The position numbers and the translations under genes are program-made. A stretch of DNA of 64,000 nucleotides from Epiperipatus broadwayi (lineage: Eukaryota; Animalia; Onychophora). Positions 1 through 64,000 of this stretch are shown here, one piece after another (the first letter of the stretch is position 1; each line of letters opens with the position of its first letter). Location: contig JAQFVV010000005.1 of assembly GCA_028023455.1 (NCBI GenBank), forward strand, positions 4,154,001-4,218,000, in the 5' to 3' direction. The notes under the pieces were generated by a model, which had not been told where the DNA came from, did no database searches, and was given only the letters and a program-made list of their open reading frames with translations.

Positions 1-275
1 TTGAAATTTTATAGACAAAACTTTTTGGAAGCTATGATACTGTCTGTAAATATTTGAAAGGAAACTTATGTATGTGTTTAAGACCTACCAATGCCTGGGA
101 AACAAACAAAAAAAACAATCTCAAAATACTTCTTAGCAGATCAAAGGCCTTGCCTTTTACAGGAAGACTCAAAAAAAAAAAAAGCATTACTCAGCTTAAA
201 GTTTTGAGTTTTTTTGTTGTTTTCTCCTCTAGATAAAAGTAACTAGTTAATCATTAATAAATAATAAAATAGTTT

Positions 276-358
276 TTTTTTTTTAATGTGTCAAAGCGTC
301 GGCCGAGACTACTGCTTGTAAGGCAACGGTGCTAATCACTCAGCCACCAACGCTTGAC
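276..358 (-). mobile_element. tRNA-derived SINE (family S1), internally deleted copy
   Basis: Minus strand reads GTCAAGCGTTGGTGGCTGAGTGATTAGCACC (A-box-like) to an A-rich tail. 16-bp TSD AATAATAAAATAGTTT at 260-275 and 359-374. Homologous to four other copies. Confidence 0.8.
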
Positions 359-3300
359 AATAATAAAATAGTTTATTACTCAGGAATTTATATGAAATTC
401 AAGCCTTGGCAATAACAATAGGACCATGATATATGGATCTGGGATCCAGAGTCCGCTACTCCGCCACAACACAAAATCGTGATAGAAATAATTTACAGAG
501 AATATTTGATGGTTTATTGGGTTTATTATATCTGTCTATCTAAAACAAAATAAATAAATCACTTTACAACTTATTAAAAAGCAACTATTATCTGGTCCAA
601 GTTTGAATCTAGGATGTAGCCATAGTAGAGACATGAACTATGGCTACATACATGATATTCTTCATTATTTACACGTAATTATATTATACATCAGTTAATC
701 AAGCTTAACATATTGAGCCAAATATTGTCAAACATTGCCAAGGCCATACTACATATAGATAAAAAATGGAAAACCACTTTTTATCCCCATCTAGGTTATA
801 TATATACACTAATAAAAAATTGAGTACTAATGGGGTGAAATTGCAGATCATCAAAAAAGTTTAAATGAATATTATATCACTCAGTCTAGATTAATGTAGG
901 CAAACTTGTATCAGGTTTCATTAACTTCTTAGTGAATTTATAATTTCATTCTGCTCTGTGTCTTAACCTTGTCATGGACAAACAAGGCAATTAAATCGAG
1001 GTTGTAACATTTAATGTTGCATACATGTGTCCTTCATAATGAATAATTATTTTATTAAAATGATTTTCTTAACTAAATTTAACTTCAAATTAATTTTAGA
1101 CAATACTAGAAGAATAAACATATTATAAAAGAATCAATTTATTTAAGGAAATAAAAAACAAGGTTTTTTTTATATTAGCCAGAGTAATATAACATTTTTA
1201 CTATATATCCACACCAGTTTAGATAATATATATATGCTTATGCTATAGCTCTGAAGAAGATTGCTAGACAGTCAAAACTGTAAAAATGTTTTGCCAAGTT
1301 GAATAAATTGTTGCACGGTAAAAAATATATAAAGAAAAGAGTATTTGTTTAATTGCTAAAATATCATATATTTTATATTTATAAAATTGGAATGTTTTAC
1401 AAATTATCAAAACAATCTAAAAAAATTATCTTGCAGTCATTCTAGTTGACAAAAAAACTTAAACAAGAGTTAGCATTTTGTGCAAAATGAAATCTGCAAT
1501 TAAATCTTACCTTTGAACTATAGAGGTTTATATTTTGCTACACCTGCCATCTATTAATAAAGGTAAAAAAATGAAGTATATAATGTTACCATTCATTTAA
1601 AAATATTTACAGTAAGATTTCAGTCAACTATCATTCAAGTATTCTCTGACTATATTGTGACTGACAAATTTAAGTAGAACTACCACCTTGAAATGACAAC
1701 AAATTTATCAATAAAAAATTATTCTTATTAACAGGTATGAGATTTCATTAAGTTCTTGGAAGTTTTATAATTTCACTTAAAAAAATTTCAACTGTTTACC
1801 ATATATTGTATATAACAACTCAGATGTGCATAGAAAATGGTGTTTTTTTTATGTATGTATAGAGTAACATTGTCAATCATCAGTGAAATTTAGTTAGAAA
1901 TGTTATTTGTGATGATTTTTTTAGCAGGTTACATAATTAAATATAATTGCTAGTTTAGCTCTTGGCATTTTTGATCTATATTCGCTTAACTAGTTCTAAG
2001 TATTTAACATTTAATTATAAATATTTTTATTTTAGATGAGGGCTCCATCTAATTCTCATACTAATTATGCTATTCATGCATTAATTATGCTAAGATGTTG
2101 ATATCATACTGCTAAATTGTCTAACTTCATAAATCTGAAACTATTTTTAAGTGCTATAAATGTTAGAACACTCTATTGATAACATTTTTATACTGAACTA
2201 ATTTTGTCTTGTGTGGCAATAATGACCATGGTGATAAAATTGGATAGACATGAAGACTTGTAGTTAGTTAAAAATTTCCCAGATAAGCTTTGAATTTAGA
2301 TAGTGTTAATACATTCAATTCATTAAATAAATATCTACAAATTTTATGTTGGGGAAGTAATCAATGTTTTAGGCAGTAGTCAAAGTCAGTCATTTAAATA
2401 TCAAAGTAATACCCAAATAACTTCTATGCATGAATAAAGGGAATGTTGACTCCTATAGTTATTAAACCTATATAATTTATTTTATCTTTATGATAATTTT
2501 CTGGGAGACACATATATTTTTCACAATAATTTACATGAAATGATATTTTGAAGAAATAATATCTTAATTCAGGAGTTAACCAAAAATGGTTAAAAGAAAG
2601 AAATACTAATGTTTATAATACTATTTATGATATATACATTTATCATTTAAGATATTGATAACCAATAATACAAACACAAAAATAGAATAAAAAAATATAA
2701 ATAAATACAGTTCAATTCTTTTACAACTACTGTCAATATAATAGTAATGATGAATTATTACCATTTTGTACCACCATTAATTAAACTTAAGAAAAATAAT
2801 ACAAAGTATTACTAAGATATATAAACAATCCAGATCAGAAATTAAATTAAACTCTTTATGTTGTGCATGTAATGATACTAAAATCCACGTCAGTAAATAA
2901 CATTTTTCCCAAGATGTTTAATGCATTTTTATTATTTTTGCATTCTCTATATTAAATAAATGCCTAAAATATTTTAATTCTTTTTTACATTTTTTTTTAT
3001 TTAATTCAATTACTGGATAATTTTTACTGTTACTAGTCTTTTTGAGAGCTGTTTTAAAACTAACTCCAAAAAAAATACACTCTCAGATTACTGAATTAAA
3101 TAAAACATTGGGAAAAGTATAAAGAAGAGAATGTTTTTAGATATTTAATTAAGTAAAATTTCTCTCAATATTTTTAATGGGATAATCATAAGTCATTCTT
3201 TCAGTGAGTTTTTAAAATTAATCCATAAAAAGTATATCTATATAAAACTTTTAATGTATCAACACATATAATTATAAACAAGGCAAAACTCTCCATACAG

Positions 3301-3380
3301 TAGTGTCACCCTGTGCCAACCAGAGTAATCAATGGATGCCAGAAGACTTGTGCATAAAATCCCTATCTAATGCCTGCTCA

Positions 3381-3437
3381 TCCAATATCCCCAGACTAGT
3401 TTCTGGCTTCTGGCCTTCGTCAGTGAGGAGCTTTGGG
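3381..3437 (-). ncRNA. Type I hammerhead ribozyme (family A), core intact
   Basis: Minus strand: CCCAAAGCTCCTCA-CTGACGA-AGGC CAGAA GCCA-GAAA-CTAG-TC-TGGGGATATTGGA. Stem I TCCTCA/TGGGGA. Confidence 0.8.
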
Positions 3438-3458
3438 TCTGAGAGCACTGCACCTAGA

Positions 3459-3515
3459 TCCAAAGCTCCTCGCTGATGTAGGCCACAAGCCAGAAACTAG
3501 TCAGGGGGTATTGGA
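3459..3515 (+). ncRNA. Hammerhead ribozyme (family A), degenerate
   Basis: CTGATGT (A9 changed) AGGCCACAAGCCA GAAACTAGTC AGGGGGTATTGGA. Confidence 0.6.
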
Positions 3516-3992
3516 TGAGTAGGCATTAGATATGAATTTTATGCACAAGCCTTTTTGGCATCCATTGATTACTCTGGTTGGCACTGGGTGGCACTATTGC
3601 ATGGAGAGTTTTGCCTTGTTTATAAACAATTATGTACTAGTATAAGAGATGGTGATCATGTGACATATAATTATACTTTAAATAGATATACACTTTACAG
3701 AAATATGTTTTGTAGAAATATCAGCTTAAATATGCATTGTAGGATTTATCGAATGATAGAATGGCATTGTCTGAGATTAAAGTGTTCCTCATTGGATTCT
3801 CCACAGAGTAAAATAAATCTTTAATTTGTGATCTACAAGTACTTGAGTTTGATATTAATAGAAAAGACTTCACTTTTTTCTAATATCTTAAAAGAACCAA
3901 ACAGATTAAGCTCCTAATGTGTATTTTATACATCTTGTCATTAAACTTGAAATTACCTTATGATTGATCATAAACAAAAATATAAGGATTGG

Positions 3993-4470
3993 TCACTGAT
4001 CCTCATCCACCAAGGTGATAAGTTTTTTTCTTAAAGAAATTTTATTCATTGCTATATTAAATGCTACAAATATAAAAATGACATCAATTACATATCTATT
4101 TGAGGCAAAGTAGATCCAACCTTCTCCCATGTTGCTTTTGTGATATAGCTTGGAGCAATTAGTCAGTCCCTCTTCATGATTTTCTCCCATAACTTTTTTG
4201 AATTTAATAGTGTCCATAAATAGACCCTGACCTACATAGTCATTAATTGATTTATAGTTTTCATTCATATTGCTGTACCATTCATGAGTTATCAATCTAT
4301 AATTGGACATACTGGGACATTTACTGGCTTAAAATGAAGAACTATCCATGAACTCAAGTGTCTGGGAGTTATTAAATGACACATCATTTGGATTTTCTTG
4401 AAAGCAGATGTGTATCTTTAAATGCTCATTCATTTTTATGCTTACAATGTAACAGTCAAAAAATAAACCA
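3993..4470 (-). pseudogene. Penelope-like reverse transcriptase fragment
   Basis: Frameshifted minus-strand translation ...LHFKPVNVPVCPIID... resembles the PLE RT start motif (HKPxVPxRPII), followed by the ORF-track peptide at 3993-4310. Confidence 0.5.
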
Positions 4471-4907
4471 TAGTTCTCTTGTCCATGGTATAAAATCAAA
4501 GATCAATGTAAAAAGTAGCAAATTATTCTAAGCACTTACCAGAATATAAATCTAGGATTTCATTCAATAATACCATCTTATTTGACTACTTATAACTATA
4601 GTTGACTTTTAAGTAAAAAAAAATTGTAAATTGAAAAAGTGGGCTATCAATAAAATTTCATAAATTTAAAAGAAATGGTGAAAAACCAATTTATTCGGAA
4701 AGTAGGCATGTATTTTACTATTATTAATGCACAAATATTGAAAATACAAGTAATGTAAGCTTTGTTATGAATATACAATTAGACAACATTGTTGAATTTT
4801 ATAGTAGATTAAACAGGAAAATAAGATTAATAATTTATCTTAATGGTAAATTATTCAACATAAGTAAAGAATTTTTATACAAATTCACAACATTCTTTGG
4901 ATCTAAC

Positions 4908-5715
4908 TGTAGTGTCTTTATCCTTGACTCTCAAATGGGCAAACAACAATTAATTAATAACTAAAACTAATTTAGTACTAAGGATTTATTATATGTTATA
5001 CAAAAACAAAACTGGAATACATATACAAACTTAAATATAATTAATACACACAGAAATAGGTGACCACAGGTTTCTAAAGCACTCTTCCAATATTGTCTGA
5101 TCATTACTATCTTATTTAATGGATTGTCACTTTCCACAACTATGCTAATAAACTACAAGTTCCCCCAAGTTAAAACCTAAGAACCCTTTAGGTTTACATA
5201 CAACAAAATAAGATCAGGACAATCTGCTTTAAATACTAGTCAGATTTTTATATCTTCAGATTCTGAAACATCTGGGTTTATTTCCTCACAGATGTTGACT
5301 TGTTACCAATGATACTCATTTTTAGCCCAATAGTACTTCAGCAACACAAAGGAGAAAAAAGCAGTTTAATCTACAATCCCCAAGTTTTTATTGTCTGCTG
5401 TTTAATTGTTCCCTTAGCAAAAATTTTCCATTCTTTAAAATTCTTTTGTGAAACCATTTAAATAATTTCACTTTTCAGATTTACTATTTTTATAAGATTT
5501 TTATTTTTATACTAATCAGTTCAAAATTTGATTTTCTGTTCTTTTCATTCAGTCTATAGAAACATTTTAATTACACAACTCTATTCATTTTCTTATATCT
5601 ATAACTCATTCCAAAACAGTTTCTATTGTCCTTAATTAGTACATTTAAATTTAACTTCTGGAGTATTCTTATTTATTTTTTATACTAAAATATTTATTGA
5701 AAATAAAATAGTACA
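4908..5715 (-). repeat. 3' LTR of Gypsy element (lacks about 370 bp present in the 5' LTR)
   Basis: Direct repeat of 9701-10976. Starts TGT after the PPT and ends ACA on the minus strand. Confidence 0.85.
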
Positions 5716-6249
5716 CTTCTTCTTCTCACTCCAGAAGTTGTAAATGTTTTTTACTCATAATCATTCCATCGTTCTGTTTTCTTTTGATACTCACAGGTCT
5801 GGGCAATTTATTTATTTCAGGTTTCACTTCATTTTTTTCTGCAACTTCACCAGTTTTCCTTGATTAACTGTTTTGCCTCTGTCTTTCTTTCTGTTTTGGT
5901 TCTTTCATAACTCTCCACCTCCTGCATATTTGCATTTGCCATATTTCCATCTGCAATTCCTTTGGTTCTCTTTTCTTTATATGTTTCATGTGGTGTTTGA
6001 ACTTTAAACCATTAATTCCACTAACAACATGTATTTGATTTGACAATATTTTGTCTACTGTTCCCTTATTTCCATCTAATGTTTCTCACCCACACAGGAT
6101 CACCAACTCTAAATGAATTACCTGGCTTCACATTTGGAACATTAATCTTTTCATTAGGATGCAAAAATGCCAATTTAGTCCTTAGTTTATGCTGGAGATT
6201 TTTCTGTCATTGTAGATGTCATTGAATGTTGGTATAGCATATATCTGTA

Positions 6250-8300
6250 ATGCATCGCTTTTCTACATTACTCATTTTTTTAAAACTTCTTTTTATTTGC
6301 TGCACCACACTCTCTAATAATCCACTTGACTGAGAATGATATGGAGTGTGCACACATGATTAATCCCATAGGTATAAAAAACTGTAACAATTCCTTTCCA
6401 GTAAACCCTACTCTGTTATCTGATACCATCACTTCTGCAAAAACCATGTATCAAGCAAAACAACTTTAAACACTAATTGTTTCCAAGGCACTAGTACCTT
6501 TCACTATATGGCATTCTATCCATCTTGAATGTGTCTGTAATTATTAGCAGAATTTTTTCATTCACTGGCCATGTATGATCAATATATACTTCCATACTTT
6601 GTTGCCTTTGCTCTGTATGCAAAATATTTCACAGGTTATGCACTTTTTGACTGACATGCAGCACAACCTTTAATGAATTTTTCTATATCTGCATTAATTT
6701 GCAGCCACCAAACATAGCTATGCACCAAAACTTTCACATGCACTATGCAAGAATGCCCTTCATGGAGAAGCTTTAAAACCTTATTCCTCCCTGCAGGTGG
6801 TATAACTACTCTATCCCCCATAGTACTATGCACCCCTACAAATAGATAACTACTTTCTATTAGCCTAAAACCCCACTGCCACATAACTAGGTCTAGTTTT
6901 AAGCCAGCCCGTCTTAAATCAAATTTATCACAATATCATATCATTTTTCTTTCCTAGTCCACTTTTGAACTATATTATTATTTAACACTTATGAGTTCAT
7001 GCTGTCAATATAATTAACATCAAACTCACTATTGCATGTCTTTTGACTATCTGGAAATCGTGACACTGCATCTGCATGCAAGATTTCTTTCCTCCATTTA
7101 TATTTTAATGAATAATCATATGCAGCTAACACATTCCACCATTGTAACATACACAGAATTAAATGTTCAGACAATGCATGGTTTGGTCATTTCCTAAAAT
7201 TCCCAACAAAGGCTTTTGATCAGTAATAATTTCAAAACTATGCCCCAAAACAAACTGATGATATTGTTTCATTGTGAAAAATGATCACCAAAGCTTCTTT
7301 GTCAATTTGACTGTAATTACCCTCCTTTGCTTTTGACAATGTTATGGATGTTTATGCAACAGGCCACTTGATATTATCTATAAGGTGAGTTAAAACAGCT
7401 CTTACCCCCCTCCCAGTCTGATGCATCAGTCATAATTCTAACTTCACATTCACTGTCAAAATATACCAACCTCATATCAGGTGATAACAGTTCTTTAGTT
7501 TTTCCAAAAGCCCTATCTTGAGTTTTTGACCAAACCTAACTTTGCCCTTTGTAGAATAACTCATATAATGGTTTTTCCACCACCATCTTATTTTTTAAAA
7601 ACAGCTTGATAAAATTAACTAGCACTAAAAATGCCTGAAGTTGCTTTATGTTCTTAGACCTTTCAGCATTTCTAACAGCTCTGACATTGTCCATTAAAGA
7701 ATATCTTCATTTACCTGAAATGCTGTGACCCAGAGATTTTAACTCTTGTGTCTTCCATACACATGTTTCATGGTTTAACTTAGTGATCACCTTATTTAAT
7801 TTATCACAAATTTTCAAAATTCTCTCTCTTAATGATTCACTAGATATTACTGTTATCAAAATAGCTTTATAATAAAGTGTTATCCCTTTTAATCCTTGTA
7901 ATTATCTTGTGTCTTCCATACACATGTTTCATGGTTTAACTTAGTGATCACCTTATTTAATTTATCACAAATTTTCAAAATTCTCTCTCTTAATGATTCA
8001 CTAGATATTACTGTTATCAAAATGGCTTTATAATAAAGTGTTATCCCTTTTAATCCTTGTAATTATACATTTAACTTGGCCTGAAAAATGGTTGGTGCTA
8101 TAGTAATTCCAAATAGTAAACAATTACATTTGAACAGCCCAGATGGTGTGGTTAGCATAAATATTATTGCTGAATTGTCCATAATTTCAATTTGATGATA
8201 TACTGAATTGATGTTCAATTTGGCTAAAAACTTTGCCTTAGACAAATTTCACTAAAACTTCTCTAATCTTTATTTAGAAATTTATTAACTGTCACATGGT
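6250..8300 (-). pseudogene. Gypsy pol (RT, RNase H, integrase) with many stops and frameshifts
   Basis: RT ...TPSGLFKCNCLLFGITIAPTIFQ; RNase H ...YDYSLKY...ADAVSRFP and D-A-S-D motif; integrase Zn finger RVVIPP...LHEGH...YVWW...CAACQ; integrase core VSDN. Confidence 0.9.
7745..8066. repeat. 161-bp near-identical tandem duplication inside the Gypsy RT
   Basis: 7745-7905 and 7906-8066 differ by about 1-2 bases. Confidence 0.95.
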
Positions 8301-8664
8301 AATCACTGTACATTCTGAATTTCATGTGGACATGACCCATTTTGCATCTTCTACAGATGCTAACACCTTTCTAGCCACCAACATTTTTAAAACTTTTCCT
8401 TGACCATTTTTCTCATCACAAATGGAATTTTCTGTAGCTTTCAAACCACCAGCTATAGGATTTCACTTAATTCTAAATATACCAAGTTTGCTTTTATTAA
8501 TCCTAACTTCTTACACCGCTCTCTATGGATTATTAAACTTCTTTGTCATTTAACAATATATACTGTCAAATAACAAGCTTTATTTCTATATGCAATTGGA
8601 GCATCTGCCATTCCAACCAATGCTAGTGAGTTTCTGTTTACATCTTAACTTTTATATCAGACAT

Positions 8665-9447
8665 TTAAATTTTAATCTTCTTATAACTTTTTGCTACTTC
8701 TTTCCATTGGCTTTCATACATCCATGAAATACCCAAACCACTATCAATCTCCATTTCCAGTTCCGCGCTATCTATTTTAAGTGTTAGCATATATTGATTT
8801 TGTGAGTGTGAAATCATACTCTTTTTAACTTCATATTGCTTACCTGTCCTTTGTTTGATTATTTCTTTTTTATCAATTGGCTTGGATGTTTTGCTAACTG
8901 TTGCTAAATGCACTCTGTTGCTGCAATTAAAACAGCTTTCTCGACACCATTTATAATTTTTTGCAAAATATTCTGTTTTCCAACAGCGAAAACATTTTCC
9001 TAAAGATATTGGTTCACTACTTGATTTATAATTTTTCTGTGGCCTACTTTTATTCATTTTATAAACTGTTGTTTTTCTCTCCTTGTCCACTTTACTTCTA
9101 AAAGTGAGAGCTTGCTCAATAATTAACTCATACACAATCTCTTTATTGATTGCTGATTCATAAGACAACTCCGTTTCCGTCAATAACATTTGTCTTAAAC
9201 TTTCATCTGCCATTCCCTATAGAAATTGATTCAACAAGATTTGTTCACCAAATTCTCCATACTGACCCTTTTTTACTAGCTGGTGTAAAGCTATATCAAA
9301 ATCCTTTATTTTTTCTTCTTTTGACTGGCTTTTATTGCAGAGTGCCAACCTAGTGATATGCCTAGATGTCCGCAAGCTAAAATGCTCTGTTAACTTATTA
9401 ACTATCATCTCATAATTTATTTCCTCTAACTTGTTAATAATTTTCAA
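8665..9447 (-). pseudogene. Gypsy gag and protease, frameshifted
   Basis: Gag ...KLTEHFS...DFDIALHQL; two degenerate CCHC knuckles (CFRCWKTEYFAKNY, CFNCSNRVHL); protease MEIDSG motif. Confidence 0.85.
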
Positions 9448-9700
9448 TTACTTTCCTCCTTGCCAAACACAACAATGCTGCTCCTTTCTACTACTCATGC
9501 CATTAAAATTCTTCCAAATTGCATCATATACAAAGGCCATTCCACTGCTTTTCCTATATTGAATTCAAAGATACTATCTTGACCTATCAACACTTTATCC
9601 ATGATTAAGTTATAAATCTATATGATTGCTTGACAATTCTAGTCCTACTTGTACTATTGATTTCCCTATCTGCCAAATTTCTGACTGCACCATTTTCTTG

Positions 9701-10976
9701 TGTCTTGTCTTTACCCAGAACTCTCGAATAGGCAAATCGCAATTAATTAATAACTAAAATGAATTTAGTACTAAGGATTTATTATATGTTATACAAAAAC
9801 AAAACAAGAATATATATACAAACTTAAAAATAATTAACATACAGAAAAATAGTTGATAACAGAATTTCTAAAACTCTTTAAACACTCTTCCAATATTTCA
9901 GCCCATATATCTAAAAAATACCCTAACAGCTATGATTTCAAATTCCAATTGCACTATGTCATTTATCTAAACATAATTCTAACACAAATCATTGATCAAG
10001 AAGCTATCCAATGCCTATATATCAGAGGATTGAAACCCCATTGCTACTCCTATCACCAGCAGGATCATTTAACAGTGCAATATGCTAATCTCCAAACTTC
10101 ACTTTCTAAGAAAAACAGCTGATCACCTAAATTCCCAAAACAACAAATAACAATCAACAGCAAATTTTTTCATGATTACATCCATCAATAGCCAAGAATT
10201 TATCTACATGCATACTACCTATCATGTACACTCATTCACACTCAATCTTGATCCACCACCTGTTCATTTGACACTCCATGAGACAGTCTTATTTATTGGA
10301 TTGTCACTTTCCATAACTTTATTAAATAAATTAGAAGTTTCCCAAGTTAAAATTTAAGAGCCCTGTAGGCCTACATAAAACAAAATAAAATCAGGATGAT
10401 CTGATTTAAATACTAATTAGATTTTTATATCTTCAGATTCTGAAACATCTGGGTTTATTCTTTTGCAGACATTCACTTGTTACCAAAGATACTCATTGTG
10501 AACACAAAAGCACTTCACCAGCACAAATAAGAAAAATAGTCTGCTGTTTAATTGTTCCTTTAAATTTTCCACTCCTTAAAATTCCTTTGCAATATCATTT
10601 AAATAATTTCACTTTTCAGATCTACTATTTTCATAAGATTTTATCTTTACACTAATCACTTCAAACTTTGCTCTTCCGATCTTTTTATTCGCCTGTAGAA
10701 ACCTTTTAATTATGCAATTCTATTTTTTTATATCTATAACTCATTCCTAAAACAGTTTCCCTTATCATTAATTAGTACATTTAAATTTAACTTCTGGAGT
10801 ATTTTTATCGATTTTTTTATACTAAAATATTTATGGAAGTCAAGCATTGTTAGCCAAGAAGTTAGTGCAGTCACCTTACAAGGAAGCAATTGGTTGCAGA
10901 CGGTTGTTGTGGGTTCGCCTCCTGGCCGATGCTATGACATATGAAAAAAAATATTTATGGAAAGTAAAATACTAAA
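9701..10976 (-). repeat. 5' LTR of Gypsy element, interrupted by a SINE
   Basis: Homologous to 4908-5715. Followed on the minus strand by TGGTGCAGTCAG, a possible degenerate PBS at about 9681-9692. Confidence 0.85.
10839..10947 (+). mobile_element. tRNA-derived SINE (family S1)
   Basis: GTCAAGCATTG...GGGTTCGCCTCC (B-box-like)...ATGACATATGAAAA. 15-bp TSD AAAATATTTATGGAA at 10824-10838 and 10948-10962. Absent from the other LTR. Confidence 0.88.
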
Positions 10977-12078
10977 TTAACCAAACTAAATTTTAAAATT
11001 ATCAAAGGATTTCAATATTATGAATGGAAAACCACTGAAAGATGAAGATACTTTGGTTAAATTTGGATACAGAATCAAGCTATAAACTTCTAGAATGTTC
11101 AGGAAAAATAAGTGATGTATTATGATGAAAGTATAACAGATTTACATTATATCTTGACTAACAAAAATGTATATTAACTCAATAATTTGTTTACTAAATT
11201 TGTGCAGAAAATGATTACTTATTAGAAGAATATAAAATATATTTAAATGCAAAACCAGAGAGATAAGATTATTGAAAATCATAACATCGAAGATTGATAT
11301 TCTTAATTTTTCAAAAATTTAAAATACAACTTTAAAAAATAATTTAAAATGTTTTGAAAATGATTAGGACATAAATGAGAGCAAGAAGAAGATAACAGAG
11401 ATTCAAAATATGAATTGATACTATAGATAACAGGAAAAATTTACTTGAAGTGAATGGTATATAAATGAAATAATATTACAGAATGATTCATAAAGCAAAA
11501 ATTATCTATTAAATATTTAAATGATAAAGAAATAAAAGAATACAACAATTATATATATAATATTGTTGAAGAAGACTAGTTTTCATTCATGTTCTATAAA
11601 ATTGACAAGCATTTGCCCATCAATTAATGTTTTAAAAGCATAGGCTTTCATCCATGCTTAGGGTTTATTCTTTAAATAAACCAAATTTACTGACTGTGCC
11701 TAAATTAGGGCCTGAACCTATTATGAGACTGATTTTTAAATTGGAAAAATTAAATTGCACACGTTCAGTTTATAAATCACAGTAAAAAAAAAAGTTTCTA
11801 ATTTTTAACTACCCATCATGCTAAATCTTATTAGTGTGAATATATGTAATAATTAACAATATAGCAATTTTATAAATATGTAACACTATGGAAGGAAACT
11901 AGTCTTCACACATGTGCTATAGAATTGACAAACACTATACCATCAATAAAGGTTTTAAATTTATAAGTGGTCCACCTAGGTTTAAAGCTTATAATTCTGT
12001 AAAATCATATAGATAAAAGTTAATAATTAATATTAAAATAATAATAATAATAACAACAATACAACCTCAACAACAGCA

Positions 12079-12460
<382 letters not shown>

Positions 12461-12559
12461 TCTAATTAGCTTGAGAATATGAAACCAAATTATATCTGAT
12501 TTAAATATCAGATTATTAGCTAGTCATGTAAAATGAAATTTAATGTGATTTTTAGATAT

Positions 12560-13330
12560 ATGCCTGCAGTTTTTCCAAATTTGTATCATAAGATTCATTG
12601 ATAACAGCACAATGAATGTAAATTTCATTGGATTTTTGTATTATAAAGATATCAAAATGTAAATCCTAGTAGTATCAAATTCTGAGAAATATTTATTAAA
12701 ATGCAATGGGAATAATTAGACTGGATAAAGACACTAAGAACATTTTATTTGATAATGATGTATGGCCAGTTGATTCTATCCCTCCAAAACTTTTTACAGC
12801 AATTCTGCAAAAATCATTTTATAGATTAAAATGGGAATGTAAAAGGGTTTAAAATAAATGGAATTGCATAAGATTGCTTACATTTTTCCATATTATGTGT
12901 TTGCTTTTGAAAATATTGTGCAAGAAATCCAGAAAATTCTTGAAAAGTGGGGTACAAAGACAAATACTAAAGCATTGTTCAATGATTTATTAGAAAAGGT
13001 GAGAAAATAAATATTGACAGTAGTAAATTGGAGCAGATCAAAAATTGAAATATATTTGTCAGATTATCAATATAGGTGGAAAGATAAATAAATTAATCAA
13101 AGAATTAAACTATCATAGAGTGCTTTTGGTAGAGATGATTTAATATGGAAAGAAAATAGTCCTATTCTATAAGTTTTGAAATACGATATTTAATAAATGT
13201 GATTTACTAGTGTTTATTTTTTGATTAAAATCTTAAACCCTTAATAGAAAAAGTCGTACAAAACTATAGACCAGACTTTAAAATATAAAACTGAAATCTA
13301 CAGGTGAATGAAGTTACAATAACATTATTA
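12560..13330 (+). mobile_element. Old RTE-clade LINE RT fragment
   Basis: Nucleotide similarity to 58960-59600, e.g. CCAAAACTTTTTACAGCA and AGAATTAAACT...AGAGTGCTTTTGG. Confidence 0.7.
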
Positions 13331-13474
13331 ATACAACTGTACAGGCTTAAACCTGCATTTATATATGTAATATATTTTGGTTCGAATTCATACTTTCACA
13401 TGACCTACCACTCTCAGTGCCATCTCATATTGCTGACCCACCTGATCACACACATGTTGAAAAGATAAATAATC

Positions 13475-13518
13475 ACCAATATACGTATTTCATGCTAAAC
13501 CAGCAATCATCAGTTGGT
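13475..13518 (-). ncRNA. Minimal type I hammerhead ribozyme (family F), core intact
   Basis: ACCAA-CTGATGA-TTGCT GGTTT AGCAT-GAAA-TACGTA-TA-TTGGT: 5-bp stem I, palindromic stem III, UA cleavage site. Confidence 0.82.
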
Positions 13519-13899
13519 CTAGATTATTATCCTCACAAATATATATAATCAGTACTCAGCTTTATATTAAGGTAGCCAATCTTTATACTTTAATTCCAAA
13601 ATGAGATCATATATGAAACAAATGAAAGAAATAAAGAGAAGTATGTTAAGGCAATATAACAAAAATTATAGATCAAAAAATTAGATTAGATATGGGGAAA
13701 ATAATATACTGTAATGCATTAATCATGATGAATGATGATGATTGTGATATGTCTATACATTTATATATTTATTATTACATAATAATGTATATTTGTATTT
13801 TTCTAAAAACTTGCACTGATGTGAGACAGACAGACATACATTTATTATGTACAGTAAATTCATTTCTGTAATCAATTATATATATATAAGGCATATGGC

Positions 13900-14035
13900 T
13901 TTATTACTCGAGAATTTATAAGAAGTTCGAGCACCGCACCAGCGATCACAAAATCGATTCTAAAACTTTTCGATCCCATCTACTGTGCCAAACCAATAAA
14001 TATTTATTCTTTTAAAAAACACAAGATGGCGGTAA
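13900..14035 (+). promoter_or_regulatory. CpG-rich patch with AAGATGGCG (YY1-like) motif; candidate first exon (ATG GCG|gtaatg)
   Basis: Cluster of CpGs in a CpG-poor background; ATG at 14026, donor-like GT at 14032. Confidence 0.3.
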
Positions 14036-14465
14036 TGTTGATAATAGCAAGGAAAGTATTTTACTGTTTAAGGCTCCAATAGGATCGTTAGCAACAAGGG
14101 AATATGCACATAAATGGAAAAATGTGGGTGATTTAATCTGCAAATTATGTAAGAAAGGCATGGAAAATATTAGGCATCTGCTAATTTAATGTAAATGCTC
14201 ACAAGAAGAAAGAGTACAAATAATGAAGTTTTGGGAGAATAAATGTAAAAGTGATTATACAGGTTTTATTTTTTATGCTGGGTTTGGAAAAGTTTAAAGA
14301 GTATTTAGATATAAAGGCCATAGATGTGATAAAGATAATGTTGTGAAAGTGGTATGGAGCAGAATAGAAAAGAATATGAAACAACAGGGTGGAGAATAAA
14401 AAAGGAAGGTAAGGTGGCTAACAGGTTTATCTGCACATAGTGGCTGAGAGATTCCCATAGTGCAT
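14033..14465 (+). mobile_element. LINE 3' fragment with C-terminal CCHC zinc finger (zf-RVT-like)
   Basis: DNSKESILLFKA...CKLCKKGMENIRHLLI*C; homologous to 61545-61905. Confidence 0.75.
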
Positions 14466-17400
14466 AGCATCGTATTTACTAAGATATGCTCATTTTATGT
14501 GAATGTTAATTTAATGAATGAATCCTTCATTTATTTAAAACAATAAAATCCAAAACAGGTTTTCATAAAACTTTTAAATAAAAAATAATAACTTTTAAAG
14601 TTGTTTTTTTATATATATACATAATAAAGTATTAAACCTCTGCTGAATTTTACTTTTTCATTAATAATAATAAAGGAGAGTAAAAAAGCCAAATAATACA
14701 TACAGAAAATGCATTTTTTTATTTAAAAAAATAAAAAGTAAAATCGGACTAGCTGTTTTATTATTAATATTCATATCCTTTCTTTTTTTCTGTTTTTGTT
14801 AAAACATTTATTTATTTTTAAAAAAATATTTTTTAAATTTATTTTTGCAAAATCATGTATATTAAATGAGCTATTTGGTTACACTTTATCATATAACAAT
14901 TATGGAATCAATACATTAAGAAAAATCTCTATACATATATATTTAATATTAATATAAAAAATAATAGTAAACAACATCACTGTTATAACTATTTATGTGT
15001 TGTTTTGACATAAGAGTACTCCGTGTTGTAAAAATATATAATAATCGATTGCTTTACAACGGAAAAGAAGATTATCCTAAAATTTTAGCAATTATTTTGA
15101 CCGCAGTTTAATCCAATCATAAATAATGAAACTAATGTATACCCAGATACATACATTACAAAAAAAAAAGTTATTTGAACTATAATGGCCTCATACACAA
15201 ACATTTGCATGTAGTAACTGTAAAAACATTATGCATAACCGGTTGTCTGACTTATAGATATATATCGATGACATACTTGTATGCATGTTCATATTTTTTT
15301 TTAATAATTTAAAATTATTTAAATATATAAATAAAACAAATTATAACCTGATCAATAGTTGAGAAGAATAAATAAACAATCAAGCATCAAAGTGATGATT
15401 GAGAACTTAGACTTTGATTGATCTCATTTATACTTTCTACTTTTTTTTTTGCCTAAGAACCGATCCAGAACCTTAAATTCTTTAAAATATCACTTTTGTA
15501 ACATATAATCTTAAATACACTCATTCTTTTCATAAAATAATTAATGTAGTAAGTCATTTTGATTTTGCCTAGTAAAAAACTTTTGAACTAAGATCTTTTT
15601 TCTTCATGTCTCCTCTAAAGTCATTTATTGTAAGTTTGAGTACTCAATAAACACCATATGGTATAATGCTATGATATCCTCATTTTCATATTAAAACTTG
15701 CAGTAGATGACTTAAGAATAAAAAAGATATCTTCTTTTGAAGCATTAAGTAAACATATGAATAATCATGTGAAGTTGATGTTAAACACCTGTACTGCTAT
15801 GAACCATTTTATTAAAGTTTTTTAAAATTATTTTTGAATATAAGGATTATTATTTATACCTGATGTTAGCATGTGAATTGTAATAAATCTAAAATAAACC
15901 TTATTTTATGAAATTATGAATAAAAATGATAAAATCAAAGCAGTTGGTGAATAAAATTAAGCCTTCATTTTGAAAAACTAAAAAAGTAAAAACATTAAAA
16001 GCACTGGTATCTTTGTTATTGCTTTTAAATTTATATGATTTCTAAAACATTTGACTACAAAACTTTTTTTTAATAATTTACATCAAAAATATTACAATAT
16101 TGCTAAAATCATTTAAAAGAAAATTTTAAATTTCATTATTTTTATAATTTGGCTAAAGGAAATGGAATTAAAGAATATGAATGTAATAAAAACATTTTGG
16201 AGACATGATAATTATTTAATTTTCTCTGCATAATTATATTTTTTATAGTTCTTCCATCAATAATTTTGAAGTAATTTCCTTAAAAAATTAATATAATCAA
16301 TAATTTCCCATTTTAAAAAATAGTAAATTCATGACCCACAAAAAAACTTTTAAGTTCTTAGTCATCCTTAGAAATATTTCTATTCAACTGTATGTAATAA
16401 GTGCTTGCTTTACTACCATCTATTTTATATTGAAATGGAAATATCCATTTCCAAGTCTAGAAAAAGGAAAAAAGACTAAACAATTTTTAAAATTTAAACT
16501 AAAAAAGAGTAAAATCAGCTAGACACAATCAAGTAAAGCTTTAATAATATTTTAATTAGTTTTTGAAATGTATATGTACACCAACATGTATATTTGATAA
16601 AAAAAATTTATTTAAATTTTGCTTATATAGTTTTCTTTTGATAAAGGAGAGAAAATGTTTTATTTTTTTTGCAAAAAAAATGTAATCCTTTTAATCCTTG
16701 TTGAAATATATGTTAAAGAAAAGTTTGATTTTTTTATTAAAGTAAAAAATAAAAAGATTCGTTTTATTTAAGATAATGTAATTAAAATTAAATTTTTTAT
16801 TATATCAAGTTAAAAAAAACTAATGCATGTTATAGACTAATATGTAAATTTGAATTTACTTTGATGTCTAAACTAACACATTCTGAACATTTTAATTAGT
16901 CTCAAAAAAAATTCTTATCATAATTTTTCATGATGATTAAATGTCATGTGATAATGGACTTTGTATAAATAGTCTTTAAAATGAATTGTTCTCTTGCTTT
17001 CTTATTTCTTCAATTTTATGGATGATTTCTGGCATCATTAAAGTCAAATTGCTGGTGGATGCGATAGATTTGAACCTGTCTAGATTGCCAGGAAGCTTTT
17101 ATGTAAAGGCTAGTCAGGAATGGTTTCAGTAACATATAATTTATTACACGTTAAACTATTACCTACCAAGTGAGAGCCAGTTTAAAAACCCAATTGTGGC
17201 AATTTTTTTTCATTGTGAAAACCTATGTGAGATGCAAATAACTAATAACAATCAGGGAATCTTGAGTTATAAATCTTTACTACAAACGTCATCAAATGTG
17301 AACTCTAAATACATGTATGTGAGGAATAAAAGAATATAATACAACTGCATTAAGAAATTTCTAACAAATCTGATAAATGCTTCCAAACTCTGTGATCCAT

Positions 17401-18238
17401 ATAAAAGAATAGGTAAATTTATAAACTTATTTAAATCTATAAACTTTTGAGACCTTAGTTTAAATTTAATTAAATTGTGTTATACCTAAAGACTTTCCAT
17501 TCCAATATTTTATCATGCCATTTATGTGTTATAAAGCATTAGCACCTACCATTTATTTATTAACCTTAACATATTTATTGAATCTTTTTTTTTGTAAGAG
17601 CTATTTGATTTTTTTTAAAGATTGCAAATGATAGCAAGCTATGGAAATACAGTTTTTAATAATTTGATTTTGATTAATGATCACATCAATAGATTACCCC
17701 AGAAATCATTATTGTTCTAGGGGAATGAATTAATATGAAATTGAAATCTGAGGATATCAGCAAGTTTGTGAAATGCTTATTTGGATCAAATATTAAAATG
17801 CAAAAAGCTTAATACCTCTGATTGGTTGCTTATCAGAGCTAGGATTTGATTATGGGTTTGTATTATGAATTTAATTAAAATATAGTAGCAGTTATTAAGG
17901 ATTTTAAACCACAATTCACATTTGTTATGATGTATATCACTTATACATATAAAAATAATTTCACAACATCTGTAATGCATTTGAGATTTTTACACCTCAT
18001 AATTTAAAGATATATAATGCAACATACAGGAATGTTTACTATTTATGTGTTTGTCTTTAGATTTACAAGAAAATTTGATATGAACCATTAAACATCACAT
18101 AATCACTATTTCTTAGGCTTTCACAAACTGTTTACACAGAGGCTGAACTCTCCATACAGTTGTACTACCAGTGCAATCCAGAGTAATCAATGGATACAAG
18201 AAAATTTGTGCATAAAATCCCTGTCTAGTTTCTACTAA

Positions 18239-18296
18239 TCCAATATCCTCAGACTAGTTTCCAGCTTGTGGATTTCATCAGTGAGAAACTTTAGAT
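18239..18296 (-). ncRNA. Hammerhead (family A), stem II degenerate
   Basis: CTGATGA AATCCACAAGCTG GAAACTAGTC TGAGGATATTGG. Confidence 0.55.
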
Positions 18297-18447
18297 CTGA
18301 AAGAACTGCACCTAGCTAATGAGATTATATTGAAAATATTATTGTGTTTTCATTTTGAACTCAAAGCTTTATAGTTAGATAATAAGGTAAAAGGTGGCTG
18401 CTGGAGGATTGCATTAGATCCTAAGATCTAAGTGCAGTTCTCTCAAA

Positions 18448-18504
18448 TCCAAGGTATCTCACTAATGAAAGCCACAAGCCAGAAACTAGTCTGAGGATAT
18501 TGGA
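18448..18504 (+). ncRNA. Hammerhead (family A), degenerate core CTAATGA
   Basis: CTAATGA AAGCCACAAGCCA GAAACTAGTC TGAGGATATTGGA. Confidence 0.55.
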
Positions 18505-18900
18505 TGAGTAGGCACTATATAGGGATTTTATGCATAAACTTTCTTGTATCCATTGATTATTCTGGCTTGCTCTGGTGACAACACTGTATGGAGAGTTTAG
18601 TCTCTGTGTAAGCAGCTTGTGTAAGCATAATAAATGGTGATCATGCATTATTTAGTGGTTTAAAACAAATCCTGCCCAATAGTATTCTGGTGGTTCTGCT
18701 TATTAAAGAATCAAAGACACCAAAAAATATGGATGCTGAACTGAGTTCAGATTTATACAATTATACAAACTAATGAGCTTGAATTAAAAAAATTATTGTG
18801 TTTTCATTTTGAAACCAAAGCTTTATAGTTAGCTAATAAGTTAAACTTGGCTGCTGGAGGGTTCCATTAGATCCTAAGATCTAGGTGCTGTGCTCTCAGA

Positions 18901-18957
18901 TCCAAGGCTCTGCACTGATGAAAGCAACAAGTTAGAATCTAGTCTGGGGATATTGGA
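18901..18957 (+). ncRNA. Hammerhead (family A), degenerate (GAAT)
   Basis: CTGATGA AAGCAACAAGTTA GAATCTAGTC TGGGGATATTGGA. Confidence 0.55.
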
Positions 18958-19399
18958 TGCATAGGCACTAGATGGTGATTTTATGCACAAACCTTCTTGC
19001 ATCCATTTATTACTTTGGCTTGTACTGGTGGTACTACCGTATGAAGAGTTTAGCCTCTGTCTAAAATTTGATACAGTTATCATTATGCACTTTATTTATG
19101 ATATATATTTTAAAATATTTGTTACGGTTTGCTAATATACACATTTGCTTATATAATTATGTAGATGCTGATGATGTACTAGGAAATGATTAAATGGGTA
19201 TTGATATGACCACTAATATAAAAAACTGGTAATAATTAGCATGTGCGACTTGAGCCAGATCATATTGAGTTCTTGTATGATAAGAATGGTATTCAAAATA
19301 TTTGCACACACATCCCAAGCTTTGTCTAATCAACAGCAACAGTGTTATATACGCATATTTAAATATATTAGAAAATAATCAAAATAAAAAATAAAAAGA

Positions 19400-19865
19400 A
19401 GAATCACCTATTGTAAGATGGTTTTCTTAAAAGGAACTACAGACAATATTGGGCATATTCTAAGACATTAGAATTTAAAGACAACATATACCACTTAACA
19501 AAAAATTAATAGCATTATAACCAAGCCTAAAGACTTGAATCACATGGAGTTTATGAAATTTCAATTAATATATGTAAAGCTTCATATGTAGATATGAGTA
19601 ATCATCACATCAATGCTAGAACAGATGAACATACTAATGCAGTTAAAAAATACTTATCATTAGCAGCACTATCTCTCCATGTTATAAATACAGGTCATAG
19701 CATTGATTTTTCTAATACAAGAACACTAGTCAGATGTGACACTCTCCAATAATGTCAGATCAGAGAAGCCATTGACATCTTTAAAAGGACAAATTGTATT
19801 CACAGATGTGATGGTACATGCAAATTACCTTCGATTTGGATTTTCCTTAAAAAATCCATTAATCT
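19400..19865 (+). pseudogene. Penelope-like RT thumb and GIY-YIG endonuclease remnant
   Basis: HGVYEISINICKASYVDM...ARTDEH...AALSLHVINTGHSIDFSNTR...IREAIDIFKRTNCIHRCDGTCKLPSIW. Confidence 0.88.
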
Positions 19866-19965
19866 AAATAATTTCTCATATTTATTATTTATATTTTCTG
19901 TTAATAGAACATTCATTATTGTTATACATCAGTGTTTACAGAATTTTATTTTATAATGTTTATTA

Positions 19966-20004
19966 CCCAATTGATGACCAGTATGACCTGGTCAAACCAT
20001 TGGT
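19966..20004 (+). ncRNA. Degenerate minimal hammerhead in putative pLTR
   Basis: CCAA TTGAT GACCAG TATGAC CTGGTC AAA CCA TTGG, about 100 nt after the GIY-YIG. Confidence 0.5.
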
Positions 20005-20151
20005 TTATATGTATATTTTCAACAAATTATACTTGAATGTATGCGAATATTTTATACATATATATGTATAACCATTAAAATCATTAAAATAAGTCAATAA
20101 TTATACAGTCCCAATATCAATAACAATCAATAATTTCAATCTTAATATATA

Positions 20152-20455
20152 TATTAAGCAATTAAATCACCCCACATGGTTAAGAAATCCAGTACTGCCC
20201 TCTGTGAACTAATATATAAATACGAACTCTAATGTATTTATATATTAGTTCACAGAGGGCAGAAATCACCCCACATGGTTAAGAAATCCAGTACTGCCCT
20301 CTGTGAACTAATATATAAATACGAACTCTAATGTATTTATATATTAGTTCACAGAGGGCAGTACTGGATTTCTTAACCATGTGGGGTGATTTAATTGCTT
20401 AATATTTGTACATTTATTTCAGTATAGCATTATGCACTGGGATTATTTTATATAT
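20152..20455. repeat. Family D perfect fold-back with internal 99-bp tandem duplication
   Basis: Arms AAATCACCCCACATGGTTAAG...ATAAATAC and its reverse complement; 20164-20262 repeated at 20263-20361. Confidence 0.92.
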
Positions 20456-21055
20456 ATTATTATTAATGATGTGGTTTTAGGTAAATGTACAATAAGGAAC
20501 TTAAGAACTAAAGATCCTATAGTTGCAGTTTGGCTTTGTCATTGACTATCCTAGTGACAAACCATTCAGTTACTATTTATTATTCTACCCATTATCTGAA
20601 TATTGAATGTGATTATATTAGTAAATAGCAAAATTTAACTCTATTTTTCTATAAAAATAGGAAAGTGATCTAGAACATGCGATTTTTGTGAATATAGTAA
20701 ATCCTGCTGTAATATTTTTAAAGCTTCTTTGAGCATCTCTATATGTAAAGAATTTATCTAAGACAATGACATATAAAACATATTCTTTACAGCATTTAAA
20801 AAAAACCTCTTGAGGAAGAAAATGAAAACTGTGGACATCTTTTTCAAAGGTTATGGCTTTACTTTTAATCCCCCACAAACAAAAAAAATAACAATATTCA
20901 GTAATTCTTAATAATGATGACACAAAATTTTTGTAAAAGACTTATTATCAAATAAAAAATTATATCACTAGGGAGTATTTGTCTTTGAAAATATTTTATT
21001 TTTAAAAAGACAGCTCTTAAAAAGTATACAATAAGTTACAAAAACCAAAACTTAC

Positions 21056-21075
21056 CACAGAAAGGCCATTAGAAG
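21056..21075 (-). CDS. Candidate 20-nt micro-exon of an unidentified host gene
   Basis: ttttttttcag|CTTCTAATGGCCTTTCTGTG|gtaagt; two open frames (LLMAFL or SNGLSV). Confidence 0.35.
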
Positions 21076-22879
21076 CTGAAAAAAAAATTGTTTTAGTAAA
21101 AACTGTTAAGTGAAATATTTTAATAACAATTAATAATATTTCAATTTTTAATTTTTTTTTGTTTCTAATAAATCATTTTAAATAACATAAAATTTTAATA
21201 TCTAATATTTCATTTTTTTTAACTTTTTTGAATAGGTACCATGAAGTCAACAATAAGTCCTTTAGTTAGATACTTATTTTCACAGTTTCAAAATATTATT
21301 TTTTTTATGTTTTAGAATTTTAATTATTAGAAGGCTTAAATATTTATAATATAGCTTATAAATAATTTTCTTAATATATGTAAAAAAGATTTAATTGCAG
21401 ACAAAAAAAATAAAACATGATTTCATAGTAAAAATTTTCATCGCTAGAGTCTATTGAAAAATTTGAGGGTTGGGTTTTACACTGAAAAATTAATTATTTT
21501 GGATGCCTCAAGCTTTTGCATAACTTCTGGAGACTAAGATTTTTATTTTTAAAAACCATTATTTATGTTATACATTGTCAAATATGCCAGATTCATTGGA
21601 TTAGTGAGACTCAAAAGTCTTTATTTTCAGATAATTTATATGTCATTATAGTCCATAAAAATTGTATTAATAATGGGGGGAAAAGTTTATCATTTAAATT
21701 CATATCTAAGTATATGCCCCATGCAGTTTAAGACAGTCACAAAGGAATCCACATAAATGCTGAACACCTCAGATCAAATTCAACCCATCATTTTTGGATC
21801 TCAAATGTCATGGTTCTCTCTCCTGCCAATTATTAACTATGTGATTATTTGTATTAAGTTAAACAAAAATACTGGATATTTTATAATGCTAATTTATTGA
21901 CATATTCCAATGTTTTATTATGGTATTCTAAGAATGATGATATTAATATAGGTGGAGCTGCTTCTAGAAAGAAAATCACTTGCTTTACAGCTCTCTTGAA
22001 AAGACTTTAAAAAGTCAGTTTTCCTGCTATCAAAGGTATTCCTTTTATGTATTTGTCCCTTTAAAGAACATTATTTGCTGTTTGTGTGCCTTTTCATTCA
22101 CAATTATCAGTTTTTAGTGTATTTTATCATTATTGCACTGCATCTACTATCTGATCAGCTACAATAGACAACCATTTTCTTCCCCAAGTTTGATGGGTAG
22201 TCACTGTATCTGTTTTTTTCTTGATGAATAAACATCTCATCACTGAGAAAAAAGAATGATGATATTAAAATAATACGCTTTTGTATATTTTCTTTTATAA
22301 ATACTTCAGAAACATATGCAGTTAGATTGAGTAATCAATAAACATTGTAAAATATGCATCTCTAAACTGGTTTCTATTTTTTTTAACAGTGAAACTAATT
22401 ACAAATTTAAAAAAATACTAATGTTTTGAACTTTAACCAACTCACATTCATAATTATACAAATTTGACATCACGCTAATAACTATAAATTTTAATGATCT
22501 CAGCATTCTTATTGTAAACTTCTTTTGTACATTGACAAGAAAGATCTAATAACAACAAAAGTCCACTGACTTTCTTAGCTTATTCTTAATATATATATTT
22601 CCAATAGCAGGTTTATTTATTTTATGCTAGAGTTGCCTACTGTAAGCTTTAGTAGTCAATGGAAGTTGATGGCAGTGATAAAATATTCACATCCTTATAC
22701 CACTTTTTAAATTTTGATTTTATTAGTGAGGACTTTGAATTTAAAACTAAATCATTTGTGATCTAACAGTAATCTTTAATTATTTTAACTTTTTGAATTC
22801 CAAGTCACATCTGTCTCCAAGTCAATAACTTTATATTTTAGTGACCATAGTTTTATATTGACTGCACTCCTCTATAATC

Positions 22880-24080
22880 TTAATAAGACGTCATATGACA
22901 GTGCCAGTTTCCCTTAGCATATGCTTTCATAACTTAATTATAAATTTATTAACGCACATTGATTACGTAAGTAATGTTTACCGTGGCTGTACCCTCGAGA
23001 ATATGCGTGTAAAATGCGATAGTAGGGACCTCTACAGGTGTTTAACCACAAGCTTACGCTATTGTGAAAGAAGTTAATAGGTCATCTCAGAAGTTAATAT
23101 GTCTTCTCTTCGTGCACGTATATAATATTGTATGATGAAATAATTAACACAGAAAACATTTATGCTAATGATTTAGGATTTGAATTTCATGTCACTTGGA
23201 GATTTTTTCAGACAAATGAGAATTTCCCAAATCTTAAGATGGTTTCAGTTAGCCTGCCTTTAGAAAGTGATTAGGAAATAGGAGAGTACAGAAACAAAGA
23301 AAATCAAGATCCACCAATTAGCAGTTTCCTGGCTTATTATATGATTTTTTCCCCCACAATTCTTTGTGAAAACAAGTCCGATTTACGTCAGCTACTTTCG
23401 ATTGCTTTATTTTTTTTTCCCAATTTTCATAACATGGATTCATCAGACTAGTATTAAAATGCACAAACAAACAACGGTGAAAGTCTTAATATTTTTTAAC
23501 TATGTAAAGACCCTAAAATGTTTGATGTCCGCTAGCTGTATTAATAAAAATCTGAATTCTTCTCTTGGAAATAATCCTTTATTATTTTCTTCTAAAAATG
23601 TGATTGAAATAAAAATTTTACTTAAAAGAAATATTTTCATGTACATACAGTGACAACACTAACGCTTATATATAGAATTTTATTACGACTGAATTTAATT
23701 ATCACAAATAAAATATTCCTCTTATCTTCCCTGGAGAAATTAATTGATGTGTGAAAGTAATCTTGTTATTAATGAGGCGATATTTAAATTTCTTATTGAC
23801 TTATGGGTATTCTGAATTGTATTAATATATTTATTATTTCTACACTAATTCCCATTTCATAAAGAAAAGTTTTAAAAATGTATCACAATATTTTATTATA
23901 ATGAAATTGATAATAACTAAAATGTACAATAGACACTCAAATAAGGAAATTAAAGCAAGTTTGACATATAATTAAGGACACTCTTGCATTTTAAACAAAT
24001 GATCGTTAACGTTGAACCGCAGTAAGCTAAAGAGTCCCAAGATGCATTTCGACGATCATGTATCCTTAGTAGGATTAACT
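22880..24080. promoter_or_regulatory. CpG-rich patch (candidate unmethylated promoter region)
   Basis: About two dozen CpGs by eye, versus very few in 26-29 kb; contains GACGTCA and donor-like sites on both strands. Confidence 0.4.
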
Positions 24081-24480
24081 CTACATAGTTATCTAAATGT
24101 TGTACATTATAGTTTTGTACTTATTGGTATAAATTACCCAAACATAGTTTTTGTGCAATATTTTCATACATCCTTATTGATAATAATCATCTTTCAATAA
24201 ATATATAAATGATTATTAAGCGCTTTTATTTCATGAAAAATTACATTTAATGTCATCTTACATATAAACTTATATATATAGTACAAAGAAATTAAAAGTT
24301 TTAAAAAGCAGAAATTATCAACACCCCTATATAACATCACATGACCACCATCTCTTATGCTTGTGTATAACTGTTGTTAAAACTGGTAAACTCACTATAC
24401 GTATGCCACACACAGCAAGCTAGAGTAATCAATGGATGCCAGAAGGCTTGTGCATAAAATCCCCATCTAGCACCTACTCA

Positions 24481-24537
24481 TCCAATATCCCCAGACTAGT
24501 TTCTGGCTTGTGGCCTTCGTCAGTGAGGAGCCTTGGA
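24481..24537 (-). ncRNA. Type I hammerhead ribozyme (family A), intact
   Basis: TCCAA GGC TCCTCA-CTGACGA-AGGC CACAA GCCA-GAAA-CTAG-TC-TGGGGA TA TTGGA; predicted cut between 24494 and 24493. Confidence 0.85.
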
Positions 24538-24933
24538 TCTGAGAGCACTGCATCTAGATCTTAGGATCTAATGCAACCCTCCAGCAACCACCTTTTATCT
24601 CCATTTAACTACAAAACTATGAGTCTTAAACCGAAAACACCTTAATGTTTCCAATTCAAGCCCATCAGCTTATATAGTTATATGGGTCTGAACTCAGTTC
24701 AGTTCCCATACATTTTAGTGTCTTTGGTTCTTTAATAACCATAGCCACCAATATCTTATTAGGCAGGATTGGTTTTAAGCCAATAAACATCACATGACCA
24801 CCATCTCTTATGCTTGTGTATAACTGTTGTTAAAACTGGCAAACTCACTATACGTATGCCATACACAGCAAGCTAGAGTAATCAATGGATGCCAGAAGGC
24901 TTGTGCATAAAATCCCCATCTAGTGCCTACTCA

Positions 24934-24990
24934 TCCAATATCCCCAGACTAGTTTCTGGCTTATGGCCTTCGTCAGTGAGGAGCCTTGGA
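24934..24990 (-). ncRNA. Type I hammerhead ribozyme (family A), intact
   Basis: Same fold with loop CATAA; predicted cut exactly 453 nt from the previous one. Confidence 0.85.
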
Positions 24991-25153
24991 TCTGAGAGCA
25001 CTGCATCTAGATCTTAGGATCTAATGCAACCTTGAATTGGAAACATTAAGGTGTTTTCGGTTTAAGACTCATAGTTTTGTAGTTAAATGGAGATAAAAGG
25101 TGGTTGCTGGAGGGTTGCATTAGATCCTAAGATCTAGATGCAGTGCTCTCAGA

Positions 25154-25210
25154 TCCAAGGCTCCTCACTGATGAAGGCCACAAGCCAGAAACTAGTCTGG
25201 GGATATTGGA
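25154..25210 (+). ncRNA. Type I hammerhead ribozyme (family A), intact
   Basis: TCCAAGGCTCCTCA-CTGATGA-AGGCCACAAGCCA-GAAACTAGTC-TGGGGATATTGGA; predicted cut after 25197. Confidence 0.85.
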
Positions 25211-25480
25211 TGAAAAGGCACTAGATGGGGATTTTATGCACAAGCCTTCTGGTATTCATTGATTACTCTAGCTTGCTGTGTGTGGCATACGTATAGTGAG
25301 TTTTCCAGTTTTAACCCCTATATAAAAAATGTGATTGAGGATTGCAATTACCTGTCACTTCTATACTAAAAGATAATTGTGATGCAGGTAAGTTTGAGAC
25401 AAAAAGTGTGCTGATAAAAATAAGGCACTTAAAAACATAAGATGACACAAGGATTATCTACTCTTTCACAAGGTACTTAC

Positions 25481-25540
25481 TAGAAGTAGTAGAAATCAGG
25501 TTCTGCATTGACAGAAAGTGCATTATTAAAAAATATTGAA
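25481..25540 (-). CDS. Candidate 60-nt exon of an unidentified host gene
   Basis: Acceptor ttttttatcag and donor gtaagt; two open frames (SIFFNNALSVNAEPDFYYF or QYFLIMHFLSMQNLISTTS). Confidence 0.35.
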
Positions 25541-25788
25541 CTGATAAAAAAAGCCTGTAGATTCCATTATTAATGTCTCAAAGTCATGTAATGAGCAAAA
25601 TTTATTTGCAAAAAAAACAGAGATAGTCAGAGCAGTGAACCTGTAATTTCTAAGCTGATGGATAGTTACACTGGAAAAAAATAAATAAATAATAATATTA
25701 TCTAAACTTATTAATGCCTATACCTCAGATAAAATAAAATATAATAATTTTTAATAATTGAGGTTTTACTTCATTCACAATTTATAAC

Positions 25789-25954
25789 TCTATAATTGTG
25801 CTTTACGCACATGTAATGAAGCTATATAGTGTAGTAATTAATAATCTTAATTAATCATTTGAGCACTTTCGGGAAGTCTAAGTTCCCATAATCATAGATT
25901 ATTAATTACTACACTATATAGCTTCATTACATGTGCCTAAAGTACAATTATAGA
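25789..25954. repeat. Inverted repeat, 59-bp arms, 48-bp spacer
   Basis: TCTATAATTG...AATAATCT and its near-perfect reverse complement. Confidence 0.9.
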
Positions 25955-28900
25955 ATAATAATTTTTAAATAAATGTAATAATTCTTAGCAGAGTAAGAAA
26001 AAAATATAATTATCTATGTATTTATTAAAGATGATTATTATATAGAACCTGTAAAGTAACTTTGTGTAATATATATATATTGTAACTATCAAATAATGAT
26101 GAAATAAATGAGTTTAACCAAATAGTGGCAGATGTAATATTAGCTTAACCTTTACTAGGTTGTCAGTCATTATAATGAGACTCTTTAATGTCAACAGAAT
26201 ATTTCCAATACGTAAAAATATGAAAAATGTGTATTAATGAATAATAATAATATCTCAGGATTATGATAAACTTAAAGCATACTAGTTTATTTGTAAATGA
26301 ATAAATAAGTCCACTAATATTTATATTTGGCTCATTGAATATTACATAAAATCAAATCTAAAGTTACTTAGGATTTAAAATACTTATCTATGATAGATAA
26401 GATTTAAAATTTTAATCTTTAACAATAATTTTTTATTATTGATATGGTTAAATAACAAAGGATATTGTATAGTATTTAATCCATATTTTAAGTAAATGTC
26501 TAGATTATGTTACTACTAAACAATACTATACCTTTAAATAAAGGCATAGTAATAATAAGACCATGTGATTATATTTATTTATTAGGTAGATGATGAATGT
26601 TAAAATAATGAAAAATGAAAACCAGGTAATTTCGCAAAATATAAAATTAATTTATTAACAAACAAAAAAATATAAAATAAAATGTAATAATAATAATAAT
26701 TTATGTTCCTGCATTTAAGATAAATAACTTTTAGTCATGTTATTTAGGGAATCTTAGTCTCGATTTCCCTTATATTAATAATTGTACATGTGTATCTCCA
26801 TCTGTGTTATAAGATAAAACTAGTTATTGAAAAAGATTATTAAGCAAAAGATAAAAAAACTTAAGTATTATAGTAATCATTAATAAACAAAGTGAAACAA
26901 TATCTTACTACATCTCTAAGTAAAATAGTTAAATCCATTTTCCTCTAGGTATTTGGCTAATATAAACTTGGTTATCATTTAAAATATTGAGAACATTTAC
27001 TGTACTACAATATGTCTCTAAAGATGTGGCAGTATCTTGCCTAACATATATAGATACAGGTGGCAGTATGTCAGATGCTTATCTAACTAACATTTTAAAT
27101 AAAAAGATTATAAAGTGTGTTGCTAGGAGCTTTCTCTACTATACAACAATATTGCCACAAACATACCTTATTATACAAATATTCCCATTTATGCATAAAC
27201 ACTTCAGATACCATAAAGCATAGCATAGACTGGACTTGATTCCATAAAATATATATAACTTATAAAATATACTTTGATTACAGATAATAATAATAATTAT
27301 TATTATTATTACTTAACTAACAACCTATCTCAAAATATTTTTAATACACACATATACACCTCAGCTATAAATGCTAAATTATAACAATGAATTTAAATAT
27401 ACTAACTGTATACCCATAGTTCTCTTGTTTTTTTTCTAGTGGGAGCTTTATTTAACCAATACAACTATATATAATAACAAACAAACATATATGATTAATG
27501 AGAATATAAAAGTCTTTTAAAAATTCCAATATTTTTATCCTGGCATGATTTTTTTAAATATTTTAAAACAATTAGAATTCTTAAGCATTTTAATTGTGAA
27601 ATCACAAAGAATGGAGAATTAATCCTTGTAGAACAATAAATGATAATGAAATTGTTGTGTTTAAATGAAATATATTGACCATAAATTTTAAAAATATGCA
27701 AAAAAAAATCATACAAATTGTTAATTTTATATCTGGAGGTATGGAGCAGTAATCTGCTGGGAAGTGAAATTTATTCATTATAGCATTTCTTTAAAAAATA
27801 TATTTATAAGAGAATGTTCATTGGTTTAAAATCAGGTTTAACAATTAGTATCTAGTAGGCAGATGTTTCTTCAAAAACTTTTAATTTAACCATGGTGAAT
27901 GTAGTATCAGATCACATTAGTAGTGGGTATGTGAAGTCTAAGTGTTCCAAAATGCCTTAAACAAATGATAGTGTTTTAAAGTAGTTTAAAATTTTCTATT
28001 TTAACAATTTTAAATGTCATTTCATGCATTAGATGATGAATATTTTCAGTTATTTCAATTATTCATTTGGACAATTTATAAAGGCATGTACTTTGCCACG
28101 CAGGCAAATGCTTATCAGATTGACTACTGCTTCATTGCCATGGATCACAATGCCAAGATGGCTAAATTTAAATTCAGAAATTTTGCAGTTTTTCTGTAGA
28201 TAGCTAGCAATTAAAATGATTACTCTCAGGTAGGTATATTTATAGATTTCAGTCACATGACTAGTTCCATCATCATTTTTGATTAAATTTCCTTATTCTT
28301 TTGGTACTTTACACCAAATCTTGATCCTTCTCACATATCATAGTATATTCTTAACATTCTCTGCTTTTGGCCACTAATCACTGTCTTGGCTGATGACTTT
28401 ACAATCTCCTGGCAAAAAGGTCCATGATTTTTTTTTGACTGGCATGATTGTAATTATTTATTAGAAATTTTTTTTATTCACACCCACATTCATTCTGCCT
28501 TTCAACAAATCTCACCTGATTTTAGTTAAGAGTTATTAGGCAACTGAAAAGAAAGATCATGGTGTTTTTTTTTAATTCAGAGATAAAAAAAAACAATAAA
28601 CTCACCAAGCTAGCTAAGCATATGTGGCAGGTGATATTTTGAGAAATTTTAGTACCCAGTGTAATGACCATTTTAAAATTACAAATAATATTTTGAAATA
28701 TATTTTAAATAAGATATTATGACCTTTGATATAATTGATATATAATGATCACATTAATATTTACATTAGATATTAAAATAAATCTTTTTTATATATTTAT
28801 TTGTAATTGTTCTCATTGCAAATTGCATTTTATTACAAATAATTTACCTGAATATTTTCACATAATATGCCTCTAAATTTAAATTATGTAAAAGAAACAT

Positions 28901-29409
28901 ATACATTCAAGCATGCACATACATATTCAAATATTATATTAAAAGTTTGTGTCACTATTGAGTGTATTTTTAATATTGCAAATACATTAATATAAATATT
29001 GCTTTACTTGGCTTATTTTAATTTATTCATATATTGACAGTATTATGCATCTTTATCACCGTATTATTATTTTAAAACTAACTACTAACTCTAAATGTGT
29101 GTGTGTGTTTATATTTAAATATATAACCATGATTATTAATATTTCTACAAGAATTTTTAAAATGATATTTAAAAAAAATATTATGGGCAGACATTTTGCA
29201 TTCTTTTAAATTTTTGCTTTATATAGTAGCTAAGAATATAATGTTAACACTACTCTAACAATAATGATAATAATATTAGTAATAATAACAAGCCAATAAA
29301 ATTTTTGCGGTTATATTTATTATTATTATTTAAATATACCAAATAACCATCACAATATATACATATAAGTGCAAGGAAATCTTGTCATATATCACATGAC
29401 TTAATTTAA

Positions 29410-30262
29410 GAGTAGTAATTAATTTATTGAACATACAGAAAGCATATGTAAATACTTTAACAGGCTTTGACCTGTGTTCAATGTGCTTTAAAATTCATAA
29501 TAATCAAGCACATTTTTCCGACAGAGGAACCTTCCAAACCATGATGCAAGATAGCGACTTTTATAAAGATAAGAGCAGCCATCTTATCTTTAAACTAAAT
29601 GTCTACTTATATAAGCAAATCTGAAGCATTTTGATTTGGAAGCATGAAGTTGTCGTTTTCTCCACTGCGCTCAATAAATTAATTACTACTCTTCAATAGT
29701 TTATAGAATTTCCAACATTAAGATCATAATATTAACTCACTGTAAATCGCAAGATTTTGCATAAAAGTGATTATTTAATATCTTCATGCTTTCACTTTCA
29801 AACACTTAAGATTTGCGCATACAAAAGCGTTTGGGTTTGAAAAGATAGATGGCCATTCTATCTTTTCCAAAGACTTTATCATGTGTTCGAAGTGTTTGTA
29901 TTCATTCATTTTATAGTTAAAATCCAAAGCACATGTGCAACAGTTTAATGCTGTTTAAAATATTACAGTTTGTAAAAAACATCACACTATATAAAATAAT
30001 TGACTTATTTACATATGTTAATTTGTAAAAGAAATAGTGGACTTAAACAATGGAGAAAACAACAACTTCATGCTTCCAAATCAAGATGCTTCAGATTTGC
30101 CTATATAAGTGGACATTTAGGTTAAAGATAAGATGGCCACTCTTATCTTTATAAAAGTTGCTATCTTGTGTCGTGGTTTGGAAGGTCCCTCTGTCAGCAA
30201 AATGTGCTGGATTATTACAAATTTTAAAGTGCATTGAAGTCAGATCAAAGCCTGTTTAAAGT
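29410..30262. mobile_element. Family H fold-back insertion, about 215-bp inverted arms
   Basis: Arms about 29453-29669 and 30048-30262; 14-bp direct repeat ATGACTTAATTTAA at 29396-29409 and 30263-30276. Confidence 0.8.
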
Positions 30263-30292
30263 ATGACTTAATTTAATAAGTTTGTACTACAA

Positions 30293-30452
30293 ATGTTATA
30301 TAATGAGTGTGCTAATACGTCTTAACAAGCTTTTTAGAATATCACTATTCCCAGACCAAATGAAGAATGCCAAAAGCATGAAACCAATCTGGAAATAGTG
30401 ATATTCTGAAAAGCTTGTTAATTAAGATGTATTAGCATGCTCATTATATAAC
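30293..30452. repeat. Family E palindrome with a hammerhead-like motif in the spacer
   Basis: About 62-bp arms; centre ATGAAGA ATGC CAAAA GCAT GAAA CCAA TC TGG (30360-30392). Confidence 0.8.
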
Positions 30453-32003
30453 ATAAATAATATATATGGAAAATATATATAAAATTACAAAATGATTAAT
30501 TTTTTATATTTTAAAATCATGCTTGATAAGCAGATAAAAAAATTACATGTAAACATAATTTATTACAAGACTATGTATTAATATGGCCTATATACCTAAT
30601 TTACACAGTAAAATACTTTTATTATGAATAAGAAGTTTACAGTGGGGATATAATTAATCCCAAAAATCCCATTAATATAAGATTTATTAGCTTTCCTTTT
30701 AACAAGAACTAGTCTTACAATTTATAATAGATATATATATATGTTTTCTAAAAAAACAACAACTGGCAAGCAATTTTTTGAAGTTTATCACAATGTATTA
30801 TATATCAATTGTTGATACACTCTCATGGAATACTGTTTTACCGTTTACTACAATTTAAATATATTCAATTTATCTGTGCACACACATATAATATTACTAA
30901 CTAATCTTAATTTATGTCTTCTACAGAAACTTTCTATAATTCTTGAAGCACAATGCTTGATTAAAGCAATCTCTACTGGACATCTGTCATTCTCAATCAG
31001 CTAAAAGCCTGAAAACCAGTTTTCACAAATGTAAGGGCTGTAAAAAACTTTGTTCTTAATTAAATAAAAATGCTTTGATTATTTTTTGAGATTAAAAAAA
31101 AAAATCAAACAGAACAAGTTTCTAATTACCATTCCAAATATTGTTTTTGTGACCATTATTACTATATACTCTCTCTTATAAATTAGCCCACATGGTGAAT
31201 TTAATGACTTTACCATTGTATTTAAAAACAAAATAAAAACATAATCTCTTTTTTTCACTACCCAATTACTCGAAACAGAAATATCAAATGGTACTCTTGT
31301 ATGTGAATGCTGATTTATTTTTAAATCACAATTGGGCCCATAAAATTGAACAATAGTTTTCACTTGCATAAGACTATAAAATCATCATCCAAAAAAAACA
31401 AATGATAACTCAAGGAAGATGGTACTAAGAAAATTCTGGATAAGAGCTTAGATTGCCATGAGGTTATGCTTTTTTATCTATTCAACTACAGTATTGTAAA
31501 TGAATTTCAAGCAAACATCTTCATAACATTCAAACCTTATTTATTCACTGCAAAAAAAAACAAAACTCCAAGTTTAATCCAATTTTTCTAATTCATGATT
31601 TTTCTTGTCTTTATCATTTCAAAAAAATGTTTTATCTCGGCTTCCATCTCACATTTGGTCTCTTTCTAAATTCTTTACAGTAATTTTAAATCTAATTTAA
31701 GATTTCATCTGTCCCTCTATTGTCATCTATTTTAAACAATATGTCCAGTTGAACTATGTAAGATATCAATAACATCAGTTTGTTCTCTCATCCATGTATT
31801 TGATTTTCAAATTCTCTTTATTATTCCCAACATACAGTTGCTTATAATTCAATGTATTGTCTATTAAAAAATTTCTTTTCAAACATATAAACATATTTTT
31901 AAATAAATAATACTTCTGTATATAATATAAAATAACAATTCGTGTCAATTGTTAATACAGAGTTTAATATAAATAAATAAAATAATAACAAATAAATAAT
32001 ATT

Positions 32004-32042
32004 TCCAAGCACTTTCAACTCTTACGAGTCCTTATCAAGGCA
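32004..32042 (-). ncRNA. Degenerate minimal hammerhead in Penelope pLTR
   Basis: TGCC TTGATAA G GACTC GTAA GAGTT GAAA GTGC TT GG, just downstream of the GIY-YIG. Confidence 0.55.
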
Positions 32043-32059
32043 GTGTAAAAAATTTTATT

Positions 32060-32720
32060 TTCTCCTAGGTGTTGAATTTAACATTTCATTGTATTGGCCA
32101 GGAACAACTAATAGAAAAGCTGGTTAATTTCGAATTCATAGCACAAGATGAATTTTGTATAAGATATGATTCTTTAATCTTGTGTTTTTTATCATGTGTT
32201 TCATGCATTAATATTGTAAAATCCTTTGGACTACATATATGACCTGTATTATTTTGGTGAACATAAAAAGCTGAATAAACTGTATCATCTTCTCTTGCTC
32301 TATTATAAGTATATTTATGTTGTTGAAGGTGATATTTAACATTTGTTTTGGTTTCTCCAACATATATTGACACAAATTGTTATTTTATATTATTTTTAAC
32401 CATATTTTTAATAATAAATTATTTCCACCAAAAGTCACCCAAGTTTAACTCTATGATTACTTTCACTCTTCATGTTACTATCTGTATTAATAATCATAAT
32501 AATTCATTGGAGTTAATTTTTTCTAATTTATAATTATCAGTCTTTTTTTTCTCTTTATATGAAAAATTATTAAATCATTACTTTAGTCATTTTAGCATTT
32601 ATCATTAGAACTTTTGATTATTCTAGTAATACTTCATTGAGTTCTAAAACACTAATTACAAGAAAATTTATTTTTTTATTTCCATTGCTTTCCAACTTAA
32701 CATATTTTCCTAAAAATAAC
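32060..32720 (-). pseudogene. Penelope-like GIY-YIG endonuclease remnant
   Basis: SIYVGETKTNVKYHLQQH...SAFYVHQNNTGH...ILMHE...KIKESYLI...MN. Confidence 0.88.
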
Positions 32721-32924
32721 TACAAAAGTTTTGAAGATAAGAATCCCCCCTTCTCTACAATCTTATCCATGTTAATATTTTTAATGTGTCTCTGCTGATA
32801 AATTTTGTTCAGTATTCATGTCAAATTTGATAAGATTCAATATTTAATTACTGCAATATGCCAGAAACATTTATAGTCAAATAAATGCAACAAATATGTC
32901 CACCTACCATCAAATTTTCTAGCA

Positions 32925-33095
32925 ATGCCATCTGGGAGTTCCAAGTCAAGAAGAGGAAAATGGAAAACAAATTCCATCTGCCATTAAGATTTTACATGTG
33001 TAGTAATATAAAAAAATGGAAACAGAGGGGAATTGGTTTCCAGTTTGTCTACTGATTTGGAACTTTACAATTCCCAAGTGGTGCTGCTGAACAAT
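32925..33095. repeat. Old diverged inverted repeat
   Basis: GTTCCAAGTCA...AATTCCATCTG versus CAGAGGGGAATTGG...TGATTTGGAAC. Confidence 0.6.
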
Positions 33096-33413
33096 TAGAT
33101 GCTATGATATTTACAGTACTCAATCCCCATGTAATTTTATATGTATGACAATTATTTTACATCGTAAACTAAAGAAGTTTTAAGGTTATTACAGTTATTA
33201 AGAACTAATTTTATACTTTAAATGTAAAATAAAAACTTGATCAAAAAGAGTTGTTATGACATATCAGATTATGTTTCACTCCTATTATGAGTTATTGCCT
33301 ATTTAAAATCTTAGTGGCATAATGAATTTGTTAACATTTTTAGTTTGCTTAATTTAGACCTTTGGTATTCCCAGGTAATGATTGTGGAAGATTTGAATGC
33401 TAGATGATATGAA

Positions 33414-33572
33414 ATCATCATCATCAACCATTATCAATCCACTACAGGATGAAGATCTCTCCAAGTTCAAACCAATTTCTCCAATCTTTAGCTTCTCTTC
33501 TCCACATTATCCCTTCATGTTTTCTTATTTCATCCATTTATGCCACATGTGGTCTCTTTCTGGGTAGTTTTC
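33414..33572 (-). mobile_element. RTE LINE 3' end with (GAT)n tail, 5'-truncated
   Basis: Homologous to 59810-59967. Confidence 0.85.
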
Positions 33573-33650
33573 TGATTTTTTTAAATGTGAAATATGTTTT
33601 ATTTAATTTTATTACTTTTATACATATAACATTTACATATATGTATATAT

Positions 33651-33814
33651 AAATCACATGATACAACCCAAGCTTATCTATTATAAATTTTTAATCTATT
33701 ATCATATTAACCTTTATATATAAAACAAGAAGTCCATATATTCTTATAATGGTTTGCTTGACAACAATGGAAGATTTATGATATAGATAAGCTTGGGCTG
33801 TTATCATGTGATTT
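33651..33814. repeat. Short element with about 31-bp terminal inverted repeats (MITE-like)
   Basis: AAATCACATGATACAACCCAAGCTTATCTAT ... ATAGATAAGCTTGGGCTGTTATCATGTGATTT; no clear TSD. Confidence 0.6.
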
Positions 33815-34524
33815 ACATTTGTGCTTGATCTAGCTTTGTGCATAATCAGATTTGTTATATAAATTAATATATTTGCATATGTGTATTGATGTGTAAATAT
33901 TCTTAAAACAAACAAAAACTGGAAATTCCTTAAAAGTTTTCCATCTAATAGTTGGCAAGATGATGAGTACCCTATTCATCAATATATATATATATATATA
34001 GGAGATTTTTCCTATAGTAGGTCAATTAATACAGTTAATCTATATTTAAATATATCATTTAAATAAATTTATTATTCAGCAAAATAGAATAAATTTATGT
34101 ATGAAGTCATTTCCAAATAATTATATTCTTTCTTAACAAATACAGTATTAAGAGCCTCTCACTTAAGCAATGGTTATTTTTTATAAAAAGTGATGTGTGA
34201 TCAATAAGAGTATAATAATACAGAAATATTTGATGCATTATACAATGTTTATCCAATAAGCATTATTCTAGTTCTAATCTTATTTATCATATATTGCAAC
34301 CTTTAACTTTAACAAATTTTCATAACAAAACTTTTTGTAAATTTTGTAACATAAATGTTATTAAAGAAAAATCCAATAAAAAATAAATAAATATAATTTC
34401 TGTTTTGAAAAATATCTTTTTAAAAATTCTATAAATATATCATAAATACACTTATTGGAAGGAACATTGATCTTTTATATAATTATGCACCTTAATTAAA
34501 TTCTAAGCACAAGAAATGCTAAAT

Positions 34525-37130
34525 AAGAAAAGCTTCAATGTAGATCCTTCTTAAAACTAGAGCTAAGTACTTTTGATATCTTGGTTATGATATCATATTT
34601 ATAGCAATGAGTAGTGGAAAGGAGGATAATAGGTATAAATAGGATGTAAATTTATGTAAATGTATCAAAATGAATTAGATAGTCAACTTTTTAAAGAACG
34701 GGAAGCAGGACTCCTTTTTATTTATGGAATTCAAGTTATTAGCAATGTACCGTGCCTCCTTTATTTTTCACTTTGAGTTACTTCATTTAATGCTCACAGT
34801 GTTGGCTGATGTAAGCTCAAATGTGTGGCTGAGTAAGTTTAGATGTTCCAGGAATATGGAATTGTGTTGTGGATAGCTTTTCCTTTTATAGTGATATTGA
34901 TGTTTGGGAAATCTTGCTTGAAGACTGGCATGTGATTCTTCATAATAGACTGCATTACAGCCACTTGAGAACATGTGATCTTGTAAATGGTGGGGGGAGG
35001 GGATATATTCAGTGAGGAGTTTGTCTTTGAAGTGTTGATTAACCTGTTTATATAGAGTGAGGTGTGGTAGCTGACTCTGTATATCTGAACATATTTTATG
35101 TTTCTGGAGAATTTAGGGATATAAGGAAGCAATATCTACATTTTAGGGACTAATGGAGGGGTTTTTATTCTGATTTTGTTGCAGAAGTTGTTGAGAGTGT
35201 TAGTGAGTGATCTGCACTTGAACCTAATGAGACAGAAATTGTTAATGTATTTATAAATGTTGCATTTCCAGTCTAATAGAAAAGTTGTTAAACCAGTGTA
35301 TTTATATGAGTTGGGAGTGATGGAATCAGGGTGTGTATAGTCTCTGATTTCAGTAGATTTAATTTCTATTTGACAATTTAGGTGGATATTTTTCCTTTGG
35401 ACATATACATTGAGGTATTTTATTCCCTTTTGAGAGTCTTTGTATTCTAAAGCCCATATTAATGCAGATTTCTCTGTGATCTCATGTTTGATATGAGAAA
35501 TTTGGAACTTTGGAGCACAAATGAAGACATCATTGATATATTATGTGTACATTATACTTGGTGTATTTTTGAAATATTTAGAGAGTGCATCTGTTTCAAT
35601 GCTATTCAGAACTATAGTGGATATAAATCCACTTAATAGTAATCCTATTGACCAGACACTTTCCATTCTGTAGTATCATTCATTAAAGAGGGTGGTGATG
35701 TTATATTCAATCCAATTTAAACAGTCATTTGTAAAACTAATTCACTTCTGTGAATAATTAAATGTTGTGAGTGCATGTTTTATGATGTTTATTGACTGTT
35801 TTCTATTTATTGATCCATATGACTCAGTAATATCTAGAGATGCTATCCTGTTATGCAACAGTTGTCAATAATTTGATTTTTAATTAAATTGAAAAACTTA
35901 AATTTGATGGTAAATAAGTCATATCCTAGTTGGTCAGTGAGCCATCTGATTTTTCCATTTTTGTGGTGCTGTAATAATGGGCTCTTTGAAAATATATTAT
36001 GAGCTTGAGCTGGGTATCAGGTTTATGTAATTTGACATTTGCAAACATTTACAGAGGAATAGCTGCTGACAAATAAATTTTGTAATATTTGTTTTTAGTA
36101 AAAGCATCATAACATTTTTTTTTAAGATTTTAAGATATAAATTTATCCTTACTACTTTTTAAATTATATGAAGGCATTAAACTGAATTTTAATATGCTTA
36201 TTTGGGTATTCATCTTATTCAAATAATCTTGTTTATTGAGAAGAGCAAACCTGTTCCTTTTATCATCTTTTATAAAAGTGATATTATTATCTATGAGGTA
36301 ATGCTTAGTGTCATTAATATCTCTCCTTCAATTAACATTGTTTGTTTTAATAGGTTTGTGTTGAGTTGCTTTAGCTATTAGTTCAATTACCTTTTCTCTG
36401 TGTGGGTTATTTGTGGATCTGGTTTCCACATCCATGATTAGCTCTATCATTGAGTTATTCTAGCCATCTATCACAAACTGTGTTTCAAATTCTAATATAG
36501 TTTTGATATTATTGGAAGGGAAAATATTAATTACATTGATGAAGCAGCAAGGGGTGGAGGATTTTTATTTCTTACTTGTATACTAAAAACATTAGATTAT
36601 TTGTAAATATAATATTTATGTTTAGAAAAATCTTTCATTTTGTAGTTATATAAGCAGGAATATCTTGTCTTGGACAAATTTTTCATTGGCACTTTGTCTC
36701 CTTTTTCAACTCTCTTTTACAGCTGGTAATAACACTATTGAGAAGAATGAGTTGAGGATTCTCTCAAGTTATAAAATGCATAGTTAATTTTGAATTTGCA
36801 ACAATTTGGGATTACTTTATATTTTTAACATGTTTGTAGAAATTTGACTTTTTGGGAAAGGATACTGTTACAACTTTCAGTAACATCTTATGCTGGAGAT
36901 ATGCATACATGTAATGATATAAAGTGATAAACATTTCCTAAATGAATTGTAATTAAATTATATGTGCTAGGAATGCTGAATAAAAAAGTTTCAGTGTAGA
37001 TGTATCTTAAAACTAAAGCTAAATGCTTTCACTATTTTGGTTATGATATCATATTCATAGAAATGAGTAGTGGAAATGATATGGGTAGGTATAAATAAGA
37101 TGTAAATTTATTCAAATGAATTAGATATCA
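34525..37130 (-). mobile_element. Degenerate Penelope-like element with two direct pLTRs
   Basis: Direct repeats about 34525-34690 and 36980-37130; RT motifs (YRMESVWSIGLLLSG, YINDVF); GIY-YIG IYKITC...CNAVYYEES...ARFPKH. Confidence 0.85.
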
Positions 37131-37139
37131 TTGAAGCAT

Positions 37140-38440
37140 GAAATAACCCCCACCATTACCACCAACTGCAGCTTCATCACTCTAACTAACACTTTCCCTC
37201 CCAATAACATCAAAACTATGCTAAAATCTAGCACAATTTGTGGGAAATGGCTAAAATAGTCCAATGATAGAGTTCATCACTGATGTGGAAACAAGATTTG
37301 CAAATAACCCACATAAAGAAAAGATAATTGAACTAATTTCTAAAACCATTCAACATAAGCTTATCAAATCAAACAATGTTAATTGGAGGAAGGAAATAAA
37401 TGTCACTAAGCATTACCTCTTAGATGATAATATTATTTGCATAAAAGAGAATAAAGAGAATAGGTTTGTTTTTCTCAATAAACAAGATTATTTGAATAAG
37501 ATGAACATCCAAATAAGAAAATTAAAACTCATTTAATACCTTTCTATAATTTAAAAACAATCAAGGATAAATTTATATCTGAAATCTTAAGAAAACATTG
37601 TGATAGTGCCTTTATCAAAAGTGAATATTACAAAATGTATTCATCAGTCATCATGCCTCCCACAAATGTTTGCAAAGAACAAACAACATAAACCCATAAC
37701 CCCACTCAGGCTAATGATAGATTCTAGTGGAGCACACTATTACAGCATCATAAAGATGAGAAATCAGTAGTTCACTGATCAATTACAATTTGACTTATTT
37801 GTCATTAAATTCAAGTTTGTCAATAAAAGTAAAAACCTAATTATTGGCTACAAATGCAGGATAGCATCTCTAGACATTACTGAATTATATGAATCAATAA
37901 ACAGAAAACAGTCAATCAACATCATAAGACATGCACTCACAATATCTAATAATTCACAGAAGTGAATTTATTTTATAATTGACTTTTTAAACTGCATTGG
38001 ATAAATCATCATCCTCCTCTTTAATGAACAACACTACACAATATGGAAAAACAGCTGGCCAATTTGACTACCCATAAGTGAAATCATATATTTTGAAACA
38101 AATGCACTCTCCAAATATTTTGAAAAATACACCGGATATAATATACACATGGTACATCAAACATGAGTTCACTGAGAAATCTGCATTAACATGAACTTTA
38201 AAGCACAAAGACTCTCAAAAAAGAAATAAAATACCTTAACATATACATCCAAAGAAAGATTAAGTACCTAAATTATAAAATTGTAATTGAATCCATTGAA
38301 AGCAGAGGTTACATATATTCTGATTCCATCAACCCCAACTCACATAAATATGCTTGTCTAATAACTTTTCTATATAGAAATTTAAACCAAATGGTATATG
38401 AAATCTCTATAGAGTTATTTATAAAGTGTAAAGAAAATAA
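37140..38440 (+). mobile_element. Second Penelope-like copy, head-to-head with the previous one
   Basis: Reverse-complement homology to about 35250-36560; ORF 37264 ...FVFLNKQDYLNKMN (pre-RT motif). Confidence 0.82.
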
Positions 38441-38853
38441 GTGTCACCCATAAAATTCACTTCTTTGATTTATGTGTTATGATAAGTAATAATTTATTTA
38501 TAGTTAGTACATTCTTAGAGCCAGAGCACAGATGGTGATTGGTATTGATATAATAATCTCATCACTTTTATATATATATATTTACTTTTATAATTATTTT
38601 AGAAAATATATACGTATATGCAGTAGAAATATTGATTATTGCTATTTTACAGTATTATGCACCAAATTTGGCATTTGCTTGATGATGGCTGTCTTATATC
38701 CAGTCACAATTGGATGGTGCTATATTTGTTATATAATTGGTGTCTGGTACTGATTTTTTGTAGTAAAAAAAATGCTACTATTTAGTATTTGGTTTCCTGA
38801 AGGTTTATGATGATGGCATTTCAGTTGTATTTATATACTGAACTATTTTCATC

Positions 38854-39287
38854 ATCTAAGAAAAATTTAACTTTATTTAAATTTTCAAAGTACATTCAAT
38901 TGTTAGCAATAGCACAGAGGTTAGTATAGCAAAATGTTTCAAGAGGTAATTTATTCCCTTCTCTTCTTCAAGTGTTTCTAGTCTAACCAGTGATAGTACT
39001 AGCATGAGAACTGAACCAGGATCCTTAGATTCTTGAATATTGAATTTTATGATAACACTATAGAATGGCTCAGTTGATTAAAACTTTATCTTAAAATTCA
39101 ATGTTCAAAAATCTAAGAATCCTGATTCAATTCCCATGCTTGTACTATCACTGGTCATTCCAACAATACCTGATGAAGAGAGGAAAATAATATCTCCTGA
39201 AACATTGTGGATATACTAACATGTGTGCTATTACTAATAGATGAGTGTACTTTGAAAATTTAAATAAAGTTAAATTTTTCTAAAGAT
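38854..39287. mobile_element. Family C fold-back: tRNA-like Pol III head plus hammerhead-like motif
   Basis: A box TGGCTCAGTTG (39066); B-box-like GATTCAATTCC (39124; GGTTCAGTTC in the other arm); CTGATGA...GAAA at 39170-39202, mirrored in the left arm. Confidence 0.65.
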
Positions 39288-39540
39288 ATTTAATAATTTA
39301 TATTAGATGGTGGATAAAGTCCAATACATAAATACAAATATTTAGTATTTGCCCTTGGTAATCCTTTGTTATGTATTATTACTATATATATATAAAATAA
39401 AACAAGTTATAAATTTTGTAACTTGCTTTTAAGCTTGCATTTAAATGATCACTAGATAGAGTTTTCTAATAGCTCTAAACAAGCTTTGTTTTTATAAGTG
39501 CCGAAAGAGAAAGGATTCAAAATTTCTATCGTTGACTCTC

Positions 39541-39586
39541 CCTCCAGACCAATTGTTTTCAAGCCTATGGCTCACCTCAGTGGAGG
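39541..39586 (-). ncRNA. Hammerhead (family B), variant core
   Basis: CCTCCA CTGAGGT GAGC CATAG GCTT GAAA ACAATTGG TC TGGAGG. Confidence 0.65.
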
Positions 39587-39884
39587 GCTGGGTCTCTAAA
39601 AACTAGATCTAAAATACTAACTCAAAAGTCAGCACTTATAAAACACGTTTCTATCAATTCAAAAGTCTGAACTTTTTGGAAGTGTAAATGTCTTCAAATC
39701 CAGCTTTGCAAACCAGATAGTTATATGGGTCTAAATTCAGCTCCATGTAGCTATCTGGTTTGCAAAGCTGGATTTGAAGACATTTACATGTCCAAAAAGT
39801 TCAGACTTTTGAATTGATAAAAATGTGTTTTATAAGTGCTGACCTTTAAATTAGTATTTTAGATCTACTTTTTAGAGACCCAGC

Positions 39885-39929
39885 CCTCCACTGAGGTGAG
39901 CCATAGCTTGAAACCAATTGGTCTGTAGG
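39885..39929 (+). ncRNA. Hammerhead (family B), variant core
   Basis: CCTCCA CTGAGGT GAGC CATA GCTT GAAA CCAATTGG TC TGTAGG. Confidence 0.7.
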
Positions 39930-40302
39930 TAGGATCAATGGTAGAGATTTTGAATTCTTTCTCTTTCGGCACTTATAAAAACAAAGCTTGTTTAGAGTTA
40001 TTAGTAAGCTCCATCTAGTAATCATTTAAATGCAAGCTTAAAAGCAAGTTACGAAATTCACAACTTGTTTTATTAATTATTATAAGTGTACCTTTGATGG
40101 CTTTTGTGATGCTATATTGCAGAGGCTATTACTATATCATGAAACTGAGCTGAATTCAGTTCCATATAGCTATCTTGTTTAAAAATCTGGATTTAAAGAC
40201 ATTTACGTGTCTGAAAAGTTCAGACTTTCAAATTGATAGAAACATATTTTATAAGTGCTGACTTTTGAGTTAGTATTTTAGATCTAGTTTCTAGAGAACA
40301 GC

Positions 40303-40348
40303 CCTCCATTGAGATGAGCCATAAGCTCGAAACCAATTGGCCTGGAGG
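40303..40348 (+). ncRNA. Hammerhead (family B), variant core
   Basis: CCTCCA TTGAGAT GAGC CATAA GCTC GAAA CCAATTGG CC TGGAGG. Confidence 0.65.
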
Positions 40349-40552
40349 TAGGATCAACGATAGAGATTTTGAATTCTTTCTCTTTCCACACTTATTAAAA
40401 CAAAGCTTGTTTAGAACTATTGGTAAGCTCCATCTAATGATCATATATATATATCAAGGACAAAGCATCCATCTATTGAATGGAATGAGTGCTTCCATAG
40501 AAAAAATTACTAAAACTTTCAAAACATTAATTAAAATTCAATTTAAAAAATT

Positions 40553-40990
40553 CACTTTCAATTTTTTACCAACAGATGAATTGTTTTTATATGTGGCAAC
40601 GTATGAGTTTGGCCAATGCATTATTGGTTGATTATTAGAAGTTCAAACAATGCTAAAATCTAATTTACAGAATTTAAGAATATTAAAAGTATTTGGAAAA
40701 TAAAAATATATTGATAATGTATTATCTGCATTTAAACTAATCACAGTCTGATTAATATAAAAAATGAAAAATGAGCAGTTCAAACTCATTATTTTTTGTA
40801 TGGAATTTCTGTCAACTTTCAATTGTTTTTACCAACAGTTGAATTGTTTTTATATATGGCAAAAAATGAGTTTGACCAATGCATTATTGGTTGATTACAA
40901 GAAGTTCAAATAATGCTAAAATCTAATTTACAGAACTTAAGAATGTTAAAAGCTTTTGAAAGATAAAAATAACTTGGTAATTTATTCTCT
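40553..40990. repeat. Diverged direct repeat, period about 260 bp
   Basis: ACCAACAG...CAATGCATTATTGGTTGATT...CTAATTTACAGAA occurs twice. Confidence 0.85.
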
Positions 40991-42767
40991 AATTTACAAA
41001 TAAGAGTTTCAGATTTTTCTAAATGTGTGTAATATATATATATATATTAGGTACTATTATGTAAAAATTGTTGTGGCAAGTGAAATAAAAACATTATTAA
41101 AAAAGATTATATAGTGTGCTTCTGTTCTTTAAAATGTCATGCTTCATCACTGATATATATATATGATATGTGTGTAAGAGTACATTTTATTACTCAATAT
41201 TCCATTCTTCAAATGACTGAATTAACAAAAGAAAAAGGCAAAGAAAGATGCTTCATCATTTCACCAAAGTATCAAATTCTCACATATAATTTCATCATTA
41301 TTCATTTATTGTATTTTATTATGATTTAGTCTACAAGATATAATAAATATATTCCTAATAATTTGATGTATTTATTCAAATATTTATATGTCAATATTAA
41401 GTTATACAAAAAAAGTATATTTGTAAATTAAGTTATAATGTATCTTTTTAATGTATATAATATAGTTTCTTTCAATATGCATATATAAAATATATATACC
41501 TATAATGTAATTTAAAATTTTTACACTCTTTCTAAAGAGTAAAATTGTGCTATTTTTCTTATTCATTCTTATTTTAATAAAATTTAAGGATGAAATTTGT
41601 GTTAAATTTATAAATGTCAAAAGTATGTCAGTCATTTTTGTGATAAAAATGACAACGGGAATGAATTTTTTTTTAAATTTCTATTTCTTTTTTAATATTT
41701 TCTAATTTAACTCGATAGATTTAAGAAAAAAATAAGTGGATCTTATTCCTGATTTTATTATTATTAGAAAGACTTTTAACTAATGTATTAAATAGTTCTA
41801 TTTGACATGGATATTTATTTTTTATATATGATTAATTTTTAAGAAAAATCATATATAGCTTCAGTGATATTCTTTCATTTACACATTCTTATTGTTTCTA
41901 TGATGGGCCCTGACCTTAAAATGACAGTAGACTTATTAGACCATCAGAGTGGGTGAGAAAGCTTATCTAGAATTTCTAAATATATGGACTCAGTCCGATG
42001 TCATTCCTGAGAGGTGATGTATTAGCACACAAACATGTGTCAAAAATCTACCTGTATACTCATCTTTTTTCTCCATTTTTAACTTCCATTTATTCAGTAA
42101 TTTGAACTTAGGGAAAATATGCATAATATTCTATTTCAGGGTATATCAATGTCACTGATCATAATATGCTAGCATATGACAAAATGAGAACTAAATATAG
42201 AAAAAACACAAACAACAGCCTTTAATTTAAAATCACATATTTAATTACATTCAAATATCAGCCTTTCAAGCTAATTGAGCACGCACCTTTTCAGAGTGTT
42301 AAATAAATGAATACTTTCCTCTTCAATCCAGGATATAGTATTTATGCAGGAATAAAAAGGGTCCTCTTATTCCCACGACTCAAATTTTTTTTATATGAGC
42401 AAATCTGAAGAACTGTTGAGGAGAGCGTGAGTAGAATTCTCACTTTAAATTACTATTTACGATGCTTTTTGACTGAATGAGTCGGTGAAATTGCTACAAA
42501 TTTATTTACAATTAACATAACTTAGGCAATGAGGTTATAACAAAAATAAATAATTTGTTTAGTTATCAATAAATATTCTTTGATTATTGCTGTTAATATC
42601 ATTAATCCATTCACTGTTTCCCTTCAATAAATACTCATCCAATATCAATACTAACACAAAAAATTAAATTATAATTTATTGTTATTTAGGTTTACACTTG
42701 CTTGCTAATTTAAACTTTATCAAAATTATAATTCATTATTTCCAATACATTTATTGATTAGTTCATA

Positions 42768-43026
42768 TCAATAATGTGGTGGTGGTATGAGATTCCCCCC
42801 CCCTCTTCTATTATGATCTGTCCCTACAGAGATAGGAAATACCATTCACACTAGAGATTATTAATCATATATCAAAAAACAAATAAATAAATGATGAAAT
42901 GATTAGTAATAACAAGCAAAAAACAAATAACAGTGTCACTACAAGTATTGGCATTTAATGTATAATAGGGTACAATCTTACCTCTCCCCTGGTGATGATT
43001 AAATTTATCAGCAAGAAAGTTCATGC
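42768..43026 (-). CDS. Candidate last two exons (42982-43026 and 42768-42823) of an unidentified gene: (G)MNFLADKFNHHQGRGTDHNRRGGGNLIPPPHY*
   Basis: Canonical cag|...|gtaag and ctgtag| sites, compatible phases, stop followed by AATAAA; no recognised homology. Confidence 0.4.
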
Positions 43027-43199
43027 CTGAATCTATATTTGATTTTAATTTACAATTAAAGCTAATATTGCTTTTCCTCGTTCTAACCTATCATGAGTTT
43101 ACACCACCACCTCCTTCAATCTATAGTAAAGGAAAGAAATAAAACAAAAAATATACATAGGATAAAAATAAAAATATGACTTCAACCTATAATAGTCTA

Positions 43200-44490
43200 T
43201 AAAGAAAATATCCTAAAAGAATTATAAATGTCCTCATTGATCCGGTTCATGTTTCAGTTGGTGGGATTTGAGTGTTCTAGAACATGCATGATGGTGCTCA
43301 GAATTTTTCTCTTTGTATGGCCTGTTTTGAGATGTTGAATTTGCAGCTTCACATCTAAATAGTAAAGTTGATAGTGTTCATAACATAAATGAATAAATGC
43401 TATGCTGAATTAAATTAGGTTTCGGAGTTACAGTTCTATGGGTGATGTCTTTTCTTCCCCCAATGTAACTTCATACTTAGAAACACATCACTGTTTGTGT
43501 TTCTATATATGTAGTTGATAAAAATTATTGAGTTTGTTGAGAAGCTTGATATTCACTGTTAGAAATATCAAGATAGAATTGATCTACTCTCTGGCTCAAA
43601 CTTGAAAATACTCTTGAAATATTGAATAGTTTAAGCTGTTTTGGGATTTATAATTCAAAATCTTTTAGTTGTCTAGGTTTAAATCTGTATGCCCTTGAAT
43701 CTAGCTTTAACTCATATCCACTGAGATATTTCCATTTTAATGTGTTATTTTGATGGTGGCTGATTTCTCTCTCCAAACCACAAGTTTGATTTTTGCGCTC
43801 ACAAAATGTATATGTTGGTTAGCCGATAGGAGTTTTTGATCTGATTTTTGAGAAAAAGGTCATTTGTTTATATCTTTTGCTACTCACCAAAATGAAATTG
43901 TTCTATTTAATGTGACTTTGATGATTTTATGCATCAGATTAATTATTTATGTCATTTGTATATGATGGATTAACAACAATAAACATTTTATTTATTATTT
44001 TTTCCTTTAAGTTTTTTTTTATTTTGTTTGCATCTAAACTTGATCATCCTTTCCTTGTATTGCTGTAAGGATGTAAGTTACACAACAATTGATAAGAAGT
44101 TTTTAACAAAGATAAGTATTAGTGTCTACATTTTATAGTTTACTTTAGATAATGTATTTATCATATGTTTATTAAATGTTTAATTATAAAATAATTTAAA
44201 CATTTAATTTTGGAAATAATTACTTGTTTCTCAGCTACAGTGCTTGTGACTAATTTCATCTTTTGGTAATAAGTTTTATTTGCTTTGCATTATCTTTATA
44301 TGTATAGCTTGCTTTCTATTATATGTAGAGAATGTTGTTATTGTGAGTATCGAATATGAATTAGGTAAGGGTGCTTTTAAATAGTTTTGGAGGAATGTAA
44401 GACCACATCTTACAATATACATATTGTTAAAAGAAGGTTGCCTTGACAACAGTTTGAAATTGTGGATTGTTATCTATATTGGGATTGTCT
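43200..44490 (-). mobile_element. Decayed LINE (RT and C-terminal region; clade uncertain)
   Basis: Fragmentary RT-like peptides on the minus strand. Confidence 0.5.
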
Positions 44491-44494
44491 AAGG

Positions 44495-44892
44495 CAGGGG
44501 TCCCCAACCTTTTTGCACTTAAGAGCACATTCTATAATACCGTCCAGGTGGCGGGCACCATTTATTTTTTCAACCAGGTGGCGAGCACCATTTATTTTTT
44601 CAATATAAATTTATAATTGGATATTATTAATAATACACATAATGTACAAAAAAATATTTATTTCAAAAATAAAATTTTAACATATAATTAACGTTTATAT
44701 TTTTACGCTGTAAAAGTATAGTATGCCCTACAATTTGATTACAATATAATATAATAATTTATAAAAAAATTTAAAAATTAAATTTATTTGTATCAGATAA
44801 ATAATTTTTTATCATGTTCACATAGCGGCGGGCATATGTAAAATGGTCTGTGGGCACCATGGTGCCCGCAGGCATAGGGTTGGGGACCCCTG
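44495..44892. mobile_element. hAT (Charlie-type) MITE
   Basis: TIRs CAGGGGTCCCCAACC / GGTTGGGGACCCCTG; perfect 8-bp TSD GTCTAAGG. Confidence 0.95.
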
Positions 44893-44976
44893 GTCTAAGG
44901 GTTGACTAGTTTCTAATGGTTACTTATAAATCCATTTAGCATAGAACATTATTACTCTTACTATATATATATTGAA

Positions 44977-45142
44977 AAATATTTTAATAAATGGTAATTC
45001 CATTTTTAATTCTAGTGTAAAATTTGCATCCCTAATCACTTGCAAAACAGAGAAAATAGTATACTTGGTTTTGGTTAGTATCATCATAGCTGCAGATTTT
45101 AACTAGAATTAAAAATGGAATTCCCATTTATTAAAATATTCA
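44977..45142. repeat. Inverted repeat, about 43-bp arms
   Basis: AATATTTTAATAAATGG...TTCTAG versus CTAGAATTAAAAATGG...AAAATATT. Confidence 0.8.
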
Positions 45143-45381
45143 ACCACTTATAACATTTATAAAAACAAATTATACATATATAAATTAATAGTATTCATTA
45201 AGATAAATTTTAGTCAATAAATTAATGAAACAAAAAGTATCAATTACAAACAGTATTGCAAGATAGTAATATATTATTAAGGCTCATATCATATTATTGT
45301 ATGTAATCACTAAAAATATATTTGACTTGAAAAAGCTGTCCTAGGAAATTATCTATATTAATAATTGCATTAAGGCATATA

Positions 45382-45638
45382 TATAAAATAATCCCAGTGC
45401 ATAACGCTATACTGAAATAAATATACAAATATTAAACATTAAATCACTCCACACGGTTAAGAAATACAGTACCGCCCTCTGTGAACTAATATATAAATAC
45501 ATTAGAGTTCGTATTTCAAAATGTATTTATATATTAGTTCACAGAGGATGCGTGTGCTGGATTTCTTAACCGTGTTGCGTGATTTAATATTTGTATATTT
45601 ATTTCAGTATGGCGTTATGCACTGGGATTATTTTCTAT
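45382..45638. repeat. Family D fold-back
   Basis: About 120-bp arms homologous to the 20.15-kb copy. Confidence 0.9.
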
Positions 45639-45734
45639 ACATTTGTGTTAGGTGGTTTAAAGATTAAAATTACTAAAGTTTAGTTTGTCTTTATATAATA
45701 ATAGTAAAACATGTTTGTTTGTAGCAAAGTTCTT

Positions 45735-45858
45735 GTCTTGCATTGGTGGTCCAGAGATCAGCACGACTGCCTTGCACTTGTAGGCGGATGCCTGGGTTGC
45801 CCAACCCGGGTTGCGGGTTCGCGTTCCGGCCAATGCTATGATACTTTAAAAAAAAAAA
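45735..45858 (+). mobile_element. tRNA-derived SINE (family S1), longest copy
   Basis: A-box-like TGGTCCAGAGATC, B-box-like GGGTTCGCGTTCC, poly-A tail. Confidence 0.82.
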
Positions 45859-45891
45859 TTTCAATTTCAATATATAACATCATATAGCAGA

Positions 45892-46085
45892 CTCTGTGAA
45901 CTAATATATAAATACATTAGAGTTCGTATTTCAAAATAGCCAGATCAAAATGATACCACTTATATAAAAAAATGTGATGTCATTTTGATCTGGCTATTTT
46001 GAAATACGAACTTTAATGTATTTGTATATTGGTTCACAGAAGGCGGTACTGGATTTCTTAATCGTGTGGGGTGATTTAATGTTTA
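45892..46085. repeat. Family D fold-back with a different turning point
   Basis: Centre near 45966; the arms include AGCCAGATCAAAATGA, absent from the other copies. Confidence 0.88.
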
Positions 46086-46192
46086 ATATTTATATATAAT
46101 ATTGGAAACTTTAGAGTTATAATTTTCAAAATAAAAGGAAGGAATTATTATTATTGGTTTTTTTTTATTATTTGAAAGTATATATATATTAT

Positions 46193-46400
46193 GAGGGGGG
46201 GGACTGTAATAAATTTAATCATTTTATGTACATATATGTATTTTATTAATTATATTTAATGTATGTATTTTAATAATTATATTTATTGTAATGTAAATAA
46301 TGTTCATTGGAGGAAATGCTGTAGGGTAATTGATCATGTGGTTGTGTAAAAAGAAACAACTTGAAAAGCTTCCATTAAGGAATGAAAGCCAGGTTGATGT
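46193..46400 (+). mobile_element. Possible LTR remnant (G-rich PPT followed by TGT)
   Basis: GAGGGGGGGGAC-TGTAAT; no partner LTR seen. Confidence 0.25.
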
Positions 46401-47081
46401 ATTAAATTATTATTTTTCTTTATAGTGAGTTGTCTATTTCCATTTTGTTTTAAATTGATTATTTTTAATATATATATACTCAAGCATCATTTACTAATAA
46501 ATAAATAAGATTTATATATACACACATGAACATTCTTCATAATTATGTTTATAATTACAACAAAACAATCATTACTAACGATTATAATGGCTTTTATGTA
46601 AAAATATAACCAAATATTTTTTTTCAATAGATAAAGACAATTGAGTTCTACTTGTATAATTTACATCCACATTGAACACTAGATATAAAATCCTATTGTT
46701 TTAATGTCAATTTTTGAGTTAAAAATGAGTTTTCCATTTATTAAAAAAAGCATAATAAAAAAGTCTTATTATTTGTTATAAACGTATGCATGATTGATAT
46801 GAATCTGAAATTTGTATATAAAAAATCTATCATGCCTGTGCAGAAAATATATGATGTAGAAATTGTCATGTGATTTATTTAAAAAAAGGTAAATGTTTCT
46901 GATTAATTTAATTGTTTCCAAACTGCCAATGTTTAGACATTGACTTATTTAAAATTTTGAAACATGCGTATACCAGTATGACCCATGTACCAATTAATAT
47001 TGGAGATGATGTGCAGAAAAAATGTTTATAGTTGCGATTACACTAAACTTTTATTTAATATAGAATATTTCAAATCTGAAA

Positions 47082-47153
47082 TTTTTTTTCTCATGTGTCA
47101 TAGCATCAGCCTGAAAGCAGTTGTCGTTGACCTCTCAACCACCAATGCTTGAC
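47082..47153 (-). mobile_element. SINE S1, internally deleted
   Basis: GTCAAGCATTGGTGG...GATGCTATGACACATG-A tail; TSD AATCTGAAA. Confidence 0.8.
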
Positions 47154-48483
47154 GAATCTGAAAAATTACTATACCATACGTTACGCCTACTGTTAAAAAT
47201 CATTCTCAACTATTGTGAGAAATTTATAACTTTCTTTCAAAGATTTAATACAGTATATATGAATATTCGATTGTGAATACATTCAAACTTTGAAATAAAT
47301 TAATATGCAATGCTAATATGTATAAGGAATGTTTAGCTATTATTTCTATAGGAGTGATACAAATATTTAAGCTCTTAAATTATATAAGAAATCGAAGTTA
47401 TTCTTAATGCACACACAAACATTTGTATCTCTAGACATGAAATTGACTATAATCAACAACTTGTCATATAAGTTTAAAACATACCTTAAATGCTTTCCAG
47501 TTTTGCACAGAACATTTATGCATACATGGGAAAAAGATACTTCTTTCCATTTACCTGTCTATGATCATACATAGACTATAATTGTTGTTATACTCTAATA
47601 ATAGGATTGAATATTTAAATAAGCCAAGAATAATATCATGACAAGGATAACTGAAAATTTTAATTAGAAAAGCTTATCAAAATGTAATCGGCTGATTTAA
47701 TTAAATTAGAAACCGAAAAACACCATGTATTATTTGATTATTAAAAGAATAAAAACTTTTAGCAGTTTGGAAAACAAGTTGTTAATTTAGGGAGACAGAT
47801 ACTGTATTAATTAATATTTATACATATTGTAAATATACCATGAATTTGTTTTATAAATGAAGTGTTATTATACGAATGAATAAAAAAAAATACTGCTTCA
47901 AAAATAAAAAAAAACTTAGAATTTATTTTTAACAGTGTTTTTTCCAAGTTAGTTAGAAAACATTATTAAATCTATTTCTAAAAACTTACCGTCAAAGACA
48001 AACCATTGGTTATAAATATCGTATGTAATCTATTCAAAAGTATATGTCTAACAAAAAATTTTTTTTTCTTTTTTTAACTAATAGATTTTTTTTTTTTAAT
48101 TTTATATTCTTATTAGAGAGATTACAATTTTATTCCGGTCAGAGATATAAATCATTTCAAATCCTCTTCGTCAAAAGGATTACAAGATGAGAAATTAAAT
48201 CTATTGTGAAAAGAAAGAATTAACATTTTATAGGCAAAGTTCTTACAATACGAAATGCTGAAATACTTTTGAGACAAGAAAAAAAAATAGACGGAAATAA
48301 CGAAATGAAAATTTTAAAAAATTTAAAAAGTATTAAAAGAACGATTATTTAAAGCAAAAAGAAACCAATTACAAATTATACCATTCAACAAATAAATTAT
48401 ACCATTCTGAAAAAAAAAACCAATTAAAATTTCAAACTATGCTATAGTAGTATTTTAAATCTTAAAAACAAAAAATAAAATAA

Positions 48484-48538
48484 GTCTTGCGTTGTTAGCC
48501 GAGAGGTATCGCAGCCGCCTATGACATATGAAAAAAAA
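48484..48538 (+). mobile_element. SINE S1, very short internally deleted copy
   Basis: GTCTTGCGTTGTTAGCCGAGAGG...CTATGACATATGAAAA; A-rich TSD-like flanks. Confidence 0.72.
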
Positions 48539-49077
48539 CAAAAAATAAAAATAAAAAAGCTGTTAAAAAATGAAAACTTTATTTTATGTATTAATTTGAT
48601 TATTTTATTTAATATATTAATCCCGAAGAAGTTCAGAAATGATATATATATATAGTCTTTCGTATAATTTTTCACATAAGATTATCATAAAATAATAAGC
48701 TCTCTATATATCATATTAGATTTACACACCAAATATAATAAAAAAAATGCATTTTAGCTATCTCTAGATATACGTGTATGTGGAAAATTGCAATTATTAT
48801 TTTTAAAATTCACAAGAACAGCATCAATAAAGCATGCATTAATATAAGAAACTATATTATTATTCTATTAGATATTCAAATTTCCAAAATATCAGATAAT
48901 CACGGATATTATATGAAACAATTATGTAGTATAATCAAGTGATTGATATTTATATTGAGTTGCTTTAAAAGTTTTAATCTTTTCCAGGGTCTTTTCAGTC
49001 TAGAACTAGAATGGTATTACCCTGATTTATAATTGTCCAATCTTAGAGTGTTTCCACCTGCTCAGTGTGGTTTAGAC

Positions 49078-50950
49078 CAGAAGGCTCCAAACTTTTCATT
49101 GCAAGGACCAAATTGTTTATTTCAATACTTTCAACGGGCCTTAACAAAAAAAAAAAATTTAAAAAAATATTCAGGTTAAAAAGATAACTATTTATATGAA
49201 TGGTCAAACTGTTTTTGTGTTTTTTAAAATATTATTAAATTAAGGTTCAAATTTTAAAATGCCAATTACAAGTAGCAACTTCAAATGTTCATTAGATAAA
49301 TTTGCCCTGTATTTTGATTTGATATATTTCATTCTGGAAAAAGTTTGTTTACAAAAATACATTGTCCCAAAAATGGAAATAAATTTACTAGCAAATTTCT
49401 TTAAATTTGAAAACTGCACAGGGTTCAAAAGTTTATAAAAATCGATCAAATTTCCTTTCTTTTATTTGTCTTTAATATGATTTTGCTGAAGTTCAATAAT
49501 TTCCATTTGAATTTGACATGGGACTTCTGCACATCACGATCAAATGGATTTTGAAACAATCTAATTTCCTTAGCACAGGCATCATCTAAATCAGCAAGTC
49601 GTTTCTGAAATTGTTGTTTTAAATCTGAAATGATATAATTTGTGAACATAGACGGAAATTCTGTTTCATATTTTTATGCAATTCTGAACAGTATGGTATA
49701 TGAGCAAAATTACAATCTTTAATTTGGCTTTCCAAAAGTATCAACTTTGCTCTGAATGCCTTAATATGGGAAAATAAATCACAAACTAAATTATTTTCAT
49801 TCTGTAACTTTAAATTCAAATTTTTCATATGATTCACCAGATCTTCAAGAAATGCAAACTACCAAAGCTACTCAGTATTTGATAAAAGTAGATCATAATG
49901 GGTTTTCTTAGTAAGAAATATATTAATTTCATTCCTGAGCTGAAAAAAGCATGAAAAAAACATGCCACAGTTAAAACATCAAACTGCAGTATAATATGTG
50001 AAGTCACCATGCTCAGGACCATATTCCTTGAGAAAAGACTGAAACTGTCAATGATTAAGTGCATGAGAGTAAATGAAATTGACCATAGAAATAAAGGTTT
50101 CAAGACACACCTCACATCAATGTGTTTTCCACAAAGTGCTTGTTGATGAATAACACAAATGAAAAAAACAGTGGTTTTGATATTCCCACATTCTCATAAG
50201 CTTTTGTGATTAGTTCAACTAAATCCATTTTTGTGCCAGATATGTATATTCCTCCAGAAACTGTTATGCACCCCAATTTATTCTAATCTAAATTATATTG
50301 TTAGTGTTTTTCATACTTCTTTGAAGATGTTCTCTCCTGTTATAGTATCATGCATACTGTGAAATGACACTAATTCCTGTGTGACATTAACTGCATTATC
50401 AATGTCTCAAAAATATTAGGAGTTGCAGAGTTGGAGGTATTACAAACATCATTTGATTTATCCAATGTGAAAGAATACTGAAAAAACCCTGCATTGCCTA
50501 CAATTTGTTGAACAATATTATTTCCCATACTTTTTATCTGCCATGCAACATTATTTAGTCCAAGACTTATCATTTTAAAAAGATTGTTTTTCTGGGCATA
50601 ACTCAACCACTGCTTCTGTCATGCATTCTTTAATAATACTGCCATCAGTAAATGGTTCCCCTCTTTTAGCCAACACATAAGCAACCTTATAGCTTACTAA
50701 TGTTAAAGCATTATTTTCTTAATTTGTAATATAAAAATCTTGCTGAGAATGCAGACAGTGACTTAATAATTCAAATTTATCTGAATGCTGCATCCTTTTA
50801 AATTGTGAAAATGTTGAAGCATGTTTTGTTTCATAGTGGCAAGCATTGTATTATTTTAAAACAGAAATACTGTTTTTACAAATCAGATATATGACTTCAT
50901 TTTTTGATTGTATGAGAAAATATTTTAGTTCCATTCTTCATTAAATATAT
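49078..50950 (-). mobile_element. Degenerate hAT transposon, GTF2IRD2/SPIN-like transposase pseudogene
   Basis: TIR-like CAGAAGGCTCCAAACTTTT at 49078; hAT dimerisation domain FGTMYFCKQTFSRMKYIKSKYRANLSNEHL; LNLKLQ and BED-like C...HYETKH motifs. Confidence 0.9.
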
Positions 50951-51763
50951 GATGTTCATCATCAATCTTTCTTTTCTTTTCCCAATTCATGTCATAACTT
51001 TAAAAAAGAATAAATTTATAAATAATTATGAAATTACTAAAATTATAAGTGCTCATACAAGCACATATTTAAATAAGAGAAAATATACATTTAAACATAA
51101 ATTTATCAATTACAAATTAAGTATTACACTGCATTACTATACTTGATACTCAAGAATTCTTGTGGACAATCAATTGTAACATAGCAAAAGACACAAAATA
51201 CAGTATCTGTGTATTTTTAGTAGGTCAACAGCGGAACAGTTTTTTTGTTCAAATATACAGTATTAAGAGCCCCTACCAGTATTTCTTTGTTTTCTACAAT
51301 TTTATATTAAGGAATATGAGTTAGTTGTTAAACTGAAAAAATTAAAAAATCTATTATAAATTTCAATCAGGAGTTGATTTCAAGGTGTTTCATTAGTGTT
51401 TAAACATGGCATACTCATATCAATTTTATTTTAAAATATATACATGTATTAATTCATTTACTATACTATATTTTTTAATATGGCAACATTCAAGGATGAA
51501 TAAAAAATATTAACTAAATTGTAACTCTAATTAGTTTTACTAAATAGTAATAACAAATCAATAGACTCAATTAAAAAATTAATGGCACTGTACTAGAACC
51601 ATCTACAAGACCATGAATTGATAATGTTGATTGAAGCTGAACAATGCTGGAATTTAGATTCACATAAAAGGAAGACTCAACTTTTCTACATCCTCCATAG
51701 CTGACCTAGTATTGGATGACAGGCCTGAAGTCTACATGAAGACAATTGAATGCAAACACTTAC

Positions 51764-51828
51764 CTGATTATACCTTTCTGATGATGACAATCCCAGACTA
51801 GCTCCCATTAAAAGAATTCATCAGATAA
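51764..51828 (-). CDS. Candidate start-codon exon MGASLGLSSSERYNQ (ATG at 51808)
   Basis: Acceptor actaattcttcag and donor CAG|gtaagt; no recognised homology. Confidence 0.3.
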
Positions 51829-52419
51829 CTGAAGAATTAGTTATACATATGCTGTTTTATTTATATGCAGAGAAGCACAAATAAATGTCTATATATGAAG
51901 CACAGCTTGTGATTAGAGTAGTGATATATAGAGAGAATGATATTTTAAAATTGTTTATTGAAAAAAGACATTTAAAATCTATATTTGAAAAAAAAAATAA
52001 AGCAAGTAAATAATTTTTGCTTGAGTGATGAATTAATTTATAGACAATTTTATATTTATTTTAAAAGAAAAAGTAAATTCCAAAAAGGAAATTTGCTAAA
52101 ATATTTTTAAAGACATTTATAATTAATTAATTAATAGTAACAAGGGAAGAAAACTTTTAGGAACTATCAAAGGGTATTTTTTTTAAAAAAAGAAAAATTT
52201 GTATCATTAAAGATATTAAATAAAATTTATATATTTTTTAACATTGAAATAATTGTGAAGAATATATTTTTAATTTTATCATTTTTAAAAATTAAAATAA
52301 ATGATATATAAATGTCTGTGTATATGCACACACATAAACGTTAAATCTGTTATTAATTATATATCATAAGAAAAAAATTAATTTCACTTATAGTTTATGA
52401 TATGTGTTTATATAAACTT

Positions 52420-52640
52420 TATATGAGGTATTCGTATCATCAAAATGTGATAACTTAAAAATTTTATTATTATTTTATGACAATTCAAATATGTTAATAA
52501 ATTATTATACCACACATTTGTGTAATGATATATATATATATGTGTGTGTGTGTTTTATGTAAGCTTACTAAGAGGTATTCGTATCATTAATATGTGATAA
52601 GTTAAAATTTTTATTTTATAGCAATTCAGATATGTTCATA
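52420..52640. repeat. Diverged tandem repeat, period about 147 bp
   Basis: GAGGTATTCGTATCAT...ATGTGATAA occurs twice, with a degenerate third copy near 52800. Confidence 0.75.
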
Positions 52641-53821
52641 AATTATACTGCATATCTGTGTGCATATATCAATGCATGTCATATAGACATATATATTTAA
52701 TCCATTGCTTATTATTAAATGACCATTCAAATAGGTTCATTTTATCTTATACCACACATCTGGGTGCTGACATATATAGGTGTTTTATTTAAACATATTG
52801 GAACATATATGTAGATCACAATGTGATAATTTAAATTTTGTATTTATGCTAATGAAAATCAGAAGACTTAATTCATATGTGTATAGCTGTATTCTGCAGA
52901 TATTAATGTCATTTTTATTGTTATGAATAAACTTATATTTCATTGTTAAAATTATTTCAGTGAATTTAATTCTAAATAGTTTTAGAATATTATAGGTTGC
53001 ATCATATCTTGGTCACTGTAAAAGTTATAGGGCCTGTATTCACTGAGCTACATTGTGCATAACACTCTATTATAAAAGGTGGATGTATATTAGTGTTTGT
53101 GGCCATTCAGTTGATTATGGCCATCCTGTGCAAAGAGGATATAAGTCTATGCACTACATTTTATTTAGTTTAGTATTTATCAAGATTCAAGTTTATAGGT
53201 GGCCAGTACATTAATGGTACTAAGTGACCAGATCATTGATGATGGTCAGTATGTTTTAATATCCCAGAATTATTGATTTTATTATATATATTTTGATGGA
53301 TTAGTACTTAAGTTTGTGCATCCAAGCTGGAAAAGGCTAAATAGATAGCCTGGTTTACAGTAGACACATTTCAAATCCAATCACAAGATTTACTGTTGAT
53401 TTATTTTGATTGTTGATCATTCAGATAATAAATTAGTACTACTTATACTTATTTTTAATTCTGGTGAACTTATAGTTAATTATGCTTATACTTAAGATAG
53501 TTAGTTGTGCTGATCTCTTAGAGTGATCTCTCAAGATCTCTTATGCTCCTAGTTTATATTTTATATAGTGTGTTAAATTTTATATGTTGACTTCCAGTGG
53601 AAGACCAGTCCCCATACCTAAGTTCAACCCCTCCATGAATTCGTACCATTACAATATGTATAATGTAGGATATTTATCTGTATTTTACATCACACAGCAT
53701 TTATCAGATGTAAGTCAGGTCTGCAAGAGGGTAATATGATTTACTTACATGATTCTATATGGCAGGCAAAACTCTCTATACATATTACCAAATATCTAAA
53801 TAATAAAGATATACCAGATGC

Positions 53822-54063
53822 TAAACCACTAAACATCACATGATCACCGTCTCTTATGCTAGCACATAACTGTTATTAAACAGGCAAAACTCTCCATACA
53901 GTAGTGCCACCCTATGACAACCAGAGTAAGCAATGGATGCCAGAAGGCTTGTGCATAAAATCCCCATCTAGTGCCTACTCATCCAATATCCCAGATTAGT
54001 TTCTGGCTTGTGTCCTTTGTCAGTGAGGAGCCTTGTATCTAAGAGCACTGCACCTAGATCTTA
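53822..54063 (-). mobile_element. Family A single arm with degenerate hammerhead (53982-54037)
   Basis: Homologous to 24335-24560; core CTGACAA and GAAACTAATC mutated. Confidence 0.88.
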
Positions 54064-55001
54064 GCATCTACTACAATGAATTAATTTGTTTCACAAAGAC
54101 ATTCTTTTCATTATTAATTCATTGCCACATACAATGAAGTACATATACTTAGGGACAATATGGTTACAGCTTTGAACAAGGTTACCATTCAAAGCAACCA
54201 TTTAAGAAGAAAGGTATAATATAAAACTAAAAATATAAATGTAAAATTAATTCCTGGATGTAATGTACAGTTTGATTTTAGTAAAAATTAAACTTAAATT
54301 TTTGAAGTAAAAAAATTATAAACAAAATTATTCTCAAACCATTTCTTGGCCTTTCCGCAAATTATTGTTCATTAATACCATTATGTGCTGTTTGTTTTTG
54401 ACTAATCCATATTATCAAAAGGGGTTTTCATTTTTTCAGTGACATGATAATCTGCTCAATTTGAACATTTTTTCACAGTTTGTGCAATGTTTAACCATTT
54501 ATTTTATAAAAAGGTGCAGATGTTGTGTTTTACATCAAATTTAGAACTTAAATCACTAATTCTTTTATCACTTTATCTTTTTTAAAAAATGATCTTTATC
54601 TTAACCTCAATACTAATTAGTTTTGTGAATCTATATTTCTGACTAATGAATAAAACTATTTTTTATTAAATGTATAAATAAAATTAAAACTAATAAAGTT
54701 AAACAAATTGCAGAATAAAGACTAAACTCTAATACACCTTACATGACAAAAATGAGTCATATTTTACTTAATACTAAAATATTCTAAAAATATTAGCACC
54801 TGTCATTTCTATATTTTTAAATATTTGTAATATTTTTTATTTCTTCCAATAATATTTGGTCATTCCTTAATTAAGATTTAAGTCATTTTTATCTTATTTT
54901 CAGTTTTAAATTATTTCTTTTTTAACATTAATGTGAATATGTTATTAAATTCTGCTTTTGTAAATAATCAAGAAGTTACCTGAAGCCTTTGTCTATGATT
55001 G

Positions 55002-55055
55002 TCCCCATTCACAGACCAGTTTCAAGCTATGGCTCTTTTCAGTGCAGAGCTAGGA
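55002..55055 (-). ncRNA. Hammerhead related to families A/B, degenerate
   Basis: CTCTGCA CTGAAAA GAGC CATA GCTT GAAA CTGG TC TGTGAATGGGG. Confidence 0.55.
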
Positions 55056-56546
55056 CATTAGATTCAAGTGTCAAGCTGTAATTCTAAAGAAAAGGTAATC
55101 AAACCTACATGCATGTGCCATTCAATTAGCAATGTTAAATATTAGTAAAAACTCTCAATCCAAGTCATAAGATAAAAACTTAATTTTTACAAATGTTAAT
55201 AGCATATAAAAATGAAATGCAAGTAAAGTGAATAATTTAATATATTCACACTCTTTTTAAGATGCTTAAGATTTGTCTATACAATTGCAACAAAGATAAG
55301 ATGACCATTATTTTTATCTTTTTAAATTCTTTATCTTATAACTTGGAACAAGACTATTTATATTTAACATCACTAATTAAATATTATAGTATGGTGCATA
55401 TGGAAAAGTTTGATTACCTTCTCTTTAGAAAGTCTCCTTTTATGATTTATGGTTAAAATTATTGCAATATATGTATCTAATAGAATCATAACTTAAAAAC
55501 AATAGTTGATGATCTTATATATGTAATATCCAATTAAATAACCAGTATATAATATACTGTAATGAAGTCTATTAAACAAATAAAAAGAATAGACTGACAG
55601 ACTTTACATAATTGTAAAATGACATCTTAAGCTGAAAATGAAGTGACTTTTTTAAACTTGAATTAATGAAATTGCTACTTTATATTTTCTTAAGCAACAT
55701 TGGAGCCAATGTGTTACTTAAATAACTTTATGGCTCTGCACTAAATGTTAAGGATTATTGGAAAATATGTAGTTTGATCATAATTAAAATATTTGCAGGA
55801 CATAGAAATCCATAAATAGAGAATGAAACTAATAAAATATAAAATGACACTCATATTTTTAAGACTTTTTTTTTATCTGAAGATCCATTAAATAAAATTT
55901 ATTTGCAGTATTTAACATTAATTGTCACTTATTTACTGCTAAGTTTATATATGTATCAATATTGTTTTACCACACCATACAAAAACTAAGTAAATAAAGA
56001 GCTCATAACCCATATCATTGCGCAAAGAAGGCTAAAAACTACCTTACTATTATAGATTATTTTATTGTGAAGTCTAAAACTCATTAAGTGACTCTAGAGA
56101 CATAATATTAGTTCCTGATATCTTTATATATACATGAAGATGTATAATATATTATTCCTATTACAAATGTATAGCTTTATTCAACAATAACGATATTTTT
56201 ATACTCTTAAATAGAATTTTGCATTGTTGATTTAAAAATTATATACTTCTATATTGACATGTGACTGAACAAATGTTTACCTTCAGTATCACCTGATTGT
56301 TCATAATTGCAGAGTAAATGTTTTTAACAAGCTAATGATTTTCTTTTTGCATATAATTTAATAATTGGGATTTATCTCATTTTAACAATAAATAAATAAA
56401 TAATATGGATTTATGTGTCTTATAAAGAATTATATAACTCTACAAATTTTCATGGGAGGAATGAATTAGTAAATGTAATATACTAATATTAATAATTAGA
56501 GAGAATTTGAACCCTGCCTCTGAAGCTCATTCGATTGTATACAATC

Positions 56547-56754
56547 CATATACACATGACCACATACATGTGAAAAATATAAGTGATTATCAAATATACA
56601 TATTTTATGCTAAATCAGCAGTCATCAATTGGTGGTCTGGATCATCATCTCCCATATATATATATAATCAGACCAACTGATGAAATGCTGGTTCAGCACT
56701 AAATACATATTTTGGAGATCATTTATCTTTTTTACATGTGATCATATGTATTGG
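56547..56754. mobile_element. Family F fold-back with two degenerate hammerheads
   Basis: Homologous to 13445-13550; plus copy ACCAA CTGATGA AATGCTG GTT CAGCAC TAAA TACATA TT TTGG at 56672-56715. Confidence 0.8.
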
Positions 56755-56982
56755 TTGTAACTGAAGGGATCTTGAAATTCTGGGTTAAAATCCCTTAGAT
56801 CTATCTTAATTATATATATATACTATACTTGTATTTAAATATTAATATTAATAATGTAATTGCAATCTTTCTGAACTTTTCTCTGAAAAATGCAAATCAA
56901 TGTAAACAATACATACAACATGTATACTAAGAAAATCTTGTTTAATACTTTAAAATAAAAATGTTAAATATATCATCATAGT

Positions 56983-57452
56983 ATGCTGAGCATGATTTCT
57001 ACTCACTTGTAGTCCTACCCATAGCTATAGTTATCCAAGAGGATTGCAAGATTTATAGAAGAATCACAAAAGTGGTGATTTATATAAAATTTGATTATAA
57101 GATGTAAATTAATTTATTTAAATGATCCACTATTTTGATAAGGGACTCTAGGATTCTTTCTTATTGATTGCATGTATATTCATGGCAATGTTCCAGGCCT
57201 CTTTAACTTTGCATTTAATATAGTCTCTTTCAGAGCAGAGGCCTGACCCATTGCCAACAATATACATGGAATCAACAAGAAAAATCCTGTGTCCCCCTAT
57301 CAAAAAAGTCGATCATTTAAATAAATTCATTTAATCTTATAATCAAATTTTATGCAAATCATCACTTTTGTGATATTTCTACAAATCTCACAATCTTCTT
57401 GAATAACTATAGCTATGAGTATGATTACCAGTTCATTGGAAACATGCTCAGA
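56983..57452. repeat. Long diverged palindrome, about 205-bp arms
   Basis: CATAGCTATAGTTAT...CATGGCAATG versus ATTGCCAA...ATAACTATAGCTATG; inner AGGCCTCT/AGAGGCCT hairpin. Confidence 0.88.
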
Positions 57453-58421
57453 GTATTATATTGATTAATTAACATTTTTATTTTAATGTACTATACAAGC
57501 TTTTCTTAGTATACATATCAAATGCATTACTTATATTGAATAATATTAATAATAAAAACTACTTCTATTATGCAGTTTAAACAATGCAATTTTTTATATA
57601 TCATTTTGAAAAAAAAAGCTGTCAATTTTGACTGTTTAACAGTTTTTCTCAGAGATGTAATATACACTATGTATTCATAAATATTCTAATCATAATAACA
57701 TACACAAAAAAAATGTTTATACATCCTTATACCACATATAATTTTTAATTTAATGCAATATAATTTTATTATATATTTATATCACATTGAAAGTGAGTAA
57801 ACATTTAATTATAGCTGTAATTAATTTTTAAATAATCAACTTTAAAAAAAAATTAATATTTTTGTTAATATTTATTAATATGAGGATTTAAATTTGATCT
57901 TTTTTTATCAACTTTATTTATTCATCTTGCCTTTAACATTAAATGCTTTATTGCCATGTTATATATTTCTTTAATTTTTATTATGAGATATTTATTGCCT
58001 ATTTTATGTACTATTGAGTATTTTATTCATTCATTTATTTTTAAATTATATTTTGCATTTATAAATAGATCACCCATATACGGGAATATCACTATAAGTG
58101 CATTTTATCATTCTTTATCTTTCATAAAAAAAAATTTTTAAAGACGTAAACAGTAAACAAATAATAAATAGGTGGACTTTTATTTTAATGAAGTAATGCG
58201 TTATAGAGGATGTAAAATTCCTCAAGATACTTTCGAACAAATACACTTGAATTGAATGTACAAATAAATAATAAAAGTATACAATATATCTTTTAATTTG
58301 CAGAAAAGTACATTTGTAACTACCTGTTTCTTTTGTAAAAAATTCTTCACTGCATTTTGATAAAGCAAGAATATAAAGATACAAAAATAATTATTTAATT
58401 AAGCAGAACTATAAGTAAACA

Positions 58422-59967
58422 TAACTTTGCTAAAAAAAATTGTTTCTTCACCTGCTTTGTTTAATATATCAATTATAATTCCATCATTTCCTGGAGCCTT
58501 TCCTGTCTTCATACATTTAATTGTATGTCTCACTTCTTCATTTAACATTCTAGGCAATTCGGAAGATGTAATAAATATAGGAGGTATTTGTTCTTTATTA
58601 CCGTATAATTTTTGATGTCTAAATAATAAAGATGTACCAGATGATTGGAAGAATGCAGTATTAATATTAATATTTTAAAAAGTGATAAAGAAGATATTAG
58701 AAATTACAGACCCATCGGCCTTTTATTAGTTTTATACAAAATTTTTACCAAGATAATTACAACTCATCTACAGAGAACATTGGATTTCCACCAACCAAGA
58801 GAACAAGCTGGATTTAAAAGTGGTTTTAGTACAGTAGATCATATTCAGGTATTGAAAGAAGTTATAGAAAGGACAGATGAATATGAGTTGTCATTATGTT
58901 TTGGATTTGTAGATTATGAAAAGGCATTTGATTCTATAAGCATTTCTTCAGTGATTAAAGCATTGGATCATCAAGGTGTAGATCCAGGATATTGTCATAT
59001 TTTAAAGAATAAAATGCAACAGCAACAATTTGATTACATAATGATACTGGGAAAGTCAGCATTGAGAACAGTGTAAGACAGGGTGACTCCATATCTCCAA
59101 AACATTTTACAGCAGTGCTGCAAGAAGTATTTTGTGGATTAAAATGGAAATCTAAATGAGTGAAAGGAAATGGAGATTATTTAAGTCATTTAGATTTTGC
59201 AAATGATGTAGTTGTGTTTGCAAATAATGCTTTAAAGCTGCAGGAAATGTTACAGGAGTTATCAGATAAATAGGACTAAAGATAAATGTTAACAAGACTA
59301 AAGTAATGTTTAATGGATTTTCTCAAAATATGAAAATAAAAGATTGATTATGATGAATTAGAAGAAATTGACAGTTACAAATACCTTGGTCAGATTATTA
59401 ATACAGATGGAAACATAATGGATGAAATTAATCATAGAATTAAACTTGGTTAGAGTGCTTTTGGAAGAAATAACTTGATACCAAAAGAAAATATGCCTAT
59501 GTGTTTGAAAAGGAAGGTTTTTAATAAATGTGTTTTGCTAGTTTTTACTTATGGATCTGAGATTTGAACACTTAATAGAAGAGCAATACAGAGACTTCAG
59601 ATCATCCAAAGAAATATGGGGAGATGCATGTTGGGAGTAACAAGAAAAGTTCGAAAATTCAACATATGAGTAAGAGAACAAACAGGTGATATTGACCTCA
59701 TTGAAAAATTAAAAGACTGAAGTGGAGTTGGGCTGGACATATTGCTAGAAGAGATGATAATAGATCGACAATTGACATCTTAAACTGAATTCCAAGAGAT
59801 TGTAAAAGACCCAGAAAGAGACCACATGTGGGATGGATGGATGAAATAAGAAAGTGTGCAGGGGTGATGTGGAAAAGAGAAGCTAAAGATTGGAGAAGAT
59901 GGATTGAACTTGGAAAGACCTTCATCCTGCAGTGTATTGATAATAGTTGATGATGGTGATGATGATG
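58422..59967 (+). mobile_element. RTE-clade LINE, 5'-truncated with 5' inversion
   Basis: RT motifs NYRPIGLL, QPREQAGF, FVDYEKAFDS, RQGDSISP; (GAT)n tail; minus-strand segment 58422-58618 encodes EEV...KTGKAPGNDG; TSD ATAAGTAAACA at 58411-58421 and 59968-59978. Confidence 0.92.
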
Positions 59968-60770
59968 ATAAGTAAACAATACATTATTATAATTATATGG
60001 AAATATATGTAAATAATATATTTTAATCAAGCAAAATAGTGCATAAACACTATATTAATTTTCTTTGGGATAATATATTGATTTTCAATTTTATTAAAGC
60101 CATTATATATTCACGTTTATTTAGAATTTTATATTAAAATTATAGCTTGGTATCAGAGTGCTTGAATATAGATAAAGAACTTGCTAATTTAAGTGAGAAT
60201 ACTCCCTAGAAAACTTTTGTGAAAATTCTCTTAGTGCAATTGTACAATATTTGTGTTTTATGCCTCTGACCAATTCATCTAACCATATCGTTTGATTGGA
60301 AATTCGGTATCTAACTATTCTTAATTAAAAAATTAAACTAAGTTAGAAAAGTATTTAAATCTTCAAATCTCAATTGTTATGCTCAGGGAATACTGCTTTC
60401 TTTTTCACTATTCTTCTATAAAGACTATTAAAGAGAATTTTTATTTGTTGTGGATTTAAAGGTTGCGATACCCTTTTTTCTGCATAGAAGTCCATTTATA
60501 ACATTCATTTTAGTCTAAAATTATTACAATCTATTCCTAGTTTTATTTTCCCAATTTAAAGACATGAGTAATATTGAAATCAAAAACAGAAACAATAGAT
60601 ATGCTCCTAGAAAATTAATTTAATGGAATAATTAAAGATTGGTGCTAACTAAAACAAATGACTTTTCATTTTATTAATTCTGTATTCTATAATCAGAAGA
60701 ACTCTTCTTTAAGTAACTTTTAAAACATCTCACAGATTGTTTGGATATTGGTCAATATTTCATTTTTTAT

Positions 60771-60877
60771 GGTACTAGTTGGTTAGGTGTACTGTGGCCA
60801 CTTGAAGGTATATTGGGGGTTCTTGATAGTACTGCAGCATTGCCTAATGGCCACAATACACCTAACCAACTAGTACC
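60771..60877. repeat. Inverted repeat, 30-bp arms
   Basis: GGTACTAGTTGGTTAGGTGTACTGTGGCCA / TGGCCACAATACACCTAACCAACTAGTACC. Confidence 0.88.
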
Positions 60878-60957
60878 CTTTTCATTTTAATATTGCATAG
60901 CAAAAGCTAGTAGTTTTAAGATAATCAGTCAATTAAACTAAAAGCTTTTTAAAAAGT

Positions 60958-61110
60958 ACCAAACTCTCCATACCATAGTGCCATGAAGTGCAAGCCTTGG
61001 TAATCAATGGATGGTTTATGCAAAAAATTGTTATCTGGTACCTACTTATCCAATATCCCCAGTCTAGTTTTTAGCTTGTGGTTCATCAGTGAGGAGCCTT
61101 GGATTTGAGA
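60958..61110 (-). mobile_element. Family A arm with degenerate hammerhead (61049-61103)
   Basis: CTGATGA ACCACAAGCTA AAAACTAGAC TGGGGATATTGGA. Confidence 0.8.
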
Positions 61111-61334
61111 GTATATATTTTAATAAAAATATATTTTCTTCTTTTAAAAACTTTTACTGAAACAGTTGAATAAATGTATTTGTTTCTTCTTCATCTTCTT
61201 CCTCCCCCTCCTCTTATTATTATTATTAGTAGTAGTAGTAGCAGTAGCAGTAGCAATAGTATTGTGCAAAACTTTGCTCATTTAAAAAAAGTTGTTAGAT
61301 GATAAGCTATACTTTACTAGTATCATTATCTCAT

Positions 61335-61548
61335 TAAAACATCATATGATCACTTTCTCTTATGCTTACACAAAATTGAGGGCACTGTTGTCATATCCAA
61401 GACTTTAAATAATGATACCCATAAAGTAGAAACTAGGCTGGTGATATTGAATTAGAAACCCTTATATAGGGATTAAAATGCACCTCTAGCATCTATTGAT
61501 TACTAAATCTTGCACTAGGTGGCATTATTGTGTGGAGAAATTTGCTAC
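61335..61548. mobile_element. Old family A fold-back fragment
   Basis: CATCATATGATCAC... arm, then the inverted arm GAAACTAGGCTGGTGATATTG...TGGAGAAATTTGC. Confidence 0.6.
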
Positions 61549-61905
61549 AAGAGAATATACATGTAAATGGAAAAATATGGGGGATTTATTTTGTAAATTA
61601 TGTAAGGAAGGAATAGAAAATATTAGGCATTTGTTAATTGAATGTATATGCTTGAAAACAGAAAGGGTACATATAATGAAGTTATGGAAGAATATGAAAA
61701 AAGTGATTATACAGAAAGTGAATTATTGGTTTTTATGCTGGGTTTGTGAAAAGATAAAGGGGATTTAGATATAAAGGTTATAGAGTTGACAAAGATTATG
61801 TTGTGGAAATGGGATGGAACAGAATATGGGAAAGTTTAGAGTAGGGAATGGAAAATAAAGTGGCTAACAGGTTTATCTGTGCATAATTGCTGAGATATTC
61901 TCGAC
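61545..61905 (+). mobile_element. LINE 3' fragment with CCHC zinc finger
   Basis: CKLCKEGIENIRHLLIEC; same family as 14033-14465. Confidence 0.78.
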
Positions 61906-62480
61906 TTCGTTTAAGGAGAAGCCACAATACATCACTTCACATCACATCTATTGTCATTATTATCCTTAATATTTTTTAATATATAAACTAACAATAATGA
62001 AATTTAAATTTTTCATTATTATTTTATTCTTCACACTATATTACATTTAATAAAAAAATATTTTAGTCTACAGCTTCTAATCAATTTCCAAGTTTTTACC
62101 TGAAATTTGTGTAACTTTCTTTTGATATACCTTTTTCTATATCTAGATTCTTTATTACAATAGTATTATTTTGTTTTGCAACCATAATTTTAGAAATTGC
62201 AATATCTTTTTTAATTAAGGTTTGAGCCAAGCTACTTCTCTTTATCTCTCATAGTGTTGGTTTTGCAATTTAAGTTTTATTGTTGAATAATAAATTAATT
62301 TATTACATATTTATGTAATTGGTACTATAGCTGGAGTGGCTATTTAGAATAATATATTTGCAATAAAATAAAATATACCTACCAATATGTTGTTTCATAA
62401 TTTGATCTGAGAATTTTAATCCTTAGAAATATTCATTCAAGAGATTTTGTAGTATTTTGGTACTGAAAGCCAAATTAACT

Positions 62481-62533
62481 ATCAACTCGAGGTCTTTTAG
62501 GTCTCAAATTCGTCGTGCTACCACTAGACCACA
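62481..62533 (-). mobile_element. tRNA-like head (SINE remnant or tRNA pseudogene)
   Basis: GTGGTCTAGTGGTAGCACG...CCTCGAGTTGA (A-box and partial B-box). Confidence 0.4.
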
Positions 62534-62689
62534 TACAATAGGATTTAAGAATTTTTTCGAGTGATTATTTTTTGTTTTTCTTTTACAATGTTAAAATTAA
62601 TTTTAAATACTTCATTATCAATATTAATTGTTAAACTTTCAGCAAACAATCTTAAATTATTCATTACTTGTTCAACATTATAATGTGTC

Positions 62690-62750
62690 ATCACATGATC
62701 ACAATTTCTTATAATTGCACCGAGTGGCACTACTGTATGGATAGTTTTTG
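62690..62750. mobile_element. Tiny family A fold-back fragment
   Basis: CATCACATGATCAC... joined to inverted GAGTGGCACTACTGTATGGATAGTTTT. Confidence 0.6.
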
Positions 62751-63217
62751 TACTTTTAATGTGTCCGTTCTATTTTTTTTTCCAAGTTGATTATTTTTTG
62801 CATTTTCTTTACAATAATAATGTTAATTTTAAATGCTTCATTATAAAAATTAATTGTTAATCCTTTTATAAAAAAAAAAGTCCTAAATTATTCATTTTTT
62901 GTTTAACACTTTTGATGTGACATTCTAATTTTTTGCTTCTGAGATATGCATCATTAAAAATGCAAATAACATAATTATACAAGAAAATAATTAATTAAAA
63001 CAATTTTTTTTTTCAAAATTTCACTATAATTGTCATAATAATTTGGGGTCAGTTTTTTTAACATAGAGGTCATATACTAAAGTTTAAAAAAAAATCTACG
63101 TACAATTTTCTTTATGAAAAAGTTTTTAATACATTTGGATTAACAATAATACAAAAGCAAGAAAACTGTTATGTTGATTAAGTTAAATTACATATAAATA
63201 ATTTATTGCTTTCTGTA

Positions 63218-63513
63218 CATCACATGATCACCATCTCTTATGCTTGCTCATAACTGTTATTAAAACAGACAAAACTTTCCATATGGTAGTGCCACTCAGT
63301 GCAAGCCAGAGTAATCAATGGATGCCAGAAGGCTTGTGCATAAAATTCCTATCTAATGCCAATGGATGCCAGAAGGCTTGTGCATAAAATCCCTATCTAA
63401 CACCAATGGATGCCAGAAGGCTTGTGCATAAAATCCTTATCTAATGCCTACTCTGCACAAGACTTCTGGAATCCATTGATTACTCTGGTTTGCACTGAGT
63501 GGCATTTTGCCTA
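63218..63513. mobile_element. Family A fold-back insertion lacking the HHR, with a 44-bp triplication
   Basis: Starts CATCACATGATC; 9-bp TSD CTTTCTGTA at 63209-63217 and 63514-63522; 44-bp unit at 63317, 63361 and 63405. Confidence 0.9.
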
Positions 63514-64000
63514 CTTTCTGTATAATCAGATTGCAGTACTCAGACAACTGATGCACATTTTTTGAAACTTATTTTATCTAATAATAAAAGTCAGTTGCCT
63601 TTTTATTCAATACTATTCAATGGATGACTGGATTGCATATAGTTTGGGTGACTTATGATTCCTAAATTGATTTGGAAAACCTCTTGCTATGTAGAAAAAA
63701 ATTAATTGATATTATGCCATGTTCAAATATCAGCTTTTGACAGTCAAAAAAACTAATTTATCTTATGAACATTATCTATAATATCAGAGTTATTACTTGG
63801 AAGCAAACAATTACTATATAGGTATATTGTTTTACATGATTGGTGCAGTATTAGAGTGACAGATTTTGAAATCCAAGATGTATGGATAGTAACTCTACCT
63901 TTGTCACTTCTAATGCACACAAGTGCTAAACCATTTAATTATTTTAAGATATGTGAATACTAAAAAATTTCAGGTATAATACTTTGGATTTTCATTAGCA

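Follow-up and report, generated by a model that had tools for sequence, protein, structure and literature searches.

Family A, a non-coding repeat of 453 nt that is present in very many copies and contains a hammerhead-ribozyme motif, is probably moved in trans by a Penelope-like reverse transcriptase (RT)/GIY-YIG endonuclease, through priming of cDNA at internal RNA sites from both target nicks. Either "non-LTR retrozyme" or "mini-pLTR element" would describe Family A. Its insertions have the canonical signature of Penelope-like elements (PLEs) in a non-autonomous form (PMC3846280, PMC8557442), and two-nick internal priming is an idea that is already published (Frangieh et al. 2024, PMC11167929). 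To this known signature Family A modestly adds a strict rule of one extension per insertion and a preferred zone for the inner junctions. The insertion junctions provide independent evidence that animal hammerhead non-coding repeats (retrozymes) are moved by Penelope-like machinery, a link that until now was based mainly on co-occurrence and pLTR phylogeny. The window, which is the whole 64,000-nucleotide stretch of Epiperipatus broadwayi DNA analyzed, holds six Family A fold-backs and two solo arms.

The Family A unit and its hammerhead motif

Unit coordinates refer to one natural copy, used as the reference in place of a consensus. Its sense strand is the minus strand of 24494-24946, and position 1 is the first nucleotide past GAAACTAGTC. 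The hammerhead was set against the description of minimal PLE hammerheads (PMC4209133) and is a motif-level call: it consists of CUGAUGA, GAAAC, UAGUC, a 6-bp helix I, the palindrome ACUAGU, and a 3-bp helix II flanked by A opposite A. No Rfam model matched it, even with E values up to 10 in a search of a 151-nt stretch. The motif scan placed one copy (CUGAUGA, helix II, GAAAC, UAGUC) on the plus strand at 25168-25203, with the predicted cut after its final C, and more copies on the minus strand at 24941-24976, 24488-24523, and 3388-3423. Each of the tandem 453-nt non-coding units at 24335-25030 contains the motif. RNA of the unit is predicted to fold into a rod (-159 kcal/mol, z = -7.4). The Family A fold-backs also match long-hairpin miRNA models, with scores under the gathering thresholds. 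No Penelope RT/EN gene was found within the window, and the only RT fragment there, at 58645-59073, looks LINE-like judging by its residues.

Outer ends and the one-tail pattern

As first noted, the outer ends of Family A insertions do not fall at the ribozyme cut; they lie at fixed sites 106-172 nt past the predicted cut. Two recurring termini had been proposed. One of these, T1 (n = 7), stood as a single cluster at unit 106-117, with members within ~10 nt of one another around GTTTTAA (3277, 19062, 25313, ~60947, ~61548, 62756, and 63513). Three of the coordinates first given for this class shifted slightly, 19080 to 19062, 60958 to ~60947, and 62750 to 62756. The other class, at CATCACATGA, is also clustered but separates into two groups: T2 at unit 157-160 (n = 4; 3662, 24335, 62690, and 63218) and T3 at unit 166-172 (n = 3; 18081, 53822, and ~61326).

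In this small sample, every Family A fold-back has one T1 end and one T2/T3 end (6/6). A one-sided extension is also present in three other fold-backs of the window, which belong to family B, family C, and an unnamed family at 29.4 kb, bringing the total to 9/9. The tail measures 43-55 nt in Family A, ~50 nt in family B, 33 nt in family C, and 42 nt in the 29.4-kb family. If start sites were chosen independently, exactly one extension per insertion would have p ≤ 0.016 for the six Family A fold-backs and 0.002 for all nine, which represent four unrelated families.

Insertion structures and target site duplications

The three TSDs reported earlier around whole inverted structures, 13 bp at 3.3 kb, 12 bp at 24.3 kb, and 9 bp at 63.2 kb, are exact. 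Two others were found, 11 bp at 18 kb (AAAATTTGATA) and 9 bp at 62.7 kb (TAATGTGTC), and five of the six fold-backs are enclosed in TSDs (13, 11, 12, 9, and 9 bp) that abut the ends of homology. Estimated from positions paired at random (20,000 pairs, ±6 nt of slack), the chance of such a repeat per site is 0.0055 for at least 9 bp and 0.0016 for at least 11 bp.

The 3.3-kb fold-back with its TSD spans 3264-3675 (ACATATAATTATA at 3264-3276 and 3663-3675). Its minus arm, 3277-3448, ends at T1, its plus arm, 3449-3662, ends at T2 (unit ~157), and its centre, at unit ~390-400, is almost symmetric. At 18 kb (18070-19073, with TSD copies at 18070-18080 and 19063-19073), the minus arm occupies 18081-18315 and runs from unit 390 to ~172 (T3); the plus arm, 18314-19062, starts at unit 277, covers one full unit, and then continues through to T1. 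The 24.3-kb fold-back (24323-25325; ACCCCTATATAA at 24323-24334 and 25314-25325) joins a minus arm at 24335-25030, unit 369 to 159 (T2), to a plus arm at 25031-25313, unit 287 to 116 (T1). The tandem arm here amounts to 1.54 units and that at 18 kb to 1.65, a partial tandem (pseudo-LTR) organization.

Three fold-backs are smaller. An old one at 61326-61548, with 68-87% identity to the reference copy, pairs a short minus arm (~61326-61372, unit ~128-170, T3) with a plus arm (~61382-61548, unit 396 to T1); it is the weakest case because no TSD was detectable. The mini fold-back at 62690-62756 is only 67 bp long (62681-62765 with its TSD copies at 62681-62689 and 62757-62765) and is made of a minus arm at 62690-62721, unit ~128-159 (T2), and a plus arm at 62722-62756, unit ~80-116 (T1). 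At 63.2 kb (63209-63522; CTTTCTGTA at 63209-63217 and 63514-63522), the minus arm, 63218-63453, covers unit ~15-160 (T2) with unit 20-64 tandemly present three times, and the plus arm, 63454-63513, runs from unit 40 to ~110 (T1). The hammerhead is absent from both arms of this insertion. Both solo arms are on the minus strand. The one at 53822-54076 is 5'-truncated, runs from unit 371 to ~171, and has its T3 end at 53822; a search of its flanks gave no TSD. The other, at 60947-61111, runs from unit 402 to ~117 with its T1 end at ~60947, and its flanks share only a 6-bp repeat, which is not significant.

In each of the six Family A fold-backs the minus arm comes first along the window and the plus arm second, with the hammerhead sense pointing outward in both, and no tail-in pair was found among these six. 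This bears out the tail-out orientation first reported. The three fold-backs of the other families are also tail-out, giving 9/9 (p = 0.002 against a 50:50 expectation). On both strands, the TSD copies continue from their 3' ends into antisense DNA, the polarity expected if cDNA is primed by both staggered nicks.

Arms and inner junctions

Extensive overlap of the arms, which had been described as general, was seen in five of the six fold-backs (50-280 nt); the arms of the mini fold-back at 62690-62756 (unit ~80-116 and ~128-159) do not overlap. Insertions differ in their inner junctions, in how long the arms are, and in how many tandem units they contain. Since the inner junctions vary, each fold-back must have arisen at its own insertion. 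Two fold-backs, at 18 kb and 61.3 kb, have non-nested arms: the T1 arm extends longer inward and the other arm further outward, and therefore a simple snap-back of one cDNA cannot produce them. The T1 arm measures 746 nt compared to 235 nt for the T3 arm at 18 kb, and ~170 nt compared to ~45 nt at 61.3 kb. The T1 arm stays inside the span of the T2 arm in three of the six fold-backs.

Half of the inner ends (7/14) fall at unit 369-402, next to the short palindrome AGATC CTAA GATCT (unit ~380-393). About one would be expected there (p ~3e-5, for an interval picked after viewing the data). Inside one insertion, arms and tandem units are equally diverged, being 96-98% alike at 24 kb and 82-87% alike at 18 kb. 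This fits a single template sequence, with which a circle, a multimer, and two RNAs are alike compatible.

Comparison with Penelope-like elements

In a typical PLE insertion, pLTRs inverted head to head are accompanied by a TSD, and one of the inverted pLTRs bears a tail of 31 bp (PMC3846280). The tail is 30-40 bp and often at one end only, and the fold-back structures of PLEs trouble short-read assembly (PMC8557442). Like the endonuclease-containing PLEs Penelope/Poseidon, Neptune, and Naiad, Family A has head-to-head inverted copies within one TSD, with TSDs that vary in length inside a range of 8-13 bp. It also shares with them an outer extension on a single end, partial tandems (the 24.3-kb arm is made of pLTR-like, internal, and pLTR-like parts), a hammerhead motif in the repeated part, and a short palindrome near the inverted junction. 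Unlike these elements, Family A has no ORF, its whole unit is just 453 nt, most of its copies are mini fold-backs of 67-390 bp, and its extension is 43-55 nt compared to 30-40 nt. Also, one extension was present in every fold-back here (9/9), whereas the PLE literature describes it as occurring "often" or "optionally" (PMC3846280, PMC8557442).

The closest biochemical parallel is the Penelope-like protein of the Anolis Poseidon element PAc, which cleaves and extends both strands in vitro (Frangieh et al. 2024, PMC11167929). Its reverse transcription begins internally on the RNA, at two sites past the hammerhead cut, and the genomic tail corresponds to the stretch that separates them. These starts lie 85-92 nt past the cut, compared to 106-117 nt in Family A, and ribozyme cleavage is dispensable (PMC11167929). 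In both systems the second site is some tens of nucleotides further on, the tail equals the interval, the targets are AT-rich, and both strands prime, in Family A probably. The footprints of several unrelated families agree with one vertebrate element in vitro on internal starts and both-strand priming. However, the PAc data are biochemistry on one autonomous vertebrate element, while those for Family A are genomic footprints alone, of a non-autonomous one. PAc showed no strand difference in start site (PMC11167929), while Family A insertions each have one short and one long end. The long class of Family A also has two sub-sites 10-13 nt apart, unlike PAc.

Proposed mechanism and alternatives

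The proposal that both target nicks prime reverse transcription at internal RNA sites is supported by the polarity, the fixed outer ends, and the varied and non-nested inner junctions. In our model, a protein-RNA complex would place nicks 9-13 bp apart in the two strands of an AT-rich target, and this stagger would become the TSD. Each 3'-OH would then prime cDNA at an internal RNA site defined by the protein, at neither an RNA end nor the ribozyme cut. One strand would start at T1, ~106-117 nt past the cut, and the other 43-55 nt downstream, at T2 or T3; this difference between the strands would leave the one-sided tail. The two antisense cDNAs would be joined head to head, often near the short palindrome at unit ~380-393, to give a tail-out fold-back. 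We infer that each of the two start sites is used once per insertion event, and likewise the manner in which the cDNAs are joined. Because Family A arms run through the cut site, the template was presumably uncut or circular, and cleavage is likewise not required for PAc (PMC11167929).

A more specific version, which we put forward only tentatively and consider doubtful, is obligatorily asymmetric integration: a dimeric Penelope-like complex would use the short and the long site once each, on opposite target strands. The two templates would have the same sequence and might be a single RNA or a circle, and the products would be joined at a palindrome near the unit's head. If true, this would be a coordination rule unseen in published in vitro work, which saw no strand difference in start site and does not predict a strict one-tail rule. 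If the one-tail rule and the palindrome junction hotspot hold genome-wide, they would constrain how Penelope cDNAs are coordinated and joined. Since several families contribute ~10^5 mini-insertions, the genome would be a natural data set for the one-tail rule.

An unlikely alternative to two-nick priming is a single target-primed reverse transcription from T2/T3, followed by self-priming at the palindrome or a template switch, with outward synthesis stopped at T1 by bound protein. Self-priming has been discussed for rotifer Penelope elements, and the palindromes reported at Penelope inverted junctions were read in this way (PMC3846280). It would explain one tail per insertion without extra assumptions, and it agrees with the almost symmetric centre at 3.3 kb, with the inner ends that adjoin the palindrome, and with the three fold-backs in which the T1 arm is inside the T2-arm range. 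However, extension of both strands was directly observed in vitro (PMC11167929). The T1 arms of the 18-kb and 61.3-kb fold-backs are far longer than their T2/T3 partners and so cannot be copies of those cDNAs, and at 62.7 kb the arms have no overlap at all. A back-copying cDNA would also enter the target strand and produce an inverted flank, not the direct TSD that abuts T1.

In L1 twin priming, which Ostertag and Kazazian are said to have described in 2001, the second target nick also primes cDNA, giving an inverted 5' part within one TSD. The arms are reportedly near-contiguous parts of one RNA, the internal site varies and is selected through microhomology, and one of the ends has poly(A). 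Such a process, in which the first primer would begin at the 3' terminus of one RNA and the other nick would anneal internally by microhomology to give the inversion, seems very improbable for Family A. The 67-bp insertion at 62.7 kb, with near-contiguous, non-overlapping arms, does resemble its products, and T1 junctions have 5, 2, 2, 4, and 0 nt common to the TSD and the element (sum 13, p ~1e-4 to 2.5e-3). Microhomology was absent from the tail-less ends of family C and the 29.4-kb family, though, and the arms of the other five Family A fold-backs overlap. Both ends of Family A are fixed internal sites, the internal site being constant within 10 nt in 7/7 cases despite differing targets, and neither poly(A) nor another 3'-terminal mark is present.

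Short palindromic structures between direct repeats could also be fold-back elements, in the sense of DNA transposons or MITEs bounded by long terminal inverted repeats, or could reflect an inverted duplication that postdates the insertion or was introduced by misassembly. We regard these origins as highly improbable. The TSD length is not fixed (9-13 bp), the termini are asymmetric with ends that differ by 43-55 nt, and the interior differs among copies in inner junctions, arm lengths, and tandem-unit counts; the fold-back transposon was rejected on this basis. With arms that have diverged by 3-17%, the structures are long-standing parts of the genome instead of chimeras of the assembly, and head-to-head joints also occur in independent short-read contigs.

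Comparison with retrozymes

Family A resembles metazoan non-LTR retrozymes, as portrayed in the retrieved passages of two papers (Cervera and de la Pena 2020, PMC7229834; Li et al. 2026 preprint, 10.64898/2026.07.22.740005), in its short AT-rich non-coding unit, its type I hammerhead motif with a weak and palindromic helix III, its tandem copies, its TSDs of >4 bp, its predicted rod fold, and its very high copy number. Those passages present circular RNAs and tandem arrays, and the dependence on PLEs that they propose draws on distribution and phylogeny (PMC7229834, 10.64898/2026.07.22.740005). Fold-back insertions, fixed outer ends, and a one-sided tail are absent from the same passages.

Family A in short-read contigs

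Contigs of one DNA run (247,758) contained many head-to-head joints with varied centres. Among the 15 best-supported joints, 13 lead from a minus arm to a plus arm, 2 are short within-arm deletions, and 0 are tail-to-tail. Runs labelled RNA yielded thousands of Family A contigs with zero unique flanks, but DNA carry-over at such a copy number would look identical, and these contigs display neither RNA ends nor circles. The depth profile of the DNA-run contigs, an unreliable measure, hints that extended ends may make up less than half of all ends. Loose contig ends mainly reflect a difference between subfamilies, located at unit 85-117 of the reference.

Family A fold-backs and their target sites

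Family A is a non-coding 453-nt repeat with a hammerhead-like motif. Its unit was numbered on a natural copy, not a consensus: the sense strand corresponds to the minus strand of 24494-24946, with position 1 directly after GAAACTAGTC. A sensitive BLAST search with a dimer of this copy located eight loci in the window, which is AT-rich (G+C 24-31%). Six are fold-backs, at 3277-3662, 18081-19062, 24335-25313, about 61326-61548 (an old copy), 62690-62756 (67 bp) and 63218-63513, each with the minus arm on the left and the plus arm on the right. The other two are solo minus arms, at 53822-54076 and 60947-61111. At none of the eight loci does a plus arm directly precede a minus arm; all six fold-backs are therefore tail-out, with both arms pointing outward in the hammerhead sense, as originally described.

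The three target-site duplications (TSDs) first described for Family A were exact when checked again. Two more were found, AAAATTTGATA flanking the 18-kb fold-back and TAATGTGTC flanking the 67-bp fold-back at 62.7 kb, and five of the six fold-backs have TSDs, of 13, 11, 12, 9 and 9 bp. Among random position pairs in the window, with ±6 nt of slack allowed at both boundaries, repeats of at least 9 bp occur at a frequency of 0.0055 and those of at least 11 bp at 0.0016. No TSD was detectable at the old 61.3-kb fold-back or at either solo arm. On the top strand, the 3' end of the left TSD copy continues into antisense DNA; on the bottom strand, the same holds for the 3' end of the TSD at the right end of the insertion. 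This is the polarity expected if two nicks, offset by 9-13 bp, both primed reverse transcription at the target, and a tail-in arrangement would not fit such a mechanism. The five reconstructed empty sites, a sample too small for motif detection, have no nick-site motif in common beyond AT-richness.

One extended end per fold-back

All 14 Family A outer ends were aligned in sense orientation with two internal read-through copies. Three clusters were seen, numbered in unit nucleotides after the predicted ribozyme cut. Seven ends fall at GTTTTAA, no more than about 10 nt apart (T1, unit 106-117), four at CATGTGATG (T2, unit 157-160) and three 10-13 nt beyond T2 (T3, unit 166-172). The original prediction had two recurring termini, neither at the ribozyme cut. 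Both classes are real and none of the 14 ends falls at the predicted cut, but the long class consists of two sub-sites, T2 and T3, and the coordinates 19080, 60958 and 62750 were off by 6-18 nt. About 36 nt past the T3 end of the 53.8-kb solo arm, at 53762-53785, the T1-end motif recurs as a 24-nt fragment (GGCAGGCAAAACTCTCTATACAT) in the same orientation.

In each Family A fold-back (6/6), one outer end is at T1 and the other at T2 or T3. With independent choice of start site at the two ends, mixed pairs would account for no more than half of the fold-backs, and six out of six would have p ≤ 0.016. The same design is seen in three more fold-backs of the window that belong to unrelated families, giving 9/9 (p ≤ 0.002). 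The Family C fold-back (38792-39338) has a 13-bp TSD, TATTTAGTATTTG, at 38779-38791 and 39339-39351, and a 33-nt extension at its left (minus-arm) end only; its plus arm has a hammerhead-like motif (CUGAUGA ... CUGAAAC) near 39170. The Family B fold-back (about 39387-40443), with an additional tandem unit on the plus side, has about 50 nt on its left arm that are missing from the terminal right copy. Since the internal right copy has this stretch, it is Family B element sequence. Measured from the predicted cut of Family B, the short end is at about 101 nt and the long one at about 151-161 nt, similar to Family A; the flanks are TA repeats, which makes the TSD ambiguous and weak as evidence. 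A fold-back of an unnamed family at 29410-30264 (29398-30276 with its 12-bp TSD, GACTTAATTTAA) has a 42-nt extension at its left end only, and no hammerhead core was seen within it. Pieces of this extension reappear in plus orientation within the 380-nt middle part.

Relation to Penelope-like elements

The architecture of Family A is that of a textbook insertion of a Penelope-like element (PLE). The protein of PAc, the Anolis Poseidon element studied in vitro, cuts and extends both strands, and reverse transcription begins at two internal start sites without homology to the target (PMC11167929). Both sites map 111-118 nt inside the ORF and the hammerhead cut maps to +26; the stretch between the start sites forms the tail, and ribozyme mutants insert normally (PMC11167929). 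The geometry of Family A is identical, displaced by some 20-25 nt. The proposal that both target nicks prime reverse transcription at defined internal sites is supported but has already been published in substance; it was shown in vitro for PAc (PMC11167929). The underlying observation was confirmed and extended in the window. Two further papers propose a link between retrozymes and PLEs through hammerhead type, co-occurrence and the phylogeny of pseudo-LTRs (pLTRs) (PMC7229834; 10.64898/2026.07.22.740005); term searches of the two found no passage on fold-back insertion, fixed outer ends or a tail.

Family A is a new, non-autonomous element, probably of the Penelope-like kind. Three findings from this one 64-kb window may also be new: the strict rule of one tail, seen in 9/9 fold-backs from four families; the demonstration, from mini-elements, that the two arms arose as independent cDNAs from one template sequence; and a junction hotspot at a palindrome.

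A Penelope gene was sought in the window, and the two ORFs of at least 130 aa are an unknown protein and a LINE-like RVT_1 fragment. The latter, a reverse transcriptase (RT) fragment on the plus strand within the region 58399-59076 (Pfam RVT_1, E = 1e-12), looks by its residues like a non-LTR (LINE) remnant rather than a Penelope-like RT. Just upstream, on the opposite strand, is the typical LINE N-terminal motif KAPGNDGI, and the remnant is possibly inverted.

Inner junctions and the template

The inner junctions vary between insertions. In unit positions of the minus and plus arm, they are at about 390-400 and about 390-400 (3.3 kb), 390 and 277 (18 kb), 369 and 287 (24.3 kb), about 128 and 396 (61.3 kb), about 128 and about 80 (62.7 kb), and about 15 and 40 (63.2 kb). 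Because of this variation, each fold-back formed at its own insertion, and copying from a fold-back master is ruled out. A simple snap-back of a single cDNA is argued against by the 18-kb and 61.3-kb fold-backs, where the T1 arm is far longer than the tailed arm, so that neither arm can copy the other. The extensive arm overlap noted originally is present in five of the six fold-backs (tens to hundreds of nucleotides); the 62.7-kb fold-back has zero overlap.

Within a single insertion, the divergence between the arms equals that between tandem units inside one arm. At 24.3 kb, identities across arms and tandem units are 97.2%, 96.0% and 97.9%; at 18 kb they are 83%, 83%, 87% and 82%. Judged from these identities, the data fit all parts having been identical at insertion, as copies of one template sequence. 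Equal divergence does not tell apart a circular RNA, a multimeric transcript and two RNAs of one source, with all of which it is compatible. In four of the six fold-backs the arms cross the predicted cut site, and the templates of these four were therefore uncut or circular.

Seven of the 14 inner ends, solo arms included, fall at unit 369-402, where about one is expected (p about 3e-5); this interval was picked post hoc, so the hotspot is a lead only. It adjoins a short palindrome, AGATC CTAA GATCT, which recalls the palindromes reported for Penelope at the 5' end of the pLTR and at inverted junctions (PMC3846280). In the minus arm of the 63.2-kb fold-back, unit 20-64 is present in triplicate tandem (63316-63448; period 44 nt, matches 93%), which may have arisen by slippage or jumping on the template while the cDNA was being made.

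Hammerhead motif and predicted RNA structure

The Family A motif comprises CUGAUGA, a 3-bp helix II flanked by A opposite A, GAAAC and UAGUC, with a helix I of 6 bp and the palindrome ACUAGU as helix III plus loop. This matches how metazoan type I hammerheads have been described: helix III is weak and palindromic, and they are thought to act as dimers (PMC4209133). No Rfam hammerhead family matched at gathering scores, over the entire window at E up to 5, or, with E allowed up to 10, in a 151-nt stretch surrounding the motif. Hence the cut is a predicted one, and it serves here only as a marker of coordinates and strand sense. Long-hairpin miRNA models were the sole Rfam matches; they lie on palindromes, under gathering thresholds, and were treated as artefacts. 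Outside Family A, a hammerhead-like core stands alone at 13476-13513 on the minus strand; it has CTGATGA, a helix II candidate of 18 nt and GAAA.

The 453-nt unit RNA (24494-24946, minus) is predicted to form a very stable rod (-158.9 kcal/mol; shuffle mean -116, z = -7.4), a fold also found in viroid-like and retrozyme RNAs. T1 lies inside a predicted internal loop in the young-copy fold; the fold of the decayed 18-kb copy lacks this. At the tail, RNAalifold returned only a 6-bp hairpin with zero covariation, and circular folding gave different structures around this region for a young and an old copy. Given these results, an "AC-rich stem-loop" parallel to PAc was set aside as a resemblance only.

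Genome-wide read contigs

Contigs from one DNA run, two runs labelled "RNA?" and one of unknown kind were mapped onto 24200-25450. Family A is enormous, with 247,758 contigs mapped from the DNA run. Sequencing runs further suggest its presence in a large number of related organisms. Among the best 15 of 1345 joints, 13 pass from minus arm to plus arm at varied positions (head-to-head, with varied centres), two are short deletions inside one arm and none is tail-to-tail. Summed depth is greatest in the stretch that starts at unit about 370, crosses the cut and ends at about 84, and it is 3-10 times lower at unit 118-369, which fits mostly short, pLTR-like copies. No pile-ups of molecule starts or stops were reported in this mapping. 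The loose ends listed (24404, 24868 and others) mark subfamily divergence of the reference copy, which departs from the main subfamily across unit 85-117, and not element-flank junctions. The RNA-labelled runs contain Family A and lack its unique flanks, which at this copy number is no proof of transcription. A degenerate core of 32 nt, scanned as an exact pattern against metagenome, viral and prokaryote-genome contigs, gave no extra copies.

Other inverted repeats

The fold-back counts exclude the inverted repeats of two regions, 35.8-37.9 kb and 56.8-57.6 kb, as well as those at 20.2 kb and 45.4-46.1 kb, which belong to a different family. The latter (20164-20361 and 45401-46120) form a separate palindromic, MITE-like family that starts with AAATCAC(C/T)CCACA(T/C)GGTTAAGAAAT and has sub-threshold matches to Rfam long-hairpin miRNA models. 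Between its copies at 45.7-45.85 kb is a G+C-rich stretch that looks tRNA-like. The inverted repeat at 35801-37906 is over 2 kb long, with homology that continues past the arms first reported, and it may represent either a long fold-back or a DNA transposon.

Follow-up and report, generated by a model that had tools for sequence, protein, structure and literature searches.

Family A, a 453-nt repeat bearing a type I hammerhead ribozyme (HHR) motif, is probably a non-autonomous animal non-LTR retrozyme inserted into the genome by the reverse transcriptase (RT)/GIY-YIG endonuclease of Penelope-like elements (PLEs). We base this reading on the anatomy of its insertions and the structure of the motif in a 64,000-nt stretch of Epiperipatus broadwayi DNA, hereafter the window. 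The insertion at 24 kb is a clear example of an element kind that is already known (PMC7229834; PMC8557442; bioRxiv 10.64898/2026.07.22.740005), and not of a new kind.

The repeat and its insertions

The window is rich in repeats and has a G+C content of 27%. The original prediction described a non-coding repeat with about 10 HHR copies in the 64 kb, and this description holds: an alignment of the ribozyme region (A1) contains 10 HHR-homologous segments, and blastn with the 453-nt unit (taken as 24335-24787) finds copies at six regions, 3286-3663, 18093-19022, 24335-25315, 53834-54076, 61000-61525 and 63218-63505. A 30-nt HHR core pattern has seven matches in the window at up to three mismatches, against none in shuffled sequences. 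In a repeat search of the window, families D1-D6 and D9, together with the inverted pairs I1, I3 and I4, correspond to family A copies. The 453-nt spacing that had been predicted at 24494/24947 and in the 18-kb array (families D3 and D6) was confirmed by both the core-pattern scan and the repeat families. Having fewer than two complete copies, the 453-nt repeat goes unreported by Tandem Repeats Finder.

An open reading frame (ORF) search of the element found none of 60 aa or more, and none above 48 aa. ARAGORN detects no tRNA-like Pol III module in family A, and the HHR-sense strand has several T4 runs, which would stop Pol III. Scanning metagenome and viral contig collections for exact matches to the HHR core pattern returned nothing, nor was the core sequence matched in the text-searchable supplements of two de la Pena papers; its full-text literature matches were to unrelated primers only and were discarded.

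The insertion at 24 kb is an element of 981 bp, 24334-25314, lying between 10-bp target site duplications (TSDs). Its parts are as follows.

24324-24333, no strand: left TSD, CCCCTATATA, a string present exactly twice in the window, at both flanks of the element
24334-24786, minus strand (HHR sense): full 453-nt unit, its 3' end facing the left TSD; head-to-tail junction at 24786/24787
24334-24375, minus strand: tail, found on the left side alone and made up of about 41 nt from the 3' end of the unit; the symmetric part is bounded by the arms 24376-24660 and 25031-25315
24787-25031, minus strand: 5'-truncated upstream unit of about 245 nt, HHR-bearing, a pseudo-LTR (pLTR)-like partial tandem with 98% identity to the matching part of the full unit
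25031-25314, plus strand: inverted arm with a truncated 5' end, which spans unit positions 326 to 42 and stops 41 nt short of the unit's 3' end; it corresponds to I1, an inverted repeat of 285 nt with 97% complementarity
25315-25324, no strand: right TSD, CCCCTATATA, its edge ambiguous by 1 nt against the element sequence

The locus therefore differs from the simple tandem array that had been claimed: tandem units are indeed present, but they amount to 1.54 minus-strand units (24334-25031) joined to an inverted arm of 0.63 unit (25031-25314, 284 nt), and the limits, given before as 24335-25313, are corrected to the TSD-bounded 24334-25314. The truncated unit, read from 25031 to 24787, comprises unit positions 244 to 1, and so 244 nt of HHR-bearing sequence flank a 209-nt body on both sides in a pLTR-like arrangement, with the inverted 5'-truncated copy upstream in the sense of the ribozyme (minus strand). 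Family A units have no LTR structure; it is the pLTR-like part that contains the HHR.

The remaining copies in the window are these.

3277-3663: older insertion of two head-to-head 5'-truncated arms, 3277-3460 in minus sense and 3445-3663 in plus sense, with the tail on the right arm
3265-3276 and 3664-3675, no strand: TSDs of the 3-kb insertion, CATATAATTATA, 12 bp, a string found only at the two flanks
18081-19062: older insertion, a short minus-sense tailed arm (18081-18315) head-to-head with 1.65 plus-sense tandem units (18314-19062)
18070-18080 and 19063-19073, no strand: TSDs of the 18-kb insertion, AAAATTTGATA, 11 bp, a string found only at the two flanks
53823-54076, minus strand: solo copy truncated at its 5' end, covering unit positions 242 to 1 and running some 11-14 nt into the next unit, its HHR core mutated
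61000-61525: old, degraded head-to-head pair, 61000-61111 in minus sense and 61428-61525 in plus sense
63205-63505: 3'-end fragment of the family lacking the HHR, then a 44-nt tandem (x3) derived from it

Comparison of the insertions at 3, 18 and 24 kb reveals a common plan. Each is bounded by TSDs unique to its own two flanks, and these vary in length (12, 11 and 10 bp, respectively). The arms of all three lie head-to-head, with 3' ends directed toward the flanks on both sides; counting the 61-kb pair, head-to-head arms occur at four loci. A partial tandem with an adjacent inverted 5'-truncated copy is found at 24 and 18 kb, while the 3-kb locus has inverted arms only. All three composite insertions have a tail on one side, of 41, 43 and about 53 nt (range 41-54), and the tail-less arms (n = 3) end at shared columns of an alignment (A2), within about 4 nt of one another. 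Put in terms of the unit, the tailed end lies at the 3' terminus or up to 11 nt beyond it, and the other end at positions 42-47. The tailed end is also present in the solo copies at 54 and 63 kb, and the unit junction is read through in two more copies, at 18081-18092 and 53823-53833. The 18-kb composite is 982 bp long, within 1 bp of its 24-kb counterpart despite differing arm junctions; sums of arm-end positions and rod pairing partners were tried as a rule behind these lengths, and none was found.

Arm identity is 96-98% in the 24-kb insertion, 89% at 3 kb and 82-85% at 18 kb. Among these three insertions, only the 24-kb copy can be called young. The description of the family as recently mobile is thus apt for the 24-kb copy, with its closely matching arms and intact TSD, but not for those at 3 and 18 kb, which are old (82-89%).

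Contigs assembled from sequencing runs also carry the family. In 15 runs from about 10 organisms, 5-43% of the element's sampled 31-mers are present. Four runs, which we guess to be RNA and in which DNA may be present, yield 2,508-12,016 contigs on the element, 279-1,303 of them at least 99% identical to it, and the unique flanks 23900-24155 and 25308-25691 have zero depth in the same four runs. The contigs listed are short (108-281 nt, depth 2-75), and many continue into other flanks or into the 3' region of another subfamily. This coverage shows a high-copy family common to close relatives, rather than proof of transcription, cleavage or circles.

The hammerhead motif and its predicted RNA

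The 24-kb insertion contains three HHR motifs, two in the tandem units and one in the inverted arm.

24476-24541, minus strand: type I HHR motif, core CUGACGA at 24523 to 24517, GUC at 24496 to 24494; predicted cut 24494/24493
24929-24994, minus strand: type I HHR motif, core at 24976 to 24970, GUC at 24949 to 24947; predicted cut 24947/24946
25150-25215, plus strand: type I HHR motif in the inverted arm, core CUGAUGA at 25168-25174, GUC at 25195-25197; predicted cut after 25197
24494-24946, minus strand: predicted monomer RNA of 453 nt, delimited by the two predicted cut sites of the minus strand

The motifs are assigned to type I because of the order of their parts. In the plus-strand motif, helix I reads AUCCAA (distal), GGC (internal loop) and UCCUCA (proximal), with UGGGGA, UA (loop) and UUGGAU on the 3' strand, such that a further 6 bp, AUCCAA/UUGGAU, lie beyond the internal loop GGC/UA. 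Stem II consists of A10.1, GGC, the loop CACAA, GCC and A11.1, followed by G12 A13 A14, and 25191-25197 reads A15.1 C15.2 U A G16.2 U16.1 C17. The minus-strand copies, 24541-24476 and 24994-24929, match this motif except for a C at N7. Across copies, stem II has 3 bp and its loop is CA(C/U)AA. Every motif detail of the original prediction (CUGA(C/U)GA, the stem II loop, GAAA, CUAG, GUC, the 6-bp stem I and the internal loop with UA) is present. Its statement that each monomer carries an HHR is borne out insofar as the ten segments exist, but the conserved core (C3 U4 G5 A6 N7 G8 A9 / G12 A13 A14 / A15.1-U16.1 / H17) is complete in only four of them: 25168-25197 (plus strand), 24523-24494, 24976-24947 and 3423-3394 (all minus strand). 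The other six of the ten are mutated in core or stems (G5A, G8A, A9U, A15.1U or a broken stem II), which fits old, dead copies and is as expected.

Two features of the motif have precedents among published animal HHRs. The pair 10.1-11.1 is A.A in place of the usual G-C, and one axolotl HHR family likewise shows a mismatch at the foot of helix II (PMC7229834). Helix III has at most 2 bp with a 2-nt loop, in practice the single pair A15.1-U16.1 capped by the palindromic CUAG. The sequence ACUAGU is therefore self-complementary, and cleavage should thus be most efficient when two copies of the motif join in a double hammerhead. In the usual animal HHR, which acts as a dimer, helix I has 6 bp and helix III has 1-2 bp closed by a small palindromic loop (PMC4209133); a short palindromic helix III is also seen in the motifs of axolotl and newt (PMC7229834).

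Searching with a descriptor that demands the exact core, a stem II of at least 3 bp, a short or palindromic helix III and a stem I of at least 5 bp, we found five motifs in the window, four of them family A, where 300 dinucleotide shuffles gave 0.04 on average. The fifth, at 13513-13480, is unrelated to family A and lies in another repeat.

Infernal searches with the Rfam hammerhead models, a check proposed with the original prediction, came out negative both at the gathering score and at E≤10: cmscan of the whole window at the gathering score returned no hammerhead or other ribozyme family, and neither did it at E≤10 when applied to slices of 1.2 kb and of 111-121 nt. The models miss the 13480-13513 motif as well as those of family A, so that they seem to respond poorly to HHRs whose helix III has 1-2 bp. 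We infer that the silence of Rfam reflects this insensitivity to motifs that have almost no helix III. Rfam also placed MIR7533 and MIR4240 on 24904-25240. The scores of these matches, 119 and 56 bits, fall below the gathering scores (230 and 200), and the matches arise because an inverted repeat of 200-285 nt is mirrored there; we rejected them as miRNA genes.

Covariation within the window is statistically weak. In 10 related sequences, helix cells are paired in 93% of cases, against 24-44% when the partner is slid, a comparison in which shuffles reach the observed values; at pair 10.2-11.2, two copies have a double change from G-C to A-U. Within C3-C17, the contigs of the four runs vary at N7, 10.2, 10.4, loop 2, 11.2 and loop 3 among the sites listed at 10% of depth or more; none of these listed sites falls in the 12 invariant core positions (hypergeometric p ∼0.03).

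The monomer, read from 24946 to 24494, has a minimum free energy (MFE) of -158.7 kcal/mol against -116.5 ± 6.2 for shuffles (z -6.8), and its MFE structure includes a long imperfect duplex with HHR helices I and II at its base. For the antisense strand, z is -2.7. The monomer RNA of the young 24-kb copy is thus predicted to be highly self-paired, and specifically in the HHR-sense strand. In the old 18-kb monomer the fold signal is lost (z -0.5); a two-sequence consensus fold retains the outer duplex with seven double changes, too few sequences to be given weight. The isolated 66-nt motif folds no better than shuffles, the MFE structure of its U7 variant is not the HHR fold, and the cofold of two 66-nt motifs gives a swapped helix I rather than an extended helix III.

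Proposed Penelope-type insertion and its alternatives

PLE insertions are frequently 5'-truncated, form pLTRs by partial tandem duplication, carry an inverted 5'-truncated copy at the 5' end, often have a tail of 30-40 bp at one end only, vary in TSD length and contain HHRs in their pLTRs (PMC8557442). Non-autonomous PLE derivatives that make pLTRs and head-to-tail insertions are also on record (PMC8557442). The traits of family A match this published anatomy and therefore support mobilisation of the Penelope type. The original prediction had offered two labels, a retrozyme or a non-autonomous Penelope family, and on the evidence of the TSDs, the pLTR, the inverted arm and the one-sided tail both fit; no distinction between the two is drawn in current work (PMC7229834; bioRxiv 10.64898/2026.07.22.740005). 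No PLE RT or GIY-YIG domain was found among 24 ORFs of at least 75 aa in the window. Pfam scans of 22 ORFs recovered only a LINE-type RT (58645-59076), a zf-RVT (61496-61768) and the integrase zinc finger of an LTR element (6636-6884).

LINE target-primed reverse transcription with twin priming, as in L1, yields variable TSDs, 5' truncation and head-to-head inverted arms. Were family A a SINE-like element mobilised by a LINE, its inverted arms the outcome of twin priming and its HHR a passenger, these three features would be equally expected, and remnants of LINE RT and zf-RVT do lie in the window. We nevertheless consider such an origin improbable. The 3' end of family A has neither a poly(A) nor a simple-repeat tail, blastn finds no similarity between the unit and the LINE in the window, and the inverted arm starts at a constant position (unit 42-47) across three insertions where it should vary. 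The arms moreover overlap in content, one of them exceeding the length of the unit, and a one-sided tail combined with a partial tandem and an HHR is a signature specific to PLEs. The copies could also be the 5'-truncated terminal pieces (pLTRs) of a full-length autonomous PLE and not a separate family, given that most PLE insertions are strongly 5'-truncated with only the terminal repeat kept, and that the recurrent 5' limits at unit 217-244 can be read as the boundary of a pLTR. A coding PLE would, however, give a period of several kb, whereas head-to-tail junctions with a 453-nt period occur at two independent loci, the junction between units is read through at 18 and 54 kb, and the unit contains no ORF; we think this account very unlikely.

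It is also highly improbable, in our judgement, that family A is a satellite or segmental repeat spread by recombination, or a foldback or MITE DNA transposon, in which an HHR-like motif is a relic or has arisen by chance. Such an explanation would accommodate the failure of Rfam to recognise the motif, the mutated core or stems in six of ten copies and the miRNA-like hairpin matches produced by the long inverted arms. Yet the dispersed copies each lie in their own flanks, their perfect TSDs come in three lengths, unlike the fixed TSD of a DNA transposon, and their termini are asymmetric, with no true terminal inverted repeats. Matches to the full HHR descriptor are about 100 times rarer in shuffles, and the MIR match, at 119 against a gathering score of 230, is merely an effect of the inverted repeat.

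Penelope-type mobilisation is thus the explanation we favour, and a route by which it may occur can be proposed. A transcript longer than one unit (from the minus strand at 24 kb) would carry two HHRs 453 nt apart, and this pair would cut best as a double hammerhead. The RNA may fold into a stable, highly paired structure, and a host tRNA ligase could close it into a circle. With this circle or a multimeric RNA as template, target-primed reverse transcription would next start at each of the two 3'-OH ends left by a staggered break. The ends of the insertions lie 115-160 nt away from the predicted ribozyme cut site, so that the template would not have been primed at the end of a cleaved linear monomer; we infer that a circular or multimeric RNA template fits better than a linear monomer. 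Such a template would account for the arms longer than a unit, for the inverted arms and for ends that lie off the cut site.

The second, inverted arm has one fixed internal start, unit 42-47, in each of three independent insertions, the first arm starts at the 3' end of the unit ± 14 nt, and the ribozyme cut site is the start of neither. It is tempting to go further, and to suppose that both ends of the break are used to copy a circular or multimeric RNA processed by the ribozyme, the second priming site being a defined one, such that family A would serve as a small model of Penelope integration; we regard this stronger proposal as doubtful. If true, it would tie retrozyme circles mechanistically to the PLE tail, a link that we did not find in the retrozyme and PLE literature examined, and the near-equal lengths of the composites (981 and 982 bp) might reflect constraint rather than chance.

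Relation to known elements

Family A most closely invites comparison with the metazoan non-LTR retrozymes (Cervera & de la Pena 2020, PMC7229834; Li, Clavereau & Pollet 2026, bioRxiv 10.64898/2026.07.22.740005). Like these, it consists of AT-rich non-coding units, a few hundred bp in length, with one type I HHR per unit; it lacks LTR, PBS and PPT, has TSDs of more than 4 bp (here 10, 11 and 12 bp) and a predicted monomer that is highly self-paired, and PLEs are the proposed mobilisers. It differs in that its loci hold 1.5-1.65 tandem units plus an inverted arm rather than long arrays, and in that it is known here from DNA sequence, its expression, cleavage and circularity being predicted only. 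Its monomer had been placed toward the long end of those reported, which is so when 453 nt is set against retrozyme RNAs of 170-400 nt (PMC7229834), but not against the range of 51-972 bp (bioRxiv 10.64898/2026.07.22.740005), inside which it falls.

With PLEs and their non-autonomous derivatives (Craig et al. 2021, PMC8557442; Cervera & de la Pena 2014, PMC4209133), family A shares the pLTR-forming partial tandem, the inverted 5'-truncated copy, the extension at one end, the variable TSD and the HHR in the pLTR. Unlike PLEs, it has no RT/GIY-YIG ORF and a unit of merely 453 nt; its tail of 41-54 nt compares with the 30-40 bp stated for PLEs, and its HHR is of the canonical metazoan form (6-bp helix I, internal loop), whereas the minimal PLE variant has a helix II of 7-8 bp. 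The satellite HHRs of newt and axolotl (HHR_Amex1 and HHR_Amex2, PMC7229834) resemble that of family A in their one-bp helix III with a palindromic tetraloop, implying action as a dimer, and in a mismatch at the base of helix II, U.U in HHR_Amex2 (PMC7229834) and A.A here. The family A sequence is unrelated to them. Another dispersed short retroelement with a type I HHR is the Sm-alpha SINE of Schistosoma, an HHR-bearing Pol III SINE, from which family A differs in having no tRNA-like module, in the T4 runs of its sense strand and in its PLE-like insertion anatomy.

That PLEs mobilise animal retrozymes is a proposal resting mainly on co-occurrence and on the similarity of vertebrate pLTRs. Family A presents the full PLE insertion signature, at the resolution of single loci, in an element that carries an HHR, and so lends the proposal independent structural support from a very AT-rich genome. 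It also offers a compact substrate for tests of dimer-dependent hammerhead cleavage and of PLE integration.

A second hammerhead motif and the hairpin common to families A and B

Scanning the window with our own hammerhead descriptor (exact core, stem II, short or palindromic helix III, and stem I), we found a complete match that is unrelated to family A, the 453-nt retrozyme-like unit, and lies in a different repeat.

13480-13513, minus strand: complete hammerhead descriptor match
56553-56671 and 56664-56740, inverted pair at 56.6 kb: further copies of its repeat

CUGAUGA and GAAA are both present in the motif, together with a 5-bp stem II; its palindrome is UACGUA and its predicted cut site UA. 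Like the family-A motif, it went undetected in the Rfam search. On both strands of the 24-kb element at 24904-25240, Rfam gave E-value matches to two plant microRNA families, MIR7533 (119 bits against a gathering score of 230) and MIR4240 (56 bits against 200). We rejected both as miRNA genes; these matches are artefacts of the long inverted repeat.

Family A and the separate hammerhead family B (39-40 kb) have a single stretch in common, a hairpin.

24674-24700, sense on the minus strand: hairpin AUGGGAACUGAACUGAGUUCAGACCCAU of family A
39717-39743: the same hairpin

Although the family-A hairpin contains the B-box-like AGTTCAGACCC, several T4 runs occur on the family-A sense strand; we also looked for a tRNA-like module in family A, and detected none.

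Derived repeats and other retroelement remnants

63316-63448: three tandem copies of a 44-nt unit (93% matches)
58645-59076, plus strand: LINE-type reverse transcriptase fragment (RVT_1, 1e-12)
61496-61768, plus strand: zf-RVT
6636-6884, minus strand: LTR-element integrase zinc finger (Integrase_H2C2, 5e-12)

The 44-nt tandem derives from the interior of the family-A unit, at about positions 96-140, and adjoins a 3'-end fragment of the family. Old family-A copies at 61.0-61.5 kb sit between the RVT_1 fragment and zf-RVT.

Lengths and edges of the family-A insertions

Measured between target-site duplications (TSDs), the two composites, each comprising head-to-head arms, are 981 bp (24334-25314) and 982 bp (18081-19062) long, whereas their arm junctions are placed differently (697+284 and 235+749, respectively). 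Having sought a rule behind these near-equal lengths and found none, we note that the agreement may be chance.

At arm ends lacking the one-sided 41-54-nt extension (3277; 19060-19065), the initial 3-5 TSD nucleotides can equally be read as family-A sequence, the ambiguous letters at such ends being TTATA (3 kb), AAA (18 kb) and C (24 kb). Overlap of this kind is also expected by chance, given that the genome is so AT-rich; microhomology at priming is a possible explanation.
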